Source of the DNA: a virus
Lineage: Duplodnaviria > Heunggongvirae > Uroviricota > Caudoviricetes
Length of the DNA: 34,603 nucleotides
Virus record (IMG/VR): IMGVR_UViG_2541047739_000006
Reading direction: 5' to 3' (one strand)
In this document: positions 1 to 34,603 of the stretch, piece after piece
How the letters are laid out: every line of letters begins with the position of its first letter
How positions within the stretch are numbered: the stretch's first letter is position 1
Translations under genes and position numbers: made by a program
The notes under the pieces: generated by a model
What the model was told of the DNA's origin: nothing
Seen by the model: only the letters and a program-made list of their open reading frames with translations
Databases searched by the model: none

Positions 1-1254
1 ATGCTGGAACAAATGGGCATTGCCGCGAAGCAAGCCTCTTATAAATTAGCGCAACTCTCCAGCCGCGAAAAAAATCGTGTGCTGGAAAAAATCGCCGATG
101 AACTGGAAGCACAAAGCGAAATCATCCTCAACGCTAACGCCCAGGATGTTGCTGACGCGCGTGCCAATGGCCTTAGCGAAGCGATGCTTGACCGTCTGGC
201 ACTGACGCCCGCACGGCTGAAAGGCATTGCCGACGATGTGCGCCAGGTGTGCAATCTCGCCGATCCGGTGGGGCGGGTAATCGATGGCGGCGTACTGGAC
301 AGTGGCCTGCGTCTGGAGCGTCGTCGCGTACCGCTGGGGGTTATTGGCGTGATTTATGAAGCGCGCCCGAACGTGACGGTTGATGTCGCTTCGCTGTGCC
401 TGAAAACAGGTAACGCAGTGATCCTGCGCGGCGGCAAAGAAACCTGTCGCACTAACGCTGCAACGGTAGCGGTGATTCAGGACGCCCTGAAATCCTGCGA
501 TTTACCGGCAGGCGCAGTACAGGCGATTGATAATCCTGACCGCGCGCTGGTCAGTGAAATGCTGCGTATGGATAAATACATCGACATGCTGATCCCGCGC
601 GGCGGGGCTGGTTTGCATAAACTGTGCCGCGAACAGTCGACAATCCCGGTGATCACTGGTGGTATAGGCGTATGCCATATTTACGTTGATGAAAGCGCAG
701 AGATCGCTGAAGCATTAAAAGTGATCGTCAACGCGAAAACTCAGCGACCGAGCACATGTAATACGGTAGAAACCTTGCTGGTAAATAAAAACATCGCCGA
801 TAGCTTCCTGTCCGCATTAAGCAAGCAAATGGCGGAAAGCGGCGTGACGTTACACGCAGATGCTGCTGCGCTGGCGCAGTTGCAGACAGGCCCCGCGAAG
901 GTGGTGGCGGTTAAAGCCGAAGAGTATGACGATGAGTTTCTGTCATTAGATTTGAACGTCAAAATCGTCAGCGATCTTGACGATGCCATCGCCCATATTC
1001 GTGAACACGGCACGCAACACTCCGATGCGATCCTGACCCGCGATATGCGCAACGCCCAGCGTTTTGTTAACGAAGTGGATTCGTCCGCTGTTTACGTTAA
1101 CGCCTCTACGCGTTTTACCGACGGCGGCCAGTTTGGTCTGGGAGCGGAAGTGGCGGTAAGCACACAAAAACTCCACGCGCGTGGCCCGATGGGCCTGGAA
1201 GCACTGACCACTTACAAGTGGATCGGCATCGGTGATTACACCATTCGTGCGTAA
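1..1254 (+). CDS. proA: gamma-glutamyl phosphate reductase (glutamate-5-semialdehyde dehydrogenase)
   Basis: 417-aa ORF recognised as full-length E. coli ProA ([21 protein letters not shown]... ends ...[12 protein letters not shown]); ATG at position 1. Confidence 0.96.
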
Positions 1255-1368
1255 ATAAAACCGGGTGATGCAAAAGTAGCCATTTGATTCACAAGGCCAT
1301 TGACGCATCGCCCGGTTAGTTTTAACCTTGTCCACCGTGATTCACGTTCGTGAACATGTCCTTTCAGG

Positions 1369-1444
1369 GCCGATATAGCTCAGTTGGTAGAGCAGCGCAT
1401 TCGTAATGCGAAGGTCGTAGGTTCGACTCCTATTATCGGCACCA
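1369..1444 (+). tRNA. thrW: tRNA-Thr, anticodon CGT
   Basis: 76-nt GCCGATATAGCTCAGTTGGTAGAGCAGCGCATTCGTAATGCGAAGGTCGTAGGTTCGACTCCTATTATCGGCACCA; cloverleaf with anticodon loop TTCGTAA and 3' CCA; sits immediately downstream of proA as thrW does in E. coli. Confidence 0.96.
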
Positions 1445-1578
1445 TTCAAACATCTCCCCAAGTCTACTAAAGTCTTTCAAAACCCCTTATAATCCGCGTA
1501 TTAAAGCCCCGTTCGTCTTTTGACGTCTACTAAAGTCCCTCAAAATCTACGGTCAGATGGGGGTACTTATGGGGGTAT
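1428..1578 (+). other. attL of P4-like element: core in thrW 3' end plus arm-type repeats (GTCTACTAAAGTC x2 at 1462 and 1525; ATGGGGGTACTTATGGGGGTAT at 1557)
   Basis: tRNA 3' end directly followed by direct repeats and then the integrase start. The 22-bp ATGGGGGTAC motif recurs at 21280 and an 11-bp piece of the tRNA 3' end recurs at 21363. Confidence 0.5.
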
Positions 1579-1609
1579 TTGCTGTTCGGTTTAGTGGAGG
1601 TACCCCCAA

Positions 1610-2824
1610 GTGAAACTCAATGCCCGTCAAATAGACACAGCCAAGCCAAAAGAGAAGGCTTACAAGCTGGCCGATGGTGGCGGTTTGTATCTCTTGGTAA
1701 AACCTAATGGAGGTAAATACTGGCGACTTAAATATCGTGTAGCTGGTAAAGAGAAGCTATTGGCACTAGGTGTTTATCCTGAGGTTACTCTAGCCGATGC
1801 TCGGGCAAAACGTGAAGATGCGAAAAGAGGTATCGCTGGTGGTATCGATCCGATGGAAGCGAAACGAGAGGAAAAGATTGCCCGGGAAACGCAGTTAAAC
1901 AACACCTTCAAAGATATTGCCCTTGAGTGGCACAGCAGCAAATTAAAAAAATGGTCTGCTGGTTATGCTTCAGACATCCTCGAAGCCTTCAACAAAGATG
2001 TGTTCCCTTACATTGGCAAAAAACCCATCGCCGAAATCAAACCACTTGAACTTCTGAATGTGCTGCGTCGCATCGAGGGGCGCGGTGCTACAGAAAAAGC
2101 CAAAAAAGTGAGGCAACGGTGCGGGGAAGTTTTCCGCTATGCAATAGTCACTGGTCGCGCAGAGTATAACCCTGCACCAGACCTTACTAGCGCGATGCAA
2201 GGCCATGAATCTAATCATTACCCTTTCCTTACAGCCAAAGAATTACCTGATTTTTTCAAGGCATTGTCCAGTTACTCAGGAAGCGCATTGGTTGTTATGG
2301 CGGCTCGTCTACTGATTATCACCGGCTTGCGGACTGGCGAACTACGTGGCGCATTATGGGATGAAATTGATTTCAACAAGGCTATCTGGGAGATACCCGC
2401 TTCACGTATGAAAATGCGGCGGCCTCATATTGTGCCATTGTCTGAGCAGGCTCTTTCGCTTATTGGGAAGATTAGAGAAATAACAGGCAATTACCCTCTT
2501 ATGTTTCCCGGGCGCAATGATCCAAGGAAAACAATGAGCGAGGCCAGCATAAACCAAGTGTTTAAGCGCATTGGCTACGCTGGACGTGTAACTGGTCATG
2601 GGTTCCGGCACACTATGAGTACGATTTTGCATGAGCAGGGCTATAACACTGCGTGGATAGAAACGCAGCTCGCTCACGTTGATAAGAACTCAATTCGTGG
2701 CACATACAACCATGCGCAATATCTGGATGGAAGGCGGGAGATGCTTCAATGGTATGCCGACTATATGGATTCTCTCGAGCATGGCGGAAATGTGGTGCAT
2801 ATGGTGTTTGAAAAACACGCATGA
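1610..2824 (+). CDS. P4-family tyrosine integrase (site-specific recombinase)
   Basis: 404-aa ORF with GTG start next to the tRNA; N-terminus MKLNARQIDTAKPKEKAYKLADGGGLYLLVKPNGGKYWRLKYR is typical of P4/CP4-57-type integrase arm-binding domains; C-terminal catalytic region with HGFRHT and LAHV motifs. Confidence 0.92.
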   Translation: MKLNARQIDTAKPKEKAYKLADGGGLYLLVKPNGGKYWRLKYRVAGKEKLLALGVYPEVTLADARAKREDAKRGIAGGIDPMEAKREEKIARETQLNNTFKDIALEWHSSKLKKWSAGYASDILEAFNKDVFPYIGKKPIAEIKPLELLNVLRRIEGRGATEKAKKVRQRCGEVFRYAIVTGRAEYNPAPDLTSAMQGHESNHYPFLTAKELPDFFKALSSYSGSALVVMAARLLIITGLRTGELRGALWDEIDFNKAIWEIPASRMKMRRPHIVPLSEQALSLIGKIREITGNYPLMFPGRNDPRKTMSEASINQVFKRIGYAGRVTGHGFRHTMSTILHEQGYNTAWIETQLAHVDKNSIRGTYNHAQYLDGRREMLQWYADYMDSLEHGGNVVHMVFEKHA

Positions 2825-3076
2825 AACAACTGGACAAGTATACAGAGGTTTACTAAAGTATAAGGGAGTAGATTGATAAAAACTCACAGAGGATTGCTAT
2901 TTAACAGTTAGCCATGGAGAAGGGCAATCGCTCTTTTAACAACGAAGATGGAATCTTCTACGCAGCTGAAAAGCTGGATGCTCTTTAACAGCCTTTGGTG
3001 CTTTTCTGATGCAGGAAAGAATAGGGATACATGCACCTTTACAATGCATGTAATGATTCATCCATGAGGCTGCGGA

Positions 3077-3213
3077 GCGCTGACAAAGCGCAATTGCTCT
3101 TTAACATTGATGTGGGCGGGATGGTTCGTCCCGCAGTGACCGATAGATTTCTATCGGGAAACATACAATGATTCAAATATGAATCTACGGCGCTGACAAA
3201 GCGCAATTGCTCT
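3077..3213. repeat. 24-bp perfect direct repeat GCGCTGACAAAGCGCAATTGCTCT (3077..3100 and 3190..3213) with shorter GCTCTTTAACA copies upstream (about 2930, 2980, 3095)
   Basis: Read directly in the int-alpA intergenic region; each copy contains the hairpin GCGC-TGACAAA-GCGC. Confidence 0.6.
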
Positions 3214-3475
3214 CTTGCCTGCCCACCATGCCCTGAAAAAGGGCGTTCTTTAAAACTACTGGATGTCACGCCTAATAGCGTGATCCTGCCGAAATGCAGG
3301 GTAGCTCTACCCTTGTGGAGCAAACAAACCAAAACAATCTGACTATCTTTTATAAAAGACCGCAATATGTTTTTCATATTGTGGTCTTTGGCGTATTCGA
3401 CATTTGACGCAAATAAAACTCTCGCCATTCGTTGCAGGAGGGGGTTATTGCGTCATTAGTACAGGATATTAATAA

Positions 3476-3679
3476 ATGGCTAATTACAATTCATTAATTC
3501 GTCTCTCTGAAGTTCAAAGGCGAACTGGTTATAGCAAAGCATGGATTTATCGTCTTATTAGTCAGGGGAGGTTCCCTAAACAGGTAAAAATTGGAAGTCG
3601 GGCAATTGCTTTTGTTGAGTCTGAAATAGATGAATGGATTGAGAAGTGTATATTAGAATCTAGAGACGAGGTGGCCTGA
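3476..3679 (+). CDS. alpA: AlpA-family phage transcriptional regulator / excisionase-like protein
   Basis: 67-aa ORF with the ...AFVESEIDEWIEKC... motif characteristic of AlpA/Vis-family HTH proteins of P4-like elements. Confidence 0.8.
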   Translation: MANYNSLIRLSEVQRRTGYSKAWIYRLISQGRFPKQVKIGSRAIAFVESEIDEWIEKCILESRDEVA

Positions 3680-4110
3680 TGGAAAAGAAAAACCGCCCAT
3701 TACAGGCGGCTAATTCAGATATTCGTGTATCTGATGTTACGCCCCTTACAAAATCCCTTCAAGCACCAAAGCGCACACCGAAAAAGCATCGTGCCAGAGT
3801 CTATATGCTGCGTACTGGTATAGAGGGATGGACAGAAAATGACATTCTTCGCTACTGCCGTCTGTCTTCTGGTCGTAACTATGCAACAGAGTTAGAACGC
3901 CAGCTTGGAATCACTCTGGAGCGTATCGACGAAAAGAATCCTGATGGTATCGGAACACACCTTCGCTACCGTTTCTCCTGCCGTGGTGATGTTCTGAAAG
4001 TGATCACTCATGTTAACCATCTTGCGAACATAAATGATCACAACGGACTTTCTCAGCAGGAAATTGCCGACATTCTGAAACTCTACCCGGACGCGTTTAA
4101 CGCCGCCTAA
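3679..4110 (+). CDS. hypothetical protein (P4-like element)
   Basis: 143-aa ORF; start overlaps the alpA stop (ATGA-type coupling); basic N-terminus. Confidence 0.6.
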   Translation: MEKKNRPLQAANSDIRVSDVTPLTKSLQAPKRTPKKHRARVYMLRTGIEGWTENDILRYCRLSSGRNYATELERQLGITLERIDEKNPDGIGTHLRYRFSCRGDVLKVITHVNHLANINDHNGLSQQEIADILKLYPDAFNAA

Positions 4111-4122
4111 CGGAGACTGAAA

Positions 4123-4956
4123 ATGAACATCGAAAAAAGCAGATTAATTTCTGAGGCCGCCCCTCATCTGAACGCCTCTCTGGGCACAATTAACGGTAAT
4201 GAATTTGCCGCAATTGTCCCGGTTATTCCTGGTCATATCGGTGGGCGTGAAACCAATATTGTTAGCGCAAAAGCGTTACACAAAGCGTTGGGCGTGGGAA
4301 AAGACTTCTCTACATGGATCACTGATCGCATCTCTGAATATGACTTCACCATTGGGCACGATTACTCAGTCCATAAAACAATTTCCCCAAATTTGGGGAA
4401 AAGCCCGAATGGCGCGGCTTACAGCAAGATAAAGCACTCTGGCAGACCCGGCAAAGACTATCTGTTAAGTGTCGGAATGGCGAAAGAACTGGCAATGATC
4501 GAACGCAATGATCAGGGTCGCGCTATCCGCCGTTATTTCATCCAGTGCGAGGAAGAATTACAGCGTAGCGTTCCTGAAATCGCCGCCCGCTATCGTCGCC
4601 AGCTAAAAGCCCGTCTCAGTGCCGCAAACAACTTTAAGCCAATGTGCGATGCGCTGAATATGGCCCGTGCCGAGATGGGTAAAACGACGCAGCAACACCA
4701 CTACACAAACGAGAGCAATATGATTTCTCGTATCGTTCTTGGTGGGCTAACTGCTAAGCAGTGGGCGCGGATAAATGGCTATTCTGGCGAACCTCGCGAC
4801 CATATGAACGCAGAACAGCTTGAGCACCTCTCATATCTCGAAAGCACCAATATCACGTTAATTGATATGGGCATGGAATATGAGCAGCGCAAAGGAGAAC
4901 TCACCCGCCTGTCGCAACGCTGGCTCGCCAAGCGTCTGGAGGCGGTCCATGTTTAA
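4123..4956 (+). CDS. phage antirepressor-like protein (AntA/AntB-type N-terminal domain)
   Basis: 277-aa ORF; segment ALHKALGVGKDFSTWITDRISEYDFTIGHDYS resembles the AntA/AntB antirepressor domain; family assignment by motif only. Confidence 0.7.
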   Translation: MNIEKSRLISEAAPHLNASLGTINGNEFAAIVPVIPGHIGGRETNIVSAKALHKALGVGKDFSTWITDRISEYDFTIGHDYSVHKTISPNLGKSPNGAAYSKIKHSGRPGKDYLLSVGMAKELAMIERNDQGRAIRRYFIQCEEELQRSVPEIAARYRRQLKARLSAANNFKPMCDALNMARAEMGKTTQQHHYTNESNMISRIVLGGLTAKQWARINGYSGEPRDHMNAEQLEHLSYLESTNITLIDMGMEYEQRKGELTRLSQRWLAKRLEAVHV

Positions 4957-5131
4957 GCCGACAGGAACACCACAACCTCAAAAACGCTACAAAGATGCCC
5001 ACGGAGCACTCGTTACTGTCGAAAGCGTGTCTCACAACCGAGTGACGTTTTATCGCGACGGGTATCAATCGCCATGCGTACAACCGCTGGCGCGCTTCAT
5101 GAAGGAGTTCGCGGAGGTTAACAAATGCTAA
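4949..5131 (+). CDS. hypothetical small protein (60 aa)
   Basis: ATG at 4949 overlaps the upstream stop (ATGTTTAA), GGAGG 8 nt upstream; the listed ORF 4862..5131 is probably an N-terminal over-extension. Confidence 0.45.
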   Translation: MFKPTGTPQPQKRYKDAHGALVTVESVSHNRVTFYRDGYQSPCVQPLARFMKEFAEVNKC

Positions 5132-5626
5132 CCGTCCAGAAGAAGATATTTTCACTGGCTGGTATGTCACCAAAATCCAGCAATATGACAGCAAAGTCTG
5201 GCATTAATACAGCAGATACAAGCAAAGTTTATCATTTTCTGGTGGTAGGAGCGGATGCCTTAACTATGTCAGAAATTACGGTCGATGGTGTTAGCGTTGA
5301 GAAGGTCAGCGGCTGCGCCAGAGAATTTCTGGTCGTAGATGGCTTTCTCTGCTCGCGTAGTGACTCCACAAAAACCTTCGTCCATACGCGCGACGTTAAC
5401 GAAATGAGCGCGATGTATTGTGCATCTGGTGCTTCCAATACTGAGTTTTCGGAGTCCATAAAAAAGAGCTTGCCGTTATGCGGCAACACGGTTTATGGTT
5501 ATAAGGCACCTCATAAAACGGGTGCCGGGATTGGCGTCCTGAAAATTCTGAAGGCGACATATGACGCGCCGGGTGATGCTGCCAACTTACTGATTTAGTG
5601 TATGATGGTGTTTTTGAGGTGCTCCA

Positions 5627-5902
5627 GTGGCTTCTGTTTCTATCAGCTGTCCCTCCTGTTCAGCTACTGACGGGGTGGTGCGTAACGGCAAAAGCACCGC
5701 CGGACATCAGCGCTATCTCTGCTCTCACTGCCGTAAAACATGGCAACTGCAGTTCACTTACACCGCTTCTCAACCCGGTACGCACCAGAAAATCATTGAT
5801 ATGGCCATGAATGGCGTTGGATGCCGGGCAACAGCCCGCATTATGGGCGTTGGCCTCAACACGATTTTACGTCACTTAAAAAACTCAGGCCGCAGTCGGT
5901 AA
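5627..5902 (+). CDS. insA: IS1 InsA
   Basis: 91-aa [43 protein letters not shown]...; recognised IS1 InsA. Confidence 0.95.
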
Positions 5903-6324
5903 CCTCGCGCATACAGCCGGGCAGTGACGTCATCGTCTGCGCGGAAATGGACGAACAGTGGGGCTATGTCGGGGCTAAATCGCGCCAGCGCTGGCTGTTT
6001 TACGCGTATGACAGGCTCCGGAAGACGGTTGTTGCGCACGTATTCGGTGAACGCACTATGGCGACGCTGGGGCGTCTTATGAGCCTGCTGTCACCCTTTG
6101 ACGTGGTGATATGGATGACGGATGGCTGGCCGCTGTATGAATCCCGCCTGAAGGGAAAGCTGCACGTAATCAGCAAGCGATATACGCAGCGAATTGAGCG
6201 GCATAACCTGAATCTGAGGCAGCACCTGGCACGGCTGGGACGGAAGTCGCTGTCGTTCTCAAAATCGGTGGAGCTGCATGACAAAGTCATCGGGCATTAT
6301 CTGAACATAAAACACTATCAATAA
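5821..6324 (+). CDS. insB: IS1 InsB (expressed as InsAB' by -1 frameshift)
   Basis: 167-aa ...[47 protein letters not shown]...; recognised IS1 InsB. Confidence 0.95.
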
Positions 6325-6961
6325 GTTGGAGTCATTACCGACGCGCCGAGCGTCTTTTTTTATGTCGTAGGTCTGACTCACCCATTTTTTGGGCGTTGGT
6401 GTATAATCCAGCGCCTTTGTCAATCAATGGTGGCTCAGGCGGGGGCTTCTTCGGAAGCGCCGGTATCCTTCAGAGCCGGTTACGCCAACCCTGTCTGGGC
6501 TACCACCAGCGAAATTGGCGTTTCCGGTGGTAGCGTAACCTGCTATCTGAAGGAGGCTGCCACATGCTGGCTACTACCCCTACCCAAAAACCGCAATTTA
6601 TCTGGATTATCGCCGCAGTTCGCCGCGATTGCCCGACAATTACCGCCAAAATTCATCATATTGCTGCCGAGTCTGAACGCGATGCTCGCCGTTCTCTGGT
6701 GCGCGATCACGTCTGCTTTTTTGCTGGTCGTATCCGCATGGAGGTGGCACATGATTAAAACCTACGATGTGCATATGGATCCCCTCGAACGCACAAGCCA
6801 GATCATCACACTGACAGAAGTGATTAACGACATTCTGGTGAGCAACTCTCCCTCACGAGACGAAAGGCTGAAGGCGTTACTCGCGATATTGGATCTCGCC
6901 GTTCGTGACGTTCATTTCCTGCTGGAAGGTGGCGAAATGCCAGGAAAAACGGGGGCAACCA

Positions 6962-7156
6962 ATGAATAACTCAATTAATACCCCTCGCCTTACGTCCGCA
7001 CTTCAATTAATCGAGCAAGCAGCGGCTGTCCTGGTTGCTGTCAGTCTTTCGGCTGAAGAAATGGACGCTGCTGATGTCGTGGATGCGATTAAAGCGTGCT
7101 CATCTTTGGTTAACGATGCCCGTGCCGAGCTGGTAATTCTTGGGGGTGAAAAATGA
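6962..7156 (+). CDS. hypothetical small protein
   Basis: ATG 6962 overlaps the upstream stop; first gene of a chain of translationally coupled ORFs leading to the primase. Confidence 0.5.
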   Translation: MNNSINTPRLTSALQLIEQAAAVLVAVSLSAEEMDAADVVDAIKACSSLVNDARAELVILGGEK

Positions 7157-7416
7157 ATATCAACTTAATTTATCGTCATCCGTGTGAGCTGGAAATTGAA
7201 TCATTGCTGGGGCGTGAAGAGCCATATCCAGACTCATTCACTCCCGCAGATTGCGCGACTGAACGGCTTACCAGAGCGCGCACAGGTCTGGTTCATGTGA
7301 TGAATGAGATTGTTCCCTCGGTGGGAGGGGAACAGGCGACAGTAATCAATAGCTGGCTACAAAAAGTTACCTCCCTGATAGATATCGGTTTAATCGATGT
7401 GGAGAGTGCGAAATGA
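7153..7416 (+). CDS. hypothetical protein
   Basis: 87-aa ORF; start overlaps the preceding stop (ATGA). Confidence 0.55.
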   Translation: MNINLIYRHPCELEIESLLGREEPYPDSFTPADCATERLTRARTGLVHVMNEIVPSVGGEQATVINSWLQKVTSLIDIGLIDVESAK

Positions 7417-7634
7417 CCAACATCCAGCTCATTGAAGCGCAATGTCGCATCGAACAGGTTCAGACTGTTTTAGGGTTCTGGCTTGAAGGGGCCAGCCCCA
7501 GCAACAGAGACAAGTTAATGATTGGCGCGGTTATGTCACTGCTCAATGGCGTACCAGAAGCTATTCAGGAAGCGGACGAATTGTTGGGCAAATATGAGTT
7601 ACAGAATCATTCAGGCGAGGCGAAACATGAATAA
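7413..7634 (+). CDS. hypothetical protein
   Basis: 73-aa ORF; ATGA overlap with the upstream gene. Confidence 0.55.
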   Translation: MTNIQLIEAQCRIEQVQTVLGFWLEGASPSNRDKLMIGAVMSLLNGVPEAIQEADELLGKYELQNHSGEAKHE

Positions 7635-8229
7635 TTTCTTAACTTTCCATGCAGAAGCAACGCCTGACGGCGTAAACATCATGTACCGCAGCAACGATGG
7701 CATGACAGAACGCGTTGAGGCCGTCTCATATATTGATGCCGTAAATCGTCTGGATGCCGGGGATTATGACGATAAACCAGATGAAGGTATGTCAATACAT
7801 CTCGCTATTGCCGATGGCGGCAACCAGGGATATTTCGATTACACATCACAGCATAACGTCATTATGTGGAGATGGCTGATCGCAACAGTATTCATGCTGG
7901 AAATGAGAGAGGAAAACGGCACTGTCAGCATCATTGATGATACTGGCAATCCTTCCGAAGTGGCTGTTTATTCCAACGGCATCGTCGCCATGCCGCTGTA
8001 TCCAGTAGCAGAGCGCCTCGCTATGGCAAACAACATTGAGGGCGCGATGATAGAACGTTTTGGCATCGAGTCTGGCACAGAACGCGCCATCATTTTCTAC
8101 AGAGCCATGATGGATGTGGAACAAGGAGCACTGACTCCATTTGGTCGTGAAACGCTTGCTGAACTTCACAACAGCTTTATAGCTGAACTGAATGAAAACG
8201 GCATGCCAGCGGAACCAGTGACGCACTGA
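7627..8229 (+). CDS. hypothetical protein (200 aa)
   Basis: ATG 7627 overlaps the upstream stop; the listed 7522 start looks like an over-extension. Confidence 0.6.
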   Translation: MNNFLTFHAEATPDGVNIMYRSNDGMTERVEAVSYIDAVNRLDAGDYDDKPDEGMSIHLAIADGGNQGYFDYTSQHNVIMWRWLIATVFMLEMREENGTVSIIDDTGNPSEVAVYSNGIVAMPLYPVAERLAMANNIEGAMIERFGIESGTERAIIFYRAMMDVEQGALTPFGRETLAELHNSFIAELNENGMPAEPVTH

Positions 8230-8239
8230 GGATGGAGCC

Positions 8240-8581
8240 ATGATTACTAAAAATTTCCGACTGAATGCGCTGGCAAATAAGTATGCGTCGGCACTGTATA
8301 ACCACATTACCTCCACCAGCGGCGGGGACTATTTCATGGTTGATGCGGACGGCGAGGCCGTACGTGTGGAAATCGTCAATGGAGTAAAAGGCGTTCGCAG
8401 CCTGATCGATAGCTACACACTGGCAGCCATGAAAGTGTTCTACCCGCAGTGGGAAACCGTGGGGATCGAGCTTCTTGAGCGTTGCGTCACTAAGGACGGA
8501 TTGACTGACGTCGGGCGTGAGATATGGCAAAGCATGGTTAATGACATGGGCGCAACTGTAGCGGGAGGTTCTCATGCGTGA
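8240..8581 (+). CDS. hypothetical protein
   Basis: 113-aa ORF; GGAG before the ATG; same operon. Confidence 0.6.
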   Translation: MITKNFRLNALANKYASALYNHITSTSGGDYFMVDADGEAVRVEIVNGVKGVRSLIDSYTLAAMKVFYPQWETVGIELLERCVTKDGLTDVGREIWQSMVNDMGATVAGGSHA

Positions 8582-8945
8582 AAATGCAGAAATGGCGCTT
8601 AGCTCCGCAATCGGAGAGCAGGTGGCAAAGATTGCTGGTGCTGTGTGGATTCATAACCTTCATTCTACTGGTGAAGAGAAAATGGCAATTCAGACGCCAG
8701 AGGGACGCACCATTACTACATCTCTGAAGCCGTCAGATGTTTGTGATCTGATTTGCGCATTCATGTACCCAGCAATGAGGACTGTCCACGGCGATAAGTG
8801 GAAACTTGCGACAACCGCTGAATTTGATATGTGGCTAAACAATGATGGCATGCTGACTGATTACGGAATAACCAAGTGGCAGATGCTGGTTAGCCATATC
8901 GCAAACGCTATAGACCACGTGGGGTACGGTGATGCGAAACATTGA
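8574..8945 (+). CDS. hypothetical protein
   Basis: 123-aa ORF overlapping both neighbours by a few bases. Confidence 0.6.
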   Translation: MRENAEMALSSAIGEQVAKIAGAVWIHNLHSTGEEKMAIQTPEGRTITTSLKPSDVCDLICAFMYPAMRTVHGDKWKLATTAEFDMWLNNDGMLTDYGITKWQMLVSHIANAIDHVGYGDAKH

Positions 8946-11688
8946 TCTTATCCGTCAGGTTATCAGTGCGTCTGAAAACAACTGGCCTCATGTGCTGGGC
9001 TGCCTGAACATAAATGTCCCTGACTCTCCGCGCCGTCATGCTCCCTGCCCTGCATGTGGGGGCAAAGATCGATTCCGGTTCGATGACAACGGGCGCGGTA
9101 GCTTCATCTGTAATCAGTGCGGCGCTGGTGATGGGCTGGATTTAATTAAACGCGTAAATAACTGCGACACAACAGAGGCGGCGCTTCTTGCCGCTGATGT
9201 TCTGGGTATTGATTACCGGACAACGGAAACACCAGAAGCCACCAGCCAGAAACGGGAACAACTGGAAACCGAGCGCCAGCGACGCGAACAGGAGCGCCTG
9301 AAAAGGGCAGAGAAGGACGAACAACAAAGACGGGATACGTTTTCCCGTCAGTTTGATGACATGCGCAGAAAGGCTGTAAACGGCAAATCTGATTATCTGG
9401 TTGCGAAAGGGGTAGGTGATTTTACATTCCCCGTGTTGCCCGATGGATCTCTGTTGCTGGCGCTGGTGGATAAATCCGGCGCAGTCACAGCAGCACAGAC
9501 TATTACATCACATGGTGAAAAAAGACTCCTGACAGGTTCAGCAAAGCGGGGGGCATATCACGCCATAAACGCGCCAGAAACAACACAGAGCATCTTAATC
9601 GCAGAAGGGCTGGCAACGGCATTATCTGCCCATTTAATTCGTCCAGAGGCGCTGACAGTGGCGGCGATTGATGCCGGGAACCTGTTATATGTCGCCCAGG
9701 TACTGCGGGATAAATTTCCTTCAGCACAAATCATCATTGCTGCGGATAACGACCACAGCGAAGGAAGACAAAACACGGGGAGAATAGCAGCAGAAAAAGC
9801 AGCTTTATCTGTTTCTGGATGGGTGGCATTACCCCCGACAGATCACAAAGCAGACTGGAATGATTACCACCAAAAACACGGCATTAAATGCGCCACAGAA
9901 GCGTTCAATAAGTCAATGTACCAACCACAGGGTAATGGCGTGAAACATGAGCCACAGACCATTGAGGGAAGCGATTTTAAGGTTATGGATACCGACCCAC
10001 TGAAACCAAGAATAGAAAGCCGCGAGGATGGTATTTATTGGGTATCTCCGAGAGCTGACAGCCAGAGTGGAGAAATCATCAATAACGAAAGCTGGTTATG
10101 TTCTCCGTTAAGCGTTATCGGTACTGGCAGAGACGATAAAGACCAGTATCTCATTCTTCGCTGGCTGTCGTTTGGTTCTGAAACGCCGACAACCGCTGCC
10201 ATTCCACTGGCTGATATTGGTGAACGTGAAGGATGGCGCACACTTAAAGCTGGTGGGGTAAATGTCACGACCAAAAGCAGCCTCAGAGCAATACTGGCAG
10301 ACTGGCTACAACGCAGTGGCTCTCGTGAATTGTGGCGTGTTGCTCATGCCACTGGCTGGCAATGCGGAGCGTACATCATGCCTGATGGGGAAATCATCGG
10401 AACACCTGAAAATCCTGTGCTGTTCAGCGGGAGAAGCTCAGCCGCAGCCGGATATACCGTCTCAGGGAGCGCGAAAAGCTGGCGTGATAACGTGGCGCGT
10501 CTGGCCTTTGGTAACTATTCAATGATGACCGGGATCGGCGCAGCACTGGCAGCGCCATTGATTGGGCTGGTGGGCGCTGACGGGTTCGGCATTCATTTCT
10601 ATGAGCAGTCGAGCGCAGGTAAGACCACCACGGCAAACGTGGCGAGCAGCTTATACGGCAACCCTGATTTACTGCGGCTGACGTGGTACGGAACCGCGCT
10701 GGGGCTGGCAAATGAGGCCGCCGCCCACAATGACGGACTAATGCCGCTTGATGAAGTTGGTCAGGGCGCTGATCCTGTCAGCGTTTCACAGTCTGCCTAT
10801 GCGTTATTTAACGGTGTAGGGAAACTGCAAGGCGCTAAAGATGGTGGAAACCGGGATCTAAAACGCTGGCGTACAGTGGCAATCAGCACCGGAGAAATGG
10901 ATTTAGAAACATTTATCGCTACTTCCGGGCGAAAAACCAAAGCCGGGCAACTGGTGCGACTGCTGAATATTCCGTTGAGTAAAGCAGTACGCTTTCACGA
11001 TTACCAGAACGGAAAACAGCACGCAGACGCACTGAAAGACGCTTACCAGCATCACCACGGCGCGTCCGGGCGTGAGTGGATTAAATGGCTGGCAGACCAC
11101 CAGCAACAGGCTATTAAAACCGTTCGTGACTGCGAAAGCAGATGGAGAAGCCTGATCCCATCCGATTATGGTGAGCAGGTTCACCGTGTAGCCGCGCGAT
11201 TTGCCATTCTGGAGGCCGCATTGTTGTTAGGCGAGGTTGTAACAGGCTGGGATGCTCAGACATGCCGTGATGCGATACAGCACAGCTATAACGCATGGTT
11301 GCGCGAGTTCGGCACAGGTAACAAAGAGCATCAGCAGATTATTGAACAAACGGAGGCATTTCTTAATGCCTATGGGCTTAGCCGTTTTGCACCATTTCCA
11401 TACAGCCCGGCAGATTTGCCCATCAAAGATTTAGCCGGATACCGTCAGCGTGGAGAACATGACGAAAGCCCAATGATTTTCTACACATTCCCGGCCACAT
11501 TTGAAAAGGAGATCGCATGTGGTTTCAACGCAAAACAGTTTGCTGAAGTGTTGAAAAAAGCCGGGATGCTAACCCCACCAAACAGCGGTCGTGGATACCA
11601 AAGAAAATCACCACGTATTCAGGGACGACAAATAAACGTTTATGTACTCAATTACCAGCCAGGAGATTATAACTCATCTGAAGAATGA
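8929..11688 (+). CDS. P4 alpha-like primase-helicase (Zn-ribbon + TOPRIM primase + P-loop NTPase)
   Basis: 919-aa ORF; CPACGG...CNQCG zinc ribbon; TOPRIM-like ILIAEGLATALSA ... AADNDHSEG; Walker A SSAGKTT and Walker B LMPLDEVG; immediately followed by iterons. Confidence 0.88.
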   Translation: MMRNIDLIRQVISASENNWPHVLGCLNINVPDSPRRHAPCPACGGKDRFRFDDNGRGSFICNQCGAGDGLDLIKRVNNCDTTEAALLAADVLGIDYRTTETPEATSQKREQLETERQRREQERLKRAEKDEQQRRDTFSRQFDDMRRKAVNGKSDYLVAKGVGDFTFPVLPDGSLLLALVDKSGAVTAAQTITSHGEKRLLTGSAKRGAYHAINAPETTQSILIAEGLATALSAHLIRPEALTVAAIDAGNLLYVAQVLRDKFPSAQIIIAADNDHSEGRQNTGRIAAEKAALSVSGWVALPPTDHKADWNDYHQKHGIKCATEAFNKSMYQPQGNGVKHEPQTIEGSDFKVMDTDPLKPRIESREDGIYWVSPRADSQSGEIINNESWLCSPLSVIGTGRDDKDQYLILRWLSFGSETPTTAAIPLADIGEREGWRTLKAGGVNVTTKSSLRAILADWLQRSGSRELWRVAHATGWQCGAYIMPDGEIIGTPENPVLFSGRSSAAAGYTVSGSAKSWRDNVARLAFGNYSMMTGIGAALAAPLIGLVGADGFGIHFYEQSSAGKTTTANVASSLYGNPDLLRLTWYGTALGLANEAAAHNDGLMPLDEVGQGADPVSVSQSAYALFNGVGKLQGAKDGGNRDLKRWRTVAISTGEMDLETFIATSGRKTKAGQLVRLLNIPLSKAVRFHDYQNGKQHADALKDAYQHHHGASGREWIKWLADHQQQAIKTVRDCESRWRSLIPSDYGEQVHRVAARFAILEAALLLGEVVTGWDAQTCRDAIQHSYNAWLREFGTGNKEHQQIIEQTEAFLNAYGLSRFAPFPYSPADLPIKDLAGYRQRGEHDESPMIFYTFPATFEKEIACGFNAKQFAEVLKKAGMLTPPNSGRGYQRKSPRIQGRQINVYVLNYQPGDYNSSEE

Positions 11689-11706
11689 GCTTCTTCATGT
11701 GCGTAG

Positions 11707-11828
11707 AAAAGGTGTTGGTTCAGTTGGTTCAGTTGGTTCAATTTGTAAAGAGTATTGTTTTATAAGGATTTTATTCTTTTTATTGAACCAACACTGAACC
11801 AACAACACGGTATTTTGAACCAACACAA
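11707..11828. repeat. ori-like iteron module: 3 direct GTTGGTTCA, AT-rich spacer, 3 inverted TGAACCAAC
   Basis: Read directly: AAAAGGTGTTGGTTCAGTTGGTTCAGTTGGTTCAATTTGTAAAGA ... TTGAACCAACACTGAACCAACAACAC ... TTGAACCAACAC, directly 3' of the primase gene; same architecture as the P4 ori with type I iterons. Confidence 0.6.
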
Positions 11829-12143
11829 TGTGACTGAATTGATGCGCACAACACCTGGCTGGCATCAGAGAGTGTTTTACGAGACTTTCGTAAAATCCTG
11901 TGTACAAGGGCGTGACGTTTTTGAAAGTGAGCACTACGAAATTTTCGTAGTTCAGAAAACAGCCTCTGAGAAGTTGTTATGCCTGTTCAGCAAACCATCC
12001 GCATAGCTGATCGCGAATCAAATTACCAATGGAGCCAGAAGCAAGGGCAGAACTGAAAAGCGCCTGCCGTGAAGAGTAATGCGACACCATAAATATAGTT
12101 TTTAGAGTCCATAAAAAACCTGTCAAAACCTGACACACAGAAC

Positions 12144-12178
12144 GATGCCACCAGCTACTGAGCGGTGGCATTTTTTTG
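12144..12178 (+). terminator. intrinsic terminator
   Basis: GATGCCACC-AGCTACTGAGC-GGTGGCATC stem-loop followed by TTTTTTT. Confidence 0.6.
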
Positions 12179-12272
12179 TGCTATTTGTTTCATATTTTGC
12201 AATTACGATGATGAATATTGCGATTTGTGAAACTATAATAACTGTTGTTTTATACAGTTCTAAGGGGGCGTT

Positions 12273-12434
12273 ATGGCTATTTCAGTAAAGCCGGTATTGA
12301 TAAGTGAGAAGCAAATGGAAGCGATAAAGAAAATTCAGGAAGAGCAGCGTAAAAAATCAGGAATTGGAGTAGCGCCAACTCTGCATGAAATTGCACGAGG
12401 GTTAATAGATAAGGCGCTGGCAGGCTGTATGTGA
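12273..12434 (+). CDS. small ribbon-helix-helix-like protein (53 aa)
   Basis: AGGGGG Shine-Dalgarno 6 nt before ATG; beta-strand/helix/G-turn/helix pattern (VKPVLISEKQMEAIKKI...G...TLHEIARGLIDKAL); below the ORF-track length cutoff. Confidence 0.45.
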   Translation: MAISVKPVLISEKQMEAIKKIQEEQRKKSGIGVAPTLHEIARGLIDKALAGCM

Positions 12435-12450
12435 AAATGGATGGCATCGC

Positions 12451-12912
12451 ATGGAACTAAAATTTATTGATAACCCTGTGCGATTACAGGCCTTTCTTAA
12501 CGAGCCAGGCAATACCGAAAATATTGTTGAGCCGGGGCACACGTACTACATCAAGCCTGATGCGGTATATCTCGGCATCTACGAAGGATTAGTGCTGGCT
12601 GGCGTTCATGAAGTGCGTAACTTCTGGCATAGCGTTGTTGAATGCCATGCGGTGTACGACCCCGGATTCCGTGGTGAATATGCACTGCAAGGACATCGAT
12701 TATTCTGCAAATGGCTTCTCGAAAACTCACCATTCCTTAACAGCATTACCATGGTTCCTGACACCACGAAATACGGACGGGCAATTATCCGTTTGCTTGG
12801 CGCTACCCGTGTTGGTCATCTTGATGATGCTTATATCAGATGTGGTAAACCCGTCGGCGTAACGCTTTATCAGTTAACTCGGCAACAATATAAGGAATTC
12901 AGCGAATGTTAA
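12451..12912 (+). CDS. hypothetical protein (possible P22 gp14-like; low confidence)
   Basis: 153-aa ORF, first of a same-strand run of four genes whose sizes (153/225/249+/701 aa) parallel P22 genes 14-7-20-16 as I recall them; similarity not verified. Confidence 0.65.
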   Translation: MELKFIDNPVRLQAFLNEPGNTENIVEPGHTYYIKPDAVYLGIYEGLVLAGVHEVRNFWHSVVECHAVYDPGFRGEYALQGHRLFCKWLLENSPFLNSITMVPDTTKYGRAIIRLLGATRVGHLDDAYIRCGKPVGVTLYQLTRQQYKEFSEC

Positions 12913-13583
12913 TTACCCATATAGCTTATAAACATCTCAATCGTGCCGTATACGAAAAAGGCGGTGATGGTGGTGCCTCTAAAGCTCAGGCGAAGGCCCA
13001 GCAGCAGGCAATTGATTTGCAGCGCGAGCAGTGGAATACGGTGATGAATAATCTCAAGCCGTATGCAGAAGTCGGATTGCCTGCTTTACAACAACTACAA
13101 GGACTGATGACTCTGGAAGGGCAGAATAAAGCCGCGAATGATTTCTTTGGTTCTGGTTTATATAAAACACAGGCAGATCAGGCCCGTTATCAGAACCTTG
13201 TCTCAGCAGAAGCTACCGGGGGGCTTGGCTCAACAGCTACCAGTAACCAGTTATCTTCCATTGCGCCCATGCTTTATAACAATTGGCTCAGTGGGCAAAT
13301 GCAAAATTATGGAAACCTGCTAAATGTCGGGATGAATGCGGCATCAGGGCAGGCAACAGCAGGGCAAAACTACGCCAATAATACCGGACAACTCTTGCAG
13401 GGGCTTGGCGCTATTCGTGCAGGTCAGGCGCAGCAGCCATCCAGTCTTGCGCGTGGTATTGGTGGGGCGGCATCAGGCGCTTTAGCGGGTGCGCAACTTG
13501 GTTCCGTTGTTCCGGGTATAGGTAATGTCGCCGGGGCTATTGGTGGTGGGCTTATTGGTCTTGTTGGGGGGCTTGGATTCTAA
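12906..13583 (+). CDS. Q/G-rich hypothetical protein with glycine-zipper C-terminus (possible phage ejection/internal protein)
   Basis: 225-aa ORF overlapping the upstream stop; C-terminus GGAASGALAGAQLGSVVPGIGNVAGAIGGGLIGLVGGLGF. Confidence 0.65.
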   Translation: MLITHIAYKHLNRAVYEKGGDGGASKAQAKAQQQAIDLQREQWNTVMNNLKPYAEVGLPALQQLQGLMTLEGQNKAANDFFGSGLYKTQADQARYQNLVSAEATGGLGSTATSNQLSSIAPMLYNNWLSGQMQNYGNLLNVGMNAASGQATAGQNYANNTGQLLQGLGAIRAGQAQQPSSLARGIGGAASGALAGAQLGSVVPGIGNVAGAIGGGLIGLVGGLGF

Positions 13584-14327
13584 TGGCGACATGGCAACTT
13601 GGCGGGCTGCCTAGCATGGCACCGCAAAATGATAATGCTCCTCGTTCTTCCGTTCCTCAGCCTGTGCAGTATCAGCAGCAGCCAAACGTAGGTTTAATGG
13701 CGCTACAGGGGCTAAGAGGCGTTGCTGAGATTAATCAGCAGGCACGTCAACAACAGCGTAAAGCAGAGTTTCAGAAAGCATATGCCGGGGCTTTTGAGTC
13801 TGGAGACAGAAACAAAATGCGCAGTCTTATTTCTGAGTATCCAGAAGAATTTGAAAGCGTTCAGAAAGGGATGGGCTTTATTGATGACGACCAGAGAAAT
13901 TCTATTGGTCATCTTGCGACTAGTGCTCAAATCGCATCTTCGCTCGGAACTGGGGCATTTGGAAAATTCATAGCAGATAACGAAGATGAAATGCGTCGTT
14001 TGGGAATTTCTCCTGAGTCTGTTGCCGAAATGCATGTTAATGATCCACAGGGATTCCAGCGGCTTGCTGGTAGTATGGCACTGTTTTCTCTCGGTCATGA
14101 GAAGTACTTCGATATCAAAGATCGAATGGAAGGTCGGGATATTGAGCGTGGCAAGTTGGCAGAGACGATCCGCAGCAATCAAGCCGGAGAAGCACTTCAG
14201 GCGAGAGGGCAGGATATTAGCCGAGCAAATGCGTTAACGTCAGCATATGCACCAACAGCCGCAATGCAGAATTACAATCAATACGCGCAAATGTTAAAGG
14301 CGGATCCAGAGGGGGCTGCGGCATTTG
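13583..14327 (+). pseudogene. hypothetical phage-like protein, 3'-truncated by IS1
   Basis: ORF starts at the upstream stop (ATGG overlap) and runs into the IS1 end at 14328; the apparent stop lies inside IS1. Confidence 0.6.
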
Positions 14328-14342
14328 GGTAATGACTCCAAC

Positions 14343-14846
14343 TTATTGATAGTGTTTTATGTTCAGATAATGCCCGATGACTTTGTCATGCAGCTCCACC
14401 GATTTTGAGAACGACAGCGACTTCCGTCCCAGCCGTGCCAGGTGCTGCCTCAGATTCAGGTTATGCCGCTCAATTCGCTGCGTATATCGCTTGCTGATTA
14501 CGTGCAGCTTTCCCTTCAGGCGGGATTCATACAGCGGCCAGCCATCCGTCATCCATATCACCACGTCAAAGGGTGACAGCAGGCTCATAAGACGCCCCAG
14601 CGTCGCCATAGTGCGTTCACCGAATACGTGCGCAACAACCGTCTTCCGGAGCCTGTCATACGCGTAAAACAGCCAGCGCTGGCGCGATTTAGCCCCGACA
14701 TAGCCCCACTGTTCGTCCATTTCCGCGCAGACGATGACGTCACTGCCCGGCTGTATGCGCGAGGTTACCGACTGCGGCCTGAGTTTTTTAAGTGACGTAA
14801 AATCGTGTTGAGGCCAACGCCCATAATGCGGGCTGTTGCCCGGCAT
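14343..14846 (-). CDS. insB: IS1 InsB
   Basis: Identical 167-aa InsB as at 5821..6324. Confidence 0.95.
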
Positions 14847-15040
14847 CCAACGCCATTCATGGCCATATCAATGATTTTCTGGTGCGTACCGGGTTGAGAA
14901 GCGGTGTAAGTGAACTGCAGTTGCCATGTTTTACGGCAGTGAGAGCAGAGATAGCGCTGATGTCCGGCGGTGCTTTTGCCGTTACGCACCACCCCGTCAG
15001 TAGCTGAACAGGAGGGACAGCTGATAGAAACAGAAGCCAC
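14765..15040 (-). CDS. insA: IS1 InsA
   Basis: Identical 91-aa InsA as at 5627..5902. Confidence 0.95.
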
Positions 15041-15104
15041 TGGAGCACCTCAAAAACACCATCATACACTAAATCAGTAAGTTGGCAGCATCACCGGGTG
15101 ATTA

Positions 15105-17210
15105 ATGGCTAAAGCATGGAAAGATGTTATCGCCTCTCCACAGTATCAGGCGTTAGCACCAGAACAAAAAGCGCAGGCTCAGGAGCAATACTTCAATGAA
15201 GTCGTGGCCCCGCAAGCCGGAGAAAGTGTAGCGCAGGCTAAGCAGGCTTTTTATGCTGCCTATCCACTACCATCAACGAATGAAATAGACCGATCCCAAT
15301 CAGCAACTCAAAATATTCAACATACATCATCTGATAATTCTCTTGCGTCAGGGTATGCAAAGTTAGCTACTCAGCAAAGAGAGGGGCTTGAGCGTTCAGC
15401 AGAACAGGGAGCCAGTCTTGGGGCTGCGATGCGCGATGCTATAACAGGCGAAAGCCGAATGACTCCAGAGATGGAGAGACTGCAAAATGTCGACCTTGCC
15501 CCAGAGTTAACCTCACTCAGCATGGGTGCTCTAAAAGCTCGATGGTCTCAACTTTTCGGCTCTGACGCATCTCAGGAAAAGATTCTTCAGAGCATGGGAG
15601 CGAAATTAAGGCAGGATGAGAAGGGTAACACTATCGTTTCCCTGCCATCCGGTGATTATGCTCTGAACAAGCCGGGTTTATCGCCGCAAGACGTGGCATC
15701 GTTTCTGGCTAATGCGCTGGCGTTTACACCAGCGGGCAGGGCTGGAACGGTGCTTGGTGCCATAGGAAAATCAGCAGCTACAGATTTAGCACTACAGGGA
15801 GCCACCAGCCTTGCTGGTGGAGAAGATATTGATCCGTTACAAACGGTAATTTCTGCTGGCATTGGTGGTATTGGTAAGGGGCTGGAAAATACAGCGAGTG
15901 CGGTTTCGAGGGCTGTTCGTGGTGATATGTCGCCTGAAGCAAAGGCTGCTGTCAACTTTGCATCGGAAAGAAATCTGCCGTTAATGACCAGTGACATGCT
16001 GAAAGATAAAACCTTTATGCAGAGTCAGGCTCAGACATTAGGCGAAAGAGTTCCTTTTTTTGGAACCGGTAAGAATCGGCTGAATCAACAACAAGCACGA
16101 GAAAATTTAGTCAGAACATTTAGCGATGGTCTGGGTGGCATTTCTGATAAACAGCTTTATGAATCTGCGACTAAAGGGCAACAAAAATTCATTGAGGCAG
16201 CAGGAAAGCGATATAACCGCATAATTGACGCTATGGGGGATACCCCTGTCGATCTCTCAAACACGGTAAAAGCTATCGACAATCAGATTGCCGTGTTAAG
16301 CCGCCCGGGCAAATCTCAGGATAGAGCCGCGGTAAAAGTCTTGCAGCAATTTAAAGACGATATCACCAGCGGACCAAATGACCTGCGTCTGGCGAGGGAA
16401 AACAGAACCGATCTTCGAAAGCGATTTATGGCGTCATCTGACACTGTTGATAAAGATACGCTCCAGAAAGCCAGCGATATTATCTACAAGGCATATACGG
16501 CGGATATGAAAAAAGCCGTAGCCAAAAATCTTGGAGCAGACGAAGCCATTAATATGGCAAGGGTTGATCGGTCATGGTCTAAATTCAATGACATGATGGG
16601 AAGAACGCGCGTTCAAAAGGCAATAGCCAGCGGTAAGGCCACGCCTGAGGATGTAACAAAACTCGTTTTTAGCCAAAGCCCATCAGAACGTTCTCAGCTT
16701 TACAGGCTTCTGGATGACAATGGTAGGCAAAACGCACGAGCAGCCATAGTTCAGAATGCTGTAGATAAGGCGACTGATCCGTCTGGAAATATCAGTGTTG
16801 AGAAGTTTATTAATGCGTTACACCGGAACAGGAAGCAATCAGCAACTTTCTTTAAAGGCGTACATGGAAAGGAACTGGACGGCGTTATTAAATACCTCAA
16901 CGATACAAGACACGCGGCAAAAGCGAACGTTCAAAACTTAAATGGTCAGCAGCTTTATGGATTGTTAGTTGGTGGTGGCATCATAAACGCAGCAGTATTA
17001 GCGGGGATGCTAAAAACGGCTGCGTTTGTTGTTCCTGCTGCTGGTGCCGTAGGCGGAGCAGCGAAGGCATACGAAAGCCCTGTTATACGAAATGCCTTGT
17101 TACGTCTGGCAAATACGCCAAAAGGTAGCACAGCATATGACAGAGCGATCAGTACGGTCACACAATCGCTCACCAGAGTCGCACAGGCATCACAAAAAGA
17201 AGCTCAATAA
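15105..17210 (+). CDS. large A/Q/G-rich hypothetical protein (possible phage ejection / DNA-transfer protein)
   Basis: 701-aa ORF starting 10 nt after the IS1 end (in-frame TGA 2 codons upstream); low-complexity coiled-coil-like N-terminus and hydrophobic glycine-rich C-terminal segment. Confidence 0.65.
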   Translation: MAKAWKDVIASPQYQALAPEQKAQAQEQYFNEVVAPQAGESVAQAKQAFYAAYPLPSTNEIDRSQSATQNIQHTSSDNSLASGYAKLATQQREGLERSAEQGASLGAAMRDAITGESRMTPEMERLQNVDLAPELTSLSMGALKARWSQLFGSDASQEKILQSMGAKLRQDEKGNTIVSLPSGDYALNKPGLSPQDVASFLANALAFTPAGRAGTVLGAIGKSAATDLALQGATSLAGGEDIDPLQTVISAGIGGIGKGLENTASAVSRAVRGDMSPEAKAAVNFASERNLPLMTSDMLKDKTFMQSQAQTLGERVPFFGTGKNRLNQQQARENLVRTFSDGLGGISDKQLYESATKGQQKFIEAAGKRYNRIIDAMGDTPVDLSNTVKAIDNQIAVLSRPGKSQDRAAVKVLQQFKDDITSGPNDLRLARENRTDLRKRFMASSDTVDKDTLQKASDIIYKAYTADMKKAVAKNLGADEAINMARVDRSWSKFNDMMGRTRVQKAIASGKATPEDVTKLVFSQSPSERSQLYRLLDDNGRQNARAAIVQNAVDKATDPSGNISVEKFINALHRNRKQSATFFKGVHGKELDGVIKYLNDTRHAAKANVQNLNGQQLYGLLVGGGIINAAVLAGMLKTAAFVVPAAGAVGGAAKAYESPVIRNALLRLANTPKGSTAYDRAISTVTQSLTRVAQASQKEAQ

Positions 17211-17229
17211 CTGGTTAGCCATGGATGGC

Positions 17230-17844
17230 TTAGATATCTCTGCTGTCTCCATTAGGAAATAAAAGATAATATGGATTTGCCTTTCTTGCTCTCCTTGCTT
17301 CACCCGGATACCTGTTAGTCAGTAGCTTGCATAATGAGCAGAGAACAACACTCAAGAAAATTCCGAATGAGAAGATCAATATCTCACCAAAAATCAATGG
17401 CGATATTAAATTTTCAGGATTTAATGATAAGTCAATGTTAAAAACATATTGAGCAATACCAGTAAGTATCAATAATATAATCCCTATGGAATACATTGCT
17501 GTTTCCCAAACATCAGACAGTCTATTTTTGAATTGTTCGCTGGAGTAGTAGTTTGTTATAAAGTCAGAAAAATCACTCTCATATGCATCATCTTTAGGTG
17601 ATGTTAGAAATCCTCTGTCTCTCCATACCTTCTCCCAATTAGTCGATTCTTTTTTTAAGGAAAAATAAATATGTATTCCCAAAAGGATAGCCAAAATTGG
17701 TGTTAGCTCTAAAAAATAGAATGTTATGGAATAAATAATACTGCCATGTTCAAACTCATCTGGGACTATCATGTATGCACAAAAATAAATTGAAAAGTAC
17801 ACCATGCAGATAGTTAGCAATTCTTTAGTATCTTTTCTGCTCAC
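17230..17844 (-). CDS. multi-pass membrane protein, AT-rich, unknown function
   Basis: 204-aa ORF with several hydrophobic segments (ICMVYFSIYFCAYMIV, LTPILAILLGIHIYF, IGIILLILTGIAQYVF, IFGEILIFSFGIFLSVVLC); composition sharply more AT-rich than its neighbours. Confidence 0.6.
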   Translation of the reverse strand: MSRKDTKELLTICMVYFSIYFCAYMIVPDEFEHGSIIYSITFYFLELTPILAILLGIHIYFSLKKESTNWEKVWRDRGFLTSPKDDAYESDFSDFITNYYSSEQFKNRLSDVWETAMYSIGIILLILTGIAQYVFNIDLSLNPENLISPLIFGEILIFSFGIFLSVVLCSLCKLLTNRYPGEARRARKANPYYLLFPNGDSRDI

Positions 17845-17957
17845 ACCAACCCCCTTTAGCGTTGTTTAGAATGGCAATCATCATATATCCAAGACATGGC
17901 ATTTGGTACATAGCTTGGGTCGGGATTTCAAGTCCGCTCCCAGTTGATGGGGCCGTT

Positions 17958-18342
17958 ACAGTACGCGCATATCCGCTTTATGTGAAACAGGAAGATTTTT
18001 CTGATATCACTGCCACAGCAAAACACCAATTTCGTGACCAGTACGCGCGCGAGGGGTATCAGTTGCAAAATTTTTTGCAACTGCGTCCGACCAGTACGCA
18101 CACGATGGCGGGGGATACCATAAAACTGTTCTCTACATGAGACAGAGTGGTGGTGATGTGTTGATTATCGGCGTATATGCGCACAGGACGCGCTATGACG
18201 ATGTTTTATGCGGGTACACCAATCACATGTATCTGGTGTGATAAATCGCGTTACATGACCTCTCATGTTGTGCTGGTGGTTATCACGACTTTCTGAATCT
18301 GGCCTTTGCCTGATATTTTGCGACAAGTACGCGCGCGTAGCA
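17958..18342. repeat. repeat family with alternating-CG palindromic core (CAGTACGCGC at 17958; GACCAGTACGCGCGCGA at 18036; GACCAGTACGCACACGA at 18089; GACAAGTACGCGCGCGTAGCA at 18322) plus an 11-bp inverted repeat CAGTTGCAAAA-tt-TTTTGCAACTG at 18060..18083
   Basis: Read directly; a fifth copy lies at 19712..19734. Confidence 0.6.
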
Positions 18343-18365
18343 TCGACAGCATACACATTGGATAT

Positions 18366-18587
18366 TCATTTTGTGACCAATGCGATAAGTAGCGGGATAA
18401 GAATTGATAAAATCAACAGGCCGATGATCCACTTTTGATTTTCACTGGCCTTATCTCTATTTTCATCAATCTTATCAATAATTCGACGCTCCAATCCGTG
18501 CATATCACCGCGAATGGCAATCATCTCATTGCGAACATCAGGGAAGTGGTTGGCTTGATGTTCAATGTGTGGCGTTCTGCCTTTCAT
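18366..18587 (-). CDS. small tail-anchored membrane protein (coiled-coil N-terminus + C-terminal TM)
   Basis: 73-aa ORF; charged N-terminal region then WIIGLLILSILIPLLIALV; resembles XhlA/holin-like small proteins, not verified. Confidence 0.5.
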   Translation of the reverse strand: MKGRTPHIEHQANHFPDVRNEMIAIRGDMHGLERRIIDKIDENRDKASENQKWIIGLLILSILIPLLIALVTK

Positions 18588-18666
18588 ATCTGATCCTCAC
18601 CTATCGTCACTACCTGCTGGTGTATAAAGGTATTGGCCCAAGCAACTTTCCAATGGGCACTCATGT

Positions 18667-19122
18667 TTATACGCTGACCTTACAATCAATCACTGCTTTT
18701 AGCTTTTCAGCATTGCTTCCCTGACGCTTCCACGCGCTGTAAATATCTTTATCCCACGCTTTACCAGCTTTTGTTTGATAGCCTGCTTCATTGATCCGTT
18801 CAGCTATCACACGCCCATTATCAAATCCCTGTTGGATGGTATCGGCAATGATCTTTATAACTGCCGTTTCGTTATATGGTTTTGGTGGGATGTTCGGCTT
18901 TCCGGCAATAAGCGACGCAGCGGCTTTTTCCATGCGCTCCACCAGCCCAAGCATTCGTGAATCAATAGACTTTTCCGGCTGCCCCAGCTTCATGCGAATC
19001 GCATCAACAAGCCAGGAGGTTTTATCTCCTCCAGAAGCGAGAACAGACCGATTAAACTCATCCTGCAATTCAGATGGGATGCGGAACGCGACCAGATTAG
19101 ATTTGCTCATTGCAAAGACCAT
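18667..19122 (-). CDS. ribbon-helix-helix (Arc/MetJ-type) domain protein with C-terminal extension
   Basis: 151-aa ORF; N-terminus NLVAFRIPSELQDEFNRSVLASGGDKTSWLVDAIRMKL fits the beta-strand/helix/G-turn/helix RHH pattern (compare P22 Arc/Mnt). Confidence 0.6.
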   Translation of the reverse strand: MVFAMSKSNLVAFRIPSELQDEFNRSVLASGGDKTSWLVDAIRMKLGQPEKSIDSRMLGLVERMEKAAASLIAGKPNIPPKPYNETAVIKIIADTIQQGFDNGRVIAERINEAGYQTKAGKAWDKDIYSAWKRQGSNAEKLKAVIDCKVSV

Positions 19123-19220
19123 ATCAGTGAGTAATATCCATACAGTATACCACTGTATAACACTGTTATACGCTCAAATATCAGCCAGAAAATAACGGAC
19201 CAATCACAAATCTATCGCTG

Positions 19221-19352
19221 TGTTGTTGGTTCAGAGCTGGGCTGTGTTGGTTCAAAATGAGTTGATGTTGGTTCAATATTTCAGAAAAAACACAATAAAA
19301 ACAACAATCTTTACAAATTGAACCAACTGAACCAACTGAACCAACACCTTTT
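19221..19352. repeat. crr-like second iteron module; inverted copy of the ori module
   Basis: The reverse complement begins with the same 43 nt as the ori module (AAAAGGTGTTGGTTCAGTTGGTTCAGTTGGTTCAATTTGTAAAGA), followed by an AT-rich spacer and three TGAACCAAC copies. Confidence 0.55.
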
Positions 19353-19381
19353 TGCTTATCTATATAATCTGAGAGGCAGAA

Positions 19382-19663
19382 ATGATAAGGGACAGGAAAG
19401 CTGAAGAGCTGGAGTCAAAAGGGCTATACCGGAGAGCTGCCGCACGATGGATGGAAGTCATGCTGTTATGCACCGAGGACGATGATCGGGAATGGATAAA
19501 GCGCCGCCGTGAAACGTGTCTGGAGAACGTGAAGCGCCCGCCCGTGAAGGTTGAGGAATTTGGCGACCTGCATAAAGCTGTTACCGAAACGCAACACCGC
19601 ATGGGGATAGCGCAACCGAACGGTAACGCCTTCCGGTTAAATGGCGGCAAGAGGCAAAGGTAG
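19382..19663 (+). CDS. PerC-family transcriptional activator homolog
   Basis: 93-aa ORF; N-terminus MIRDRKAEELESKGLYRRAAARWMEVML matches the PerC/Pch family signature as I recall it. Confidence 0.6.
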   Translation: MIRDRKAEELESKGLYRRAAARWMEVMLLCTEDDDREWIKRRRETCLENVKRPPVKVEEFGDLHKAVTETQHRMGIAQPNGNAFRLNGGKRQR

Positions 19664-19960
19664 ACCACCAGAGGGAAATCATCCTCTGGCTGGCGGTTTC
19701 TGGTATTTCGGGACAAGTACGCGCGCGCGTAGCACCCAATCGGTGAGGAAATAGCGGCGACCTGAATGGTCAAAATCACAACGCAGCTATCCCCGTAAGC
19801 AGCGCTTAACGGAATAGCAGTAACCTGAATCCAGTGGGGAGGGGGTAGTCAAATCTCTACAGCCCTGACTATCCGGGACTGCCCGCCCCATCGTTTTTTT
19901 ATACCCGCGAAAAATGAAATTTAATCCGGGCGTGTTTCATTCTTCCAGAGGGTATGACGT

Positions 19961-20146
19961 ATGACACCACGCGAAATAGCCTTATTGACCATCGCCAAAC
20001 TTGAGCACGGAGGCCACCAGCTTACACAGGCAGATCAACGGGAGATAGAACGATCAGTTAATGCCGATATAGCCCGGCGCGACAGGTTCCGCGAAATGAT
20101 GCGAGCACCTGCCTACCAGTGGAAGAAGCCAGCGCCGCGCAGGTAG
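19961..20146 (+). CDS. hypothetical small protein
   Basis: 61-aa ORF with a GAGGG Shine-Dalgarno-like sequence upstream; no recognisable domain. Confidence 0.35.
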   Translation: MTPREIALLTIAKLEHGGHQLTQADQREIERSVNADIARRDRFREMMRAPAYQWKKPAPRR

Positions 20147-20266
20147 ATATGGGATTATTCCACATGTAACTTATGCGTATTAAGCAAATTTCCTTTATTC
20201 ACCTTTACAGAATTGTGAGTACGTCAGTATCGTTATCCTTCCGATTCGCATTTATTCAGGATTTGC

Positions 20267-20809
20267 ATGTACCAGCTAAAGATAACCATCCGAGACAGCA
20301 AACCACCTATATGGCGGCGTGTGCTGGTTCCAGAGCAAATCCCCTTTAGTAAACTTCATGCCGTGATCCAGTTAGCTTTTGGCTGGAATGACGAACACCT
20401 GTATATGTTCGAGAAAGGGCGTAAAGGTGATCCAGGTAGCGAGTATCGCGTATGGGGTGAGGATGAAAGCATGGGTAACGCGGCAATCACGCCACTATGG
20501 GCGGCGCTCCAGAATGAGGGTGACAAGCTGGTTTACACGTATGACTTTGGCGACTGGTGGGATTGCGTCATTGTGCTGGAGAAGCAAACACACGATACGA
20601 GTAATCAGCCCATTAGCTGCCTGCGTGGGAAAGGCACCACCCCGGCGGAAAACTCAGGCGGCTTGCATGGTTACAATGAATTGCTATTACAGGCCAGAGA
20701 GTCTGATAATCCTGAGCAGGCCGAGATCCACAATTTCCTGATGCTGGATATTGAACGCCGGGTTTACGACCTGAGCCGCATCAACGACAGATTGCAGGCT
20801 ATTAACTGA
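20267..20809 (+). CDS. plasmid pRiA4b ORF-3-like family protein
   Basis: 180-aa ORF; N-terminus LKITIRDSKPPIWRRVLVP...LHAVIQLAFGWNDEHLYMF is the hallmark of the pRiA4b ORF-3-like (PF07929) family. Confidence 0.75.
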   Translation: MYQLKITIRDSKPPIWRRVLVPEQIPFSKLHAVIQLAFGWNDEHLYMFEKGRKGDPGSEYRVWGEDESMGNAAITPLWAALQNEGDKLVYTYDFGDWWDCVIVLEKQTHDTSNQPISCLRGKGTTPAENSGGLHGYNELLLQARESDNPEQAEIHNFLMLDIERRVYDLSRINDRLQAIN

Positions 20810-21161
20810 CCCGCATGTATTCACCTGATATTGCGTTGTCAGCGCCGCCAGTATCGCGCATAACAGCGCACTGACCGGGTAAACCGTAGCGCACGACCGT
20901 TGCGTTAGTATCACCGCCGCGCCGTATCTGGCGCGATTCATACACTGTCACCCGCTCAAGCAGTCCACCAGCAACCATGCTTTCCAGTGTGCGCCGGGTT
21001 GATTCGAGCTGGTGACGCTTATCGAACGACACCATGCCATGAAGCAGGTAGGCCACACCCGACACATCGAACGGCGGCGCACCAATCTCACCAGTCACCC
21101 ATTCGAGGTTATCCGGTTCAAAGTAGCTAAGTATCTCTTTTTTGCGGCTGGTCATTCTCAT
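20802..21161 (-). CDS. hypothetical protein
   Basis: 119-aa ORF convergent with and overlapping the previous gene by 8 nt; AAGGA upstream. Confidence 0.5.
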   Translation of the reverse strand: MRMTSRKKEILSYFEPDNLEWVTGEIGAPPFDVSGVAYLLHGMVSFDKRHQLESTRRTLESMVAGGLLERVTVYESRQIRRGGDTNATVVRYGLPGQCAVMRDTGGADNAISGEYMRVS

Positions 21162-21279
21162 GGCTGGCTGATTCCTTATTGTGGGATAGCACTATCATAC
21201 AATAAGTGGGTTAAAGGGAGAGCGTTACCGCCTGATATGCTGTATGAATAACAACCAAATTTCAGGGGCGGAAAAAGAT

Positions 21280-21378
21280 ATGGGGGTACTTTTGGGGGTA
21301 TCTATAAAAAATGAACAATAAAAAAGGCAACAAAAACAAAGCTTATCGCCTATGTGTATTGTTCCTATTATCGCACAA
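21280..21378 (+). other. putative attR of the P4-like element (arm-type repeat ATGGGGGTACTTTTGGGGGTAT plus degenerate core TCCTATTATCG-CACAA)
   Basis: 21/22 match to the arm repeat at 1557; TCCTATTATCG at 21363..21373 matches the thrW 3' end at 1428..1438, then diverges. Confidence 0.4.
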
Positions 21379-21983
21379 TCAAGAAAATCAATAACTTAGC
21401 TTAACTTCTCTAAGAAATTGTATCTTCTGTTATCACTTACAAACGCCTATACGTTGTTATGGGCTTTGGTAGTGTAACACGTATGGGCGAGTAGTTCCCA
21501 GGCTCAACCTCGTAACAAGTTCCTTTGAAGCTGGAAGACGTGCCACCGTCTCTAAACCTTCTACCAAAACTCTTAGCAAGATGTTCCACACCTGGCGCGG
21601 TGTCCAATGATGCTACACGTCGTGAGACGTTGCAGAGGATAAACAGGCTAAATGATGGGAAGAGTTTTAAGTGCAATAGTGGATCAAAGCCCACCTCTTC
21701 AAAACCTAACTTGATCGGGAAAGAATCAAGCTCTAGCACGGTTTCGTCCACCGGAGTACAACGGGTGCCTGATAAGAGAAGAACTGCTAAGACTTCATAG
21801 CTTTTGTGAAAAAGCCCTTTTAGTGGATACGCCTACGGCGCTTATTTTTTGGGGTAGCCCATCAAAGGCGCTTTATGGCTCCTATTGTCTTGAAAATGTA
21901 TCTTTACTTGTATTGTGTTTTATGCGTAGTCTCCCTGTGTAGTATGTAACTTGTTAATTTTCATATGAATACAGAGGCACACG

Positions 21984-22142
21984 ATGAAAAACATTGCAGC
22001 TATCAAACGTAATAACCGCAAGATTCACGCTCGTAAGTTCCTGTCTACGCCAGAAGGAAAAGCCTGGCTAGAGCGTAAACAGAGAGAGAACGAAGAAAGA
22101 AAACTCCTTAATGAGTTGAAATGGCTTAGAGAGGATTTCTGA
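21984..22142 (+). CDS. hypothetical small basic protein (52 aa)
   Basis: ATG with GAGG 8 nt upstream; K/R-rich helical-looking sequence; below ORF-track cutoff. Confidence 0.3.
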   Translation: MKNIAAIKRNNRKIHARKFLSTPEGKAWLERKQRENEERKLLNELKWLREDF

Positions 22143-22310
22143 AAATCTCCAGAACGCAACAGGACGCATTCTAACGCTATTTTCATTGCTTGGTATAGGG
22201 ATGTATAGGTGATGTGTGTTTAATGCGTCTGTGCGCTTGTTTTGTGCCTTATTTTGCATTTTCATAATGCAGAAGAGAACACGGAAAACCTTAAAATTAA
22301 TTATTGGGGT

Positions 22311-22472
22311 ATTTAAGGGTATTTTCAGGTGATTTAAGGGTATTAAACTTGATTTAATTGATTAAAATATAAACAGATAGTTGTGTATCTTATTGATTTA
22401 TAAGGTTATTTTTAAATAAAGGTAAATAAAAAATAAATAGCCATAAATAGCTATAAATACATCTAAATACCT
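22311..22472. repeat. direct repeats ATTTAAGGGTATT x2 (22311, 22332) and four tandem ~10-bp units TAAATAsC (22434..22472)
   Basis: Read directly in AT-rich non-coding DNA; helical-turn periodicity. Confidence 0.55.
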
Positions 22473-22610
22473 ATATCCCTTCCCTTATGGCTAGATTGCG
22501 AGAGGTGCTTAACGCGATTTTCAGCGCCCCCCGATCTGGAAAATCCAGAATCCCCAAATATCAGCAAGGAATTTTCTTGCGTAATCAACATCGTTTTTAC
22601 CTATTAAATC

Positions 22611-23925
22611 ATTACACAGAAAGCCTTTCTGTAATGTCTCTCACTAAACTTTCACTAAACACGAGAATGATCGGTTTTATGTCGGATCAGATGCTAGAAA
22701 CAGCACCACGTCTCACAAGGACTGTAAGCGATGAAACCAGTGTTTATGCGGGTGCAGGTCAAAATATAGGCCAAAATCAATTTAACATAATAAACGTAAT
22801 ATGCACTAAGGAACACATAGAACGCCTTGAGTTGATGTATCAGGGGAAAAATGATGGATTTTTTACGTAGGAGCACGAGAGGGCTTCTGTTGACTTTTGT
22901 ATGCTATGAAACATAATTAAAGGTTTTTTTGTTTTTATTGTGTGATGTAGTGGATTACACAGGGGAATAGATTAAATGGTGTTCTGTTTATACAGGTTTA
23001 TTTGTTAGATCAACAATTTGGCATTTCTAAACAGATGTTTGAACGTTGCCAAATGTCTTGACAACACAAGAAAAGGGCTTGCTATGCCACGCATTACACG
23101 AAATAAGGCTGTAAAAACAAAATAAATTTTAAAATTTGCACAAACGAGAAAACTCGTTAAGAAACAAGCAGAACAATTTTTAGCCAACAATTTCTGATGG
23201 TGCTCTGTAGGCCGCACTACACAAGGATTTGCGAAAGTGATGTAAAAGTGAAGAAAGTAAGAATTGCACTTTTAAGCTACTTTTCATTGAATTTTTAGTA
23301 TGGAATTACACAGGAATAAGTTAGGGATATTCTATGATTTACACAGGGAATATAGGGGATTATGGCACACACATAGAAAGGCATTACACAGAGTGAGTGC
23401 TATGTGATGATTGGTAGTAACGGTAGGTCATAGTGAGCTAGGGGGTAGGTCACTGTGAACTACAATAAGACTATTAATAAAACTATATTAGATTATTAAT
23501 TAGATCATAATAATAATATTCTTTATATCTATATATATGATCTTTTGCCTTCCGGCGTTAGCTTCACTCTCTGGCAAGCAGCCTTACTCCGCTACCTTTC
23601 GGGCTTCGTGGCTGGCCCGTTCCGCTCACACCGAAAGCAAAGCGTTACTTTCTTCGTGTAACTTCGTTGGCGGTAACGCCCACGAAGAAATCTATTGCGC
23701 TGTGCGCAGTAAGAGTAATCACCTAACCAATCATACTGATTGCTTATGTGTTAACTCTCTCTAACTCTTAATTACCCTCCTACATTTAATAACTCTGTTA
23801 TTCTCTGTAGTTGTGTAATTACTCGAAGAGAGAGCGGCTAAAGCTCAATTACACTCTGCTTTCCTCGTGTAATTTCACTAAGCCTCAATACAATTTCACT
23901 TCCTACATTCTGTAGTCGTGTAATT
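22611..23925. repeat. dispersed iteron-like motif ATTACACAGG(G)AATA: about six forward copies (22611, 22954, 23093, 23305, 23337, 23383) then about four inverted copies (about 23655, 23813, 23866, 23916)
   Basis: Read directly; forward copies cluster upstream and inverted copies downstream of a GC-rich hairpin island. Confidence 0.55.
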
Positions 23926-24561
23926 GTTTTCGGTGGAAAAGCCAGAGGCGACACCGAAAGAGAATTCTGATCTTATTAATCTTATCTATCTTAGTTAATC
24001 TTCTTACTTATCTTACTTACTTTATCTACTTTATTATTAATAATAGCTTTATAAGCTCTCTGTGTAGCTCTCTGACGCAAGAAACAGCATTCAGGAAGGG
24101 AATCACCTTAGAAAAGGTGTTCTTTGCGTCATAATGTGTTTTATGAAGGATTCAGAGGTGTTTCATAACAGGAATGTATAGAGAATACTTTAGGTAATTA
24201 AAAATAAGGGGTCTAAATGCTTCTCTAACAGCATTAAGCAGGGTAGGGAATGGAAACGCATTGCCTACATATAATAAACTCACTACAGGGCTTTACAGGG
24301 CGTTTTATAAAGTGACTCTCTGTTTTATATCTACAATCACCTTTTCATATACCTAACAAATACAAAATAAGCCCCTTAAATAAGCCTCTGGCGAGCTAAA
24401 CAGACATTACATAAGAGAATGTATTGCTTTTATCAAAACTTCGTTAGAACGCGTTTTAGAGCGTTTTAGCGGATAATGAAGAATAGCACTACACAGAAGA
24501 GCACGAATTGCCAAGACAAATTATAACATGCTGAAAAAGATCGATTTTTTCGAAAAGGGTA

Positions 24562-24590
24562 TTGACAAATGTTTCTTTATATGTAATAAT
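24562..24590 (+). promoter_or_regulatory. sigma70-like promoter (TTGACA, about 17 bp, AATAAT) preceded by palindrome TTTTCGAAAA
   Basis: Consensus -35 at 24562..24567; AT-rich -10 at about 24585; about 115 nt upstream of the first gene of the operon. Confidence 0.35.
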
Positions 24591-24703
24591 AGGTATTAGA
24601 GGGACAGAAAAACATTCTTCTCTAAATAATCAAAATCAATGCACTTTGAAGCCGTCAGGCTTGCAAGGTGTTTTATTTCTTTTAACTGAATAAGGAGTTT
24701 TTT

Positions 24704-24892
24704 ATGAAATGGTTTACACCGGAGCACGTCGTAAAGGCATTTAAAAAAGGTGAGCTTACACGCCACCAAATAGTAATGAATCGTAATATGGCAAGGAGTC
24801 GAGGTTATCCAGAGCGAGCAGCTTGCTTCAATGAAGCACTCAAGATTATTGATGAACTAAGAAAAAATGAAAAAGAATCTGAAACAGAGTAA
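24704..24892 (+). CDS. hypothetical small protein
   Basis: 62-aa ORF with AAGGAG 7 nt upstream of ATG. Confidence 0.55.
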   Translation: MKWFTPEHVVKAFKKGELTRHQIVMNRNMARSRGYPERAACFNEALKIIDELRKNEKESETE

Positions 24893-24911
24893 AGAAGAGA
24901 AGGAGAAAACT

Positions 24912-25082
24912 ATGAGCGAAGCTACAGAAAAGAAAAGACAACCACGCACTTGCTTTCATATTCCTGATGAAGTATTTCAGGTGTTGTTTAAAGAAGCCAG
25001 AAGTAAACGTATCACTGTTACAGATTACATTCTTGATATGTTGAAAAGAGAGGCTGAAACACTCTCAAATAAAAGCAAGTGA
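24912..25082 (+). CDS. small putative DNA-binding protein (56 aa)
   Basis: AAGGAG 7 nt before ATG 24912; the listed 24867 start overlaps the upstream gene. Confidence 0.5.
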   Translation: MSEATEKKRQPRTCFHIPDEVFQVLFKEARSKRITVTDYILDMLKREAETLSNKSK

Positions 25083-25135
25083 TTTTTATCACCATAGTAG
25101 CGCCATAGAGCGTGATTACATCAAGGAGATTTTTA

Positions 25136-25828
25136 ATGATTAACCAACTAACTTTTACAAAACACTATGACACGTTTGATAATATATCAAAGATTTATTC
25201 TGATAAATTCCCTCAAGGAAAAGATTTAGATCTATTACATATTGTGCTTTATTTTCGATTCCTTAGTTATCAGGAAAACAACCTTAATTGTTATGAAAGT
25301 CACGAAACATTAGCTAAGATTTTTAAGTCTTCACCATCAACAATTAAACGTAAGATAAACGATCTTAAAGAGATGGGATTATTAGAAACATCCCCACATC
25401 CTGATCCGTATATTTCATCTTTGATTTACAATGCTCTCCCTCTCACAGATGCACATATTACTCCCCCAGGAGAATCATCACTCTCTGATCTTTCTGAGGC
25501 AGAAGAAGCACAGGAACAACCTAAAGGCCATAAACAGCCTTCTTTTGATGTTCTTGATGATGATTGGGATACGCCTTTACCCTGGGAGACGGAAGAAACA
25601 CCTGTTTCATCAAGTGAAAAGGTAGCTAATGATAATGAGGAGGATGTGTTAGAGAATTTTGCCTCTCTTATCATCCAGGAGAAACACAAAAGAACAGGAG
25701 GGGCATCATTTATAGAATTTGCAAATTCACTAGCTTGTAGATACGGGCTAAAACGACCAAATGGTATTGAGGCATATTTTTCTAAGCATTACCCAAATGT
25801 ATACGAAGACTTTGATATTCCCTTTTAA
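25136..25828 (+). CDS. replication-initiator-like protein (wHTH N-domain, acidic linker)
   Basis: AGGAG before ATG 25136; ETLAKIFKSSPSTIKRKINDLKEMGLLE helix-turn-helix; acidic stretch DLSEAEEAQEQ...DDDWDTPLPWETEE. Confidence 0.6.
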   Translation: MINQLTFTKHYDTFDNISKIYSDKFPQGKDLDLLHIVLYFRFLSYQENNLNCYESHETLAKIFKSSPSTIKRKINDLKEMGLLETSPHPDPYISSLIYNALPLTDAHITPPGESSLSDLSEAEEAQEQPKGHKQPSFDVLDDDWDTPLPWETEETPVSSSEKVANDNEEDVLENFASLIIQEKHKRTGGASFIEFANSLACRYGLKRPNGIEAYFSKHYPNVYEDFDIPF

Positions 25829-25844
25829 AAAGTAAGGAGGACTA

Positions 25845-26123
25845 TTGATACAGTATTTAATAAAAAGCAAAGTAGACAGAATTCAGTGTAACGACACAGG
25901 AAAACGCATCTACGAAACGCTTGCTTACCTCTATAAAGGAAAGCCAACACCGCTAAAATATAGCGATGTGTTACATCGAGCAGGTTGCTCTGAGTCAGGT
26001 TTAAAATTCTGGCTGAAACAGCTATCAAATTTCGGTGTTATTGAAATGAAAGAGCTGTCTTTCTCTACATTTAATCTCAAAAGACTAGATAAAGAAATAG
26101 AATTCATCTATTCCACTCTCTAA
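25845..26123 (+). CDS. hypothetical small wHTH-like protein
   Basis: 92-aa ORF with AGGAGG upstream. Confidence 0.55.
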   Translation: MIQYLIKSKVDRIQCNDTGKRIYETLAYLYKGKPTPLKYSDVLHRAGCSESGLKFWLKQLSNFGVIEMKELSFSTFNLKRLDKEIEFIYSTL

Positions 26124-26255
26124 AATCTCTCTATGTAATTAAAATATAAAAGGAAAACATTATTATGATAGTAGCTATGTATTGGTTATTGTTCTTTCTC
26201 ACGTTAGAAGCATATTTCGGGGTGTTTTCCTTTAAAAGAAAAGGAAAAGTAAATT

Positions 26256-26666
26256 ATGGCAAAAAGAAAAAACAACGTTGTTAAGAAAATCGGTGATTCA
26301 GCTTCTCTTCTAAGTAAACCTAAATCTATTCTAAAACGTAAAGACTTTAAAGAGCTAGTTACGCTCACCAAGCATAATAGCGCCCCTGGCGAATGGAAAA
26401 CAGAGATCATAGAACATTCTCCCTCTGTGCCTTGTGGAGATGAATATATCGCCTTACAAGAAATCTTATCTTCAACACCTGGCGTGTTCTGGAAACCTAA
26501 AAAAAGAAAAGAGTATATCGTTGATAGCTCTGATTTACGCAAATACCAGATTTTAGGATTTGAAGATTATAATCACTACGTTGGTTATCTCGCCACAAAT
26601 GGCCTAAATAATTTAGTTCCTGAATTCCAGATTTTAGATAATGCAGATCACTATGGAGACTTTTAA
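26256..26666 (+). CDS. hypothetical protein with basic N-terminus
   Basis: 136-aa ORF starting MAKRKNNVVKKIG. Confidence 0.6.
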   Translation: MAKRKNNVVKKIGDSASLLSKPKSILKRKDFKELVTLTKHNSAPGEWKTEIIEHSPSVPCGDEYIALQEILSSTPGVFWKPKKRKEYIVDSSDLRKYQILGFEDYNHYVGYLATNGLNNLVPEFQILDNADHYGDF

Positions 26667-26667
26667 T

Positions 26668-27006
26668 ATGAACAAAAACACGTATGACACAATTTACTCA
26701 CTAATTAATTATTATGAGGATGATTACCTCCTGCCTTTAAACCGCGCTGAACTTGAAGCATACAAAGAAAACACGCCAGCGGCACTAAATGAGGCGTTTA
26801 AACACTGGGATTTAGCTGTGAATGCCTTTGAGCACCTCTCTAAGCGTGTAGAGATGCTCTGTAAGCGCGAAAACGCATACCTGACAGCCGATCAGGTATG
26901 GGAATTATCAAACTGGATAGAAGATATTGAATCTGATGTTCGCTATGTGGGAGATGGACTTGTTGAACTAGCGCAACGCTTAGGCGCTACTATCACAGAA
27001 GAATAA
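26668..27006 (+). CDS. hypothetical protein (113 aa)
   Basis: ATG 26668 right after the upstream stop, GGAG upstream; the listed 26641 start overlaps. Confidence 0.55.
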   Translation: MNKNTYDTIYSLINYYEDDYLLPLNRAELEAYKENTPAALNEAFKHWDLAVNAFEHLSKRVEMLCKRENAYLTADQVWELSNWIEDIESDVRYVGDGLVELAQRLGATITEE

Positions 27007-27256
27007 AAAAAGCAACAAAAAAGTTGTAAAATATCTTGGCATTCCATCTATTGTATGTTAATATAATTATATAGGGGTGATTATTTTTCCTTTATTGGTT
27101 CGATATTAAAAATTCTTCCTGTCATTAAAGGGGAGTAAAATCTCCGCTCCCCGCTTCTTCTCCTCCTTAAGTAAATACTGTGCCATTATACCTCTTTGTT
27201 ATGCATACATCTTGGAGTATGCATAACATAGGGTAATTACATAGGTATGAGTTAAT

Positions 27257-27288
27257 AAAAGGCGGCTTTAAATGCTGCCTTTTATTTT
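27257..27288 (+). terminator. intrinsic terminator between the early and structural operons
   Basis: AAAGGCGGC-TTTAAAT-GCTGCCTTT stem-loop followed by TATTTTG. Confidence 0.45.
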
Positions 27289-27350
27289 GCCCGTTATACA
27301 ACTTAAAAGTTGTATTTCTTACTTTAAACAAGGTAACAAGGTTTATATAA

Positions 27351-27563
27351 ATGTTGCTCTTAAATGATAAAGAGCAAATCATCAAGTATAAAGATGAAAT
27401 GCTGAAAATTAATCCACAAATTACCGAAATGGTAGCTAAATACGCTGGGTGTTCTGTCGAGGAAGTAGAAAGATGTGTTGAAAAATATTTTTCTCCTTCT
27501 TCTCCGTCTACACCTTCCCTTAATGAATTAATCAAATTAAAAGCTAAGGAGATTACTAAATGA
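27351..27563 (+). CDS. hypothetical small protein
   Basis: 70-aa ORF; its stop overlaps the next start. Confidence 0.5.
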   Translation: MLLLNDKEQIIKYKDEMLKINPQITEMVAKYAGCSVEEVERCVEKYFSPSSPSTPSLNELIKLKAKEITK

Positions 27564-27922
27564 TTATTGATTTAGACACTCTGTTTCCAGTTCGAAAGAC
27601 TTTCACGGATATTGTAAGTTATTGTACTGATCCGTTTGCCTCTGTAGAAAGCAAGGTTTTTGCTTCTCTTCCTGCTGATGTTGAGTGCGGCGACTTGATC
27701 ACCAGCACTGGCGCTAAATATGAATCAGGAGATGATATTTATGTTGTTATGAGTGAATTTGTAACGGCTGGAGAAAACAAGCCTGTAGATGTGCTACGTA
27801 GCAATGCTGGGCTTGTATGCATCAAAGCTGATGCGCTGAATGCTGTAAGTGAAGCAGCAAAAACAGCATTAATTAAAAAAGGCTTTCAGCTTGAAGGGTT
27901 CCATTCTGTTTTCACTTCTTAA
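27560..27922 (+). CDS. hypothetical protein (possible scaffold/decoration-type partner of the next gene)
   Basis: 120-aa ORF, ATGA-coupled to the upstream gene, 18 nt before the 342-aa gene. Confidence 0.6.
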   Translation: MIIDLDTLFPVRKTFTDIVSYCTDPFASVESKVFASLPADVECGDLITSTGAKYESGDDIYVVMSEFVTAGENKPVDVLRSNAGLVCIKADALNAVSEAAKTALIKKGFQLEGFHSVFTS

Positions 27923-27940
27923 TAAAAGGAATAATAATAA

Positions 27941-28969
27941 ATGATTCTAGGTAATGATTACGTTGATTTAGCTCCTCTGTTCTCTGCGCATAGCACTAGA
28001 AATTATCTACTTTCTACTCTCGACTTCACTGATCCGGTGGGCGTTAGTTCTCATAAAGTAGCTGTTTCCCAGCTTGTCGAAAGCAACGAATCTCTCTTTA
28101 ACAAAGAGACAAGCCGTTTTAGTTCTGAACACAATGTTACTAAGCGAGAACAAGGTAAAGAATGGCTGATCGAAATCCCTTACTTCCTGCGTGAAGATGT
28201 GATCCGTCCTTCTGATGTTCAAGGCAAGCGTAAGCCTGGCACTGATTTTCAGGAAACACTCACTGATATTTATGCTGACTATGTTGCTAAACACCACGTA
28301 GCGTATCAGCGTACAAAAGAGAGCGTGCTGGCTGCATCTCTGTTTAGCGGTAAAACTTACACGCCTAAAACTGATGATGTTCTTATCGAGTGGAGCAAGC
28401 TGTTTAACGTATCAGCTATGAAAGCCACTGTGAACGCTTCCAGCACTGACACCACGAAGATTTTTAAAGAATTTGATCAGATTGCTACTGACATTATCGA
28501 AAAAGCACAGAGTCAGGCGGCGGCTGTAGAGCGAATTGTTGTTTTCTGTAAGCCGGAAGCCTTCTCTGCAATTCGATTCTCTGCTGGTATGGCAAACGCA
28601 TTCCAGTATGTAAGCCCACTGGAAGAGGGGAACGTTGTGTATCAGCGTCGTGACCTGCTGCCAGGGGTGACAGCGTTCACTATTCCAGGAACTAACATTG
28701 ATGTTGTTAAACTGGTAGATCCGCTACACCTGGCACATATGACCGCAGACGCTGTAGCTGTGCCTAAATTCTCTAAGGGTAGCGGAATTTATACCAACAT
28801 CTACGGGGCTGCTTCCAGCACCTTTGAACTGATTAATGCCGCTCCTGCTGAGGTGTATAGCTATAGCTATGAATCTTCTCGTGGTGATGCTGTTAACGTT
28901 GTTACAGAGAATAGCCAGATGGTGGTAAACCACGGTGTAGGCTTCTCCGTTCAAATCACTGTTAAATAA
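27941..28969 (+). CDS. major structural-like protein (342 aa), family unknown
   Basis: Long ORF followed directly by a strong intrinsic terminator, as for a highly expressed capsid or coat gene; beta-rich C-terminus. Confidence 0.75.
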   Translation: MILGNDYVDLAPLFSAHSTRNYLLSTLDFTDPVGVSSHKVAVSQLVESNESLFNKETSRFSSEHNVTKREQGKEWLIEIPYFLREDVIRPSDVQGKRKPGTDFQETLTDIYADYVAKHHVAYQRTKESVLAASLFSGKTYTPKTDDVLIEWSKLFNVSAMKATVNASSTDTTKIFKEFDQIATDIIEKAQSQAAAVERIVVFCKPEAFSAIRFSAGMANAFQYVSPLEEGNVVYQRRDLLPGVTAFTIPGTNIDVVKLVDPLHLAHMTADAVAVPKFSKGSGIYTNIYGAASSTFELINAAPAEVYSYSYESSRGDAVNVVTENSQMVVNHGVGFSVQITVK

Positions 28970-28987
28970 TATTTTAACGTGTAATAG

Positions 28988-29022
28988 AGGCGTGGCGTGA
29001 ATAACACGCTTCGCCTTTTTTT
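28988..29022 (+). terminator. intrinsic terminator
   Basis: AGGCG ... inner hairpin GCGTG-AATAA-CACGC ... CGCCT followed by TTTTTTT. Confidence 0.6.
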
Positions 29023-29055
29023 ATTTATTTTTAAATTTTGAGAGGTGATTAAAAT

Positions 29056-29259
29056 ATGGAAGTGATTTTGAAATCAAAAAATGGTGTACACGTACATTTA
29101 GATGCTAATGATTCTAGAGGATTGTTAAATCTGAAATATCTCTGTTCTCTTTTAGATGTTCCCTATGAAGGAGTAAAAGCCCGTATGTTCAGATTAAACG
29201 AGAGTATTGATCAGGCTCTACACCATTTCTTAAGCAAAGAAGGTGGTAAAAATGATTAA
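29056..29259 (+). CDS. hypothetical small protein
   Basis: 67-aa ORF with GAGAGG upstream. Confidence 0.5.
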   Translation: MEVILKSKNGVHVHLDANDSRGLLNLKYLCSLLDVPYEGVKARMFRLNESIDQALHHFLSKEGGKND

Positions 29260-30178
29260 TAAGGGGATTTTAAATGTTAGAAATTAACACTTCTAAAATT
29301 AAGAACACAGTAACATTTAGTGTAGATAAAGACAGCTTGAAAAAAGCGAAAGACTCTATTACAGGCTTAAAGGAATTTGCAGAGAATATCAAGCCAGCTA
29401 AGTTAAGGTTTGATAATGTCACTAAAGGCTATAAGAAAGCACAAAGTGAAGTAGACAAGATTGCTCAACAGAAAGCTAAAGCCGAAAAACAGAATCAAAG
29501 AGTACAAGCTGCCGCAGCAAGAGCACAGGCAAGGCAACAGCAACAAATAGCAGCACGTAAAGAGAAAGCAGAATTAAAACTCCTCGATGTGTCAAGCTCT
29601 ATCAGTGCAATGCACCGTCTCTCTGTAGCTGAACAATACAAAGCTATTGCACAGGCTAGAGAAATTGCCCTCCAATATGAAAGAGGCGCTATTAGTCTGG
29701 CACGTATGAATAGCCAGATGAAACGCTTACAACAGCAACAACGTAAGATTAATGGCAACAGAAAAGCACAATTAGCCCCCGTTAAGGGAGGATCAGGGAA
29801 TTCCGCCACTATGGGCGCTCTGTTATTTGGAGGCGCTACGGCTGCTGCTGGCGTGATGGCTGTTAGTAAAGCGTCGGAGTTTGTTAGTAGCAGTTTCGCT
29901 AACGCAGAGACCCAAGGGGAGCTAATCCAACGTGCAAGGCTTGGCGGTGTAGACGTTAACCAGATGTATAATATTACAGAATGGGCGTATAGAAACGGCG
30001 TTGACTCTATGATGGGTGATCAAGGGGCTAGGAAATACCTGGATCAGATGAAAGATGTTAGGGAACGTGCCGCAAAATCCTACAGTGAAGCTGAATTGGT
30101 GAAAGACAAGAAAACCGGAAAATCTGAATGGAAAGGCGGTGATAATGCTATTAATGAACTTCTAAACTGGATTTGCCC

Positions 30179-31084
30179 CTATATTTCCAGACATCTGTTA
30201 TCACTTAACCCATTACAAGCCCGCTGCCGCAGATATTCCCGTGGCGAGCGATAACCCAGCGCACTATGCGGATGCCATTCGTTATAATGCTCGAACGCCT
30301 CTGCAAGGTTCTTTGCTGCCGTTAACCCGTCTGGTTTGGGCATGATACTGATGTAGTCACGCTTTATCGTTTTCACGAAGCTCTCTGCTATTCCGTTACT
30401 CTCCGGACTCCGCACCGCCGTGTTCTTCGGTTCAAGTCCCAACATCCGGGCGAACTGGCGTGTTTCATTAGCCCGGTAGCATGAACCATTATCCGTCAGC
30501 CACTCCACTGGAGACGACGGAAGATCGTTGCCGAAGCGGCGTTCCACCGCTCCCAGCATGACGTCCTGTACTGTTTCACTGTTGAAGCCGCCGGTAGTGA
30601 CCGCCCAGTGCAGTGCCTCACGATCACTGCAGTCCAGCGCGAACGTGACACGCAGTCTCTCTCCGTTATCACAGCAGAACTCGAACCCGTCAGAGCACCA
30701 TCGCTGATTGCTTTCTTTCACGGCCACTCTGCCTGTATGTGCCCGTTTCGATGGCGGTACAGCAGGTTTTCGCTCAAGCAACAGCGCATTCTGGCGCATG
30801 ATCCGGTAAACACGTTTGGCATTGATCGCAGGCATACCATCAAGTTCTGCCTGTCTGCGAAGCAGCGCCCATACCCGACGATAACCATACGTGGGCAGCT
30901 CTCCGATAACATGGTGTATACGGAGAAGCACATCCGTATCATCAGTGTGACGACTGCGGCGGCCATCCATCCAGTCATCGGTTCGTCTGAGAATGACGTG
31001 CAACTGCGCACGCGACACCCGGAGACAACGGCTGACTAAGCTTACTCCCCATCCCCGGGCAATAAGGGCGCGTGCGCTATCCAC
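30179..31084 (-). CDS. insD: IS2 OrfB transposase (InsD)
   Basis: 301-aa [34 protein letters not shown]...; recognised IS2 InsD. Confidence 0.93.
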
Positions 31085-31407
31085 TTTTTTGCCCGTCCAT
31101 ATTCAACGGCTTCTTTGAGGAGTTCATTTTCCATCGTTTTCTTGCCGAGCAGGCGCTGGAGTTCTTTAATCTGCTTCATGGCGGCAGCAAGTTCAGAGGC
31201 AGGAACAACCTGTTCTCCGGCGGCGACAGCAGTAAGACTTCCTTCCTGGTATTGCTTACGCCAGAGAAATAACTGGCTGGCTGCTACACCATGTTGCCGG
31301 GCAACGAGGGAGACCGTCATCCCCGGTTCAAAGCTCTGCTGAACAATTGCGATCTTTTCCTGTGTGGTACGCCGTCTGCGTTTCTCCGGTCCTAAGACAT
31401 CAATCAT
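31042..31407 (-). CDS. insC: IS2 OrfA (InsC)
   Basis: [41 protein letters not shown]...; recognised IS2 InsC. Confidence 0.93.
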
Positions 31408-32473
31408 CTGCTCTCCAATGACTAGTCTAAAAACTAGTATTAAGACTATCACTTAAATAAGTGATACTGGTTGTCTGGAGATTCAGGGGGCCAGTCTATA
31501 AACATCGGTGTTATTAACAAAAGCGACCTTAAAAAATTTGCTGATAATCCGGCTGGATTAATTTCTAAGGCTGTTAATGGAATGATGAAAAAAGGGTTTT
31601 CAGACTCCCAAATTGGACAACGTTTAGAAGACCTGGGCGATGATTTGATGCTTACGTCAAAATATTGGCAACGTTCCGTTAAAGATGTACAAGAAAGTAT
31701 TAATCAGCAAAAAGCCTCTGGAAAATGGCTAACAGAAACACAGCAAGACTCTATTGTTAAATTCAGAGAACTAAACAGACAGCTTTCACAGCTTTCTGAT
31801 GCAAGACAAGTAGCATTCGTAGACGGCTTTATGAAATCTCTCGATCCAAAAGTAACGGAAGAGTTTATGAAAAACCTTTCTAATCTCACTCCGTATTTTA
31901 CGAAGCTGGGAGAAGCTACAGGAAGTCTCTTTGAAGCTATTATGAAGATTGTAAACTGGTTTAATCGTAATGATGATAAGACAGATGCTATTCAGAAAAA
32001 TATGGGTGATGCACCGCCATTAAGCAATGAAGGGATGAAACAGAATCTTTCTAATCTCGTTCCTAATCAATATAAAGGCGCTGGCACTGCAACAACTACA
32101 CCTGATAATAGTCATTCTCTCTTTAACACAATTAAGGGATTGCTTTTCGATGATAATTCTTCTGTGTCAGATGTAAAAATGTCAGTCAATGAAGCACCGA
32201 TAACCAATCTCAAACAGGGTGCTTTAAATAATCTTGCAATGACAACTCCAGCTTATAATTTATCTCCTGTGTTTAATCTGAATCCTACATTTGAAGTGGT
32301 AACAGAAGTGCCGCTAACTATCGAATCAGACACCGGACGATTGAGCGATTATGTGGATTTTACAGCGAGAGCAAGTCGGGATAGCTTCTTGAAATCATTA
32401 ACATTAACCAGCTTATCAGGACAATCCAACGGCGGGTAATTCCCGCCATAACATTACAAGGAAAATTATTATT

Positions 32474-33187
32474 ATGGCGACCGCCGGGATTTTAACCATA
32501 CGTGCAGCAAATACTCCAGAACAACACGTTCAGGCTGTTTACAAAGCAGAACAAGATATAAATTCTACAAAAAACGAAAATAGCAAAGCTAATAAAACAA
32601 AAGGAGAGAACGGATTTGCTATTGTTACCAGTGGCTTGGCATCTTCTGGTAATGACGTTTATGAAAATTATATGGCACTGGCCTTTGATAGTGTTGACGA
32701 TGTGAACGTGAGACGTTCGGCAGATGTCACAAGCTACCCCGTAGAAAATGGTGCTACTGTGTCTGATCACGTTCAAATTAAAAACAATAAGTTCTCTCTT
32801 AAAGGGCGTATCACTGAAACACCGATTAAAAGCGATCCTGGCTTGTTAAAGAGTGCAGGGGTGAACGGGAACAGAAGATCATTAGCTATAGACTACTTGA
32901 ATCAGATTATGGACAGTAGACAGCCTTTTCTTCTTGTTACAGAAAATAAAACTTTTGAGAACGTTGTTTTAACAGGCATCGAATACACAGAAGAGGCAAG
33001 CGAATCCCTGGTATTTGATCTTAGCTTTGAACAAATAAGATTAGTTTCTTATGGTACTGTAAACACTGTAGCTATCAAAACACAGCCATCTAAGAACATC
33101 GGGGCGAATATGAAAAAACGTGTTAACACTGAAAAATCAAGTAGTGAAGGTGAAGACACTATTACTCCTGCCTTTAAACAGGAATAG
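32474..33187 (+). CDS. hypothetical structural-like protein (237 aa)
   Basis: Follows the IS2-split gene on the same strand; no recognisable catalytic motif. Confidence 0.65.
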   Translation: MATAGILTIRAANTPEQHVQAVYKAEQDINSTKNENSKANKTKGENGFAIVTSGLASSGNDVYENYMALAFDSVDDVNVRRSADVTSYPVENGATVSDHVQIKNNKFSLKGRITETPIKSDPGLLKSAGVNGNRRSLAIDYLNQIMDSRQPFLLVTENKTFENVVLTGIEYTEEASESLVFDLSFEQIRLVSYGTVNTVAIKTQPSKNIGANMKKRVNTEKSSSEGEDTITPAFKQE

Positions 33188-33268
33188 CCGTAAATGCCTC
33201 TAAAACGCTCTGTAACGATGTAATTATAAAAGAGGCTACCAATCTATGTTGAAGCCTCTTTATTGCGT

Positions 33269-34603
33269 CTATGGCGTTGTTTTGCGCATTAAATTTGATT
33301 TTTTATTGATTGATAAGCCTTTCTCTATTTCAGGGTAGCGTAGAAGCTCAATATAGTTTTTAAGCTCTACTGGAGAAGCTGCATTCTTGCTATATGTGCG
33401 GAATGTCTCTGTATTGCCGCGTGTATGGCCCAGGAGAAGGGCGATCCTGTCTTCTGGAATTTGATTTCGATCAAGAAGCTGTGCTACTCCGTGTCTCAGA
33501 GAATGAAACACCTTCCTTTCTGTTCCCTTTTCCCCTAAAGCCTTTCGTTTAGCTCTTGTAAATCTCTGCGTGTGCCACGTGGAACGTTTACCATCAGCAC
33601 GCTCTGTAATGCTGGCGTGATAGAACAAAAAGCCATTATGAGGCTTTTCACGCAGCGACAACACCAACGGAGTGATAAGGCTATGCACAGGCACAAGACG
33701 TGCCGCAGCTTTCGTTTTTCCCTGTGTGATTTCAAAACACAGCACACCTTCGATCTCTTTCACATCGTCTATTGTGAGACTTGCTATCTCATTGATCCGC
33801 ATACCTGTATAAGCACCGATAAGACACAAAGCCATCATTTCTTTGTTTTCTGCTGAATCACCGGAAAATACTTGCAACACCTGCAATAGCTCTTTGTTAG
33901 AAAATGCCTCGTAGCTCTCTCTACTTTGTGCCACATCAAGCCTATGCCCTCGCCAGGGGGAGAGCGCCCTTTCTGGCGCATCGTGGTAACGTGATGAAGC
34001 TAACTCCCATAGCTGGGCCATTGGGCTGATATAATTTGCAATTGATTGTTGTGAAAGGGTTTTTTGCATGTGTTCTATCCAGCCTGTAACAGTGGTGCGG
34101 CTTACATCTTGCAATGCAATATCAGGCTTTTTACGGTAGGAGAGAAACATCTCTACCGCTTTTCTTGCCTTAGCTAAAGTGGCTGGCTTCTTCTTCGTGC
34201 TGTTAATTGTCAGGTAGATTTCAAGAATTTTAAGCAATGACGGACACGAAGACGCTGTATCTTGCATTCTGGTAGCTGTTTTGGCGTATTTAGCCTTACT
34301 GCGTAACAGTTCCAGCGTGTTCTCTATTGTGCTGTTTACAGGGGCGACACTCTCCCGTAGACAATGGTATTCATCTGCAATCTGATCACGCTTTCTACGT
34401 GCAACACGAAGACTACTTGTGTGCAGACTTCTGACAAACGTCCTTTTTCCTTCAAAAAAGGGCTGCATATACACAGGCAACGTGATCCTCAAATAGTAGT
34501 TACCGTAAGAATCACAGATTATGTATTGATTGGGCTTGTATCTCATAAACTCCCCGGCTAAAGTGTCGGAGCGTTTGTAATGTGAAAATTGATTGTAACG
34601 CAT
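33269..34603 (-). CDS. tyrosine site-specific integrase (second element); 5' end at window edge, possibly incomplete
   Basis: 444-aa ORF with tyrosine-recombinase motifs (YTGMRINE arginine, HSLRH, LLGHT, nucleophile Y in TFRTYSKN); the initiator ATG is the last three bases of the window. Confidence 0.85.
   Translation of the reverse strand: MRYNQFSHYKRSDTLAGEFMRYKPNQYIICDSYGNYYLRITLPVYMQPFFEGKRTFVRSLHTSSLRVARRKRDQIADEYHCLRESVAPVNSTIENTLELLRSKAKYAKTATRMQDTASSCPSLLKILEIYLTINSTKKKPATLAKARKAVEMFLSYRKKPDIALQDVSRTTVTGWIEHMQKTLSQQSIANYISPMAQLWELASSRYHDAPERALSPWRGHRLDVAQSRESYEAFSNKELLQVLQVFSGDSAENKEMMALCLIGAYTGMRINEIASLTIDDVKEIEGVLCFEITQGKTKAAARLVPVHSLITPLVLSLREKPHNGFLFYHASITERADGKRSTWHTQRFTRAKRKALGEKGTERKVFHSLRHGVAQLLDRNQIPEDRIALLLGHTRGNTETFRTYSKNAASPVELKNYIELLRYPEIEKGLSINKKSNLMRKTTP

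Follow-up and report, generated by a model that had tools for sequence, protein, structure and literature searches.

The 34,603-nucleotide stretch of viral DNA analysed here (referred to below as the window) carries, adjoining the tRNA gene thrW, an element whose proposed right end retains only 11 contiguous bases of the tRNA 3' end. This raises the question of how the element came to be inserted and where it ends. Very probably the region 1447-21380 is an integrative island put into the 3' end of thrW by a P4-type heterobivalent tyrosine integrase (Table 1). The island is 19.9 kb long, or about 18.4 kb when the two IS1 copies are left out. The finding is genuine, though not a remarkable one: at the odd right end, a second island adjoins what is the usual end in this island family.

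Table 1. Features of the thrW locus, with positions in the window
Feature	Position	Strand	Evidence or remark
thrW, tRNA-Thr(CGT), integration target	1369..1444	+	ARAGORN; Rfam tRNA, 71.8 bits
attL core, TCCTATTATCGGCACCATT	1428..1446	+	Junction table; empty site L004
Three direct (G/A)TCTAC repeats between core and P' sites	1462-1467, 1525-1530, 1545-1550	+	
P'1 and P'2 putative arm-type sites, two copies of TGGGGGTA	1558..1577	+	12-bp period
P'3 putative inverted arm-type site	1601..1608	-	Plus strand reads TACCCCCA
Tyrosine integrase, 404 aa	1610..2824	+	Pfam: Arm-DNA-bind_3, Phage_int_M, Phage_integrase
AlpA/Vis-family HTH protein, 67 aa	3476..3679	+	Pfam Phage_AlpA, 7e-20
IS1, 768 bp, in ash-family gene	5572..6339	+	9-bp target duplication; 84 nt upstream of C4 RNA
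C4 antisense RNA (P1 C4 RNA family)	6423..6510	+	Rfam RF01695, 79.9 bits (gathering score 45)
Primase-helicase, 919 aa	8929..11688	+	Zn-ribbon, Toprim, DUF927
P22-type ejection-protein cargo: gp14 (DUF2824), gp7, gp20, gp16-like (701 aa)	12451..17210	+	
IS1 cutting gp20	14328-15095		With 667-bp deletion
P1 and P2 putative arm-type sites, two copies of TGGGGGTA	21281..21300	+	12-bp period
Hybrid junction, attR of island 1 and attL of island 2, TCCTATTATCG-CACAATC	21363..21380	+	
Second island: major capsid protein, Dit-like tail protein, integrase	21381..34603		Continues beyond window
DUF6538-type integrase of second island	33269-34603	-	

Arm-type repeats and the match to phage P4

The integrase encoded next to thrW has an N-terminal domain matching Arm-DNA-bind_3 (1e-28 in Pfam) and shares an identity of 42% with P4 Int, the N-termini being near-identical and the Arg, His-x-x-Arg and Tyr motifs aligned. 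These domains and this identity bear out an earlier note on this DNA, made from the letters alone, in which a P4-type integrase had been placed beside thrW. The same note had reported a 22-bp motif once just inside attL (1557) and once about 60 bp outside the attR core (21280). Both occurrences are confirmed: ATGGGGGTACTT[A/T]TGGGGGTAT is present exactly twice in the window, at 1557-1578 and 21280-21301 on the plus strand, and in none of 100 shuffles. The motif is made up of two copies of the 8-mer TGGGGGTA with a period of 12 bp. Five copies of this 8-mer occur in the 34.6 kb against 0.58 expected, a number reached by no shuffle, and all five (1558, 1570, 21281 and 21293 on the plus strand, 1601 on the minus strand) are situated at the ends of the proposed element. 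The inverted copy is absent from the earlier note.

The left pair starts 114 nt past the CCA end of the tRNA, whereas the right pair ends 61 nt before the TCCTATTATCG copy at 21363 and 78 nt before the CCA position of that core. The inverted copy lies between the Shine-Dalgarno sequence and the GTG start codon of int (1610), ending 1 nt before the latter. A simple scan detected no sigma-70 consensus promoter in the P arm or ahead of int.

The GenBank record of phage P4 (NC_001609) has six annotated 'attP arm sequence repeats' of the sequence TGGGGGCA. P4 and the window agree in repeat period (12 and 12 nt) and in the distances from the P2 end to CCA (76 and 78 nt), from CCA to P'1 (114 and 114 nt), from P'1 to P'3 (41 and 43 nt) and from P'3 to the start codon (2 and 2 nt), and P'3 occupies the position of the inverted repeat annotated at the start of P4 int. 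The five copies of TGGGGGTA are accordingly placed as arm-type sites are in P4, and they would be bound by the N-terminal domain of the integrase, with a P arm of two direct copies on the left of the core and, on its right, a P' arm in which an inverted copy follows two direct ones. Joined through the core, the arms would form an attP of about 330 bp, and the geometry of P and P' arms expected in the earlier note agrees almost to the base with that annotated for the attP of P4.

The resemblance to the P4 attP/Int/Vis module (20-bp core) extends to the architecture of the integrase, the use of a tRNA 3' end as target, the pair of direct arm repeats (12-bp period) flanking the core on either side, the inverted copy at the int start and att distances within 2 nt, as well as to an AlpA/Vis-family gene, a C4/CI-type RNA and the N-domain of the alpha primase. 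The two differ in the arm motif and in the target, which is leuX for P4 and thrW for the island; unlike P4, the island also has a 1-bp deletion in its attR copy of the core.

The first two of the three (G/A)TCTAC repeats sit inside a 13-bp repeat, GTCTACTAAAGTC. These repeats, which are phased, are candidate sites for an AlpA/Vis-type excision factor and are probably bound by such a protein in directing excision. The 67-aa AlpA/Vis-family protein is the probable excision factor and is likely to serve as a regulator as well.

When attL is compared with the attB of an empty site, the match stops after CACCATT, and we infer that the crossover takes place within CACCA(TT). Its position is uncertain, since two relatives (L086 and L089) have a GG core although their P arms are almost identical to those of relatives with a single G.

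The right junction and the second island

The earlier statement that the attR core keeps only 11 contiguous bases of the tRNA 3' end holds: in the whole window TCCTATTATCG is found exactly at 1428 and 21363 only, the chance of an additional exact 11-mer being about 0.02 as estimated from the window length. When 25 nt of the tRNA 3' end were searched for without gaps, with as many as 3 mismatches allowed, nothing but the tRNA itself was matched. The attR copy escaped this search because its alignment needs a 1-bp gap, TCCTATTATCG-CACAATC aligning with TCCTATTATCGGCACCATT when one gap is allowed. The P-side core of the junction thus carries the single G typical of the integrase clade, together with one lineage-specific C-to-A change.

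The DNA to the right of this core, on which the earlier note is silent, belongs not to the chromosome but to a second island in tandem, whose left end it forms, so that the junction is a hybrid of attR and attL. The P' end of island 2 (TCAAGAAAATC...) starts within it, at 21379. The attR of island 2 lies beyond the window end; in L001 a perfect 20-bp copy of the core follows the second integrase at 45491-45511.

The right boundary at 21363-21380 is agreed upon by genomes with the island alone, genomes with the neighbouring island alone and 81 genomes with an empty thrW site. Island 1 is directly followed by the native flank in L002 and stands alone in many further genomes, in which the matches end at 21372-21382. 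In many other genomes (L085, H91-H110) thrW is followed directly by the sequence from window position 21363 onward, and the junction in L085 is attP-like, with the order P-core-P'. The right end of the element is therefore borne out at the attR proposed earlier. The alignment to empty sites suggested at that time stands as far as the 81 sites share this boundary; taken alone, it would locate the end of the complete insertion beyond the window.

A single-G core is the usual attR/attP state of the integrase clade: 8 of 10 thrW cases show it, and it occurs in further E. coli strains, in IMG/VR relatives and in a Citrobacter element of 6.5 kb whose cargo differs. Decay as the origin of the G deletion is rejected on account of its recurrence in diverged elements and in the attP-like junction of L085. 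The 21363-21380 segment represents the true attR of island 1, and three circumstances account for its 11 contiguous tRNA bases: the family core has one G where the tRNA has GG, the second island at the same core supplies the sequence beyond it, and the window lineage has the extra C-to-A change. Compared with attL, two of the seven bases of CACCATT differ in the window junction, and excision of island 1 alone may for this reason no longer work. As the normal attR of this common integrase clade has no more than 11 contiguous bases in common with the tRNA and islands are also stacked in tandem at thrW, tools relying on long perfect direct repeats or on empty sites only will misplace or merge such islands.

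In L003 a gtr-carrying prophage is situated upstream of island 1, with the thrW 3' end repeated over 46 bp between them.

Alternative readings of the junction and of the repeats

The earlier note had taken the 11 bases as the remnant of a decayed attR in an old insertion that has since become fixed. The C-to-A junction, which is not seen in relatives and is present in its exact form in only 3 of 5426 genomes, is in keeping with such a history, as are the two IS1 insertions that break ash and gp20; the window copy is indeed damaged in these three places. The loss of the G, however, is shared by most thrW junctions of the clade, including the Citrobacter element and L085, all five arm sites are exact, and int and alpA have full-length reading frames. 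Moreover, E. coli genomes differ in whether they carry the island, which is also found at thrW in ten or more further genera. Age and fixation do not follow from the 11 bases, and such a history is quite unlikely. Still less probable is that the region from 1447 to beyond 34603 forms one composite island with its functional right end outside the window and an internal relic at 21363. The empty-site comparison does take out the whole block, a perfect core follows the second integrase and the internal junction is imperfect, but each half is found alone within its own core copies (L002 for one, L085 and H91-H110 for the other) and the P-arm pair lies at a P4-like distance from the 21363 core.

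The overlap of the P' copies with the translation start of int suggests another role for the TGGGGGTA repeats, namely that they serve only as operators of int expression, or as sites of another protein, and not as recombination arms. For P4 Int and KplE1 IntS, repression of the integrase's own gene through sites placed in this way at the int translation start has been reported (PMC2951348). In KplE1 (CPS-53), as in the island, the tRNA gene (argW) and the integrase gene share one orientation, and arm-type and excision-factor sites of the IntS/TorI attL lie between them, overlapping the int control region; this layout leads to negative autoregulation of the integrase gene (PMC2951348). Related phage integrases (Sf6/HK620/IntS type) share 49% identity with the Int of the island. 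The arm motif differs, the KplE1 sites containing TAAA, and regulation is experimentally demonstrated for KplE1, whereas for the island it is predicted: with the P' sites on the ribosome-binding region of int, the integrase probably also represses its own gene. A purely operator role nevertheless leaves unexplained the second pair about 20 kb away, which in 14 loci lies 56-62 nt from the distal core, as well as the P-arm pair annotated in P4, and is very unlikely. The operator and arm-site roles are mutually compatible, and the reading as recombination arms is retained here.

Gene content, relatives and covariation

The backbone of the island is P4-like in its Int, AlpA, C4/CI RNA and primase N-domain. 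The cI/ash region of P4 matches 6397-6734, within which the C4 RNA match falls, and the match to P4 alpha is limited to residues 5-339 (34% identity, 1.5e-41), the N-terminal third of the primase, while the C-terminal part is DUF927. Unlike P4 (11.6 kb), the island measures about 18-20 kb and is without sid, delta, psu, epsilon, gop, beta and cII: a tblastn search of the window with these P4 proteins gave nothing below E = 0.09, which upholds the earlier remark on sid, delta and psu. As the Sid, Delta, Psu and Epsilon families of Pfam and PHROG were also not found in the ORFs scanned, the element is not classed as a P4-like satellite by the SatelliteFinder set, which is made up of Int, AlpA, alpha, epsilon, Sid, Delta and Psu; Int and AlpA of this set are present, alongside the partial match to alpha just described.

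Enterobacterial PICIs and the 'Type C PICI-like' elements of SatelliteFinder have int, alpA and primase-replicase in the order found here; as noted in the SatelliteFinder paper, such three-component sets also fit P4-like elements (PMC10085698). No capsid-morphogenesis or small terminase gene was found in the island, where most ORFs of at least 70 aa and alpA were scanned. PICIs are typically without virion ejection-protein genes, in contrast to the island. With P22/Sf-type prophages the island has in common thrW as attachment tRNA gene and the P22-type gp14, gp7, gp20 and gp16. The island is not a prophage; capsid, portal, terminase, tail and lysis genes are absent among the island 1 ORFs scanned.

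Cargo varies across relatives, as had been noted earlier. The gp14-gp7-gp20-gp16 block is encoded in about 250 E. coli genomes. An ejection module as the defining core of the family is ruled out, since gp20 and gp16 occur together in only 8 of 80 IMG/VR primase relatives, and the module is therefore regarded as cargo.

Conservation was analysed in 79 loci with Int relatives (62-98% identity), which adjoin six tRNA genes (tRNA-Thr, Arg-TCT, Gly-CCC, SeC, Ser and Arg-CCT). The arm triple at -52/-40/-9 is kept in most of these loci while the surrounding sequence has diverged. In 13 other loci (14 with the window) a distal motif pair is present 56-62 nt before a copy of the locus's own tRNA 3' end. 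The three P' copies vary together and are either of T-type or of C-type; position 29 of Int is occupied by Leu in 41 integrases of T-type and by Glu or Gln in 21 of C-type, P4 included, the C-type distal arm having been examined in P4 and the mixed case L025 only. This covariation could reflect linkage, the P' sites being about 150 nt from codon 29. A second covariation associates the type of the hexamer repeat with the type of AlpA, independently of the arm type. Binding of the arm repeats by Int, and excision and integration through them, are indirectly backed by the conservation at six tRNA genes, the covariation and the presence/absence polymorphism.

That islands with the int-alpA-C4-primase backbone of P4 type are satellites or parasites of P22-like podophages, which also use the thrW site, is a speculative proposal that we consider unlikely. 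If true, the gp14-gp7-gp20-gp16 block would give hijacked virions the island's own ejection proteins or, alternatively, would poison the virions of the helper as a defence. A second, lesser and likewise unlikely proposal is that Int residue 29 reads position 7 of the arm site; Leu against Glu/Gln would then correspond to T against C as a simple arm-recognition code of the P4 family. We know of no satellite family that supplies ejection proteins to helper virions or poisons them, and the literature search gave nothing specific on satellites carrying ejection proteins or on a named thrW island of P4-backbone type.

The current understanding of site-specific recombination is unchanged by these findings. 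The 79 integrase relatives at six tRNA genes and the 14 elements with both arms provide a data set for att-site rules, and the covariations of Int residue 29 with the arm motif and of AlpA type with the hexamer repeats are two independent and directly testable cases of protein-DNA covariation. The association of a P4-type backbone with P22-type ejection-protein genes offers a lead for satellite and defence biology.

Among 5426 complete genomes, int with the P' arm is present in 505 and the P arm in 276. In SCU-172 the matches to int and to the junction are about 30.8 kb apart and on opposite strands, an arrangement that is not colinear with the window.

Attachment site architecture of the element at thrW

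Megablast comparison with complete E. coli genomes identifies the locus as the proA-thrW-yagU region of E. coli. The 22-bp motif described in the earlier note at 1557 and 21280 is present at both places, and no matches to it were found in shuffled sequence. Each 22-mer comprises two units of the 8-bp motif TGGGGGTA with a period of 12 bp. Five copies of this motif are present where 0.58 are expected for the window, all of them (1558+, 1570+, 1601-, 21281+ and 21293+) at one or other end of the proposed element. The P-arm pair stops 61 nt short of the core copy at 21363. The inverted copy at 1601-1608, absent from the earlier note, is situated between the GGAGG ribosome-binding site and the GTG start codon of the integrase gene (int) at 1610.

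Features of the window, with the two islands found in tandem at thrW
Feature	Position	Strand	Remark
proA, from start codon	1-1254		left end of window
thrW, tRNA-Thr(CGT) gene	1369-1444		integration target
attL core	1428-1446
Island 1	1447-21380		P4-type element
P'1/P'2	1558-1577
P'3	1601-1608		inverted
Int, AntA-family protein, DUF4222, Ash/Icd-type region			P4-like backbone
AlpA	3476-3679		P4-like backbone
IS1	5572-6339		9-bp target duplication; splits ash-family gene
C4 antisense RNA	6423-6510		P4-like backbone; Rfam RF01695, 79.9 bits
P22-type gp14-gp7-gp20-gp16 ejection-protein block	12451-17210		inside P4-type backbone
IS1	14328-15095		with 667-bp deletion; gp20 truncated
P1/P2	21281-21300
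Hybrid attR (island 1)/attL (island 2) junction	21363-21380
Island 2	21381-34603		tandem, same thrW core
Major capsid protein, Phage_cap_E	27941-28969		island 2
Dit-like tail protein	32474-33187		island 2
DUF6538-type integrase	33269-34603	-	far end of island 2; start codon is right end of window

The P4 reference record has six annotated 'attP arm sequence repeats' and a 20-bp core. Read in the direction of int, the P4 repeats are units of TGGGGGCA where those of the window are TGGGGGTA, and the layout is the same in both, which bears out the P and P' arm geometry proposed earlier. The repeat period is 12 nt in both arms of P4 and of the window. The end of the second P site lies 76 nt from CCA in P4 and 78 nt in the window, the first P' site follows CCA by 114 nt in both, the inverted site follows the first P' site by 41 and 43 nt respectively, and the conserved start codon is 2 nt from the inverted site in both. 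Judged by sequence and spacing, the arm repeats of the window are the P4 arm repeats; the att architecture of the island is that of P4, long since described, and the island joins a known class. The integrase (Int) adjoining the thrW 3' end is likewise of P4 type as had been suggested, with an Arm-DNA-bind_3 domain (Pfam) and 42% identity to P4 Int, the first 30 residues being nearly identical.

A scan of one genome per species has revealed Int relatives (62-98% identity) at 79 loci, situated beside genes for tRNA-Thr, Arg-TCT, Gly-CCC, SeC, Ser-TGA and Arg-CCT. The -52/-40/-9 triple is kept at most of them, with the surrounding sequence diverged. A distal motif pair 56-62 nt ahead of the locus's own copy of the tRNA 3' end, and 6.5-19.7 kb away from int, has been identified at 13 further loci.

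Right boundary, second island and core junctions

When the window was compared by megablast with 5426 complete E. coli genomes, the match stopped at 21372-21399 in many of them. Strain SWHEFF_68 carries island 1 alone; its end reads TCCTATTATCG-CACCATT and is followed by the flank TAAATCAATAAGTTATC, a 155-bp integrase fragment and yagU. A synthetic empty-site query, in which proA-thrW was joined to this right flank, found an unbroken match in 81 genomes, IMT16316 among them, which identifies the flank as the native attB side. In many genomes (H91-H110; MS8345) the sequence from 21363 onward directly follows thrW, as neighbouring DNA without island 1. Since the island alone, the empty sites and these thrW-island 2 junctions agree, the right boundary placed near 21363 in the earlier note is correct. 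What lies to the right of it is a second island and not chromosome. The empty-site comparison recommended there did identify the native flank; used alone, it would place the right limit of the insertion beyond the window.

The attR of island 2 is seen in the closest colinear relative (L001) as ACTCCTATTATCGGCACCATT, followed by native flank, which positions it about 150 bp past the end of the window. The gene content of island 2 suggests a capsid-forming satellite. In the window one island 2 gene, which spans about 1.8 kb in L001, is interrupted by a 1331-bp insertion (30168-31498).

At the 'empty' site of IMT16316 the 155-bp integrase pseudogene fragment (L004 1960-2114) lies 15 bp past thrW and is oriented toward it, which marks the native flank as what is left of an older element. 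In ET565 (L003 1-9030) thrW is followed first by a prophage, with genes for baseplate, tail fibre and gtr-type glucosylation, and then by island 1; a 46-bp repeat of the thrW 3' end divides the two, and this is a further case of stacking at thrW. SCU-172 (NZ_CP054353.1; H71, H111) shares the window junction exactly and matches int at 99.9%; these two hits are on opposite strands, separated by about 30.8 kb, which suggests an IS-mediated inversion.

The 11-base shared core TCCTATTATCG is found exactly only at 1428 and 21363 in the window. The attL junction reads TCCTATTATCGGCACCATT followed by caaacatc. Island 1 alone (SWHEFF_68, ET565 and locus L092) has TCCTATTATCG-CACCATT followed by taaatc, the tandem junction of L001 has TCCTATTATCG-CACCATT followed by aagaaaatc, the thrW-island 2 junction of MS8345 has TCCTATTATCGGCACCA followed by tcaagaaaatc, and the window has TCCTATTATCG-CACAA followed by tcaagaaaatc.

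The restriction of the core to 11 bases had been taken as the sign of an old, fixed insertion. Among ten thrW elements with both ends captured, the G is missing in eight and GG is found in two (L086 and L089). The elements without it include a 6.5-kb element of Citrobacter amalonaticus with different cargo and IMG/VR relatives with 86% Int identity (L124, L127), and a single G is also found in the P-core-P' junction of MS8345, an attP-like joint between two tandem copies. This recurrence rules out loss of the G by decay; the missing G being usual in the clade, the 11-base limit is a family trait. The location of the G difference on the P side of the island suggests that strand exchange takes place to its right, in CACCA(TT), and the GG cases argue for caution on this point. 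The sole lineage-specific change at the junction is a C-to-A in the CCA position; the window junction is matched at 100% in 3 of the 5426 genomes. This junction reads CACAATC where attL has CACCATT, which probably impairs excision of island 1 by itself.

Covariation of sites and proteins, and a proposed mechanism

The att architecture itself is not new; what merits follow-up is a pair of covariations and the presence of ejection-protein cargo on a P4-type backbone. The three P' copies covary, being either TGGGGGTA/TACCCCCA (T-type) or TGGGGGCA/TGCCCCCA (C-type). In loci L005-L083 and P4, each of the 41 T-type Int proteins has Leu at residue 29, where 21 C-type ones, P4 included, have Glu or Gln. 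This pattern may represent a recognition code, or it may reflect linkage, which could yield the same pattern since the P' sites and codon 29 are separated by only about 150 nt. The C-type distal arm was compared in two elements only, P4 (C-type) and L025 (mixed). The contig of L025 (NZ_JBQPOM010000063.1) is titled Vagococcus sp., but its thrW is of enterobacterial type and its Int relative 72% identical, and the contig may be a contaminant or misassigned.

The P' arm also has three direct (G/A)TCTAC repeats, at 1462, 1525 and 1545 (spacing 63 and 20 bp), whose positions are conserved among relatives. In other lineages all three positions are taken by GTCAAC or GTCCAC. Which hexamer is present tracks the type of the linked AlpA and not that of the arms: L018-L020, L031 and L037 have C-type arms yet TCTAC hexamers with the window-type AlpA, and L022-L028 have a divergent AlpA with TCAAC hexamers. 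The covariation fits a putative role of AlpA as a Vis/TorI-like excision factor.

From the observed sites, geometry and boundaries a mechanism can be proposed, with predicted protein assignments and regulation. Int bridging the arm and core sites would synapse attP with the thrW 3' end, and exchange in or near CACCA(TT) would leave the tRNA intact. P' and int would then adjoin thrW, with P at the far end, and the predicted attP of the circular form is ...TGGGGGTACTTTTGGGGGTAT-61 nt-TCCTATTATCGCACCATTCAAACATC.... Binding of AlpA to the phased hexamers would tip the balance toward recombination of attL with attR, and Int occupying P'1-P'3 would restrain the expression of its own gene; restraint of this kind has been reported for P4 Int and KplE1 IntS (PMC2951348).

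Gene content, distribution and state of island 1

The Ash/Icd-type region is homologous to the P4 cI/ash region, and the N-terminal third of the primase-helicase matches P4 alpha. No homologues of P4 sid, delta, psu, epsilon, gop, beta or cII were found in the window, which agrees with the reported lack of the first three. Island 1 is not a member of the P4-like satellite class in its seven-component definition (PMC10085698), and no PICI capsid-morphogenesis or small-terminase gene was found among the ORFs scanned, which were alpA and most of those of at least 70 residues.

The cargo is variable as proposed, since gene sets downstream of the primase differ between relatives; E189 has a related Int/att module with a different primase and a methyltransferase/DUF262/HEPN set. 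In island 1 the cargo includes PerC and pRiA4b-ORF3 genes and the ejection-protein block, whose gp16-like protein shares 67% identity with its counterpart in phage N7. A 204-residue minus-strand ORF beside the block has a weak SieA-like PHROG match (4e-4). Only 8 of 80 IMG/VR primase relatives encode gp20 and gp16, and no literature on satellites carrying ejection proteins was found.

At a coverage of at least 80% unless stated, int with the P' arm is present in 505 of the 5426 E. coli genomes, the P arm in 276, the primase-to-gp7 block in 253, the tandem junction in 12 and the empty thrW site in 81. Int relatives of 86-98% identity at thrW are encoded in Escherichia, Pseudocitrobacter, Mangrovibacter, Pluralibacter, Citrobacter, Lonsdalea, Leclercia, Enterobacter, Atlantibacter and Kluyvera. 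The family is mobile and polymorphic, and no old fixed relic. The window's own copy is damaged by the two IS1 insertions; the C4 antisense RNA lies 84 nt downstream of one of them, which may part this immunity RNA from its upstream promoter.

A 55-nt inverted repeat (11707-11761 and 19298-19352, 96% complementary) contains three tandem GTTGGTTCA units, with an inverted TGAACCAAC about 45 nt after each set. The first copy follows the primase stop codon by 19 nt and the second is 7.5 kb away; two gene sets run toward each other, each with one of the copies upstream. This placement recalls P4, with crr iterons just downstream of alpha and ori iterons elsewhere, and the repeats may be origin or regulator sites. 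Within 2895-3106, the non-coding int-alpA spacer has TGCT(C/A)TTTAACA three times (2895, 2979, 3095) and a variant form near 2928. This spacer is a replacement hot spot, with a DUF6387 gene in SWHEFF_68 and a differing sequence at 3003-3244 in L001.

Follow-up and report, generated by a model that had tools for sequence, protein, structure and literature searches.

In phage P4, the alpha protein binds to both ori and crr, and both of these sites are needed. According to the P4 annotation, crr lies directly 3' of the alpha gene and ori 4.5 kb away, and each of these units has opposed iterons around an A-rich spacer. Additional iteron clusters are put to another use in the P1 and F iteron plasmids, where they serve for the control of copy number by handcuffing. 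In P1 (incC and incA) and in F (incB and incC), two clusters for the same initiator bracket a stretch of DNA, and one of the clusters is dispensable for initiation; what lies between the clusters is the rep gene itself, and the full layout of an origin is lacking in the auxiliary one.

The origins of the PICIs and SaPIs consist of opposed iterons on either side of an A+T-rich region, located 3' of rep (PMC6092414; PMC9371898). In the experimentally validated origin of EcCICFT073, for example, contiguous iterons form inverted pairs that face outward, at a distance of 190 nt from each other. PICI origins have so far been described as one such block, with a single A+T-rich region and two iteron sets; in the family described here, the whole unit is duplicated in mirror orientation and, unlike in the published origins, the two units are, in the lineage studied, 7.4 kb apart with genes between them.

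A PICI-like Satellite at tRNA-Thr

The window (the whole stretch of DNA analysed, 34.6 kb) holds a PICI-like satellite of E. coli that has inserted at tRNA-Thr. Copies of the element are present in IMG/VR contigs, which, like a 12-kb circular record, is an indirect hint of induction by a helper phage and of packaging. The integrase gene int (1610-2824, + strand) adjoins tRNA-Thr (1369-1444), downstream of proA, as expected from Fillol-Salom et al. (2018), who give a left-end integrase at a specific attachment site as a mark of Gram-negative PICIs. The window was searched for a second copy of the tRNA 3' end that might represent attR, and nothing of 12 nt or longer was found. All the genes from int to pri-rep are on the + strand, and the PICI combination of an AlpA-type regulator with mostly rightward genes is present by annotation (in a relative, WP_000035054.1 is annotated as an "AlpA family transcriptional regulator"). 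Like P4, the satellite further has an antisense RNA of the C4/CI type.

The pri-rep gene (8929..11688, + strand) encodes a protein of 919 aa in which a Zn-ribbon/TOPRIM primase is fused to a DUF927 helicase-initiator (Pfam domains Zn_Ribbon_Prim, Toprim_3, and DUF927). Residues 8-362 of Pri-Rep are 33% identical to P4 alpha (E 3e-41), and the two primase-helicases thus have a homologous Zn-ribbon/TOPRIM domain, in contrast to EcCICFT073, which has an unrelated primase of 584 aa. However, Pri-Rep is not a P4-type alpha protein, since only these residues align; beyond residue 362, no similarity to P4 alpha was detected, and the remainder is of the DUF927 type, with residues 404-814 matching the solved structure PDB 8tch, a "Pathogenicity island protein" for which a literature search returned nothing relevant. 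The relationship of the initiator-helicase to this protein is one that the element shares with the PICI/SaPI systems. A sequence search of the PDB with the C-terminal 319 residues gave 0 matches, and an AlphaFold2 model of residues 601-919 based on 27 homologues had a pLDDT of 40, which makes it unusable and leaves a winged-helix fold without support.

Two Mirror-Image Iteron Modules

The original prediction was that an iteron module directly 3' of the primase-helicase gene recurs, as its reverse complement, on the far side of a segment of cargo. This proved correct: the window contains 12 exact copies of GTTGGTTCA, where chance predicts 0.34 and none of 100 shuffles gave more than 2, and all 12 are confined to two mutually reverse-complementary modules of ~120 bp (11714-11824 and 19225-19345), while copies with one mismatch occur elsewhere in the window at the level of chance. 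Module A (11707..11824), which begins, with its first iteron, 26 nt past the stop codon of the 919-aa gene (11688), also has the predicted layout of three direct copies, an AT-rich spacer, and three inverted copies at 11714-11824. Its three contiguous, exact iterons (11714-11740, + strand) are followed by a spacer of 43 nt (11741-11783; 84% A+T), which includes the 10th least stable 40-nt stretch of the window, and by three helically phased iterons (11784, 11795, and 11816) in the orientation opposite to that of the contiguous set. In module B (19225..19352), the reverse complement of module A, the order is that of the phased iterons (19225, 19246, and 19267, + strand, all exact), a spacer of 43 nt (19276-19318; 81% A+T) that is within the least stable 2.2% of the window, three exact contiguous iterons in inverted orientation (19319-19345, - strand) and, 3' of these, an outer flank, ACCTTTT, that extends to 19352.

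The outer arms of the two modules (11707-11761 and 19298-19352) are 55 nt each and 96% complementary; within them, the identical outer stretch that had been noticed earlier is real, though its length is 45 nt by count (11707-11751) rather than 43 nt. The inner halves have diverged through a 10-nt indel, with iteron spacings of 11/21 in A and 21/21 in B, and despite this divergence the six iterons are exact in each module. A spacer motif, AATTTGTAAAGA, is common to both modules in this lineage. A scan for sigma-70 promoters in and beside both modules found none.

Compared with PICI and SaPI origins, which have two or more opposed iterons per side of the A+T-rich region, both modules have three and three. 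Like those origins, module A is immediately 3' of the initiator gene; module B is 7.5 kb from pri-rep in the window but takes up the 3' position in those relatives in which the two modules abut.

Modules and Initiator in Relatives

Some 60 Enterobacterales loci with relatives of Pri-Rep were compared. In at least 25 of them, both modules are within ~350 bp of the end of the gene and together make up one quasi-palindromic origin, 250-300 bp in length, with the contiguous arrays on the outside. In a further 11 loci, the modules are 1.1-9.0 kb apart, always inverted and again with the contiguous arrays outermost. Among viral contigs, ~30 have abutted modules and 5 have split ones (7.4-10.4 kb), so that the gap between the modules ranges across the family from ~40 bp to >10 kb. 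Several relatives have, within 10 kb, module A alone, in the same layout as here, so the family can do without B. Split and abutted elements are intermingled on the Pri-Rep tree, whose deepest branches are all of the abutted kind; the state has changed repeatedly.

Module B is kept in all six of the E. coli-lineage loci checked, including a circular record of 12,152 bp, a possible episome, on which int and pri-rep are accompanied by the two modules at a distance of 1.9 kb from each other. In many relatives, the outer flank of B, ACCTTTTTGCTTATATA, is retained on the upstream side of the gene that follows. The spacer of B is G+C-rich in some of the abutted relatives, and B therefore cannot be the site of melting everywhere.

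Nine variants of the iteron were found among the relatives, and modules A and B of one element always have the same variant. This concordance makes the two modules look like binding sites of one initiator. In the iteron columns of the aligned modules, the frequency of the majority base is 0.996 (45 A-type unique modules) and 0.956 (20 B-type), as against 0.66 (A-type) and 0.74 (B-type) in the spacer columns, a contrast that speaks for selection but is inflated by the requirement of some exact iterons for entry into the set.

The C-terminal domain of the SaPI Reps reads the iterons, and a candidate for the same role in Pri-Rep is a C-terminal segment. In the alignment of relatives, the region that best tracks the iteron class is a short segment at the extreme C-terminus. 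Inspection of the alignment columns was more informative here than a sliding-window measure of association between protein and iteron class, which was weak outside the C-terminus because one iteron class dominates the sample. The columns reveal a discrete swap of 6 residues, from YQRKS-PRI to YQGRV--RE, that goes with the change of iteron from GTTGGTTC to TGTTGTCT. The extreme C-terminus (approximately residues 885-905) is a candidate iteron-specificity segment, and the swap that accompanies the iteron change offers a direct target for the engineering of specificity.

The Accessory Genes between the Modules

The region between the modules (11865..19181), termed here the cargo, was annotated from Pfam, PHROGs, and the RefSeq annotation of a 99%-identical locus. 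It begins with a small ORF (about 12273-12434), which is followed by genes that resemble those for P22 gp14 (12451-12912), gp7 (12906-13583), and gp20 (13583-14327), the last of these being truncated by an IS1 (14328-15095) whose limits were obtained together with a 667-bp deletion. A gp16-like gene (15105-17210) comes next, and the remaining three ORFs are on the - strand: a weakly SieA-like one (17230-17844), one of 73 aa (about 18364-18585), and one (18667-19122) whose N-terminus has, by eye, a ribbon-helix-helix-like look and which, apart from a weak match to an unnamed PHROG, matches no family. Beyond module B, and 36 nt downstream of its contiguous iterons, is a gene for a perC-family regulator (19382..19663, + strand; Pfam PerC, E 3.7e-30). 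For E. coli PICIs, perC has been described among the accessory genes (PMC6092414), and its presence adds to the features that the locus has in common with PICI/SaPI origins, namely the position 3' of pri-rep, the opposed iterons, and the A+T-rich core.

Among the E. coli relatives, the cargo varies at three sub-slots (11882-12023, 12422-18711, and 18343-18712). The slot contains small variable cassettes, some of them annotated as defence-type, and in relatives the late-gene cargo includes tape-measure genes. When a synthetic cargo-free junction was compared with E. coli genomes, none proved to have the modules abutted between the same flanks, and the best match, ET729, is a deletion derivative without most of pri-rep; without a cargo-free E. 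coli copy, the junction of insertion cannot be defined. A recurring motif, GACMAGTACGCGCGCG, was considered as a coding remnant or as a target of the C4 RNA, and it fits neither.

He et al. (2024, PMC11364771) place the accessory region of PICIs "adjacent to the pri gene", and Mageeney et al. (2023, PMC10111431) report the capture of helper late-gene clusters downstream of the replication zone. The genes beside pri in the present element correspond to what these passages describe, here with P22-like ejection genes; the keyword-searched passages of the two papers make no mention of inverted origin modules around the accessory region.

What the Second Module May Do

One explanation, which we consider probable, is that the modules are two mirror-image halves of the satellite's replication origin that have been pushed 7.4 kb apart by accessory genes. 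From the anatomy, conservation, covariation, and homology described above, we infer that binding, melting, and firing could occur at either module. Each unit would consist of a contiguous array, a meltable spacer of ~43 bp, and an opposed, helically phased array. Pri-Rep would bind to both units via its C-terminal segment and, once on the opposed arrays, would melt the A+T-rich spacer, load itself as a helicase (by analogy with the SaPI Reps), and prime synthesis. Module A, beside pri-rep and similar to the single-module origins of some relatives, would probably be sufficient, while module B would be a second site for loading or pairing. The space between the units would have become a slot for accessory genes, both P22-like ejection genes and small variable cassettes, which would be why the units are now 7.4 kb apart.

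Another possibility, suggested by the original prediction, is the two-site logic of P4. In its obligate form, one module would be ori, the other would act in cis like crr, and Pri-Rep would bridge the two by looping, both being needed. There are real likenesses: the primase domain is homologous to that of alpha, both modules have the initiator's iteron, and in P4, too, one cluster (crr) is directly 3' of the gene and the second is kilobases away, with 8-9 bp iterons, some of them contiguous at a spacing of 9-10 bp, opposed across an A-rich spacer. The likeness does not extend to the helicase and DNA-binding part of the protein, to the iteron (TGTTCACC in P4 rather than GTTGGTTCA), or to the layout of crr, which in P4 is two direct repeats of 120 bp, as opposed to the single inverted copy here; by the iteron and by crr, this is not the P4 ori/crr system. 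Moreover, with the modules abutted in at least 25 of the ~60 relatives and A alone in several, the family does not have a remote crr in addition to ori as its ground state; as a rule, the second site is missing or lies next to the first, and a distal one is no requirement. An obligate two-site origin is, on balance, distinctly unlikely.

Module B might instead be an auxiliary control site rather than an origin, either handcuffed with A to limit the copy number or acting as an operator for the divergently oriented ribbon-helix-helix-like ORF and perC, and this is an explanation to which we give limited, though not negligible, credence. Its intergenic position between a minus-strand ORF and perC is appropriate for such a role, as are the retention of its flank upstream of the next gene, its dispensability in some relatives, the G+C-rich spacer in others, and the apparent existence of the element as a 12-kb circle, in which the control of copy number would matter. 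However, the scan for promoters of the sigma-70 type drew a blank in B and next to it, and its full origin layout, its 81% A+T spacer, and its AATTTGTAAAGA motif exceed the needs of an operator. The same completeness distinguishes it from the auxiliary clusters of P1 and F, since B repeats the origin unit in full, in mirror image. A control function for B is compatible with the mirror-image origin. The idea that B is left over from a duplication and has no function would agree with the relatives that manage with A alone, but it is very unlikely given that the six iterons of B are exact while the spacers have diverged, and that B is kept across genera with iterons that change along with those of A.

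The inverted repeats could also be substrates for recombination, whether as the ends of a transposon or as a switch for the inversion or excision of the cargo. Arms of 55 nt that are 96% identical around 7.4 kb invite this explanation, and the spacers of A and B sometimes share private variants (loci L002 and L062), which hints at gene conversion. Yet a synthetic inversion junction had no full-length match in any of the 553 matching E. coli genomes, the cargo is collinear with pri-rep in every viral-contig and genome locus, and no recombinase domain was found in the scanned cargo ORFs; there is thus no evidence for the inversion that had been envisaged between the modules, or for a DNA inversion switch. 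As for the ends of an unrelated transposon, the only transposase between the modules is that of the secondary IS1, which is absent from relatives, many relatives have modules without cargo, no direct repeat in the manner of a target-site duplication was seen on reading the sequence at the module flanks, and the breakpoints of the E. coli cargo are inside the region and not at the modules. Taken as a whole, this recombination hypothesis is scarcely credible.

Possible Capture of Genes within an Origin

The mirror-image origin leads to a more speculative proposal, which we put forward as doubtful but worth stating: the paired units may constitute a cargo bay embedded in the origin, in which pairing mediated by the initiator, or gene conversion, causes helper late genes and defence cassettes to be taken up and exchanged again and again. 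If each unit works alone, an insertion of DNA between the two would not be lethal to the replicon, and the pairing or gene conversion might take place within one element or between co-replicating elements. Satellites would then carry their own helper-matched proteins for DNA delivery, and the late genes present in such slots do encode ejection, tape-measure, and SLT-domain proteins.

Two features that have been reported separately, the accessory or defence region beside pri and the capture of late genes, are joined here in one structure. With nine iteron variants among them, the origins of this family, whether single, abutted, or split, form a natural series in which the use of orientation and spacing by a helicase of the self-loading type might be followed, and the paired modules could help genome annotators to delimit the cargo slot.

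A further motif, CCTGGCTGGC, is found 30 nt inward of module A (11854..11863, + strand). The core of its mirror image, CAGCCAG (CTGGCTG on the minus strand), is 36 nt inward of module B (19182..19188, - strand) in the E. coli lineage only and, coming from a single lineage, could be due to chance (~0.5%, an estimate for this orientation and distance). The motif itself is more widespread: a strict pattern recovers it, with the offset unchanged, from 17 of 26 relatives of the abutted type, irrespective of iteron class, and the abutted quasi-palindromic origins have a conserved CTGGCTGG at their centre. One may speculate that CCTGGCTGGC is a start site for the primase or a site for a host factor.

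The Paired Iteron Modules

The original prediction of two inverted iteron modules around a cargo holds. The iteron GTTGGTTCA occurs in 12 exact copies in the window, where shuffling gives an expectation of 0.34, and all 12 lie within two blocks, modules A and B; one-mismatch copies outside the modules are at chance level in the window. In module A, three contiguous plus-strand copies (11714-11740) are followed by a spacer of 43 nt (84% A+T) and three inverted copies (11784, 11795, and 11816). In module B, three spaced plus-strand copies (19225, 19246, and 19267) precede a spacer of 43 nt (81% A+T), after which the three inverted copies are contiguous (19319-19345). Module A, once reverse-complemented, corresponds to module B: the outer arms, each of 55 nt (11707-11761 and 19298-19352), show 96% complementarity, with identity unbroken over the first 45 nt. 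The inner halves have diverged by a 10-nt indel and in iteron spacing (11/21 in A versus 21/21 in B), despite which the iterons are all exact. Among all 40-nt stretches in the 34.6 kb, the 10th least stable falls in the spacer of A, and the spacer of B is within the least stable 2.2% of the window. The nine least stable (most A+T-rich) stretches all lie at about 22300-29100, downstream of the satellite.

Relatives of Pri-Rep, the 919-aa protein encoded just upstream of module A, were found at 77 loci in the Enterobacterales (51-99% identity), and modules were typed by seeking a repeated 8-mer 3' of each pri-rep gene. Nine iteron variants exist in these relatives (GTTGGTTC, TGTTGTCT, ACGGGTTA, TCGGTTCA, GTCGGTTC, GGTCGGTT, GTCGGGTA, GTGGGTTA, and TGGGATAA), and both modules of every element share one variant. 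The majority-base frequency in iteron columns is 0.996 for 45 unique A-type and 0.956 for 20 unique B-type modules, as against 0.66 and 0.74 in the other columns, a contrast inflated by the need for some exact iterons for a module to be included. Iteron class is best tracked by the extreme C-terminus of Pri-Rep, where residues 873-912 have an identity of 0.64 among members of one class and of 0.44 across classes; elements with TGTTGTCT and GTTGGTTC, otherwise near-identical, differ by a discrete swap of YQRKS-PRI to YQGRV--RE. The two-module feature is real, conserved, and under selection. In two loci, L002 and L062, the A and B spacers of one element have private variants in common, which, in these few cases, hints at gene conversion between them.

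Abutted and Split Modules

At least 25 of the loci have abutted modules, both located no more than about 350 bp past the stop codon, in the order contiguous array, A+T spacer, phased inverted array, CTGGCTGG centre, more iterons, second spacer, and inverted contiguous array. In 11 loci, the modules are split by 1.1-9.0 kb, always inverted and with the contiguous arrays outermost, and about nine have module A alone (within 10 kb), directly followed by an SSB-like or perC gene, as identified from translated sequence. A triple-iteron scan of viral contigs added 61 loci, about 30 of them abutted; in four, each within a single locus, the modules are 7.4-10.4 kb apart, and one contig has a split of 8.9 kb. 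In the Pri-Rep tree, split and abutted states are interleaved: the deepest branches are all abutted, the sister of the window is an Enterobacter element of the abutted type, and two elements from Lonsdalea are in different states. Given this series, A and B are best read as the two halves of one mirror-symmetric origin, parted by inserted genes in this lineage.

The central motif of the composite origin (CTGGCTGG; CCTGGCTGGC after a T-rich run) lies at 11854-11863 in the window and, in relatives, at +159 to +192 as counted from the stop codon of pri-rep. Since CTGGCTGG is constant across iteron classes (17 of 26 abutted loci), its reader is not the specificity segment of Pri-Rep. A mirrored CTGGCTG is present on the inward side of module B (19182-19188) in elements of the E. 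coli lineage. One might speculate that the central motif, with its two CTG triplets, is a primase start site.

The Satellite and Its Replication Protein

The window shares 99% identity with chromosomal islands of E. coli at tRNA-Thr, adjoining proA. Its features run int, an AlpA-type regulator, an AntA/B antirepressor, DUF4222, ash, small ORFs, Pri-Rep, A, cargo, B, and perC. In the published plan of Gram-negative PICIs (PMC6092414), int, alpA, and pri-rep are transcribed the same way, the origin follows the replication gene on its 3' side, and perC is one of the accessory genes; the element matches this plan. The early region upstream of pri-rep has a C4 antisense RNA (6423-6510; Rfam RF01695, 79.9 bits), an immunity element of the P1/P4 CI RNA type, here within a PICI-like satellite. 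The circular 12,152-bp "plasmid" record NZ_CP148430.1 (L002) is the same kind of satellite, with int, antA/B, pri-rep, perC, and both modules 1.9 kb apart; the ejection cassette is wholly absent. This record suggests an excised or episomal form.

Pri-Rep (gene at 8929-11688, plus strand) is a TOPRIM+DUF927 protein. Its residues 8-362 have 33% identity to the P4 alpha primase (E 3e-41), and residues 404-814 match a structure deposited under the title "Pathogenicity island protein" (PDB 8tch); the helicase and DNA-binding part has no similarity to that of P4 alpha. By these matches, Pri-Rep is a hybrid of a P4-alpha-like primase and a pathogenicity-island-protein-like region. Structure prediction of its C-terminus gave no usable model.

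Comparison with Known Origins and Possible Roles of Module B

The organization described for PICI and SaPI origins is found in module A and in module B each. Qiao et al. (PMC9371898) reported at least two iterons per side, with the two sides oriented oppositely and a winged helix of the C-terminal domain of Rep reading them, and proposed that two hexamers load at the A+T region. In EcCICFT073, which has an unrelated primase, the experimentally tested origin likewise shows contiguous iterons as outward-facing inverted pairs, with 190 nt between them. The feature is best read as a PICI-type origin in a new architectural variant, mirror-duplicated and split by a cargo slot.

A P4-like ori/crr system had been proposed. 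P4 has an annotated crr directly 3' of alpha and an ori 4.5 kb off, and since its units have opposed iterons around an A-rich spacer, as do A and B, the architectural resemblance is real, extending to a distal site. However, the helicase and binding domain and the iteron sequence differ, and the P4 crr is a direct-repeat structure, on which grounds identity with the P4 system was rejected. The inverted arms had also raised the idea of cargo inversion, that is, of a recombination switch. A synthetic junction was built in which the end of pri-rep with arm A runs into the reverse-complemented sequence that lies to the left of arm B; it was covered over at least 80% of its length at 0 places in 553 matching E. 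coli genomes, and the ejection genes in viral-contig copies are all collinear with pri-rep; this reading was abandoned. Nor are the repeats transposon termini: the sole transposase is that of a secondary IS1, the modules also occur cargo-free in relatives, and no direct repeat flanking the modules was seen on reading the sequence.

In the mechanism that we propose with moderate confidence, Pri-Rep would bind the opposed iteron arrays of one unit, melt the spacer, load itself as the helicase, and then prime; module A would probably be enough alone, with module B as a second loading or pairing site. Module B could fire as an additional origin, take part in looping by analogy with P4, or serve in copy control or perC regulation; against the perC role, no promoter is predicted at B.

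The Cargo

Genes like those for P22 gp14, gp7, gp20, and gp16 (12451-17210) lie between the modules, with a SieA-like ORF (weak match) and a 73-aa ORF. The gp16-like protein has 67% identity to its closest match in the phage records searched. An IS1 (14328-15095, minus strand) has taken the place of 667 bp in the 3' portion of the gp20-like gene, which is intact in NZ_CP109924 (1422 nt), so the ejection cassette of the window is defective. In E. coli relatives, the cargo varies at three internal sub-slots, one of which, in other strains, is occupied by Abi or by an ImmA/IrrE pair, while the modules and inner flanks are constant. In other genera, the slot contains tape-measure, SLT-domain, and baseplate-hub-like proteins, SoFic, or a Beta/PD-Lambda-2-like protein. 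Delivery-type genes of relatives encode 904- to 1136-aa tape-measure or 584- to 600-aa SLT-domain proteins (L022, 14632-18042; L056, 16198-18912; L021, 14448-16250; L061, 16258-18012). Such helper-type cargo fits the published idea of "late gene capture", but its bias to genome-delivery proteins is striking.

In passages of two papers, PICI accessory genes adjoin the pri gene (PMC11364771) and helper late genes are captured downstream of the replication zone (PMC10111431). The cargo agrees with both observations as stated there; the searched passages of the two papers do not mention bracketing origin modules.

The plus-strand motif (A)TTTYGNGACMAGTACGCGCGCG has four copies (18024-18055, 18077-18108, 18310-18341, and 19700-19731; 0.01 expected), none of which lies in an intact ORF or is complementary to the C4 RNA. 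E. coli relatives resemble the window up to 8-10 nt past the copy at 18322, beyond which the local ORF gives way to Abi or ImmA/IrrE cassettes. Relatives of other genera, such as Serratia and Enterobacter, have the motif as well; it may mark the edge of a cassette, a promoter, or a site of recombination.

The minus-strand ORF beside module B matched no named family in family searches; its N-terminal sequence looks ribbon-helix-helix-like by eye. Between it and module B are operator-like repeats, the window copy (19139-19156) being the palindrome TACAGTATACCACTGTA, and in relatives from Pantoea, Rosenbergiella, and Cedecea (L021, L022, L027, and L061), a doubled TGTCTTAC occupies the inner flank of module B.

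Follow-up and report, generated by a model that had tools for sequence, protein, structure and literature searches.

The ejection-gene cluster at positions 12273-17210 of the window (the whole 34,603-nt stretch of DNA analysed) is almost certainly cargo of an EcCIMP1-type phage-inducible chromosomal island (PICI), a satellite of P22-like podoviruses. An integrative island of ~20 kb at thrW (window ~1445-21380) encloses the cluster; no head, tail or lysis genes were found inside it. The island is built on a P4-like backbone containing a P4-type integrase, an AlpA-like regulator, AntA/B, a C4/CI antisense RNA, Ash and a primase with iterons. The EcCIMP1-type island was described in 2025; EcCIMP1 excises only upon induction of the P22-like phage Kapi1, which transduces it very inefficiently (PMC11773190). 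The 53-aa and AlpA-like HTH proteins of our island share their WP accessions with those of EcCIMP1, and gp14 and gp7 are 98-99% identical between the two. The backbone comprises the following features:

1369-1444, plus strand: tRNA-Thr (CGT), thrW (ARAGORN, Rfam)
1610-2824, plus strand: tyrosine integrase with arm-binding domain (Pfam Phage_int_M, Arm-DNA-bind_3, Phage_integrase)
3476-3679, plus strand: AlpA-like HTH excisionase/regulator (PHROG 'excisionase and transcriptional regulator', E 3e-11; coordinates mapped from 6554-6757 of relative L001)
4123-4956, plus strand: AntA/AntB-type antirepressor (Pfam AntA, E 2.7e-21; PHROG anti-repressor Ant)
6423-6510, plus strand: C4 antisense RNA (Rfam RF01695, 79.9 bits, gathering score 45, E 1.6e-14)
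8929-11688, plus strand: P4 alpha-like primase/helicase with zinc ribbon, TOPRIM and DUF927 domains (Pfam DUF927 3.5e-47, Toprim_3 and Zn_Ribbon_Prim; PHROG DNA primase, E 2.2e-178)
11715-11830, no strand assigned: iteron array, GGTTCAGTT three times, then inverted GAACCAAC four times (direct reading of the sequence); probable replication origin
19382-19663, plus strand: PerC-family regulator (Pfam PerC, E 3.7e-30)
21361-21378, plus strand: attR-like core TCCTATTATCGCACAATC, the right end of the island

Repeat comparison places the attL core in the 3' end of thrW (TCCTATTATCGGCACCATT, 1428-1446). Arm-like repeats (ATGGGGGTACTTATGGGGGTAT) at about 1557 recur at 21280, upstream of the attR-like core, of which relative L001 has a cleaner version, TCCTATTATCGCACCATT. 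The PerC-family gene is a typical PICI-family accessory, and one of the same kind is reported for EcCIMP1 (PMC11773190).

The ejection operon and its immediate surroundings are organized as follows:

12147-12177, plus strand: intrinsic terminator, hairpin GCCACC...GGTGGC with T-run (terminator scan)
12234-12257, plus strand: ejection-operon promoter, with -10 TATAAT at 12234-12239 and LexA-box-like palindrome CTGTTGTTTTATACAG at 12242-12257
12273-12434, plus strand: 53-aa leader gene, island-specific, possibly a ribbon-helix-helix regulator
12451-12912, plus strand: P22 gene 14 homologue (DUF2824), 153 aa (Pfam PF11039, E 1.5e-61; phrog_651)
12906-13583, plus strand: P22 gene 7 homologue (ejection protein), 225 aa (Pfam PF25688 P22_gp7, E 1.9e-72)
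13583-14332, plus strand: N-terminal part of a P22 gene 20 homologue, 249-aa ORF (Pfam PF16928 Inj_translocase, E 3.6e-59)
14328-15095, minus strand: IS1 copy 2
15105-17210, plus strand: P22 gene 16 homologue, 701 aa, intact (phrog_770 'DNA transfer protein', E 3.6e-159)
17230-17844, minus strand: SieA-like polytopic inner-membrane protein, 204 aa (BLASTP; phrog_7745, E 4.4e-4)

The same-strand run of a small ORF followed by proteins of 153, 225, 249 and 701 aa, described in a sequence-only reading of this DNA, stands: all five plus-strand ORFs lie where it had placed them, in close succession with two overlaps (7 and 1 nt), and are followed by the opposite-strand SieA-like gene, as in P22. 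That reading had also likened the four larger proteins to P22 gp14, gp7, gp20 and gp16, and similarity to these was found with Pfam, with PHROG and by BLASTP run directly against P22 and Sf6 (E range 4e-6 to 2e-95). Island gp14 is 84% identical to Kapi1_055 and 23% to P22 and Sf6 gp14; identities to P22 and Sf6 are 56% and 54% for gp7 and 38% and 46% for the gp20 N-terminus. For gp16, identity is 33% with Sf6 gp13 (E 2e-95) and 30% with P22 gp16 (E 9e-52). By homology, the flagged genes can thus be regarded with near certainty as true relatives of the four P22 DNA-ejection genes.

The compositional description of these proteins holds in part. Richness in Q, G and A is pronounced in gp7 (42%) and moderate in gp20 and gp16 (29-32%), whereas gp14 (17%) is not low-complexity. 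The proposed C-terminal glycine zipper is present in gp7 (GxxxG), but the G/A-rich hydrophobic stretch of gp16 lies near, not at, its C-terminus. For the 53-aa leader, a ribbon-helix-helix fold is plausible at most. Its AF2 model (mean pLDDT 77.6) shows two helices after an extended N-terminus; the protein has no Pfam match and Foldseek returned nothing at E<=0.001 (best E 7.2). The leader had no tblastn match among 50,697 phage records; it always lies 5' of the ejection genes, including in diverged islands (83-85% identity there).

The truncation of gene 20 by IS1 is real. IS1 copy 2 has no target-site duplication and adjoins a 667-bp deletion of the 3' half of the gene; the replaced sequence is present in IS1-free relatives. 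About 247 native codons of gene 20 are left here, compared with 473 or 488 aa in full-length relatives. The gp20 C-terminus is essential in P22. Since IS1 deleted the C-terminal half, the ejection module is probably non-functional in this copy.

The module is nevertheless a maintained part of the island. The primase-53aa-gp14-gp7 junction occurs in 237 of 5,426 E. coli genomes, and island-type gp20 and gp16 (>=80% present, 92-100% identity) in 301 of them; in about 5% of complete E. coli genomes, the module follows the island primase. It is found at two attachment sites, thrW and yicC/dinD, and with two primase types, DUF927 or DUF5906. The number of contigs encoding exact full-length proteins ranges from hundreds to more than 1,000. 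All ejection genes are intact in eight of 12 inspected loci, a sample biased toward partial hits, and the other four copies, the present window included, are broken by IS elements or deletion. Diverged islands (backbone 55-88% amino acid identity) keep the order 53aa-gp14-gp7-gp20-gp16 with different gp20/gp16 alleles, and gp20 and gp16 are always kept as a pair, one subtype being devoid of gp14 and gp7. Island-to-island dN/dS is about 0.1-0.3 (gp16 0.09-0.23; gp20 0.26-0.31), although such low values do not prove selection inside islands, as recombination may have brought the divergence between copies in from phages.

This distribution bears on the proposal in the sequence-only reading that the cluster is the remnant of a P22-like prophage decayed in situ, with head, tail and lysis genes lost. 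P22 uses thrW, which counts for this idea, as do the 47-57% identity of the island integrase to integrases of P22-like prophages and the gene order 14-7-20-16-sieA. However, hundreds of genomes share this compact architecture, both att sites included, and it is also seen at the second attachment site; the family member EcCIMP1 is a mobilisable PICI by experiment. The genes between integrase and cluster are of P4/PICI type (C4 RNA, Ash, alpha-like primase) and not lambdoid early genes. Integrase and ejection genes point the same way in the island, whereas they lie on opposite strands in five of the six P22-like prophages in which an integrase was seen. Given also the two primase types, the diverged islands and the predominance of intact loci with low dN/dS, we consider a decayed prophage very improbable.

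Phage recombination could also have brought in 14-7-20-16 together with the gene in the sieA position, with selection acting on this exclusion or moron gene only and the ejection genes looking intact through youth and repeated exchange. Mosaic exchange with complete prophages is indeed extensive. Residues ~91-701 of gp16 share ~95% identity with gp16 of a complete APEC O1 P22-like prophage, and the yicC subtype has a chimeric gp20, with residues 1-210 ~95% identical to complete-prophage gp20 and ~270 C-terminal residues of island type; patchy mosaicism is visible among island copies. Such hitch-hiking would also fit the frequent, independent disruptions (IS1, IS1203, IS3-family elements, a deletion) and the swapping of the sieA-position gene independently of the ejection genes. 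In contrast, a conserved leader gene, promoter and operator belong to the operon itself and do not derive from phages, and the operon is kept in the diverged islands; the 701-codon ORF remains open across dS ~0.2, and the interacting gp20/gp16 pair persists even where gp14 and gp7 are missing. Passive carriage appears improbable, if less so than a decayed prophage.

The terminator at 12147-12177 closes the replication operon; in an alignment judged by eye, its stem is kept in diverged islands with different bases on both arms. Upstream of the ejection operon, the diverged islands L049 and L073 share with this island the TATAAT followed by CTGT-N8-ACAG, and the palindrome occurs at only two sites in the window, one of them this promoter. 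Control of the operon by LexA may be inferred from these motifs.

Two patches derived from terS lie between the antirepressor gene and the C4 RNA:

5273-5379, minus strand: 107-nt fragment of a P22-type small-terminase gene (gene 3) (blastn 87.8% identity, E 2e-29)
5442-5466, plus strand: 25-nt patch TGAGTTTTCGGAGTCCATAAAAAAG, matching 25/25 bases at 1688-1712 of L020, inside terS

The gene 3 fragment, found in every E. coli island sampled, corresponds to P22 coordinates 4-110 and starts exactly at the annotated 22-bp P22 pac site (4-25). The island version, GAAGGTTTTTGTGGAGTCACTA, has 16 of 22 bases as in P22 pac, with six mismatches, and agrees with the published P22 pseudo-pac pattern (PMC11226127) at 16 of 17 positions; its exact form occurs in IMG/VR on island-type contigs only. 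This fragment is a candidate pac mimic. The 25-nt patch is identical to terS codons 47-55 of APEC O1-type P22-like prophages and occurs in IMG/VR in 53 phage terS genes and 17 islands. Diverged islands in which the 5' flank is unalignable still have the exact 24-mer core, which is absent from terS of the proven helper Kapi1; the patch is a second candidate mimic, for APEC O1-type TerS. Further terS-like patches occur in diverged islands, in three different reading frames. We found no paper describing the terS-derived pac-like patches, the conserved LexA-box-like promoter or the chimeric gp20.

Most likely, intact islands would load their own ejection proteins into helper capsids. Once a P22-like helper turns lytic, the island would excise and replicate from the primase and iteron origin, and helper terminase would package it from the pac-like patches at 5273-5466. 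The island ejection proteins could then enter helper procapsids through N-terminal, scaffold-dependent loading regions; a gp20 fragment of the N-terminal 314 aa is enough to bind procapsids (PMC8402733). After adsorption, they would form the trans-envelope DNA conduit, so that particles from island-carrying cells would deliver DNA through the island-specified gp20/gp16 pair. P22 works with foreign ejection-protein trios, provided that gp16 and gp20 are cognate, and escape from SieA maps to their C-terminal regions (PMC10883804). A plausible pay-off would be entry into recipients whose P22-like prophages exclude the conduit type of the helper by SieA-type exclusion; a cost to the helper may be an alternative or additional one. 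We give this explanation as a whole, an EcCIMP1-type island with an ejection-protein operon and a helper-loading role, an even chance of being correct, and hold the substitution mechanism itself somewhat more tentatively. Against it stand the six mismatches in the pac-like sequence and its confinement to island-type contigs in IMG/VR, the absence of the 24-mer from Kapi1 terS, the very inefficient transfer of EcCIMP1 by Kapi1, the four broken copies, and helper titres on which the EcCIMP1 study saw no influence of the island (PMC11773190).

Meanwhile, the SieA-like protein may shield the carrier cell. It is 28.7% identical to P22 SieA over 108 aa (BLASTP, E 1.5e-6), with the RYPGEA motif in common, and has four to five hydrophobic, TM-like segments. 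In P22, sieA lies 22 nt past gene 16 on the opposite strand, and the island gene has the same position and orientation. Every island variant encodes an envelope protein after gp16, whether SieA-like, a 129-aa TM protein, a secreted 146-aa protein or a lipoprotein.

This constancy would also suit an anti-phage module, in which the ejection proteins and the envelope protein defend the carrier population and island transfer does not depend on the former. Island gp20 and gp16 could combine with their counterparts from an infecting or induced P22-like phage into mismatched, non-functional conduits, or act with the SieA-like protein to block incoming DNA at the membrane. Foreign gp16 or gp20 alone renders P22 virions non-infectious, with the foreign protein still contained in them (PMC10883804). 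The module sits in the accessory hot spot adjoining pri, where PICIs carry immune systems such as Tai, which blocks phage tail assembly (PMC11364771), and AbiD neighbours it in relatives, so a purely defensive role fits as well. EcCIMP1 adds superinfection immunity without a detected known defence system, but it neither lowered Kapi1 titres after induction nor affected infection of non-lysogens (PMC11773190). If the ejection proteins were a poison, the satellite's own particles would suffer too, and a poison would not need a gp14-7-20-16 set that is complete, cognate and fitted to resident phages in its N-terminal loading regions; no PADLOC model matches these proteins. The earlier caveat of an anti-phage role remains valid, and we regard interference as unlikely but the most serious competitor to helper loading.

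The island carries one further insertion, outside the ejection operon:

5572-6339, plus strand: IS1 copy 1, interrupting the annotated Ash ORF (simple insertion, 9-bp target duplication GACGCGCCG)

It was defined by its junction sequences and by comparison with the IS-free relative L001. This element, the SieA-like gene and the surrounding satellite backbone had not featured in the sequence-only reading.

The ejection module lies at 12273-17210 of the window, and the five open reading frames that the sequence-only reading had named there are all present on the + strand at the sizes it gave. Together with the gene that follows it, the module consists of:

12273-12434, + strand, leader open reading frame (53 aa)
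12451-12912, + strand, gp14 homologue (153 aa)
12906-13583, + strand, gp7 homologue (225 aa)
13583-14332, + strand, N-terminal fragment of a gp20 homologue (249 aa)
15105-17210, + strand, gp16 homologue (701 aa)
17230-17844, - strand, SieA-like gene (204 aa)

By Pfam, the 153-aa protein belongs to DUF2824 (PF11039; E 1.5e-61, 207 bits, well over the gathering score), the 225-aa protein to P22_gp7 (PF25688; E 1.9e-72, 244.3 bits against a cut-off of 28) and the 249-aa fragment, as the N-terminal part, to the gp20 family Inj_translocase (PF16928; E 3.6e-59, 200.6 bits against a cut-off of 29.7). The 701-aa protein matches the PHROG family phrog_770, a gp16-type 'DNA transfer protein' (E 3.6e-159). 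Direct BLASTP against P22 and Sf6 gives 23% identity for the gp14 homologue, 56% (P22) and 54% (Sf6) for the gp7 homologue, and 38% (P22) and 46% (Sf6) for the gp20 N-terminus; the gp16 homologue is 33% identical to Sf6 gp13 over its full length (E 2e-95) and 30% identical to P22 gp16 (E 9e-52). The gp14 (DUF2824) gene lies upstream, and both the order 14-7-20-16 and the overlapping starts and stops are those of P22 genes 14, 7, 20, 16 and sieA and of Sf6 genes 10-13. These matches, together with a SieA-like gene in the P22 position, bear out the earlier proposal that the cluster encodes homologues of P22 genes 14, 7, 20 and 16. The description of the proteins as low-complexity and rich in Q, G and A holds mainly for the gp7 homologue (42% Q+G+A, with a C-terminal GxxxG zipper) and fails for the gp14 homologue, which is not low-complexity. 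Judged from these relationships, the proteins are putative virion components that would be packaged and ejected as a DNA conduit. A PDB sequence search returned no solved relative of gp14, gp7, gp20 or gp16.

The 204-aa protein has four to five hydrophobic segments and is 28.7% identical to P22 SieA over 108 residues (E 1.5e-6 in a small search); it also matches phrog_7745 (E 4.4e-4) and has no tblastn match in the phage collection. It shares with P22 SieA the RYPGEA motif, several transmembrane segments and the gene position: the gap to gene 16 is 19 nt here, and P22 sieA follows gene 16 by 22 nt, likewise on the opposite strand. Its ~40 extra N-terminal residues fit the published description of non-type-A SieA (PMC10883804). 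We regard it as a putative SieA-type exclusion protein. The sieA cases examined in detail by Leavitt et al. (mBio 2024, PMC10883804) are all located in P22-like prophages, whereas this one is located in a satellite. Every island variant carries an envelope protein gene after gp16, which encodes a SieA-like protein, a 129-aa transmembrane protein, a secreted 146-aa protein or a lipoprotein; the 129-aa protein is 90% identical to its counterpart in the corresponding position of the APEC O1 prophage, which is a complete P22-like prophage. In relatives of the window island, the interval from the SieA-like gene to PerC also contains an abortive-infection gene of the AbiD family (20913-21890 in L001, the IS-free island of E. 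coli EC38). The window has unrelated sequence at that place (18347-18711); two further relatives have a disrupted Abi gene, one through an IS3-family element and one through an internal stop. PADLOC models matched only AbiD in the relatives, and neither the ejection proteins nor the 53-aa open reading frame nor the SieA-like protein.

That the cluster is what remains of a P22-like prophage at thrW, as had been suggested, proved to be wrong: there are no phage morphogenesis genes around it, and the backbone is of P4/PICI type. The window begins within proA, and the island extends from ~1445 to ~21380 (~18.5 kb in IS-free EC38). Upstream of the cluster lie a P4-type integrase, an AlpA-like regulator, an AntA/B antirepressor, an annotated Ash-family open reading frame, several small open reading frames and a 919-aa primase (zinc-ribbon/TOPRIM/DUF927), after which come an iteron array and a hairpin terminator; a PerC-family gene lies downstream. 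Non-coding landmarks are:

1369-1444, tRNA-Thr(CGT) gene, thrW
6423-6510, C4 antisense RNA (79.9 bits)
21280-21378, imperfect copy of the thrW 3' end with arm-like repeats

The island is flanked by att repeats, attL TCCTATTATCGGCACCATT and an imperfect attR-like TCCTATTATCGCAC(C/A)AT(T/C), with arm-like repeats at both ends; an exact copy of the 22-nt tRNA 3' end is absent as attR, and an imperfect core of 18-19 nt is present instead. Between PerC and the attR-like site, both in the window (20267-20809, Pfam E 1.1e-42) and in several relatives, there is a PRiA4_ORF3-family gene.

The island thus contains the P4-like core of integrase, AlpA, alpha primase and C4/CI-type antisense RNA, and it resembles satellite phage P4 further in its Ash and Icd-like genes and in the iterons that follow the primase. 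It also shows the traits of a PICI: an integrase at one end, an AlpA-family regulator, a primase, a size of 10-20 kb, core genes in one direction and no structural or lysis genes. The P4 capsid-hijack genes Psu, Delta and Sid have no Pfam or PHROG match among the island open reading frames scanned, and a P2/P4 cos query found no match at up to 3 mismatches. In contrast to P4, whose helpers are P2-like myoviruses, the helper family of the island is that of the P22-like podoviruses, which use headful (pac) packaging.

Decay of a P22-like prophage in place was considered and rejected. Coat, portal, terminase, gp4/gp10/gp26 and tailspike genes or their remnants are absent from the island, and the island integrase is co-oriented with the ejection genes, while it lies on the opposite strand in 5 of the 6 P22-like prophages with an integrase in range. 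The ejection cluster stands outside any late virion-assembly operon, lacks the gp26, gp10, gp4, coat, portal and terminase genes of P22-like clusters and has its own leader gene and promoter. All gp16 relatives of 30-39% identity in other species that had enough flanking sequence (10 species, 12 loci) reside within complete P22-like prophages, and all 12 of these true prophages have gp4-gp10-gp26 upstream of the ejection genes as well as coat and/or scaffold matches. Scanning one genome per species with gp16 added just a single Escherichia island.

The element belongs, as a damaged copy, to a satellite family that was described only recently. EcCIMP1 (Pick, Stadel & Raivio, ISME J 2025, PMC11773190) is a PICI located between proA and yagU in E. 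coli MP1, with genes for an integrase, AlpA, an antirepressor, Ash, a primase, 'DNA transfer' proteins and PerC. It excises only upon induction of the P22-like phage vB_EcoP_Kapi1, which transduces it at low frequency, and it gives Kapi1 lysogens added superinfection immunity, although known defence systems were not detected in it. Its authors call the genes 'similar to DNA transfer proteins/DUF2824', treat them as hypothetical and guess at a role in packaging; the words ejection, pac and SieA are absent from the paper (PMC11773190).

EcCIMP1 occupies the same integration site as the window island, on the proA-thrW side, and its AntA/B, Ash, DUF927 primase and PerC genes match those of the window. 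It shares identical WP accessions for the AlpA-like HTH protein and the 53-aa leader with EC38, the close relative of the window island, and its integrase has a WP accession in common with another family member (L021). The gp14-gp7-gp20-gp16 series again follows the primase, with gp14 98% and gp7 99% identical to those of the window. Unlike the window island, it has other alleles of gp20 (439 aa) and of gp16 (906 aa, annotated as lytic transglycosylase domain-containing) and a lipoprotein gene in place of the SieA-like gene, and the window copy is the one damaged by two IS1 elements. Helper-induced excision, replication and packaging have been demonstrated for EcCIMP1 with Kapi1 (PMC11773190); the window copy carries IS1 in the annotated Ash open reading frame and in gene 20. 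Directly after gp16 in EcCIMP1 (12632-13330 of the MP1 locus) is a 232-aa lipoprotein with an LAGC lipobox; this protein is a candidate source of the reported superinfection immunity.

The truncation of gp20 by IS1 that had been proposed is real. Compared with EC38, an IS1 at 14328-15095 (- strand) replaces 667 bp of gene 20 and lacks a target-site duplication, which makes it an adjacent deletion mediated by IS1. The other IS1 copy, at 5572-6339, is a simple insertion in the annotated Ash-family open reading frame with a 9-bp target duplication, GACGCGCCG. The two copies suggest that this island is decaying; with the essential C-terminal half of gp20 missing, the module in the window very probably no longer works as an ejection system. 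In several RefSeq genomes (L001, 17305-19410, and the relatives L025 and L026) PGAP labels an intact gp16 as a pseudogene 'missing C-terminus'; the gene translates as 701 uninterrupted codons, so this label is an annotation artefact.

Several lines of evidence point to the ejection cluster as a maintained part of the island rather than an accident. The primase-53aa-gp14-gp7 junction occurs in 237 of 5,426 complete E. coli genomes, and at least 80% of the island-type gp20 and gp16, at 92-100% identity, in 301 of them. Exact full-length ejection proteins are found on hundreds to more than 1,000 contigs of public assemblies. At thrW the module occurs with either a DUF927 or a DUF5906 primase, and at the yicC/dinD site a related island, which has another integrase, carries only a 57-aa leader, gp20 and gp16 of the module. 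Of 12 island loci inspected, a sample biased towards partial matches, 8 have all ejection genes intact and 4, the window included, are broken by IS1, IS1203, an IS3-family element or a deletion. Diverged islands recovered from IMG/VR by way of the 24-mer described below (L049 and L073; GC 0.54, backbone proteins 55-88% identical) keep the leader (83-85%), gp14 (78%), gp7 (87%) and gp20 (44%); a different gp16 type follows in L049, and the L073 locus stops within gp7. Between islands, dN/dS amounts to 0.09-0.23 for gp16, where the most distant pair shows 80 synonymous and 51 non-synonymous differences, to 0.26-0.31 for gp20 and to ~0.1 for gp7 and gp14.

Recombination qualifies this evidence, and part of the purifying-selection signal may have been earned inside phages. 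Residues ~91-701 of island gp16 are ~95% identical to gp16 of the APEC O1 prophage, as are the N-terminal 210 residues of yicC-type gp20 to the gp20 of that prophage. The C-terminal ~270 residues of yicC-type gp20 are of island type, a type otherwise known from APSE phages; the best phage relative is APSE gp20 (53%), to which the full-length gp20 relative is 53% identical. The nearest sequenced phage gp16 is only 67% identical (N7/HZ41). In P22-like phages the two halves of gp20 swap independently, and the island cluster shows the same mosaic evolution.

A search of 50,697 phage records gave no counterpart of the leader; an AF2 model of the 53-aa protein, a putative RHH-like protein, consists of two helices and gave no significant Foldseek match. 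When close and diverged islands are aligned, three conserved elements stand out upstream of the leader: a hairpin terminator, in which the bases of both stem arms change while the stem is retained (as judged by eye from the alignment), and two short motifs:

12234-12239, perfect TATAAT, conserved across islands
12242-12257, CTGTTGTTTTATACAG, three bases after TATAAT; the window has just one other CTGT-N8-ACAG site

A sigma-70 consensus scan upstream of the operon found nothing, the promoter being seen only through cross-island conservation, and the intergenic region between primase and operon has no similarity to phage late-promoter regions. The palindrome is plausibly a LexA box, and we infer that SOS-type expression upon DNA damage would coincide with helper prophage induction.

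A BLAST comparison of the islands with the APEC O1 prophage outside the ejection genes identified a perfect match of 24-25 nt within the small-terminase gene (terS) of the prophage; the window copy is TGAGTTTTCGGAGTCCATAAAAAAG at 5442-5466. Located 63 nt upstream, 107 nt on the other strand (5273-5379) are 87.8% identical to P22 gene 3 (E 2e-29), and base 1 of the annotated 22-bp pac site is precisely where this match starts. The island version shares 16 of 22 bases with P22 pac, and of the 17 positions in the empirical pseudo-pac pattern of P22 (PMC11226127) it fits 16. Searched for in IMG/VR, the 24-mer is found in 53 terS genes of phages and in 17 islands; the diverged islands have an exact copy of it even though their 5' flank is unalignable. 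A comparison of 80 terS sequences speaks neither for nor against unusual invariance of the 24-mer within the gene: they are 99-100% identical in protein, and a 31-nt invariant run is not exceptional. The exact island form of the P22-type pac-like sequence, found at 16 IMG/VR loci, belongs to 13 islands and 3 loci too short to classify, and to no phage terS among them. In RefSeq, a 355-aa 'Ash family' open reading frame (5125-6969 in the window; 8203-9270 in L001) overlaps both patches and the C4 RNA. Matches to Ash/regulator profiles are confined to its residues ~106-233; the N-terminal third is therefore probably functional non-coding DNA, not protein.

Diverged islands contain terS-like patches in tandem, with the coding strings EFRDKYARG, EFSAQYAR or EFSDQYAR, and EFSESIKK:

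L049 (diverged island), 1913-2051
L073 (diverged island), 4174-4312
L066 (diverged island), ~4150-4218

In L049 and L073 two patches lie just upstream of the 24-mer, one encoding EFRDKYARG, with a 20/25 nt match to the Sf6 TerS region, and the other EFSAQYAR; L066 has a different upstream patch, encoding EFSDQYAR. The Sf6 pac site reportedly lies within the part of terS that encodes the DNA-binding domain. Three patches in three reading frames within ~140 nt, as in L049 and L073, cannot be relics of one protein. From their sequence we infer that the patches form an array of pac mimics for several TerS specificities. The TerS of Kapi1 is of Sf6 type and lacks the 24-mer, which would fit the very low reported transfer frequency and predicts better helpers: efficient ones would be phages with an APEC O1-type TerS, not Kapi1.

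In P22, the ejection proteins enter procapsids independently and require the scaffolding protein, with gp7 and gp20 loaded via their N-terminal parts (PMC10883804, PMC8402733); for binding to the procapsid, the first 314 residues of gp20 are enough (PMC8402733). Complete foreign sets work in P22, gp16 and gp20 must be cognate, and resistance to SieA maps to the C-terminal regions of both (PMC10883804). In the islands, gp20 and gp16 are always retained together, gp14 and gp7 are sometimes dropped, and one subtype joins a prophage-like gp20 N-terminus to an island-type C-terminus. The explanation we favour is that the satellite fits helper capsids with its own conduit proteins and that the exclusion gene shields the carrier host. 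The main rival holds that the ejection proteins are defensive and act in a dominant-negative manner. It draws support from the position of the module in an accessory hot spot adjacent to pri, where PICIs carry accessory genes such as Tai systems, and from the AbiD gene that adjoins the module in relatives.

Extending the conduit explanation, it is possible, if somewhat doubtful, that EcCIMP1-like enterobacterial satellites specialise on P22-like podoviruses by combining conduit replacement, a terS pac-mimic array and a LexA/SOS-switched operon. Their own cognate gp20/gp16, with or without gp14/gp7 and with helper-compatible loading domains, would replace the helper conduit in particles, and satellite DNA could then enter cells that exclude the conduit type of the helper. 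Short pac mimics (P22-type, APEC O1-type, Sf6-like and others) would let helpers of differing small-terminase specificity package the satellites, and the SOS response would turn the operon on through the LexA box. The same logic, satellite-encoded homologues or modifiers of helper structural proteins, is seen in cf-PICIs, SaPI CpmAB, P4 Sid and PICI Tai systems.

In the literature on satellites and PICIs with ejection, injection or pac, we found no paper describing satellite-encoded DNA-ejection (internal virion) proteins; conduit replacement and the terS pac-mimic array would be two means undescribed for any satellite, and the literature searched held no explanation for the role of the ejection genes, the pac-like array or the SOS-type promoter. 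The EcCIMP1 paper left open the route of packaging by a P22-like helper and the superinfection immunity in the absence of a known defence system. Packaging may proceed through the terS-derived pac-like patches at 5273-5466, and the SieA-like or other envelope genes, together with the cognate gp20/gp16 pair after the primase, may account for the immunity. If satellites swap the helper ejection machinery, DNA delivery would be a new layer of piracy besides capsid size and packaging, and satellites would be tied into the SieA/E-protein arms race described for P22. Since ~5% of complete E. coli genomes carry the module, it may matter for patterns of transduction and phage resistance in nature.

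The remainder of the window (21400-34603) is a separate AT-rich phage-like element with a GC content of 0.35-0.40, which contains:

25112-25828, replication-initiator-like gene
27941-28969, major-head-protein-like gene
29274-30254 and 31471-32439, tape-measure-like gene, split by an IS3-family transposase (IS at 30179-31084)
32474-33187, tail-fibre/endolysin-like gene
33269-34603, - strand, integrase

Follow-up and report, generated by a model that had tools for sequence, protein, structure and literature searches.

The window analysed here, the whole 34,603-bp stretch of DNA of this record, starts within proA and carries a tRNA-Thr(CGT) at positions 1369–1444 and a tyrosine integrase gene at 1610–2824, a layout annotated in relatives as a thrW-integrated island. 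Following the integrase, the island contains an HTH regulator, an antirepressor, an ash-family gene that is cut by a copy of IS1 (copy 1), small ORFs, a primase gene with Pfam Zn-ribbon, Toprim, and DUF927 domains (8929–11688), and a set of ejection genes whose order by Pfam and PHROG matches is DUF2824 (gp14-like), P22_gp7, Inj_translocase (P22 gp20-type), and gp16-type. The island (1369–21400, and especially 8929–17210) combines a P4-like integrase and primase with a P22-type ejection cassette; the cassette is present intact in at least 180 of 5,426 complete E. coli genomes, and a literature search found no description of a satellite-like element carrying its own ejection proteins.

Two iteron-like repeat arrays (GTTGGTTCA/TGAACCAAC) are located just downstream of the primase gene (11707–11827) and beyond the ejection genes (19243–19352). 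They are inverted and 7.5 kb apart, with a 55-nt arm that is 96% complementary, and recall the ori/crr pair of P4. A 28-nt motif ending in GACAAGTACGCGCGCG is present in three copies downstream of the ejection genes (18024–18051, 18310–18337, and 19700–19727; 75–100% identity), and a 204-aa ORF convergent with the gp16-type gene (17230–17844, minus strand) has a weak PHROG match to a SieA-like superinfection exclusion protein (E = 4e-4). After the island there is a second mobile element (25100–34603) which, according to the annotation of the near-identical AF3 record, includes a major-capsid-like gene (27941–28969), a baseplate-like gene (32474–33187), and a second tyrosine integrase gene on the minus strand that runs off the end of the window (33269–34603). 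A complete IS2 (1,331 bp; 30168–31498, minus strand) flanked by a 5-bp duplication, TAAAC, splits an ORF in this region (29274.. / ..32439).

A second copy of IS1 (copy 2) lies within the ejection genes at 14328–15095 on the minus strand. It is a complete 768-bp element of the IS1A type, the exact reverse complement of copy 1 (5572–6339, plus strand; identical at 768 of 768 aligned positions), and is 100% identical to an IS1 in AF3 annotated as 'IS1-like element IS1A family transposase', for which the RefSeq annotation includes a programmed frameshift. The terminal inverted repeats are about 23 bp long and imperfect (GGTGATGCTGCCAACTTACTGAT / GGTAATGACTCCAACTTATTGAT, matching at 18 of 23 positions); IRR (14328–14350) starts with GGTAATGACTCC and reads GGTAATGACTCCAACTTATTGAT from position 14328, and IRL (15073–15095) ends in GGCAGCATCACC at 15095. 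The insA gene (14765–15040, minus strand; 91 aa) encodes Zn_ribbon_InsA and HTH_Tnp_IS1 domains (Pfam, E = 1.3e-21 and 4.7e-31), and the 167-aa insB frame (14343–14846, minus strand), which is expressed as InsAB' via a −1 frameshift, encodes DDE_Tnp_IS1 (E = 2.3e-78). The A6C frameshift motif is present as TTAAAAAACTC at element position 305, and a promoter scan identified an inward-facing insA promoter-like site on the minus strand (15088 to 15061). In its length, terminal repeats, insA/insB' frames, frameshift site, and domains copy 2 is therefore an IS1 element.

The genes on either side of copy 2 are both of P22 ejection types. To its left, an ORF at 13583–14332 (plus strand) codes for a gp20-type ejection protein (injectosome translocase), with the Inj_translocase domain (PF16928) at residues 33–213 (E = 3.6e-59) and a match to PHROG 917 over positions 1–263 of 509. 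Full-length gp20-type ejection proteins are about 430–510 aa, and the gene in intact relatives has 473 codons. The window ORF has 248 native codons, followed by a glycine codon and a TAA that are supplied by IS1, the stop lying inside IRR; with its domain and its place between the P22_gp7 and gp16-type genes, it is a truncated member of the family. The original prediction, made from this DNA alone, had noted that the IS1 abuts a truncated gene and that the upstream ORF runs into its end, and the ORF does terminate 5 nt inside the element as a 3'-truncated gp20-type gene. To the right, the 701-aa gp16-type DNA transfer/ejection gene (15105–17210, plus strand) matches PHROG 770 ('DNA transfer protein', E = 3.6e-159) over its full length, is named 'P22-gp16 family phage DNA ejection protein' in the RefSeq annotation of relatives, and, as had also been noted, closely follows the IS1, with 9 bases between them.

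Pfam and PHROGs gave these matches, and an NCBIfam search of the gp16-like and gp20-like proteins returned none. When a phage collection was searched, the left flank of the IS1 found no match, and the right flank matched P22/Sf6-like phages over its first 179 nt only, where it is 96% identical to the junction of genes 12 and 13 in Sf6-like phages; the match placed the gene in its family and yielded no structural comparator.

Copy 2 lacks a target duplication. Its left flank, CGGCATTTG (14319–14327), is native gp20-like gene sequence joined to IRR, so that the left joint reads CGGCATTTG/GGTAATGAC, and its right flank is GGGTGATTA (15096–15104). The two agree at 4 of 9 positions, which is about chance (2.25 expected), and comparison at 8 and 10 bp gave no better match, in keeping with the original prediction that this IS1 has no duplication. 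Copy 1, on the other hand, has the 8–9 bp duplication of an ordinary IS1 insertion, in the form of perfect 9-bp direct copies of GACGCGCCG at 5563–5571 and 6340–6348.

We compared this locus with 5,426 complete E. coli genomes, using as a query the two flanks joined without the IS1 (2,033 bp). At least 180 genomes cover the query, with identities up to 99.2%, and the top-ranked matches all consist of two pieces spanning 2,700 bp, i.e. with 667 additional bases between the flanks. In the IS-free relative L001 (CP109924), for example, the sequence corresponding to the left flank of the window ends in GCGGCATTTG and is followed by 667 bp of gene and then by GGGTGATTAATGG. More generally, the relatives continue from CGGCATTTG into CGGCAGCGGCTGG and on for 667–669 bp up to the IS1 site, so that in genomes without the deletion the lost stretch joins the two flanks without a break. 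In SCU-172, which does contain an IS1 at this site, the left break of the window lies 669 bp upstream of the element, corresponding to 660 bp plus a 9-bp duplication copy; over the 8 kb to the left of the break the window has 0 mismatches to SCU-172. Since the flanks are separated by 667 bp in homologues rather than being contiguous, the deletion is real, and the prediction that an adjacent deletion had removed sequence at 14327/15096 is borne out: 667 bp (against IS-free relatives) or 669 bp (against SCU-172) are missing, representing the 3' half of the gp20-type gene and ending exactly at the IS1. There is no microhomology at the break (...CATTTG/CGGCAG versus ...GATTA/GGTAAT).

The difference between 667 and 669 bp arises because of a 7-nt indel. 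In SCU-172 (L005, 38060–38117, compared with L001, 13650–13700) the indel amounts to a single GCCAGCA unit in a short run of tandem repeats, close to where the gp20-type gene ends, and it shifts the reading frame. The deleted length is 669 bp if the indel pre-existed and 676 bp if it did not, and from this comparison the C-terminus of the gp20-type gene may already have been altered in this lineage before the deletion.

These comparisons also bear on whether a duplication was once present and decayed by point mutation, or was of an unusual length. The 4/9 match of the flanks is slightly above the chance expectation. However, CGGCATTTG is unchanged native sequence in the relatives, located 667–669 bp from the insertion site, and it is not a degraded copy of GGGTGATTA, whose true partner survives in SCU-172 (see below). 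The flanks are otherwise 99.9–100% identical to those of the sister genomes, leaving no room for five substitutions in 9 bp. The decay of a duplication is thus refuted, and we give it a negligible probability.

A search with the IS1 and 300 bp on each side recovered the complete copy 2 locus in none of the 5,426 complete genomes; the left junction (14327/IS1) is likewise in none of them, and when metagenome contigs were searched for exact matches to this junction, there were none. The right junction, IS1/GGGTGATTAATGG, is in three genomes (AF3, SCU-172, and MSB1_4I), in the same orientation as in the window and with left flanks that all differ from that of the window. These are close relatives: over the 5 kb to the right of the IS1, AF3 matches the window without a single difference, nine differences from the window are common to SCU-172 and MSB1_4I (with ten more in SCU-172 alone), and L001 has 61. 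The junction not affected by the deletion is thus the insertion junction held in common with relatives.

Each of the relatives has a different arrangement to the left of the element. In AF3 (OZ547117) the sequence left of the IS1 corresponds to the window up to position 3527, and window positions 3528–14327 (~10.8 kb, including copy 1) are absent; judged from this alignment, it is a 10.8-kb deletion from the same IS1 end (IRR). In SCU-172 and MSB1_4I the left flank of the IS1 is chromosomal (a LysR gene, fdeC, and rclABC), pointing to an inversion. The reciprocal junction in SCU-172, on the thrW side, reads CACTATGGGGTGATTA/IS1/GAATAAACG, with the island complete to the end of the gp20-type gene, and SCU-172 retains the partner copy, GGGTGATTA/IS1. 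Taken together, the SCU-172 junctions show that the ancestral IS1 was flanked on either side by GGGTGATTA, and the IS1 near the LysR gene by CGTTTATTC; as the latter IS1 is also present, un-inverted, in AF3, the SCU-172/MSB1_4I arrangement is a 23.4-kb inversion that took place between two inverted copies of IS1 already in position. It follows from the same junctions that the ancestral event was a simple IS1 insertion with duplication of GGGTGATTA at the gp20 stop/gp16 start.

On the comparison with these relatives, the right junction of the window is the original one, with GGGTGATTA the surviving copy of the duplication, and the left junction is secondary: IRR is intact at 14328 and directly abuts sequence from which it was separated by 669 bp in the ancestor. 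The ancestor is itself a reconstruction from the two junctions of the inverted relative SCU-172, and none of the 5,426 complete genomes contains an un-inverted simple insertion, in which a single IS1 would have GGGTGATTA to its left and to its right. Such a genome is predicted to contain GGGTGATTA/GGTAATGAC together with GCATCACC/GGGTGATTA.

The relatives contain other rearrangements associated with insertion sequences. Further IS1 copies are present past the position of the right end of the window, at 17984–18751 and 14512–15279 in AF3 (L006) and at 41621–42388 in SCU-172 (L005). The IS1 on the LysR side has CGTTTATTC as its ancestral duplication and has lost 31 bp on its IRL side in AF3, and another IS1, which truncates ecpC, is without a duplication in both AF3 and SCU-172. 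SCU-172 and MSB1_4I also lack the sequence corresponding to window positions 23755–30167, directly abutting the end of IS2, which represents a 6.4-kb IS2-adjacent deletion.

Copy 1 is a simple insertion private to the window: in SCU-172 the same site is unoccupied to the base, with one GACGCGCCG, and none of the 5,426 complete genomes contains the copy 1 junction. The two IS1 copies are inverted and were described in the original prediction as about 8 kb apart; the measured spacing is 7,988 bp (6340–14327), and the segment contains small ORFs, the primase gene, an iteron array, and the gp14-, gp7-, and truncated gp20-like genes. Only the array at 11707–11827 of the two iteron-like arrays is inside this segment. 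An apparent 780-nt inverted repeat was considered as a sign of related flanks and was rejected, as the alignment consists of the 768-bp IS1 and a few chance flank matches.

Homologous inversion between copies 1 and 2 could in principle have scrambled the duplications, given perfect 768-bp inverted repeats 7,988 bp apart. Such an event would however break both duplication pairs, and the copy 1 pair is perfect and direct. Nor do the inner flanks read as the reverse complement of the outer flanks, and the segment from 6340 to 14327 is colinear and co-oriented with IS-free relatives (97.8% identity to L001) and with SCU-172 (0 mismatches, 9 gap positions). The intact copy 1 duplication and the colinear segment refute this explanation, which we regard as having next to no likelihood, and since copy 1 keeps its direct duplication and the segment has the orientation of the IS-free and sister genomes, the assembled isomer is the ancestral one. 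The proposal in the original prediction that the segment is a substrate for inversion is right as far as potential goes: the two copies could recombine, and the same ancestral IS1 has inverted with another copy in the sister genomes, but the segment in the window is itself in the ancestral orientation.

Both the exact end at IRR and the intact element, together with the absence of microhomology, are the signature of an IS-adjacent deletion. An IS-independent deletion (by slippage or illegitimate recombination) that ended at the IS1 by chance would have to match IRR to the base, and there is no microhomology at the break; a composite transposon extending from 5572 to 15095 is at odds with the outer flanks, which differ (GACGCGCCG versus GGGTGATTA), and with an interior that is native island sequence in native order. 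Both of these were rejected and are very improbable. The factual statements of the original prediction proved correct throughout, and we consider it almost certain that the deletion is IS1-mediated, by a one-step or a two-step route.

The likely route is a single transposase-catalysed step of intramolecular transposition. Intramolecular replicative transposition is the established route for IS1: the transposase links the ends of the element to a target close by in the same DNA, and in one orientation the interval is released as a circle with one IS copy while the resident IS is fused to the target. At this locus, IS1 first inserted in the ordinary way into the thrW-integrated P4-like island at the overlap of the gp20-type stop and the gp16-type start, with GGGTGATTA as its 9-bp duplication. 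In the line leading to the window, InsAB' would later have directed the IS1 ends against a target ~0.67 kb upstream in the same DNA, and intramolecular replicative transposition would have proceeded to the deletion outcome, with CGGCATTTG as the retained copy of the deletion target. The 669 bp in between, made up of 660 bp of gene and the duplication copy on the left, was presumably excised as a circle together with one copy of IS1 and then lost, and the resident IS1 would have stayed joined via IRR to CGGCATTTG. The outcome is an intact IS1 without a duplication, a gp20-like gene of 248 of its 473 codons, and a gp16-like gene behind a presumably polar element. Other losses starting at IS1 ends in this lineage (10.8 kb and 31 bp in AF3) lend support to the one-step reading.

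The two-step route is the less likely of these. A second, direct IS1 would have inserted ~0.66 kb upstream, duplicating CGGCATTTG, and RecA-dependent recombination would have removed one copy and the interval. This yields the exact structure observed, with the left flank derived from one duplication and the right from the other; IS1 is active and hops locally in the lineage (copy 1 is private, 100% identical, and 8 kb away), and IS1 × IS1 homologous recombination did occur in the sister genomes, as an inversion. Nevertheless, the intermediate would show GCATCACC/CGGCATTTG, and no other genome among the 5,426 searched and no metagenome contig has an IS1 at the 14327 junction; the route also invokes a pair of events although a single one would do. 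In published work, the absence of a duplication is mostly attributed to IS–IS recombination or to a deletion next to the element, with such deletions often extending in several steps (PMC11708052). Deletions driven by IS1 are reported to begin at the ends of the element and to have a modal length near 1 kb, and in experimental evolution the most frequent result of IS1 activity is a short adjacent deletion of ~1 kb (PMC12065110), which argues against the two-step route. Whichever route was taken, the genome comparisons establish the ancestral state as reconstructed, how much was lost and between which bases, and which of the two junctions is original.

The gp20-type protein is predicted to keep the Inj_translocase domain and to lose its C-terminal 225 residues. 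The gp16-type ORF is intact, with 9 nt of native upstream sequence left behind the IS1, and is cut off from the upstream operon by the element; a consensus promoter scan found no outward sigma-70-like promoter from IRL toward the gp16-like gene. The ejection-gene cassette of the island is broken in the window's strain and is probably non-functional. For annotation, the 249-codon ORF at 13583–14332 should be treated as an IS1-truncated pseudogene of a gp20-type ejection protein, and no target duplication is to be expected at copy 2.

The locus is a clear and well-documented case of textbook IS1 behaviour, already known rather than novel, and it leaves what is known about IS1 unchanged. Less ordinary are the nature of the island and the number of outcomes from one IS1 in a tight clade, with the ancestral IS1 at the gp20/gp16 junction giving rise to at least three: a 0.67-kb deletion, a 10.8-kb deletion, and a 23.4-kb inversion. 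Four near-identical genomes allow the insertion, the small and the larger deletion, and the IS1–IS1 inversion to be reconstructed, and the locus is usable as a lineage marker. It is conceivable, though we think it improbable, that the varied outcomes reflect selection to disarm a satellite-like thrW island with a P22-type ejection cassette, in which case the cassette or the primase might be costly or interfere with resident phages; otherwise the outcomes would reflect neutral activity of IS1.

Among known systems, the closest are the classical gal and chl deletions next to IS1, which are IS1-promoted adjacent deletions formed by intramolecular replicative transposition. The locus shares with these an intact IS, a deletion extending from one IS end, one original junction, a lost duplication, and a size in the sub-kb to kb range, as well as nested or alternative outcomes from one anchored IS in related genomes (0.67 kb here and 10.8 kb in AF3). 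Nothing of substance differs, except that this is a natural isolate and not a selected laboratory event, and dependence on the transposase is accordingly inferred.

Homologous recombination between IS copies produces deletions from direct copies and inversions from inverted ones, with examples in Shigella genomes and in the long-term evolution experiment with E. coli. The 23.4-kb inversion in SCU-172 and MSB1_4I, with its swapped 9-bp duplications (GGGTGATTA / CGTTTATTC), is of this type, and the two inverted copies in the window are the same kind of substrate. The window differs in that it has no inversion, and no relative has a second direct copy that could account for the deletion.

The ejection genes resemble the ejection operon of P22 and Sf6 (gp14-gp7-gp20-gp16; Sf6 genes 12/13) in their order, in the TAATG stop/start overlap, and in the 96% nucleotide identity to Sf6-like phages immediately after the IS1. 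They differ from it in that they are situated in a P4-like integrase/primase island at thrW, without coat, portal, or tail genes between the integrase and the ejection genes, and in that the gp20-type gene is now a pseudogene.

What the first reader, a model, noticed from the sequence alone, without database searches (positions are those of the whole stretch)
17230..17844. AT-rich multi-pass membrane protein in the cargo: candidate superinfection-exclusion or abortive-infection effector
This 204-aa protein with at least four hydrophobic helices has composition far more AT-rich than the flanking genes, implying separate acquisition. It is a lone, divergently oriented gene directly after the putative ejection-protein genes, where P22 carries sieA, and is followed by an RHH-repressor-like gene. 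Accessory lone membrane proteins in prophages are frequently exclusion or Abi factors.
Basis: inference. Interest (0 to 1): 0.55.

Follow-up and report, generated by a model that had tools for sequence, protein, structure and literature searches.

The report
Divergent SieA phage-exclusion gene in island
This AT-rich four-helix membrane protein is a divergent, so far unannotated relative of phage P22's SieA, an inner-membrane protein that stops related phages from injecting their DNA; here it sits in a non-phage chromosomal island rather than a prophage.

Summary
The ORF at 17230..17844 (minus strand, 204 aa, GTG start) is real. It has four hydrophobic helices and 33% GC against 47-48% in its neighbours. 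It is a homologue of the P22 superinfection-exclusion protein SieA. A profile-profile comparison with validated type A/B SieAs gives 99.4% probability (E 3e-21) over 185 columns. The RYPGEA and YSSE..NRxSD motifs are conserved. It lies 19 nt after, and convergent with, a gp16 ejection-protein gene, exactly as in P22, and P22's ribosome-binding site and GTG start are conserved at the DNA level. AT-richness is a family trait (P22 sieA 33.7% GC), not a sign of separate acquisition. The protein belongs to a distinct clade (100% bootstrap) only 16-19% identical to types A and B, mostly missed by Pfam's SIEA model and annotated "hypothetical" in 103 E. coli genomes. Relatives in Citrobacter, Serratia and Proteus occupy the sieA slot of complete P22-like prophages. 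All six E. coli copies examined sit in a thrW island with an integrase, Ash, a primase and a gp14-7-20-16 module, but no head or tail genes. The most likely function is blocking DNA injection by P22-like phages; an Abi role is not supported. This is a new member of a known kind.

The parts
17230..17844 (-). sieA-like gene. It encodes a 204-aa protein with four TM helices, predicted to sit in the inner membrane with both termini in the cytoplasm. The conserved motifs are Y100-S-S-E..N107-R108-x-S-D111 and N177-R-Y-P-G-E-A183.
   Evidence: ORF. Hydropathy and positive-inside rule. AF2 model. BLASTP against P22 SieA E 8e-8 and against HS1 SieA E 2e-9. hhalign 99.4% probability, E 3e-21. PHROG 7745 'SieA-like' E 4.4e-4.
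17845..17860 (-). Translation-initiation region. The sequence CTAAAGGGGGTTGGT precedes the GTG and is nearly identical to the P22 sieA region (CTAAGGAGGTTGGT then GTG).
   Evidence: Sequence read-outs and DNA alignment.
15105..17210 (+). gp16-family ejection (DNA transfer) protein, 701 aa, convergent with the sieA-like gene. Its first ~60 residues are the N-terminal module of L/Sf6-type gp16.
   Evidence: PHROG 770/29117. 30% identical to P22 and HS1 gp16, and 76% to the Citrobacter prophage gp16. The N-terminal module occurs in 55 phage records.
12451..14332 (+). gp14 (12451-12912), gp7 (12906-13583) and the N-terminal half of gp20 (13583-14332). The gp20 gene is cut by IS1.
   Evidence: PHROG 651, 598 and 917. 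BLASTP to the P22 and HS1 homologues. The uninterrupted arrangement is seen in strains 00_3230 and 789.
14330..15095 (-). IS1 copy that replaces the C-terminal half of gp20. The boundaries are approximate.
   Evidence: InsA and InsB ORFs. RefSeq annotation as IS1A. Matches in genomes that lack this IS1 begin at window position 15096.
18366..18587 (-). 73-aa protein with a C-terminal TM helix, at the position of P22 orf59a but with no detectable homology to it.
   Evidence: ORF. PHROG 6324, unknown function. No BLASTP hit to orf59a.
18667..19122 (-). 151-aa protein with an RHH-like N-terminus, at the position of P22 mnt.
   Evidence: Residues 13-49 align weakly with the Mnt RHH domain, E 0.002-0.01. 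No Pfam hit. Relatives of the target have a true Mnt/Arc gene at this position.
1369..21385 (.). The thrW island that carries the gene. In order it holds tRNA-Thr (1369-1444), an integrase (1610-2824), AntA/B, Ash (interrupted by IS1), a C4 antisense RNA, a TOPRIM/DUF927 primase (8929-11688), the ejection-protein module, sieA-like, PerC (19382-19663), pRiA4b-ORF3, and a degenerate attR at about 21370-21385.
   Evidence: tRNA. Annotated relatives. Pfam and PHROG hits. Rfam. Repeats and sequence.

Best explanation
The gene encodes a SieA-family superinfection-exclusion protein. It is made from the resident island and inserts into the inner membrane with four helices and both termini in the cytoplasm. 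Its conserved core is the TM3-TM4 hairpin together with the two cytoplasm-facing juxtamembrane motifs, YSSE..NRxSD before TM3 and NRYPGEA after TM4. When a P22-like podovirus adsorbs and releases its ejection proteins gp7, gp20 and gp16, the protein prevents the gp20/gp16 conduit from forming or opening at the inner membrane. The phage DNA therefore never reaches the cytoplasm and the cell survives. Shown here: homology to SieA, conserved motifs, predicted topology, conserved position next to gene 16, conserved RBS and start codon, and the family-wide AT-rich composition. Inferred from the validated P22 and HS1 proteins: membrane location, the injection block, and specificity for P22-like phages.
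For: The layout matches P22 exactly, 14-7-20-16 followed by sieA(-), with a 19-nt gap against 22 nt in P22. BLASTP gives E 8e-8 against P22 SieA and E 2e-9 against HS1 SieA, which is experimentally active (PMC10883804). hhalign of the target clade against type A/B SieAs gives 99.4% probability, E 3e-21, over 185 of 204 columns. The target-clade profile hits the Pfam-SIEA-positive proteins P0019 and P0036 at library-wide E 2.4e-5 and 4.5e-4. PHROG 7745 'SieA-like' scores E 4.4e-4. The residues invariant across 37 family members are S101, N107, R108, R178, P180, E182 and A183, and they fall in the model's most confident regions. The four-TM, N-in/C-in topology matches the published topology of types B and C. 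Clade members in Citrobacter, Serratia and Proteus sit between gp16 and Mnt/tailspike in complete P22-like prophages. GC content and the RBS/GTG start match P22 sieA. The adjacent cargo slot holds Abi or Panacea toxin-antitoxin genes in sister islands, which marks it as a defence hotspot. Aeromonas proteins fuse a periplasmic gp16 N-terminal module to a SieA module, which links SieA to gp16.
Against: There are no functional data for this lineage. It is only 16-19% identical overall to the two tested SieAs. It deviates from the published FxRYPxEAxxFNK motif, reading TNRYPGEARRARK. The precomputed Pfam tables show no SIEA hit for the target, and a profile built from P22 plus HS1 does not retrieve it at database-wide significance. 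No sigma-70 consensus promoter was found directly upstream, and an AT-rich gene may be silenced by H-NS. The island is damaged in this window (IS1 in gp20 and in ash), so the gene could be an unexpressed passenger. The copies are about 99% identical, so purifying selection cannot be demonstrated.
Confidence: 0.75

Rival explanations
1. The gene is a silent passenger. A segment of a P22-like phage (genes 14 to sieA) was captured by the thrW island, and the sieA-like gene is intact only because the capture or spread was recent. It is not expressed or gives no protection.
For: In this window the island is decaying: IS1 truncates gp20 and a second IS1 splits ash. A near-identical genome carries an IS1-associated deletion. 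The copies are 99% identical or more, so intactness does not prove selection. No consensus promoter was found.
Against: The gp14-7-20-16 plus sieA module is intact, with full-length ORFs, in unrelated strains from several hosts and countries. 102 of 103 copies are full length. The RBS is strong and conserved with P22. P22 sieA itself works from a weak promoter at low transcript levels (PMC10883804).
Confidence: 0.12
2. The gene is half of a matched pair belonging to a satellite. The island would be a satellite of P22-like phages that supplies its own ejection proteins. Its SieA would then block helper or competitor conduits while sparing conduits built from the island's own gp20 and gp16.
For: Every E. 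coli copy examined lies in an island with an integrase, Ash and a primase, intact gp14-7-20-16 genes and no head or tail genes. The gp16 next to the gene carries a swapped N-terminal module.
Against: Nothing shows mobilisation or packaging. The published SieAs exclude phages with very different ejection proteins, which argues against fine cognate specificity. The gp16 and gp20 escape positions gave no signal of self-resistance. Some sister islands have the ejection-protein module without this gene.
Confidence: 0.08
3. The protein is an abortive-infection or toxic membrane effector, holin-like or pore-forming, that depolarises the cell on infection.
For: It is a small multi-pass membrane protein in a defence-rich cargo region, next to an Abi gene in some strains. 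Overproduced P22 SieA slows growth (supplement of PMC10883804).
Against: PADLOC gives no hit. The protein is homologous to SieA, which blocks DNA entry and barely affects growth at single copy. There is no sensor or partner gene conserved with it across genera.
Confidence: 0.04

Closest known systems
P22 SieA (type A; Pfam PF26849 SIEA, PHROG 7745)
   Same: Same position and orientation after gene 16. Same AT-rich composition, and the same RBS and GTG start. The conserved C-terminal two-TM hairpin is flanked by the YS.E..NR.SD and RYPGEA motifs. hhalign shows homology.
   Different: Only about 16% identical overall, or 29% over the C-terminal 108 aa. The target is 204 aa with four TM helices; P22 SieA is 164 aa with three. 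The target reads T..ARK where P22 has F..FNK around the motif. The target is not recognised by Pfam SIEA in the precomputed tables. It is carried by an island, not a phage.
HS1 prophage SieA of E. coli HS (type B; shown to exclude P22-like phages)
   Same: Four TM helices with a cytoplasmic N-terminus. Found in E. coli at the thrW locus and convergent with gene 16. 34% identical over the C-terminal 118 aa, including NRYPGEAR.
   Different: 16-19% identical overall. It falls in a separate clade (type B 95% bootstrap, target clade 100%). HS1 is a complete P22-like prophage with a tailspike.
Morganellaceae SieA-like proteins (Providencia, Morganella, Proteus), probably the 'type C' of Leavitt et al. 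2024
   Same: They belong to the same 100%-supported clade as the target. Length (195-201 aa), four-TM layout and the NRYPGEARRAR(K/I) C-terminal motif all match. They occupy the sieA slot of P22-like prophages.
   Different: Only 30-31% identical to the target, on a separate sub-branch (90% bootstrap, against 84% for the Enterobacterales sub-branch). The paper states that E. coli has only types A and B and that type C is restricted to those three genera. I could not obtain the paper's type C reference sequences, so the equivalence is unverified.
Other injection-blocking membrane Sie proteins (HK97 gp15, Tuc2009 Sie2009, TP-J34 Ltp, T4 Imm)
   Same: The strategy is the same: a prophage-encoded membrane protein that blocks DNA entry (PMC10883804 discussion; T4 Imm from my own knowledge).
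   Different: No sequence relationship was detected. They act on other phage types, namely long-tailed phages and T-even phages.

Membership tests
SieA superinfection-exclusion family (P22 SieA) | Statistically supported sequence homology to experimentally validated SieA proteins | tested here: met
   hhalign of the clade against type A/B proteins gives 99.4% probability, E 3e-21, over 185 columns. BLASTP gives E 8e-8 against P22 SieA and E 2e-9 against HS1 SieA, and 26% identity over the full length to P0019, E 5e-14. PHROG 7745 scores E 4.4e-4.
SieA superinfection-exclusion family (P22 SieA) | Recognition by the Pfam SIEA model (PF26849) | tested here: inconclusive
   The precomputed tables show no PF26849 hit for the target or for most of its clade (2 of 18 have one), whereas every type A/B protein has it. 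The model is missing from the local Pfam copy, since P22 SieA itself gets no hit there, so I could not score the target. This is an operational detection limit, not a biological criterion.
SieA superinfection-exclusion family (P22 SieA) | Conserved cytoplasmic C-terminal motif FxRYPxEAxxFNK | tested here: met
   The core R178-Y-P-G-E-A183 and K188 are present and invariant or nearly invariant across 37 sequences. The flanking positions differ: T176 replaces F, and A186-R187 replace F-N.
SieA superinfection-exclusion family (P22 SieA) | Multi-pass inner-membrane protein (three TM in type A, four in types B and C) with a cytoplasmic C-terminus | tested here: met
   Four hydrophobic helices; K/R counts are 3, 0, 8, 0 and 6 in the successive loops, which gives N-in/C-in. 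The AF2 helices agree. This is a prediction only, and the actual location was not tested.
SieA superinfection-exclusion family (P22 SieA) | Gene lies immediately downstream of, and convergent with, the gene 16 homologue | tested here: met
   There is a 19-nt gap after gp16, against 22 nt in P22. The same arrangement holds in Citrobacter, Serratia and Proteus.
SieA superinfection-exclusion family (P22 SieA) | Resides in a P22-like prophage between genes 16 and 9, as in all cases examined by Leavitt et al. | tested here: not met
   The window and five other E. coli genomes carry the gene in a thrW island with an integrase, Ash and a primase but no coat, portal, terminase or tailspike genes. The feature is met for clade relatives in other genera. 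This describes where the family usually occurs and does not define the protein.
SieA superinfection-exclusion family (P22 SieA) | Blocks DNA injection by P22-like phages, with escape mutations mapping to gp16 and gp20 | not testable with these tools
   This needs plating, K+ efflux and escape-mutant experiments.
SieA types A and B (Leavitt et al. 2024) | Clusters with P22 SieA (type A) or HS1 SieA (type B) | tested here: not met
   In the NJ tree the target clade has 100% support, type A 100% and type B 95%. The target is 16% identical to both P22 SieA and HS1 SieA.
SieA type C (Leavitt et al. 2024) | Clusters with the Morganella KT and Providencia alcalifaciens 205/92 reference proteins | tested here: inconclusive
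   The clade contains P. alcalifaciens, M. morganii, P. rettgeri and Proteus proteins at 30-31% identity to the target. The named reference sequences could not be retrieved. A second Morganella protein, P0019, which groups with the type A/B clade (A+B+P0019 89% bootstrap), is an alternative candidate for type C.
Known anti-phage defence or Abi systems (PADLOC) | Match to a defence-system protein model | tested here: not met
   No PADLOC family matched at E up to 10.
Housekeeping transporter or enzyme families | Sequence or fold similarity to a transporter or enzyme | tested here: not met

The most novel reading that the evidence does not exclude
The thrW island is a previously undescribed kind of phage satellite that parasitises P22-like podoviruses. 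It would carry its own ejection-protein set (gp14, gp7, gp20, gp16) together with a matched SieA lineage. The SieA would close the inner-membrane entry route to helper-type or competitor phages, while particles loaded with the island's own conduit proteins could still deliver DNA. That would be a 'conduit plus anti-conduit' cassette. The Aeromonas fusions of SieA to the gp16 N-terminus would then be single-polypeptide versions of the same logic, a membrane-tethered decoy of the conduit subunit.
Probability: 0.1. Interest if true: 0.8.

Novelty: new member of a known kind. Interest (0 to 1): 0.42.

Why it matters
SieA's mechanism is unresolved. Leavitt et al. could not explain how very different SieAs exclude phages with very different ejection proteins. 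This lineage roughly doubles the known sequence depth of the family and reduces the invariant core to about ten residues, all on the cytoplasmic face around one TM hairpin. Those residues are direct targets for mutagenesis. The result also gives a function to a gene annotated 'hypothetical' in about 2% of complete E. coli genomes. It shows that Pfam's SIEA model misses a whole branch of the family. It shows that sieA is not confined to P22-like prophages, since here it travels in a primase-bearing island alongside intact ejection-protein genes. Finally, the natural fusions of SieA to a gp16 N-terminus give independent genomic evidence that SieA acts on the gp16 part of the conduit.

Full report
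OBSERVATION. A strong Shine-Dalgarno sequence (AAGGGGG) lies 5 nt upstream. Hydropathy analysis finds four hydrophobic helices at about 9-27, 39-57, 115-137 and 150-172. Lys/Arg counts in the successive loops are 3, 0, 8, 0 and 6, which places both termini and the long central loop in the cytoplasm. An AlphaFold2 model built on a 37-sequence alignment (mean pLDDT 81, pTM 0.62) has matching helices at 3-30, 36-67, 105-141 and 149-176, plus short cytoplasmic helices. The gene is 33.2% GC, against 47.5% for the upstream gp16 gene and 46.7% for the RHH-like gene. It is convergent with gp16, separated by 19 nt, rather than 'divergent'.

WHAT IT IS. The surrounding genes are P22-type: gp14, gp7, gp20 (N-terminal half only) and gp16, by PHROG hits with E values from 1e-66 to 1e-180. 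The order 14-7-20-16 followed by a minus-strand membrane-protein gene is exactly the P22 order 14-7-20-16-sieA(-)-orf59a(-)-mnt(-). The protein is homologous to SieA:
- BLASTP against P22 SieA gives 29% identity over 108 aa, E 8e-8.
- BLASTP against the SieA of E. coli prophage HS1 gives 34% over 118 aa, E 2e-9. Both alignments include the RYPGEA motif.
- PHROG 7745 'SieA-like' scores E 4.4e-4.
- An exhaustive HMMER search with a target-clade profile against 1.84 billion representatives returned 42 proteins. All share YSSE..NRxSD and LTxRYPGEA..RK, and they include the Pfam-SIEA-positive proteins P0019 (E 2.4e-5) and P0036 (E 4.5e-4).
- A profile-profile comparison of the target clade with 23 type A/B SieAs gives 99.4% probability and E 3e-21 over 185 columns, nearly the full length.
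Two DNA-level features also match P22 sieA. The first is the GC contrast: P22 sieA is 33.7% GC against 49.9% for gene 16, and HS1 sieA is 36.3%. The second is the translation-initiation region, CTAAGGAGGTTGGT|GTG in P22 and CTAAAGGGGGTTGGT|GTG here. AT-richness is therefore a trait of the family, not evidence that this copy arrived separately from its neighbours.

PLACE IN THE FAMILY. Leavitt et al. 2024 (PMC10883804) showed several things. [quoted passage not shown] Escape mutations map to the C-terminal parts of gp16 and gp20. The HS1 protein (type B) has the same activity. There are three sequence types: A, B, and C, with C restricted to Providencia, Morganella and Proteus. E. coli was reported to have only types A and B. 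In a neighbour-joining tree, the target groups with proteins from Citrobacter freundii (49% identical), Serratia fonticola (38%) and a Morganellaceae branch (30-31%) of Providencia, Morganella and Proteus proteins. This clade has 100% bootstrap support. Its Enterobacterales sub-branch has 84% and its Morganellaceae sub-branch 90%, while type A has 100% and type B 95%. The target is only 16% identical overall to both P22 SieA and HS1 SieA. Every type A/B protein carries the precomputed Pfam SIEA domain (PF26849), but the target and most of its clade do not; only 2 of 18 do. A P22+HS1 profile also fails to retrieve the target at database-wide significance. The Morganellaceae branch is probably the paper's type C, because the genera match, but I could not obtain the reference sequences to confirm this. 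The E. coli protein is therefore either a deep sub-branch of type C or a fourth lineage. In RefSeq it is 'hypothetical protein' in all 103 of 5,426 complete E. coli genomes that carry it.

CONTEXT. In Citrobacter freundii, Serratia fonticola and Proteus mirabilis, the clade members sit in complete P22-like prophages: coat ... gp7, gp20, gp16, then the homologue convergent with gp16, then Mnt/Arc and the tailspike. That is the canonical sieA slot. In E. coli the setting is different. The window, and five other genomes I examined (AF3, SLK172, F8, 00_3230 and 789), carry the gene in an island at tRNA-Thr (thrW). In order the island holds an integrase, an HTH gene, an AntA/B antirepressor, DUF4222, Ash, a TOPRIM/DUF927 primase, (gp14, gp7), gp20, gp16, the sieA-like gene, variable cargo and PerC. 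It has no coat, portal, terminase or tailspike genes. In this window the island runs from the tRNA (1369-1444) to a degenerate attR at about 21370-21385. It is damaged by two IS1 copies, one replacing the C-terminal half of gp20 and one splitting ash. The slot next to the gene holds an Abi gene (SLK172, 00_3230), an HTH gene (789) or, further along, a Panacea toxin-antitoxin pair (F8). In EcPF14 the sieA-like gene is replaced by other genes. This is the behaviour of a defence-cargo hotspot.

HOW IT MOST LIKELY WORKS. By homology to the two tested SieAs, the protein should sit in the inner membrane and prevent the gp20/gp16 conduit of an infecting P22-like phage from forming or opening, so that DNA does not enter and the cell survives. 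Across 37 family members the invariant residues are S101, N107, R108, R178, P180, E182 and A183, with D111, Y179 and G181 nearly invariant. All of them lie on the predicted cytoplasmic face, immediately before TM3 and after TM4, in the most confident parts of the model (pLDDT about 90). The N-terminal TM region varies, with one helix in type A and two elsewhere. My inference is that the TM3-TM4 hairpin with its two juxtamembrane motifs is the functional core. Because the conserved surface faces the cytoplasm, it may engage a conserved feature of the conduit's cytoplasmic exit or a host factor, not the variable periplasmic parts of the ejection proteins. That would help explain the puzzle noted by Leavitt et al., that divergent SieAs exclude phages with divergent ejection proteins. 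This last step is inference only.

AN INDEPENDENT LINK TO gp16. Two hits from the exhaustive search are fusion proteins: P0036 (430 aa, Aeromonas salmonicida, Pfam SIEA-positive) and P0027 (277 aa). Each has a signal peptide, then a segment that is 61% (P0036, E 7e-19) or 49% (P0027, E 2e-14) identical to the first 54-63 residues of this window's gp16, then a three-TM SieA module. That N-terminal module is the normal N-terminus of L/Sf6-type gp16 in 55 phage records. It is absent from the gp16 proteins of P22, HS1 and the Citrobacter, Serratia and Proteus prophages. By topology, the gp16-like module of the fusions is periplasmic. P0036 lies in a small island with an integrase, AlpA and a YagK-like gene, not in a prophage. 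A membrane-tethered copy of a conduit subunit's N-terminus attached to SieA is what one would expect if SieA acts at the gp16 step. This is suggestive, not proof.

VERDICT. This is a SieA-family superinfection-exclusion gene from a divergent lineage that is unannotated and mostly missed by Pfam. It counts as a new member of a known kind. What is less ordinary is its carrier, a primase-bearing thrW island that keeps an intact P22-type ejection-protein module without any head or tail genes, and the natural fusions of SieA to a gp16 N-terminus. Confidence is about 0.95 that the protein is a SieA homologue and about 0.75 that it actively excludes P22-like phages in this setting.

Noticed in passing
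window 1369-21385; L005, L014, L015, L016: A family of E. coli thrW islands (integrase, HTH, AntA/B, DUF4222, Ash, TOPRIM/DUF927 primase) carries an intact P22-type ejection-protein module (gp14, gp7, gp20, gp16) but no coat, portal, terminase or tailspike genes. The gp14-gp20 segment matches 1,057 of 5,426 E. coli genomes, 185 of them at 80% coverage or more. This could be a satellite of P22-like phages that brings its own injection proteins. I found no description of it in two P4-like satellite papers.
   Followed up: partly
P0036 (L006 8001-9293; L007; L008) and P0027: These are natural fusion proteins: a signal peptide, then a copy of the N-terminal ~55 residues of L/Sf6-type gp16 (61% and 49% identical to window gp16 residues 1-54 and 2-62), then a three-TM SieA module. 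P0036 is from Aeromonas salmonicida and lies in a small island with an integrase, AlpA and a YagK-like gene. This is a Rosetta-stone-type link between SieA and gp16.
   Followed up: partly
window 15105-15290: The island's gp16 is 76% identical to the Citrobacter prophage gp16 from residue 69 onward, but its N-terminal ~60 residues have been swapped for the L/Sf6-type module. The Citrobacter protein keeps the P22-type N-terminus MKVTANGKTF.
   Followed up: yes
window ~5600-6340 and ~14330-15095: There are two IS1 copies. One splits the ash gene (the Ash C-terminal fragment is at 6427-6969). The other replaces the C-terminal half of gp20. A near-identical genome (AF3) lacks window ~3430-14340 next to the same IS1, and in SCU-172 the two flanks lie 22 kb apart in opposite orientation. 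These look like IS1-mediated deletion and inversion.
   Followed up: partly
window 6423-6510 (+): Rfam finds a C4 antisense RNA (RF01695, 79.9 bits) beside the AntA/B antirepressor and Ash genes. A sister island is annotated with an Icd-like gene at the same place. Together these resemble a P1/P7-type c4-icd-ant immunity module inside the island.
   Followed up: no
window 17845-19380; L002 7620-8597; L015 13485-14462; L005 22373-23265: The slot between the sieA-like gene and PerC varies between strains. It holds an Abi-family gene (SLK172, 00_3230) or a small HTH gene (789). F8 has a Panacea-domain pair further downstream, and EcPF14 has unrelated genes in place of sieA. It looks like a defence-cargo hotspot.
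   Followed up: partly
window 18024-18051, 18310-18337, 19700-19727: Three direct copies of a 28-nt element ending in GACAAGTACGCGCGCG (75-100% identical) bracket the 73-aa, RHH-like and PerC genes upstream of the sieA-like gene. Their function is unknown; they could be operators or recombination scars.
   Followed up: no
window 1557-1578 and 21280-21301: A 22-nt direct repeat, ATGGGGGTACTT(A/T)TGGGGGTAT, lies just inside each end of the island: before the integrase gene, and about 70 nt before the degenerate attR. These are probably arm-type integrase binding sites.
   Followed up: no
window ~21400-34603: A second element is integrated in tandem. It has an HTH gene (25112-25828), a major capsid protein (27941-28969), an IS2 insertion, a baseplate protein (32474-33187) and its own integrase (33269-34603, minus strand). 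It may be a capsid-forming satellite or a prophage remnant. The stretch 21.4-25.1 kb has almost no ORFs of 90 aa or more.
   Followed up: no
window 17230-17844 and its homologues P0001-P0003, P0103-P0114: There is an annotation gap. Pfam SIEA (PF26849) is recorded for every type A/B SieA retrieved but for only 2 of 18 members of this clade. RefSeq calls the protein 'hypothetical' in all 103 E. coli genomes that carry it.
   Followed up: yes

What the first reader, a model, noticed from the sequence alone, without database searches (positions are those of the whole stretch)
18366..19122. RHH-domain protein plus small tail-anchored membrane protein as a two-gene minus-strand unit
A 151-aa protein with an Arc/MetJ-type RHH N-terminus and an unknown ~100-aa C-terminal domain is followed 79 nt downstream by a 73-aa protein with a charged coiled-coil N-terminus and a single C-terminal TM helix. 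This pairing is reminiscent of regulator plus holin/XhlA-like or small membrane toxin modules. Its position next to the crr-like iterons also allows a replication or partition regulator role.
Basis: inference. Interest (0 to 1): 0.45.

Follow-up and report, generated by a model that had tools for sequence, protein, structure and literature searches.

The report
Satellite regulator gene beside swappable membrane-protein cassette
The two genes are real but are not a dedicated pair: a conserved, self-regulating DNA-binding protein of a phage satellite sits next to a swappable slot for anti-phage genes, which here holds a small XhlA-like membrane protein borrowed from P22-like prophages.

Summary
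Both ORFs are real and annotated in RefSeq. The larger one starts at Met5, so it is 147 aa, not 151.

The window is E. coli chromosome at thrW. It carries a Gram-negative PICI-type satellite: integrase, AlpA, AntA, primase, then captured P22 genes 14/7/20/16 and a SieA-like gene.

The 147-aa protein has a ribbon-helix-helix N-terminus and a recombinase-like HTH C-terminus. It is a conserved gene of this satellite lineage across Enterobacterales. Its promoter carries GTNNNAC subsites 10 bp apart, abutting an extended -10. The subsite sequence covaries perfectly with two beta-strand residues, so it is most likely an autorepressor.

The 73-aa protein is a divergent XhlA-family tail-anchored membrane protein under purifying selection. 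It lies in a ~365-bp cassette with homologues in the mnt operon of P22-like prophages. In sister E. coli satellites this cassette is replaced by an AbiD gene. In other genera the same slot holds Shosta or SoFic.

So this is an anchor gene beside a defence-hotspot cassette, not a regulator-toxin module or a replication regulator. The membrane protein's function is untested. My best guess is phage exclusion at the membrane in the integrated state. Interest is moderate.

The parts
18667..19110 (-). P147: 147-aa DNA-binding protein. It has an RHH N-terminus (about residues 5-45 of the 151-aa ORF), a long helix (52-73) and a recombinase-like HTH domain (81-149). The ORF extends to 19122, but Met5 is the conserved start.
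   Evidence: start, conservation; AF2 model, C-terminal pLDDT about 91; domain assignments; distribution.
19144..19171 (-). P147 promoter and operator. Three 7-bp subsites lie in 10-bp register: GTATAAC (19165-19171), GTTATAC (19155-19161) and GGTATAC (19145-19151). The last overlaps an extended -10 (TG at 19151-19152, TATACT at 19144-19149).
   Evidence: fixed position -61/-51/-42 from the ATG in about 50 loci, covarying with beta-strand residues; found only at this promoter.
18588..18666 (-). 79-nt spacer. It has no consensus promoter or terminator. The distal 38 nt (18588-18625) are homologous to coding sequence of the longer (100-117 aa) XhlA-like forms, here closed by an in-frame TGA.
   Evidence: and direct reading.
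18366..18587 (-). 73-aa XhlA-family tail-anchored membrane protein. The N-terminal half is charged and helical, with a single C-terminal TM helix and an invariant ...PLxIALVTK end.
18347..18711 (-). Swappable cassette: the 73-aa gene, the spacer and the last 15 codons of P147. In E. coli Ec387 and PEC131 it is replaced by a 1.4-kb AbiD/Abi_2 gene on the other strand.
   Evidence: Searches show what fills the slot in other genera.
17845..18365 (.). Gene-free 520-nt stretch, kept whichever cassette is present. It contains three copies of GACMAGTACGCGCGCG and presumably the promoter of the sieA-like gene.
17230..17844 (-). 204-aa SieA-like inner-membrane protein, convergent with the gp16-type ejection gene. 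GC content is 31-35%.
   Evidence: 29% identity to P22 SieA, RYPGEA motif; 34% to the tested HS1 SieA. PMC10883804.
19225..19345 (.). Iteron cluster of 6 x TGAACCAAC, an inverted copy of the cluster at 11714-11824 just after the primase gene (P4 ori/crr-like layout).
19382..19663 (+). Divergent PerC-family gene.

Best explanation
The locus lies in the 3'-end accessory region of a Gram-negative PICI-type phage satellite integrated at thrW.

P147 is a conserved gene of this satellite lineage. It is most likely an RHH dimer-of-dimers that binds GTNNNAC subsites spaced one helical turn apart. These cover the -35, spacer and -10 regions of its own extended -10 promoter, so it most likely represses its own transcription. 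This step is inferred from covariation, not shown. The role of its invariant C-terminal recombinase-like HTH domain is unknown.

Directly 3' of P147 is a slot where accessory genes are exchanged. In this E. coli variant the slot holds a ~365-bp cassette with homologues in the mnt operon of P22-like prophages. It encodes an XhlA-family tail-anchored membrane protein. The cassette has no recognisable promoter of its own and no terminator precedes it. It is therefore probably transcribed by read-through from the P147 promoter in the integrated state (inferred).

Three position arguments bear on its function:
- The slot holds AbiD, Shosta or SoFic elsewhere.
- A SieA-like exclusion gene is adjacent.
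- Homologues sit beside injection-apparatus genes: the P22 E-proteins, or the tape measure of a Klebsiella siphovirus prophage.

From these, the 73-aa protein most likely acts at the inner membrane against superinfecting phages, by exclusion or abortive infection, rather than as a lysis holin or an addiction toxin. This is inferred and untested.
For: Element identity:
- AlpA (71 bits), AntA, a Zn-ribbon/Toprim/DUF927 primase, and P22 gp14, gp7 and gp20.
- A gp16-type gene and a SieA-like gene.
- The layout matches the four-zone GN-PICI scheme, with helper late genes captured in the late zone (PMC10111431).

P147 is conserved with the element:
- 49 loci were found across Enterobacterales, and 24 have a homologue of the window's primase within 10 kb.
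- There is no match in 50,697 phage records.

Operator:
- 29 loci with the beta-strand (N/T)L(V/I)AFR carry GTATAAC..GTTATAC.
- 21 loci with (L/I)SVTFR carry GTCTTAC..GTCTTAC.
- None is crossed, and the positions are fixed at -61/-51 with TGnTAnnnT at about -42.
- The GTATAAC-class site occurs once per locus that has it, and is absent from the seven P22-like prophage loci, P22 and the E. coli HS region.

Cassette:
- Homology to sister satellites breaks at 18346/18347 and resumes at 18712, with AbiD in its place.
- DNA homology to P22-like prophages is confined to 18368-18625.
- In those prophages the order is arc <-|-> mnt-like, orf121/123, xhlA-like, orf107/109, then <- gp16. In L076-78 the first three reading frames overlap.

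Slot content elsewhere: ShosT 1.6e-48 and ShosA 2e-101, AbiD 4.8e-55, SoFic 2e-122.

PICIs are reported to carry immune systems at their 5' or 3' ends (PMC11364771).

The 73-aa gene is under purifying selection (dN/dS about 0.2).
Against: - No experiment or transcript data were available. Autorepression and co-transcription are inferences.
- The covariation amounts to essentially one specificity switch between two clades. It is one evolutionary event, not 50 independent ones.
- The window's own proteins give no Pfam hit at threshold and no PADLOC hit.
- Many slot occupants lie on the opposite strand, so P147 is not generally needed to express cargo.
- The 73-aa copy lacks the Gly-rich N-terminal extension of the 100-117-aa forms. 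It could be a crippled remnant, although dN/dS argues against that.
- The defence role rests only on position.
Confidence: 0.6

Rival explanations
1. Regulator plus small membrane toxin/holin module. The RHH protein represses or neutralises a toxic 73-aa membrane protein, as in an addiction or lysis-timing pair.
For: The genes are adjacent on the same strand, 79 nt apart, with no terminator between them. The 73-aa family is related to XhlA and weakly to a PHROG holin family. XhlA-like genes lie near RHH genes in three different backbones.
Against: - The pairing is not conserved. P147 is in 361 E. coli genomes and the cassette in 169.
- In 40+ loci from other genera there is no XhlA-like gene next to P143.
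- The cassette is exchanged for AbiD with P147 retained.
- In P22-like prophages the homologue sits in the mnt operon. In P22 that operon belongs to the immunity region active in lysogens, which argues against a lethal product.
- No endolysin, spanin or XhlB-type holin is nearby.
Confidence: 0.1
2. P147 is a replication or partition regulator acting at the adjacent crr-like iterons of the satellite replicon.
For: An iteron cluster (19225-19345) lies about 115-235 bp upstream of the gene and mirrors the cluster after the primase gene. About 16 loci share this adjacency. The protein has a second, invariant DNA-binding-like domain.
Against: - In most loci no iterons lie within 300 nt of the gene.
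- Many Providencia, Morganella and Photorhabdus loci have no TGAACCAAC within 10 kb, yet keep the same C-terminal domain.
- Iteron presence therefore does not follow P143 conservation. In P4 the alpha primase binds the iterons (own knowledge).
- The covarying operator is at the promoter, not in the iterons.
Confidence: 0.1
3. The 73-aa protein keeps the canonical XhlA role. It would be a lysis accessory that helps helper-phage holin/endolysin action when the satellite is mobilised.
For: Family relationship to XhlA and to a PHROG holin family. In PBSX, XhlA works with the holin XhlB and the amidase XlyA (own knowledge).
Against: It is never found in a lysis cassette in the loci examined. Instead it lies in the mnt operon of P22-like prophages, in the tail region of a Klebsiella prophage, and in the PICI 3' slot. 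It is oriented opposite to the late genes here. It alternates with defence genes.
Confidence: 0.12
4. P147 is a functional analogue of P22 Mnt. It would be a prophage-state repressor whose real target is an antirepressor or induction gene of the satellite or of its helper.
For: It occupies the Mnt position in the captured P22-type module: gp16 -> <- sieA <- small ORF <- RHH gene, then a divergent promoter region. It has an RHH followed by a long helix, like Mnt's tetramerisation helix. The satellite encodes an AntA-type protein.
Against: - There is no Arc/Mnt Pfam hit.
- The family is present in satellites that carry no P22 module.
- Its operator occurs only at its own promoter, not in the P22-like prophage loci, P22 or the E. 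coli HS region.
- The divergent perC promoter is more than 130 bp away.
Confidence: 0.12

Closest known systems
Phage P22 immI-proximal region: mnt-orf59a operon followed by sieA, next to ejection gene 16
   Same: The order and orientation match. An ejection gene 16 homologue faces a sieA-type gene, then a small ORF, then an RHH repressor gene with a divergent control region. The 204-aa neighbour is a SieA homologue with the RYPGEA motif (PMC10883804).
   Different: P147 is not an Arc/Mnt family member by sequence and carries an extra HTH-like domain. P22 orf59a is a soluble Gly/Lys-rich protein unrelated to the 73-aa protein. The partner on the other side is perC plus iterons, not arc-ant. 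The host element is a satellite, not a phage.
XhlA (PF10779), membrane protein of the Bacillus subtilis PBSX lysis cassette
   Same: Same size and architecture: an N-terminal charged helical region and a single C-terminal TM helix. Close homologues carry PF10779.
   Different: The window copy itself is below every Pfam threshold. It is not next to a holin or endolysin. It lies in a Gram-negative prophage or satellite accessory slot and is probably expressed in the integrated state.
PICI/P4/P2 hotspots of anti-phage systems (PICI 5'/3'-end immune regions)
   Same: A fixed position flanked by conserved genes holds different defence systems in different copies: AbiD, Shosta, SoFic and SieA-like. 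Published PICIs carry immune systems at their 3' ends (PMC11364771).
   Different: The anchor gene here (P147) and the XhlA-like occupant are not described in the papers I read. PADLOC does not recognise the 73-aa or the 204-aa protein.
RHH repressors that bind tandem subsites as higher oligomers (Arc, Mnt, MetJ, CopG, omega, ParG)
   Same: A beta-strand with alternating residues precedes two helices. The subsites are spaced one helical turn apart and overlap the promoter. The two residues that differ between the clades fall at the positions equivalent to Arc Gln9 and Asn11 (own knowledge of Arc-DNA contacts).
   Different: It has an extra C-terminal recombinase-like HTH domain. No member has been characterised. 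HMMER finds only 81 representatives among 1.84 billion proteins.
HK97 gp15, a single-pass inner-membrane superinfection-exclusion moron next to the tape-measure gene
   Same: Both are small membrane proteins encoded beside the DNA-injection apparatus genes. The Klebsiella XhlA-like gene sits just upstream of the tail chaperone and tape-measure genes. The E. coli ones sit next to gp16/20/7.
   Different: No sequence relationship was tested or known. The comparison is by position only (own knowledge of HK97).

Membership tests
Ribbon-helix-helix (Arc/MetJ-type) DNA-binding proteins | N-terminal beta-strand with alternating exposed residues, followed by two helices | tested here: met
   The AF2 model has an extended N-terminus, then helices 17-29 and 34-45. 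The motif LVAFRIPxEL aligns in register with Mnt FNFRMPMEV.
Ribbon-helix-helix (Arc/MetJ-type) DNA-binding proteins | Significant match to an RHH profile (RHH_1, Arc, etc.) | tested here: inconclusive
   No Pfam RHH hit for the window protein or the 26 aligned members. PHROG 30270 hits the N-terminus at E=3e-4. Distant full-length homologues score 19.1 bits on RHH_1 (cut-off 20.5) and 20.5 bits on NikA-like.
Ribbon-helix-helix (Arc/MetJ-type) DNA-binding proteins | Sequence-specific binding of repeated subsites through the beta-sheet | not testable with these tools
   Indirect support only. Beta-strand residues 6 and 8 (L/A versus S/T) covary perfectly with the subsite sequence in 50 loci.
P22 Mnt/Arc family (PF03869) | Match to the Arc profile | tested here: not met
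   No PF03869 hit in 26 members at E<=10. hhalign to an E. coli Mnt-like protein gives only 23 columns at E=0.029.
P22 Mnt/Arc family (PF03869) | Position between sieA/gene 16 and a divergent control region | tested here: met
HTH_62 / recombinase-like HTH (PF20552, PF07508) | Profile match above the curated cut-off | tested here: inconclusive
XhlA family (PF10779) | Profile match above the gathering score (34.7 bits) | tested here: not met
   The window protein has no hit. The best family member in my scans scores 29.6 bits. Homologues at about 49% identity carry a precomputed PF10779 hit, marked weak for the one homologue looked up (P0154), and the NCBI name 'hemolysin XhlA family protein'.
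XhlA family (PF10779) | Protein of about 70-100 aa with an N-terminal helical region and a single C-terminal TM helix | tested here: met
XhlA family (PF10779) | Encoded in a lysis cassette with a holin (XhlB) and an endolysin | tested here: not met
   No lysis genes flank it here, in P22-like prophages or in the Klebsiella prophage.
Type II toxin-antitoxin / regulator-toxin pair | The two genes are co-inherited as a unit across lineages | tested here: not met
SieA superinfection-exclusion proteins (for the 204-aa neighbour) | Multi-pass inner-membrane protein with the cytoplasmic motif FxRYPxEAxxFNK, encoded next to gene 16 | tested here: met
   It has LTNRYPGEARRARK. It is 29% identical to P22 SieA and 34% to the tested HS1 SieA over 108-118 aa. 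The position is confirmed. Motif definition from PMC10883804.
Gram-negative PICI satellites | Co-oriented int, alpA and pri; ori after pri; no full virion gene set; late zone with captured helper genes | tested here: met
   Iterons after pri are shown. Scheme from PMC10111431. Mobilisation by a helper was not tested.

The most novel reading that the evidence does not exclude
The XhlA-like tail-anchored proteins could be an unrecognised class of superinfection-exclusion or abortive-infection factors. They travel with DNA-injection genes (P22 E-proteins, siphovirus tape measure) and have been captured into the 3' defence hotspot of a PICI lineage. P147 would be that lineage's uncharacterised two-domain regulator. 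Its DNA specificity would be set by two beta-strand residues, so it could be re-programmed by L6S/A8T.
Probability: 0.25. Interest if true: 0.55.

Novelty: new variant of a known kind. Interest (0 to 1): 0.36.

Why it matters
- The result re-labels two 'hypothetical proteins' found in about 3-7% of complete E. coli genomes.
- It identifies a conserved anchor gene that marks a defence hotspot in a widespread Enterobacterales satellite lineage. That is useful for mining new anti-phage genes: several slot occupants, including the 73-aa protein, are unknown to PADLOC.
- P147 offers a clean natural example of an RHH specificity switch: two residues against a 3-bp change in the subsite. This can be tested directly.
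- It adds a documented case of a PICI capturing the P22 ejection and exclusion module.
- None of this overturns current views. It extends known themes: mosaic morons, satellite hotspots and RHH autoregulation.

Tried and rejected
- Megablast of 18000-19800 against deposited phages found nothing. tblastn of P147 against phages found nothing either.
- A PDB sequence search with the family profile gave nothing meaningful.
- An Rfam scan of 17000-21500 gave only a chance miRNA match.
- The consensus promoter/terminator scan found no sigma-70 -35/-10 pair and no intrinsic terminator in the unit. The promoter was instead found by cross-genus conservation.
- The RNA fold of the spacer plus the 73-aa gene is unremarkable (z = -0.4).
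- PADLOC found no hit for P147, the 73-aa protein, the 204-aa protein or other neighbours.
- I tested whether P22 orf59a is the homologue of the 73-aa protein. It is unrelated.
- I considered that P147's C-terminal domain might correspond to the 123-aa Zn-finger protein that follows mnt in P22-like prophages. Nothing supports this: that protein matches different PHROG families and only weak Zn-finger Pfam models.
- I considered that the P147 operator might also occur in helper-type prophages. It does not.
- A search for the attR direct repeat with 14-nt seeds found nothing, so the right boundary of the element is not mapped.
- PHROG searches of the ORFs in the 520-nt gene-free stretch found nothing.
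- I did not use the second structure job or the third fold search, as they would not have been decisive.

Full report
**Observation.**
- ORFs 18667-19122 (-) and 18366-18587 (-) exist and are 79 nt apart.
- A 100%-identical E. coli chromosome annotates both as hypothetical proteins. It calls the larger one from Met5, at 147 aa.
- Alignment of 26 homologues confirms Met5 as the conserved start.
- The 73-aa ORF has a strong Shine-Dalgarno sequence. Its last 19 residues are strongly hydrophobic (mean Kyte-Doolittle 2.5). dN/dS is 0.17-0.25 against homologues. It is a real, selected coding gene.

**Context.**
- The window starts with proA and thrW (tRNA-Thr). An integrative element follows.
- Its genes, in order, are: integrase, AlpA (71 bits), AntA-type protein, Zn-ribbon/Toprim/DUF927 primase, then P22 gp14 (DUF2824), gp7, gp20 and gp16 homologues.
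- In this copy gp20 is cut by IS1.
- On the minus strand come a 204-aa membrane protein, the 73-aa gene and P147. Then follow a divergent perC and a few small genes.
- This matches the published four-zone organisation of Gram-negative PICIs: integration zone, Bro zone, replication zone, and a late zone that captures helper late genes (PMC10111431).
- The 204-aa protein is a SieA homologue. It is 29% identical to P22 SieA and 34% to the experimentally tested HS1 SieA, with the RYPGEA motif (PMC10883804).
- The local order therefore mirrors P22. There, gene 16 faces sieA, then orf59a and mnt on the same strand, and arc-ant diverge from mnt.

**P147.**
- The family has more than 355 clusters at 90% identity. 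All named members are Enterobacterales, at 58-79% identity.
- An exhaustive HMMER search of 1.84 billion representatives returns only 81 hits, mostly fragments.
- It is absent from 50,697 phage records.
- In 49 genome loci it travels with homologues of the window's integrase, primase, perC and a 61-aa gene.
- It usually sits at the far end of the element and is usually monocistronic, facing the end of the opposite-strand operon.
- The AF2 model shows an extended N-terminus plus two helices, a long helix, and a confident four-helix C-terminal domain.
- The RHH assignment rests on PHROG 30270, an in-register hhalign match to Mnt and near-threshold RHH_1/NikA hits in distant homologues.

**Operator.**
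- Upstream sequences diverge between genera except for one block.
- That block holds two subsites, GTNNNAC, at -61 and -51 from the ATG, followed by an extended -10 (TGnTAnnnT) at about -42. In E. coli a third subsite overlaps the -10.
- All 29 loci with the beta-strand (N/T)L(V/I)AFR have GTATAAC..GTTATAC.
- All 21 loci with (L/I)SVTFR have GTCTTAC..GTCTTAC. None is crossed.
- The two residues that differ fall at the positions equivalent to the base-contacting Gln9 and Asn11 of Arc (own knowledge).
- The site occurs once per locus and only at this promoter. It is not found in the P22-like prophage loci, in P22 or in the E. coli HS region.
- I infer autorepression by a dimer-of-dimers.
- One caveat applies. 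The covariation reflects essentially one switch between two clades.

**The 73-aa protein.**
- A single-sequence search finds only 24 clusters, mostly E. coli.
- A profile search reaches 187 proteins. Many carry PF10779 (XhlA) and NCBI's 'hemolysin XhlA family protein' name, at about 49% identity to the query.
- My own scans stay below the Pfam cut-off (29.6 against 34.7 bits).
- The family is PHROG 6324 (function unknown) and is related to a holin PHROG.
- An 82%-identical homologue lies in P22-like E. coli prophages. There it is in the operon mnt-like, orf121/123, xhlA-like, orf107/109, convergent with gp16. In L076-78 the mnt-like, orf121 and xhlA-like frames overlap.
- Another homologue lies in the tail region of Klebsiella siphovirus prophages. 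In one case it is beside an Arc/Mnt/Ant module.
- DNA homology between the window and the P22-like prophages is confined to 18368-18625.
- The 38 nt upstream of the ATG are a remnant of the longer form's coding sequence, closed by a TGA.

**Not a conserved pair.**
- P147 is in 361 of 5426 complete E. coli genomes and the cassette in 169.
- In E. coli Ec387 and PEC131 the flanks are 98-99% identical. Yet 18347-18711 is replaced by a 1.4-kb AbiD gene on the other strand.
- In other genera the slot directly 3' of P143 holds Shosta (ShosT 1.6e-48, ShosA 2e-101), AbiD (4.8e-55), SoFic (2e-122), a trypsin-like protein, IS elements or unknowns.
- This is a defence hotspot. It agrees with reports that PICIs carry immune systems at their 3' ends (PMC11364771).

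**Iterons.**
- TGAACCAAC occurs in two mirrored clusters: after the primase gene (11714-11824) and between P147 and perC (19225-19345). This resembles the P4 ori/crr layout.
- Adjacency to P143 holds in only about a third of the loci.
- Many Morganellaceae loci lack the iteron entirely while keeping the P143 C-terminal domain.
- A replication role for P147 is therefore not supported.

**Conclusion.**
- The finding is a conserved satellite anchor and regulator gene next to a swappable accessory cassette.
- The regulator-toxin, holin and replication-regulator readings are each unlikely.
- The membrane protein's function remains untested. Position favours phage exclusion or abortive infection at the membrane.

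Noticed in passing
window 14343-15040 (minus strand), within 13583-15104: An IS1 (InsB 14343-14846, InsA 14765-15040) interrupts the P22 gp20-type ejection gene, leaving a 249-aa N-terminal fragment. Sister elements have an intact 473-aa gene, so the captured injection module is probably non-functional in this copy.
   Followed up: partly
window 18036-18051, 18089-18104, 18322-18337, 19712-19727: The motif GACMAGTACGCGCGCG occurs four times (0.33 expected). Three copies are in the 520-nt gene-free stretch between the 73-aa and sieA-like genes, and one is after perC. The same motif, in the same orientation relative to P143, occurs near P143 in Serratia, Buttiauxella and Erwinia loci. Its function is unknown.
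   Followed up: partly
window 11714-11824 and 19225-19345: Two mirrored clusters of six TGAACCAAC iterons (three tandem, three spaced) lie 7.4 kb apart, one directly after the primase gene. This is a P4 ori/crr-like arrangement and is probably the satellite replicon's origin elements.
   Followed up: partly
window about 21400-34603: A second integrative element follows in tandem at thrW. It has an HTH protein (25112-25828), a major capsid protein (27941-28969), a baseplate-like protein (32474-33187), an IS2 in the reference genome and an intF-like integrase (33269-34603, minus). It may be a capsid-forming PICI or a prophage remnant.
   Followed up: no
L003-L006, L013, L020, L024, L035, L039-L044, L047, L048, L052 (relatives of the element): Where this element carries P22 gp14/7/20/16, many related satellites carry an 850-1250-aa TMP_3 (tape-measure-like) protein with small conserved partners. 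The lineage seems to carry its own DNA-injection proteins, matched to podovirus or siphovirus helpers.
   Followed up: no
L061-L064, L076-L078, L073: XhlA-like genes lie beside Arc/Mnt/Ant (immI-type) modules in P22-like E. coli prophages and in a Klebsiella siphovirus prophage. In the P22-like prophages they are preceded by a 121-123-aa Zn-finger-like protein (PHROG 4293) and followed by a membrane-anchored coiled-coil protein (PHROG 8100). All three are uncharacterised.
   Followed up: partly
window 20802-21161 (minus) and L005, L012, L017, L024, L028, L031, L036, L037, L041, L051: A 119-124-aa protein with no family hit lies directly upstream of P143 on the same strand in about 12 loci (62-76% identity). 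In the window it is separated from P147 by an inserted perC, 61-aa and pRiA4b-ORF3 block on the other strand.
   Followed up: no
L079 (E. coli HS, NC_009800 291741-335045): In E. coli HS the P22-like prophage HS1, which carries the tested type B sieA, occupies thrW. It is followed by a second tyrosine integrase whose RefSeq accession is close to that of the integrase in the sister satellite L002. I did not compare the sequences. If the two are related, a P22-like helper and this satellite type could sit in tandem at thrW, which would give opportunity for gene capture.
   Followed up: no

Follow-up and report, generated by a model that had tools for sequence, protein, structure and literature searches.

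At the right-hand end of the 34,603-nt stretch of DNA analysed here (the window), following an island at thrW, lies a discrete AT-rich, att-bounded element that starts at ~21362 and continues past the window end (~12.4 kb plus an IS2 copy; Table 1). The GC content drops from ~0.49-0.52 at 19.5-21 kb to 0.34-0.40 across ~21.5-29.5 kb, and its rise inside the element is confined to IS2 (30-31.5 kb, 0.52-0.54). The left att core shows three differences from the thrW 3' end and the attL core of Escherichia coli O26:H11 11368 (ACTCCTATTATCGGCACCATTAA), and combines the attR of the thrW island upstream with the attL of the AT-rich element. In O26:H11 11368, an uninterrupted copy stands by itself with its integrase between thrW and a 23-bp direct repeat, similarity to the window beginning at 21363, which confirms that the integrase belongs to the element. 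The right att site, sought to the right of the window, was located in E. coli AF3, whose copy is 100% identical; there it lies ~90-110 nt beyond the last position of the window (L001 25313-25335). The integrase adjoins attR in both O26 and AF3. From left to right, the element consists of ~3.3 kb of non-coding DNA, an early operon, a capsid operon, a terminator, tail genes and an inward-reading tyrosine integrase (Pfam Phage_integrase 5.6e-17; DUF6538 5.6e-9), in agreement with the layout of regulators and replication protein, terminator, structural operon and integrase given in the first-pass annotation. With IS2 inserted in the tape-measure gene and both att cores degenerate, the copy in the window, already suspected of being damaged, is probably crippled or immobile.

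Table 1. Features of the AT-rich element, with positions in the window.
Feature	Position	Strand	Remarks
Degenerate att core	21362-21382	+	tcctattatcg-cacaatcaa vs thrW 3' core CTCCTATTATCGGCACCATTAA
Non-coding region	21383-24703		~3.3 kb, non-coding except one 52-aa gene
52-aa basic protein	21984-22142	+	PGAP annotation
58-nt site	22505-22562	+	GTGCT^TAACG-N41-AAATATC; mimic of phi92-like terminal-repeat boundary
ATTACAC(AG) repeat field	22611-23924	no strand	around GC-rich cluster
22-bp near-palindromic repeats	23422-23462	+	GGTAGGTCAyrGTGArCTA, 2 copies
GC-rich hairpin cluster	23537-23735	no strand	cis element
Early sigma-70 promoter	24562-24590	+	TTGACA-17-AATAAT, extended TG; near-consensus, 11/12 positions
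Early operon	24704-27006	+	six genes
62-aa protein	24704-24892	+	early operon
56-aa protein	24912-25082	+	early operon; weak Arc-like match
230-aa replication initiator (Rep)	25136-25828	+	early operon; winged helix
92-aa protein	25845-26123	+	early operon
136-aa protein	26256-26666	+	early operon
112-aa protein	26668-27006	+	early operon
Late sigma-70-like promoter	27036-27064	+	TTGGCA-17-TAATAT with TG
Late promoter and leader	27036-27350	+	strongly structured leader, two terminator-like hairpins
70-aa protein	27351-27563	+	first capsid-operon gene
120-aa capsid decoration (cement) protein	27560-27922	+	gpD-like
342-aa major capsid protein	27941-28969	+	HK97 fold, lambda gpE family
Intrinsic-terminator-like hairpin	28994-29020	+	3' of capsid gene; hairpin also placed at 28994-29010
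67-aa protein	29056-29259	+	upstream of tape measure
Tape measure	29274-32439	+	609 aa if intact; split by IS2
IS2	30168-31498	-	5-bp target duplication; limits from O26 alignment
237-aa tail-tube initiator	32474-33187	+	Dit-like, Pfam Dit_like 3.4e-29
425-aa tyrosine integrase	33269-34546	-	reads into element; DUF6538, SAM-like and catalytic domains

The non-coding region is, as first described, nearly gene-free. Its sole real gene, encoding the 52-aa protein, has a dN/dS of 0.04 against the O26 copy and 0.23 against the divergent L036 copy, and gave no match in family searches, while the two longest other open reading frames have dN/dS values of 1.11 and 0.74 against O26. The iteron-like repeats and hairpin cluster reported from this region also proved to be real. 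With 4.35 occurrences of GTGTAAT/ATTACAC expected in the window, 12 were counted; nine of these fall inside the repeat field, where the left copies (22611-23391) are direct and the right copies (23813-23924) inverted; every close E. coli variant has 8-11 copies of ATTACAC(AG), regardless of Rep type. The 22-bp repeat, present in 5.3 copies in O26, occurs at least twice only where Rep is at least 91% identical to that of the window, including the otherwise divergent L035. Because Rep type co-varies with the repeat family, the 22-bp repeats are candidate Rep-specific iterons and hence a candidate origin. The GC-rich cluster is kept in the E. coli, Citrobacter and Klebsiella lineages, folds with z = -2.8 on both strands, has no match in Rfam, and holds the family-wide invariant TTGCGCTGTGCGC (23695-23707) after a hairpin of variable sequence.

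Downstream, the TTGACAAA region at the early promoter is kept in Klebsiella relatives, and the gene order of the early operon is kept across genera (dN/dS 0.06-0.25). Rep was assigned from Pfam HTH_36 (1.1e-5) and PHROG 270 'replication initiation protein' (1.1e-9); for the other early-operon proteins neither a family nor a phage homologue was found. Searched against 50,697 phage genomes, the non-structural proteins of the element had essentially no homologue (three marginal matches, E = 2-3e-3).

Profile searches identified the products of the structural genes. The late leader folds with z = -5.7, and the arrangement of promoter, long leader and terminator recurs in the related loci L007 and L009. 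The 70-aa protein is 45-49% identical within the family and does not significantly match gp122, the scaffold of phi92, while the 120-aa protein has a decoration-protein fold. The 342-aa protein is a major capsid protein (Pfam Phage_cap_E 2.5e-14; PHROG 29) whose closest solved relative, phi92 gp124, scores 2.3e-19 when searched with the family profile and is 21% identical to it over the full length, and phi92 likewise has a terminator directly after its capsid gene. The 67-aa protein (33-54% identity within the family) shows no sequence similarity to phi92 gp133. Beyond what had been recognized at first, the '609-aa coiled-coil protein' proved to be a tape measure (PHROG 16051, 1.4e-54; best solved relative phi92 gp134, 1e-38) and the 237-aa protein a tail-tube initiator. 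The tape measure has 609 aa against 659 in gp134, with the N-terminal 66 aa 55% identical, the C-terminus conserved and the middle diverged; it finds counterparts in 134 phage records, most of which are catalogued as phages of Escherichia or Klebsiella, and all 25 of the 134 that were listed are 130-151 kb, the genome size of the Stephanstirmvirinae. With phi92 gp135 and its orthologues in Justusliebigvirus the tube initiator shares 58-61% identity, and its PDB matches are led by 21vq_N Phi92_gp135 (2.1e-78), followed by 'tube initiator' proteins of PhiTE and Pam3. For capsid, tape-measure and tube-initiator proteins alike, the closest solved relatives are thus phi92 chains.

A second connection to these phages was found in the non-coding region. 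Over 46 nt, positions 22490-22535 align with phi92 positions 363-318 at 95.7% identity (E = 2e-10 in a search of 2.3 Gb), a match spanning the annotated end (343) of phi92 DTR-L, the right boundary of its 343-bp terminal repeat; in BME3 the repeat is 342 bp by PhageTerm (PMC12210895). Aligned among four satellites and four phages, the 58-nt site has equal length, no indels and 20 invariant columns, and the invariant GTGCTTAACG within it is common to satellites and phages from several genera. An IMG/VR-wide scan returned four phage contigs, 14 satellite copies and two identical chance-like matches, so that, besides this one chance-like sequence, the site was found only in Stephanstirmvirinae and copies of the element. 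It is a putative recognition and cleavage site for the terminase of a helper. Against this helper link, a single boundary of the terminal repeat has a counterpart in the element, nothing resembling the left boundary having been detected, and BLAST gave no phage match for the non-coding regions of the Klebsiella and L007 relatives. The exact site was not found in five of the 11 surveyed family loci (L014, L015, L018, L019 and L021), which include Kluyvera, Scandinavium and Citrobacter NCU1 relatives. This absence, together with a capsid protein equally far (21-25%) from all sequenced phages and a tape measure only 28-37% identical to its phage counterparts, would also suit a satellite of some unsequenced helper, perhaps a temperate or smaller phage whose capsid is closer, in which case the phi92 matches would reflect shared module ancestry. 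We regard such a helper as improbable, given the near-identity of the E. coli site to phi92 and its close relatives, the ~60% identity of the tube initiator, and the fact that the Klebsiella satellite site is closest to that of a Klebsiella Stephanstirmvirinae phage (44/58 positions, against 32-35 for other phages).

The first-pass annotation had recognized no terminase, portal or conjugation gene, and none of these families matched in Pfam, PHROGs or NCBIfam. Protease, tube, sheath and baseplate genes were likewise not found in family searches; with packaging and tail-body genes missing from the element, dependence on a helper is indicated. No helper-sensing or repressor gene was identified. 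The capsid module is present in 314 of 5,426 complete E. coli genomes and is chromosomal every time; contigs of 11-13 kb carrying the element, considered as circular forms, were rejected as chromosomal fragments. The same gene order, combined with different integrases, was observed in Klebsiella, Citrobacter, Enterobacter, Buttiauxella, Kluyvera and Scandinavium, and across the Enterobacterales at least eight genera carry the compact gene set in this order, their proteins being 35-65% identical. These data bear on the possibility that the element is a decaying remnant of a temperate phi92-like relative, its structural genes and terminal-repeat fragment being relics with no present role. Every phage-like part does have a phage homologue, the non-coding stretch is long, and the IS2 and att defects of the window copy would fit decay. 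However, in no family locus are portal, terminase or tail genes or pseudogenes interposed, and all annotated genes have dN/dS values of 0.04-0.25 against O26. Nor did blastn detect phage gene remnants in the non-coding region, the left 2.1 kb of which has diverged less from O26 (~3% with gaps counted, 2.3% mismatches) than the genes have at synonymous sites (0.06-0.33). Known Stephanstirmvirinae are moreover virulent, with genomes of ~145-155 kb, and a remnant is accordingly improbable.

Membership of P4, the PICIs, the cf-PICIs and the PLEs was rejected, the gene content disagreeing with each, which supports the initial view of an undescribed mobile element or satellite distinct from a standard prophage, P4 or a plasmid. 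Like P4, whose helper is P2, the element is ~12 kb, uses a tyrosine integrase to enter a tRNA gene, encodes replication functions of its own and contains a DNA-end processing site of a helper that supplies the packaging enzymes. In P4, however, this site is cos, whereas here it mimics a direct-terminal-repeat boundary; P4 lacks structural genes for capsid or tail, and family searches found no homologues of P4 sid, psu, delta or alpha primase in the element. The cf-PICIs (capsid-forming phage-inducible chromosomal islands) are likewise reported to be small integrative satellites with their own HK97-fold major capsid protein, so that the shell is satellite-made and not of remodelled helper protein. 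They encode portal, protease, head-tail connectors and small and large terminase, and steal only tails, whereas the element lacks all of these, has a tape measure and tube initiator instead, and has a virulent 150-kb myovirus as its putative helper. PLE, a satellite of the virulent myovirus ICP1, employs the ICP1 coat protein, to which it adds an external scaffold of its own; its recombinase is a large serine enzyme and its initiator is of the RepA_N type. The element would resemble it in living in the chromosome and parasitizing a strictly lytic myovirus, with small capsids and helper interference expected, but differs in its own capsid and decoration proteins, tyrosine integrase and winged-helix Rep, and no sequence similarity to PLE was detected (for PLE of Vibrio cholerae, see PMC12846349). 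With phi92 and the Stephanstirmvirinae (Justusliebigvirus, Phapecoctavirus) it shares homologous capsid, tape-measure and tube-initiator proteins, the local orders decoration-capsid-terminator and small ORF-tape measure-initiator, and the 58-nt boundary site. Those phages are ~148 kb and virulent with full virion and replication gene sets, whereas the element is 12 kb and integrative, with only five or six phage-like genes and an unrelated early region.

Homology to a known family had been named at first as an argument against an undescribed element. Such homology was indeed found, but to structural genes of virulent phi92-like phages, and together with the terminal-repeat site in the non-coding region it strengthens the satellite idea. 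An element with its own capsid, ruler and Rep, no packaging machinery and a phi92-like end-cutting site is therefore most likely a satellite of phi92-like phages, and we consider it reasonably probable that it is an integrative satellite of virulent phi92-like myoviruses of the subfamily Stephanstirmvirinae. The literature offered nothing in support of or against this reading. The phi92 homologies and the terminal-repeat site would suit interference equally well, as in a non-transmissible anti-phage island whose decoy structural proteins and decoy terminase site poison phi92-like assembly and packaging, protecting the population while the element itself stays unpackaged. Conserved tape-measure termini around a diverged middle are what a dominant-negative competitor would show, and searches of IMG/VR and JGI metagenomes for exact matches to the predicted attP junction revealed neither an excised nor a packaged form. 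Yet strong purifying selection on the capsid and decoration genes across genera argues that a true shell is made; the integrase, att sites, Rep with iterons, patchy spread and swapped integrases are hallmarks of a mobile replicon; and PADLOC gave no defence matches besides generic HTH domains. An island of this kind is unlikely, and interference and satellite spread can coexist.

As a satellite of phi92-like phages, the element would be activated by helper infection, switching on the early operon. It would then excise, with Rep firing the iteron origin of the non-coding region, and its late genes would be expressed by read-through of the terminator-containing leader. The capsid and decoration proteins may form a shell sized for ~12 kb on the portal and assembly machinery of the helper; with ~21% capsid identity and no scaffold, protease or portal encoded, such co-assembly is put forward as a proposal. 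Helper terminase would recognize and cut GTGCT^TAACG and package the satellite DNA, while the satellite tape measure, 40-50 aa shorter than that of the helper and with N- and C-terminal ends common to both, would act with the tube initiator to start tails on helper baseplates, the tube and sheath again coming from the helper. The resulting particles would bring the element to new cells within the host range of the helper, probably at its cost, and the family is most likely a new one, a previously undescribed parasite of phi92-like phages.

The AT-rich region at the right of the window belongs to a discrete element of ~12.4 kb that includes its own integrase, since a stand-alone copy in E. coli O26:H11 11368 (locus L002, 95.8% identical to this region) lies between direct repeats. 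The 23-bp repeat, ACTCCTATTATCGGCACCATTAA, forms the 3' end of thrW on the left and recurs just past the integrase on the right, and the O26 element directly adjoins thrW with no island between. The first-pass annotation had proposed a separate AT-rich mobile element and had assigned the integrase to it; the O26 repeats, which enclose the integrase, bear out both proposals, as does for the former the fall in GC content from ~0.5 to 0.34-0.40 over the element, IS2 excepted. At thrW the window copy comes second in a tandem array, and its homology to the O26 copy begins at a degenerate att core. The att site expected to the right was located through E. coli AF3 (NZ_OZ547117.1, locus L001), whose chromosome is 100% identical over the region and carries a slightly degenerate core ~90-110 nt past the window end; this placement of the right flank is by proxy, as the left 21 kb of the window is unlike AF3. 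A different island with its own tyrosine integrase separates thrW from the element, so that two unrelated integrative elements stand in tandem at thrW. In close relatives, this island encodes P22-gp16-type DNA ejection proteins, a TOPRIM/DUF927 primase-like protein and PerC. Relative to the AF3 genome, the window has ~11 kb more sequence in its left part. IS2, flanked by a 5-bp target duplication, interrupts the 609-aa ORF, in agreement with the earlier view of a damaged copy. The copy in the window is probably inactive, given the IS2 insertion in its tape measure and the degeneracy of the two att cores.

Coordinates of features in and around the element (window positions).
Feature	Position	Remark
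Separate island	1445-21362	between thrW and the element
Left att core	21362-21382	degenerate
Start of homology to O26 copy	21363	
Non-coding region	21383-24703	~3.3 kb
Left end shared with L036	21674-22137	includes 52-aa gene
blastn match to phi92	22490-22535	
58-nt site	22505-22562	
ATTACAC(AG) copies, direct	22611-23391	left of GC-rich cluster
Weak match, phi92 terminal repeat	23006-23055	phi92 repeat 184-135
Position of extra O26 arrays	23440-23465	L002 14060-14540
TTGCGCTGTGCGC	23695-23707	in GC-rich cluster
ATTACAC(AG) copies, inverted	23813-23924	right of GC-rich cluster
Weak match, phi92	24186-24217	phi92 147365-147334
Early promoter	24562-24590	predicted; sigma-70, near-consensus
Early operon	24704-27006	
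56-aa gene	24912-25082	
Rep gene	25136-25828	230 aa
Late promoter	27036-27064	predicted; sigma-70-like
IS2	30168-31498	

The gene layouts obtained from PGAP and from an independent ORF list were concordant, and every annotated gene, including the 52-aa gene in the non-coding region, is under purifying selection (dN/dS of 0.04-0.25 versus the O26 copy). The two longest unannotated ORFs of the non-coding region, one of 127 aa over the terminal-repeat site described below and one of 75 aa over a GC-rich cluster, were rejected as genes, as their dN/dS values versus O26 (1.11 and 0.74) identify them as non-coding. The integrase is a tyrosine recombinase, and the 230-aa Rep is a winged-helix protein (HTH_36) matching phage replication-initiator PHROGs. 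The late proteins include an HK97-fold major capsid protein of the lambda gpE family (342 aa; Pfam Phage_cap_E, 2.5e-14), a tape measure (609 aa; PHROG 16051, 1.4e-54) and a Dit-like tail-tube initiator (237 aa; Pfam, 3.4e-29). Searches of the element ORFs against Pfam, PHROGs and NCBIfam returned no portal, terminase, protease, tube, sheath, baseplate or conjugation family, consistent with the first-pass reading that terminase, portal and conjugation genes are lacking. A PADLOC search for defence systems gave generic HTH matches to Rep only. Searched against 50,697 phage genomes, the concatenated small proteins have essentially no homologue; the only matches were three marginal ones in the Rep region (E = 2-3e-3).

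The structural proteins link the element to phi92 and related virulent myoviruses of the Stephanstirmvirinae. The tube initiator is 58-61% identical to phi92 gp135 and to its orthologues in Justusliebigvirus and Phapecoctavirus. The tape measure matches the same phages, with 28% identity over its full length to phiWec188; compared with phi92 gp134, identity is 55% over the first 66 residues and 28% over residues 150-609, the C-terminus being conserved, and the element proteins are shorter (609-622 aa versus 651-659 aa in the phages). The best sequence matches in the PDB were phi92 chains for both the initiator (2.1e-78) and the tape measure (1e-38). With 21-25% identity, the capsid protein has no close counterpart in any sequenced phage; its best solved relative is nevertheless phi92 gp124. 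A satellite of a helper that has yet to be sequenced is improbable in our estimate. The gene order of the element corresponds to two excerpts of the phi92 structural module, the first consisting of decoration, capsid and terminator, and the second of small ORF, tape measure and initiator. Sequence comparisons of the 120-aa protein with gp123, the 67-aa protein with gp133 and the 70-aa protein with the scaffold gp122 were non-significant, and the 120-aa protein was recognised by structure search alone. Four 146-kb records named Campylobacter phage A150, A145, C3 and A110a (MG065639, MG065645, MG065656 and MG065689) behaved as E. coli Justusliebigvirus in every search; as their matches are identical to those of VEcB-like phages, the Campylobacter host label looks wrong.

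A second link was found in the DNA of the non-coding region, where the sole match to the phage DNA collection (blastn, 21380-24700) is a site of 46-78 nt. Against all phage genomes, the match to phi92 positions 363-318 is 95.7% identical (E = 2e-10), and the same position was matched in VEcB, PHB05 and many relatives. Since the left direct terminal repeat is annotated at 1-343 in the phi92 record, the match straddles the right boundary of the repeat, and on the element strand the junction lies between GAGGTGCT and TAACGCG. In BME3, a close relative of phi92, a 342-bp repeat was determined by PhageTerm (PMC12210895). Alignment of four element lineages (E. coli, L007, K. pneumoniae and Buttiauxella) with four phages (phi92, Klebsiella phi1_175008, Citrobacter Tr1 and a 153-kb IMG/VR contig) revealed a site of fixed length, GTGCTTAACG followed by 41 nt and AAATATC, of exactly 58 nt with 20 invariant columns and no indels. 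The site of the K. pneumoniae element is nearest that of the Klebsiella phage, sharing 44 of 58 positions versus 32-35 for the other phages. The pattern is specific: a scan of all 2.9 million IMG/VR contigs gave 20 matches, comprising four phage contigs (97, 149, 149 and 153 kb), 14 copies of the element and two identical chance-like matches. The Klebsiella phage record starts with AGCACCTTCTC, and the sequence directly after the right-boundary cut is AGCACCTCTCGC, which fits a terminase that would cut before AGCAC at both ends of the repeat. We infer that the 58-nt site acts as a helper packaging signal in the element; GTGCT^TAACG...AAATATC would then be a specific candidate for the sequence that the Stephanstirmvirinae terminase recognises and cuts. 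A second, left-boundary-like site was searched for in the element and none was found, and the exact site is absent from five of the eleven family loci surveyed (L014, L015, L018, L019 and L021). In the Klebsiella and L007 relatives, blastn of the non-coding regions against phages was negative; a regular expression did locate the 58-nt site in both. Two collinear matches of the non-coding region to the phi92 concatemer junction (23006-23055, E = 0.013; 24186-24217, E = 0.001) are suggestive, and too weak to rely on.

Homologues of the capsid protein fall into 53 clusters from E. coli, Citrobacter, Klebsiella, Enterobacter, Cronobacter, Dryocola, Sodalis and Serratia, and those of the 136-aa early protein into 276 clusters, chiefly from Klebsiella. 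Among 5,426 complete E. coli genomes, 314 carry the capsid module, in one or two copies each and exclusively on the chromosome. The order of early genes, then 70-aa protein, decoration and capsid, then 67-aa protein and tape measure, is kept in loci from K. pneumoniae, Buttiauxella, Kluyvera, Scandinavium, Citrobacter and metagenomes. The integrases of these loci are only 33-56% identical, and some of the loci have the tube initiator while others do not; integration sites also differ among relatives. In the K. pneumoniae loci L009-L011, small ORFs of 42 and 92 aa replace the 237-aa tube initiator, and a Dam-family methyltransferase gene (~4394-5083) lies within the counterpart of the region that is non-coding in E. 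coli. An E. coli-type copy of the element is carried by a 9.4-kb contig (L020, JAEWTL010000083.1) labelled 'MAG: Bacillota bacterium'; its 52-aa gene is 98% identical, the 58-nt site is present, and the label is probably a binning artefact.

This conservation bears on two other explanations. According to the first, the element is a non-transmissible decoy or defence island, which we consider unlikely; the conserved compact architecture and the selection on the capsid and decoration pair are among the strongest arguments against it. The same two observations argue against a decaying prophage remnant, which appears more doubtful still: phage genes for replication, packaging and the tail body are missing, as are pseudogenes of them, phage homologues are limited to the capsid, tape-measure and initiator genes, and the early genes and non-coding region are essentially without phage homologues beyond the marginal Rep-region matches.

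The non-coding region contains several repeat families. ATTACAC(AG) copies flank the GC-rich hairpin cluster, in direct orientation on one side and inverted on the other, and are present irrespective of Rep type. Near-palindromic 22-bp repeats, GGTAGGTCA...CTA, occur in two copies in the window and in 5.3 in O26. Among 25 related loci, those with two or more GGTAGGTCA copies all have a Rep of at least 91% identity to that of the window, the otherwise divergent L035 included, while Rep variants of 53-54% and 51% identity pair instead with CAGAATTCTG and ACCCCTATC repeats. Such co-variation is the signature expected of Rep-iteron specificity pairs, and for the palindromic arrays it supports the iteron reading put forward earlier. 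Comparison with L023, L028, L030, L033 and L014 showed independent replacement of the Rep gene and of the 56-aa gene by variants of only 43-64% identity, between flanking genes that are >90% identical; replication and regulation modules are exchanged like cassettes within the family. Array content differs among otherwise near-identical elements; the O26 copy contains ~440 extra bases of short arrays, consisting of 5.3 x 22 bp TAGGTCATAGTGAGCTAGGGGG, 2.8 x 23 bp ACCTAGGAAATGAGTTCCTACCT and 2.6 x 18 bp TCTGATACCCCTATCAAA.

Within the GC-rich cluster, TTGCGCTGTGCGC is unchanged in every lineage with a locatable region (E. coli, Citrobacter and Klebsiella; homologous positions in L009, L010, L015, L020, L021, L034-L037, L040 and L041), even where proteins are only ~55-60% identical, and occurs twice in L020 and L035. 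A hairpin is always located 5' of it, the sequence of which varies while the stem-loop form is kept (e.g., GGCG-GTAA-CGCC, GCG-TGAAA-CGC and CCG-TGAAA-CGG). The cluster is not claimed as an RNA gene: it folds moderately better than shuffled sequences, with both strands alike (z = -2.8 and -2.9), and an Rfam search of 20500-34603 at E <= 1 gave two sub-threshold chance matches and nothing in the non-coding region. The left 2.1 kb of this region differs from O26 by ~3% including gaps (2.3% mismatches), below the synonymous divergence of the genes (0.06-0.33), which suggests either constraint or recent exchange. The left end of the element is 96.8% identical to that of L036, a locus whose capsid protein is only 72% identical, and otherwise divergent lineages have this left arm in common.

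The early operon is preceded by a predicted promoter conserved in the Klebsiella relatives. A 285-nt leader follows the second predicted promoter upstream of the capsid operon; it folds far better than shuffled sequences (z = -5.7) and contains two terminator-like hairpins. The layout of promoter, long leader and terminator is also seen in two divergent relatives. Late expression probably requires antitermination. No repressor or helper sensor was identified in the element.

We favour the interpretation that the element is a satellite of virulent Stephanstirmvirinae myoviruses. It carries its own integration functions (tyrosine integrase, and the 23-bp repeats in O26), an incomplete set of virion and packaging genes, and, in the 58-nt site, a putative helper packaging signal. 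The satellite would bring the shell (capsid and decoration), the tail-length ruler and the tube initiator, and the helper would supply portal, terminase, baseplate, tube and sheath, its terminase being offered a copy of the terminal-repeat boundary site on the satellite DNA. The data establish the boundaries of the element, its gene content and homologies, the 58-nt site with its specificity, the co-variation of Rep and repeats, and purifying selection; induction, replication, assembly of small capsids, packaging, altered tails and transfer would be steps of such a cycle. An exact match to the predicted attP junction was absent from IMG/VR and JGI metagenomes, and element-carrying contigs of 11-13 kb were rejected as excised forms, being chromosomal fragments. 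This lack of an excised form in public contigs, the distance of the capsid protein from that of the helper, the mimicry of one repeat boundary and the five loci without the exact site count against the satellite interpretation.

Among known satellites, the element would work most like the cf-PICIs, which have their own HK97-fold capsid protein, but differs in having no portal, prohead protease, head-tail connector, or small or large terminase (with HNH) family in any ORF. Classical PICIs are characterised by an alpA/stl regulator, a pri-rep primase-helicase, and terS/ppi/rpp or cpm genes; the integrase alone is shared with them, including the Gram-negative ones, and primase, AlpA and TerS families are lacking. 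P4 is of similar size, integrates at a tRNA gene and mimics a helper end site, but its sid, psu, delta and alpha primase-helicase are unmatched in the element (Pfam, PHROGs and NCBIfam), as is a P2-type cos site in the non-coding region. PLEs encode a large serine recombinase, a RepA_N initiator and PLE-specific genes, and likewise parasitise a virulent myovirus, whereas the element has a tyrosine recombinase and an HTH_36 Rep. The earlier conclusion that a standard prophage or P4 does not fit is upheld, and the defining gene sets of P4, PICI, cf-PICI and PLE are all lacking. No report linking satellites to these phages, or naming these proteins, was found in openly accessible full-text literature, and the element would represent a new satellite family in which tasks are shared with the helper in a new way.

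Taken together, the full interpretation, to which we give even weight for and against, is that of a widespread, unrecognised satellite family of Enterobacterales, common in Klebsiella and in ~6% of complete E. coli genomes, which would parasitise ~150-kb virulent myoviruses of the phi92/phAPEC8 type by forming chimeric virions whose DNA is cut at the terminal-repeat mimic. If true, it would be the first satellite known to have a tape measure, and the first described for these therapy-relevant phages. The satellite repertoire would be extended beyond P4, PICI, cf-PICI and PLE to an element that brings shell and tail ruler and no packaging enzymes. The idea is directly testable with available strains and phages. 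Phages like phi92, VEcB and phAPEC8 are broad-host-range lytic phages, often isolated and considered for therapy against E. coli and Klebsiella; if the satellite hijacks them, it would be a strain-specific resistance factor, a way for "safe" virulent phages to move genes between cells, and a new model of how a 12-kb parasite re-sizes both head and tail of a 150-kb virus.
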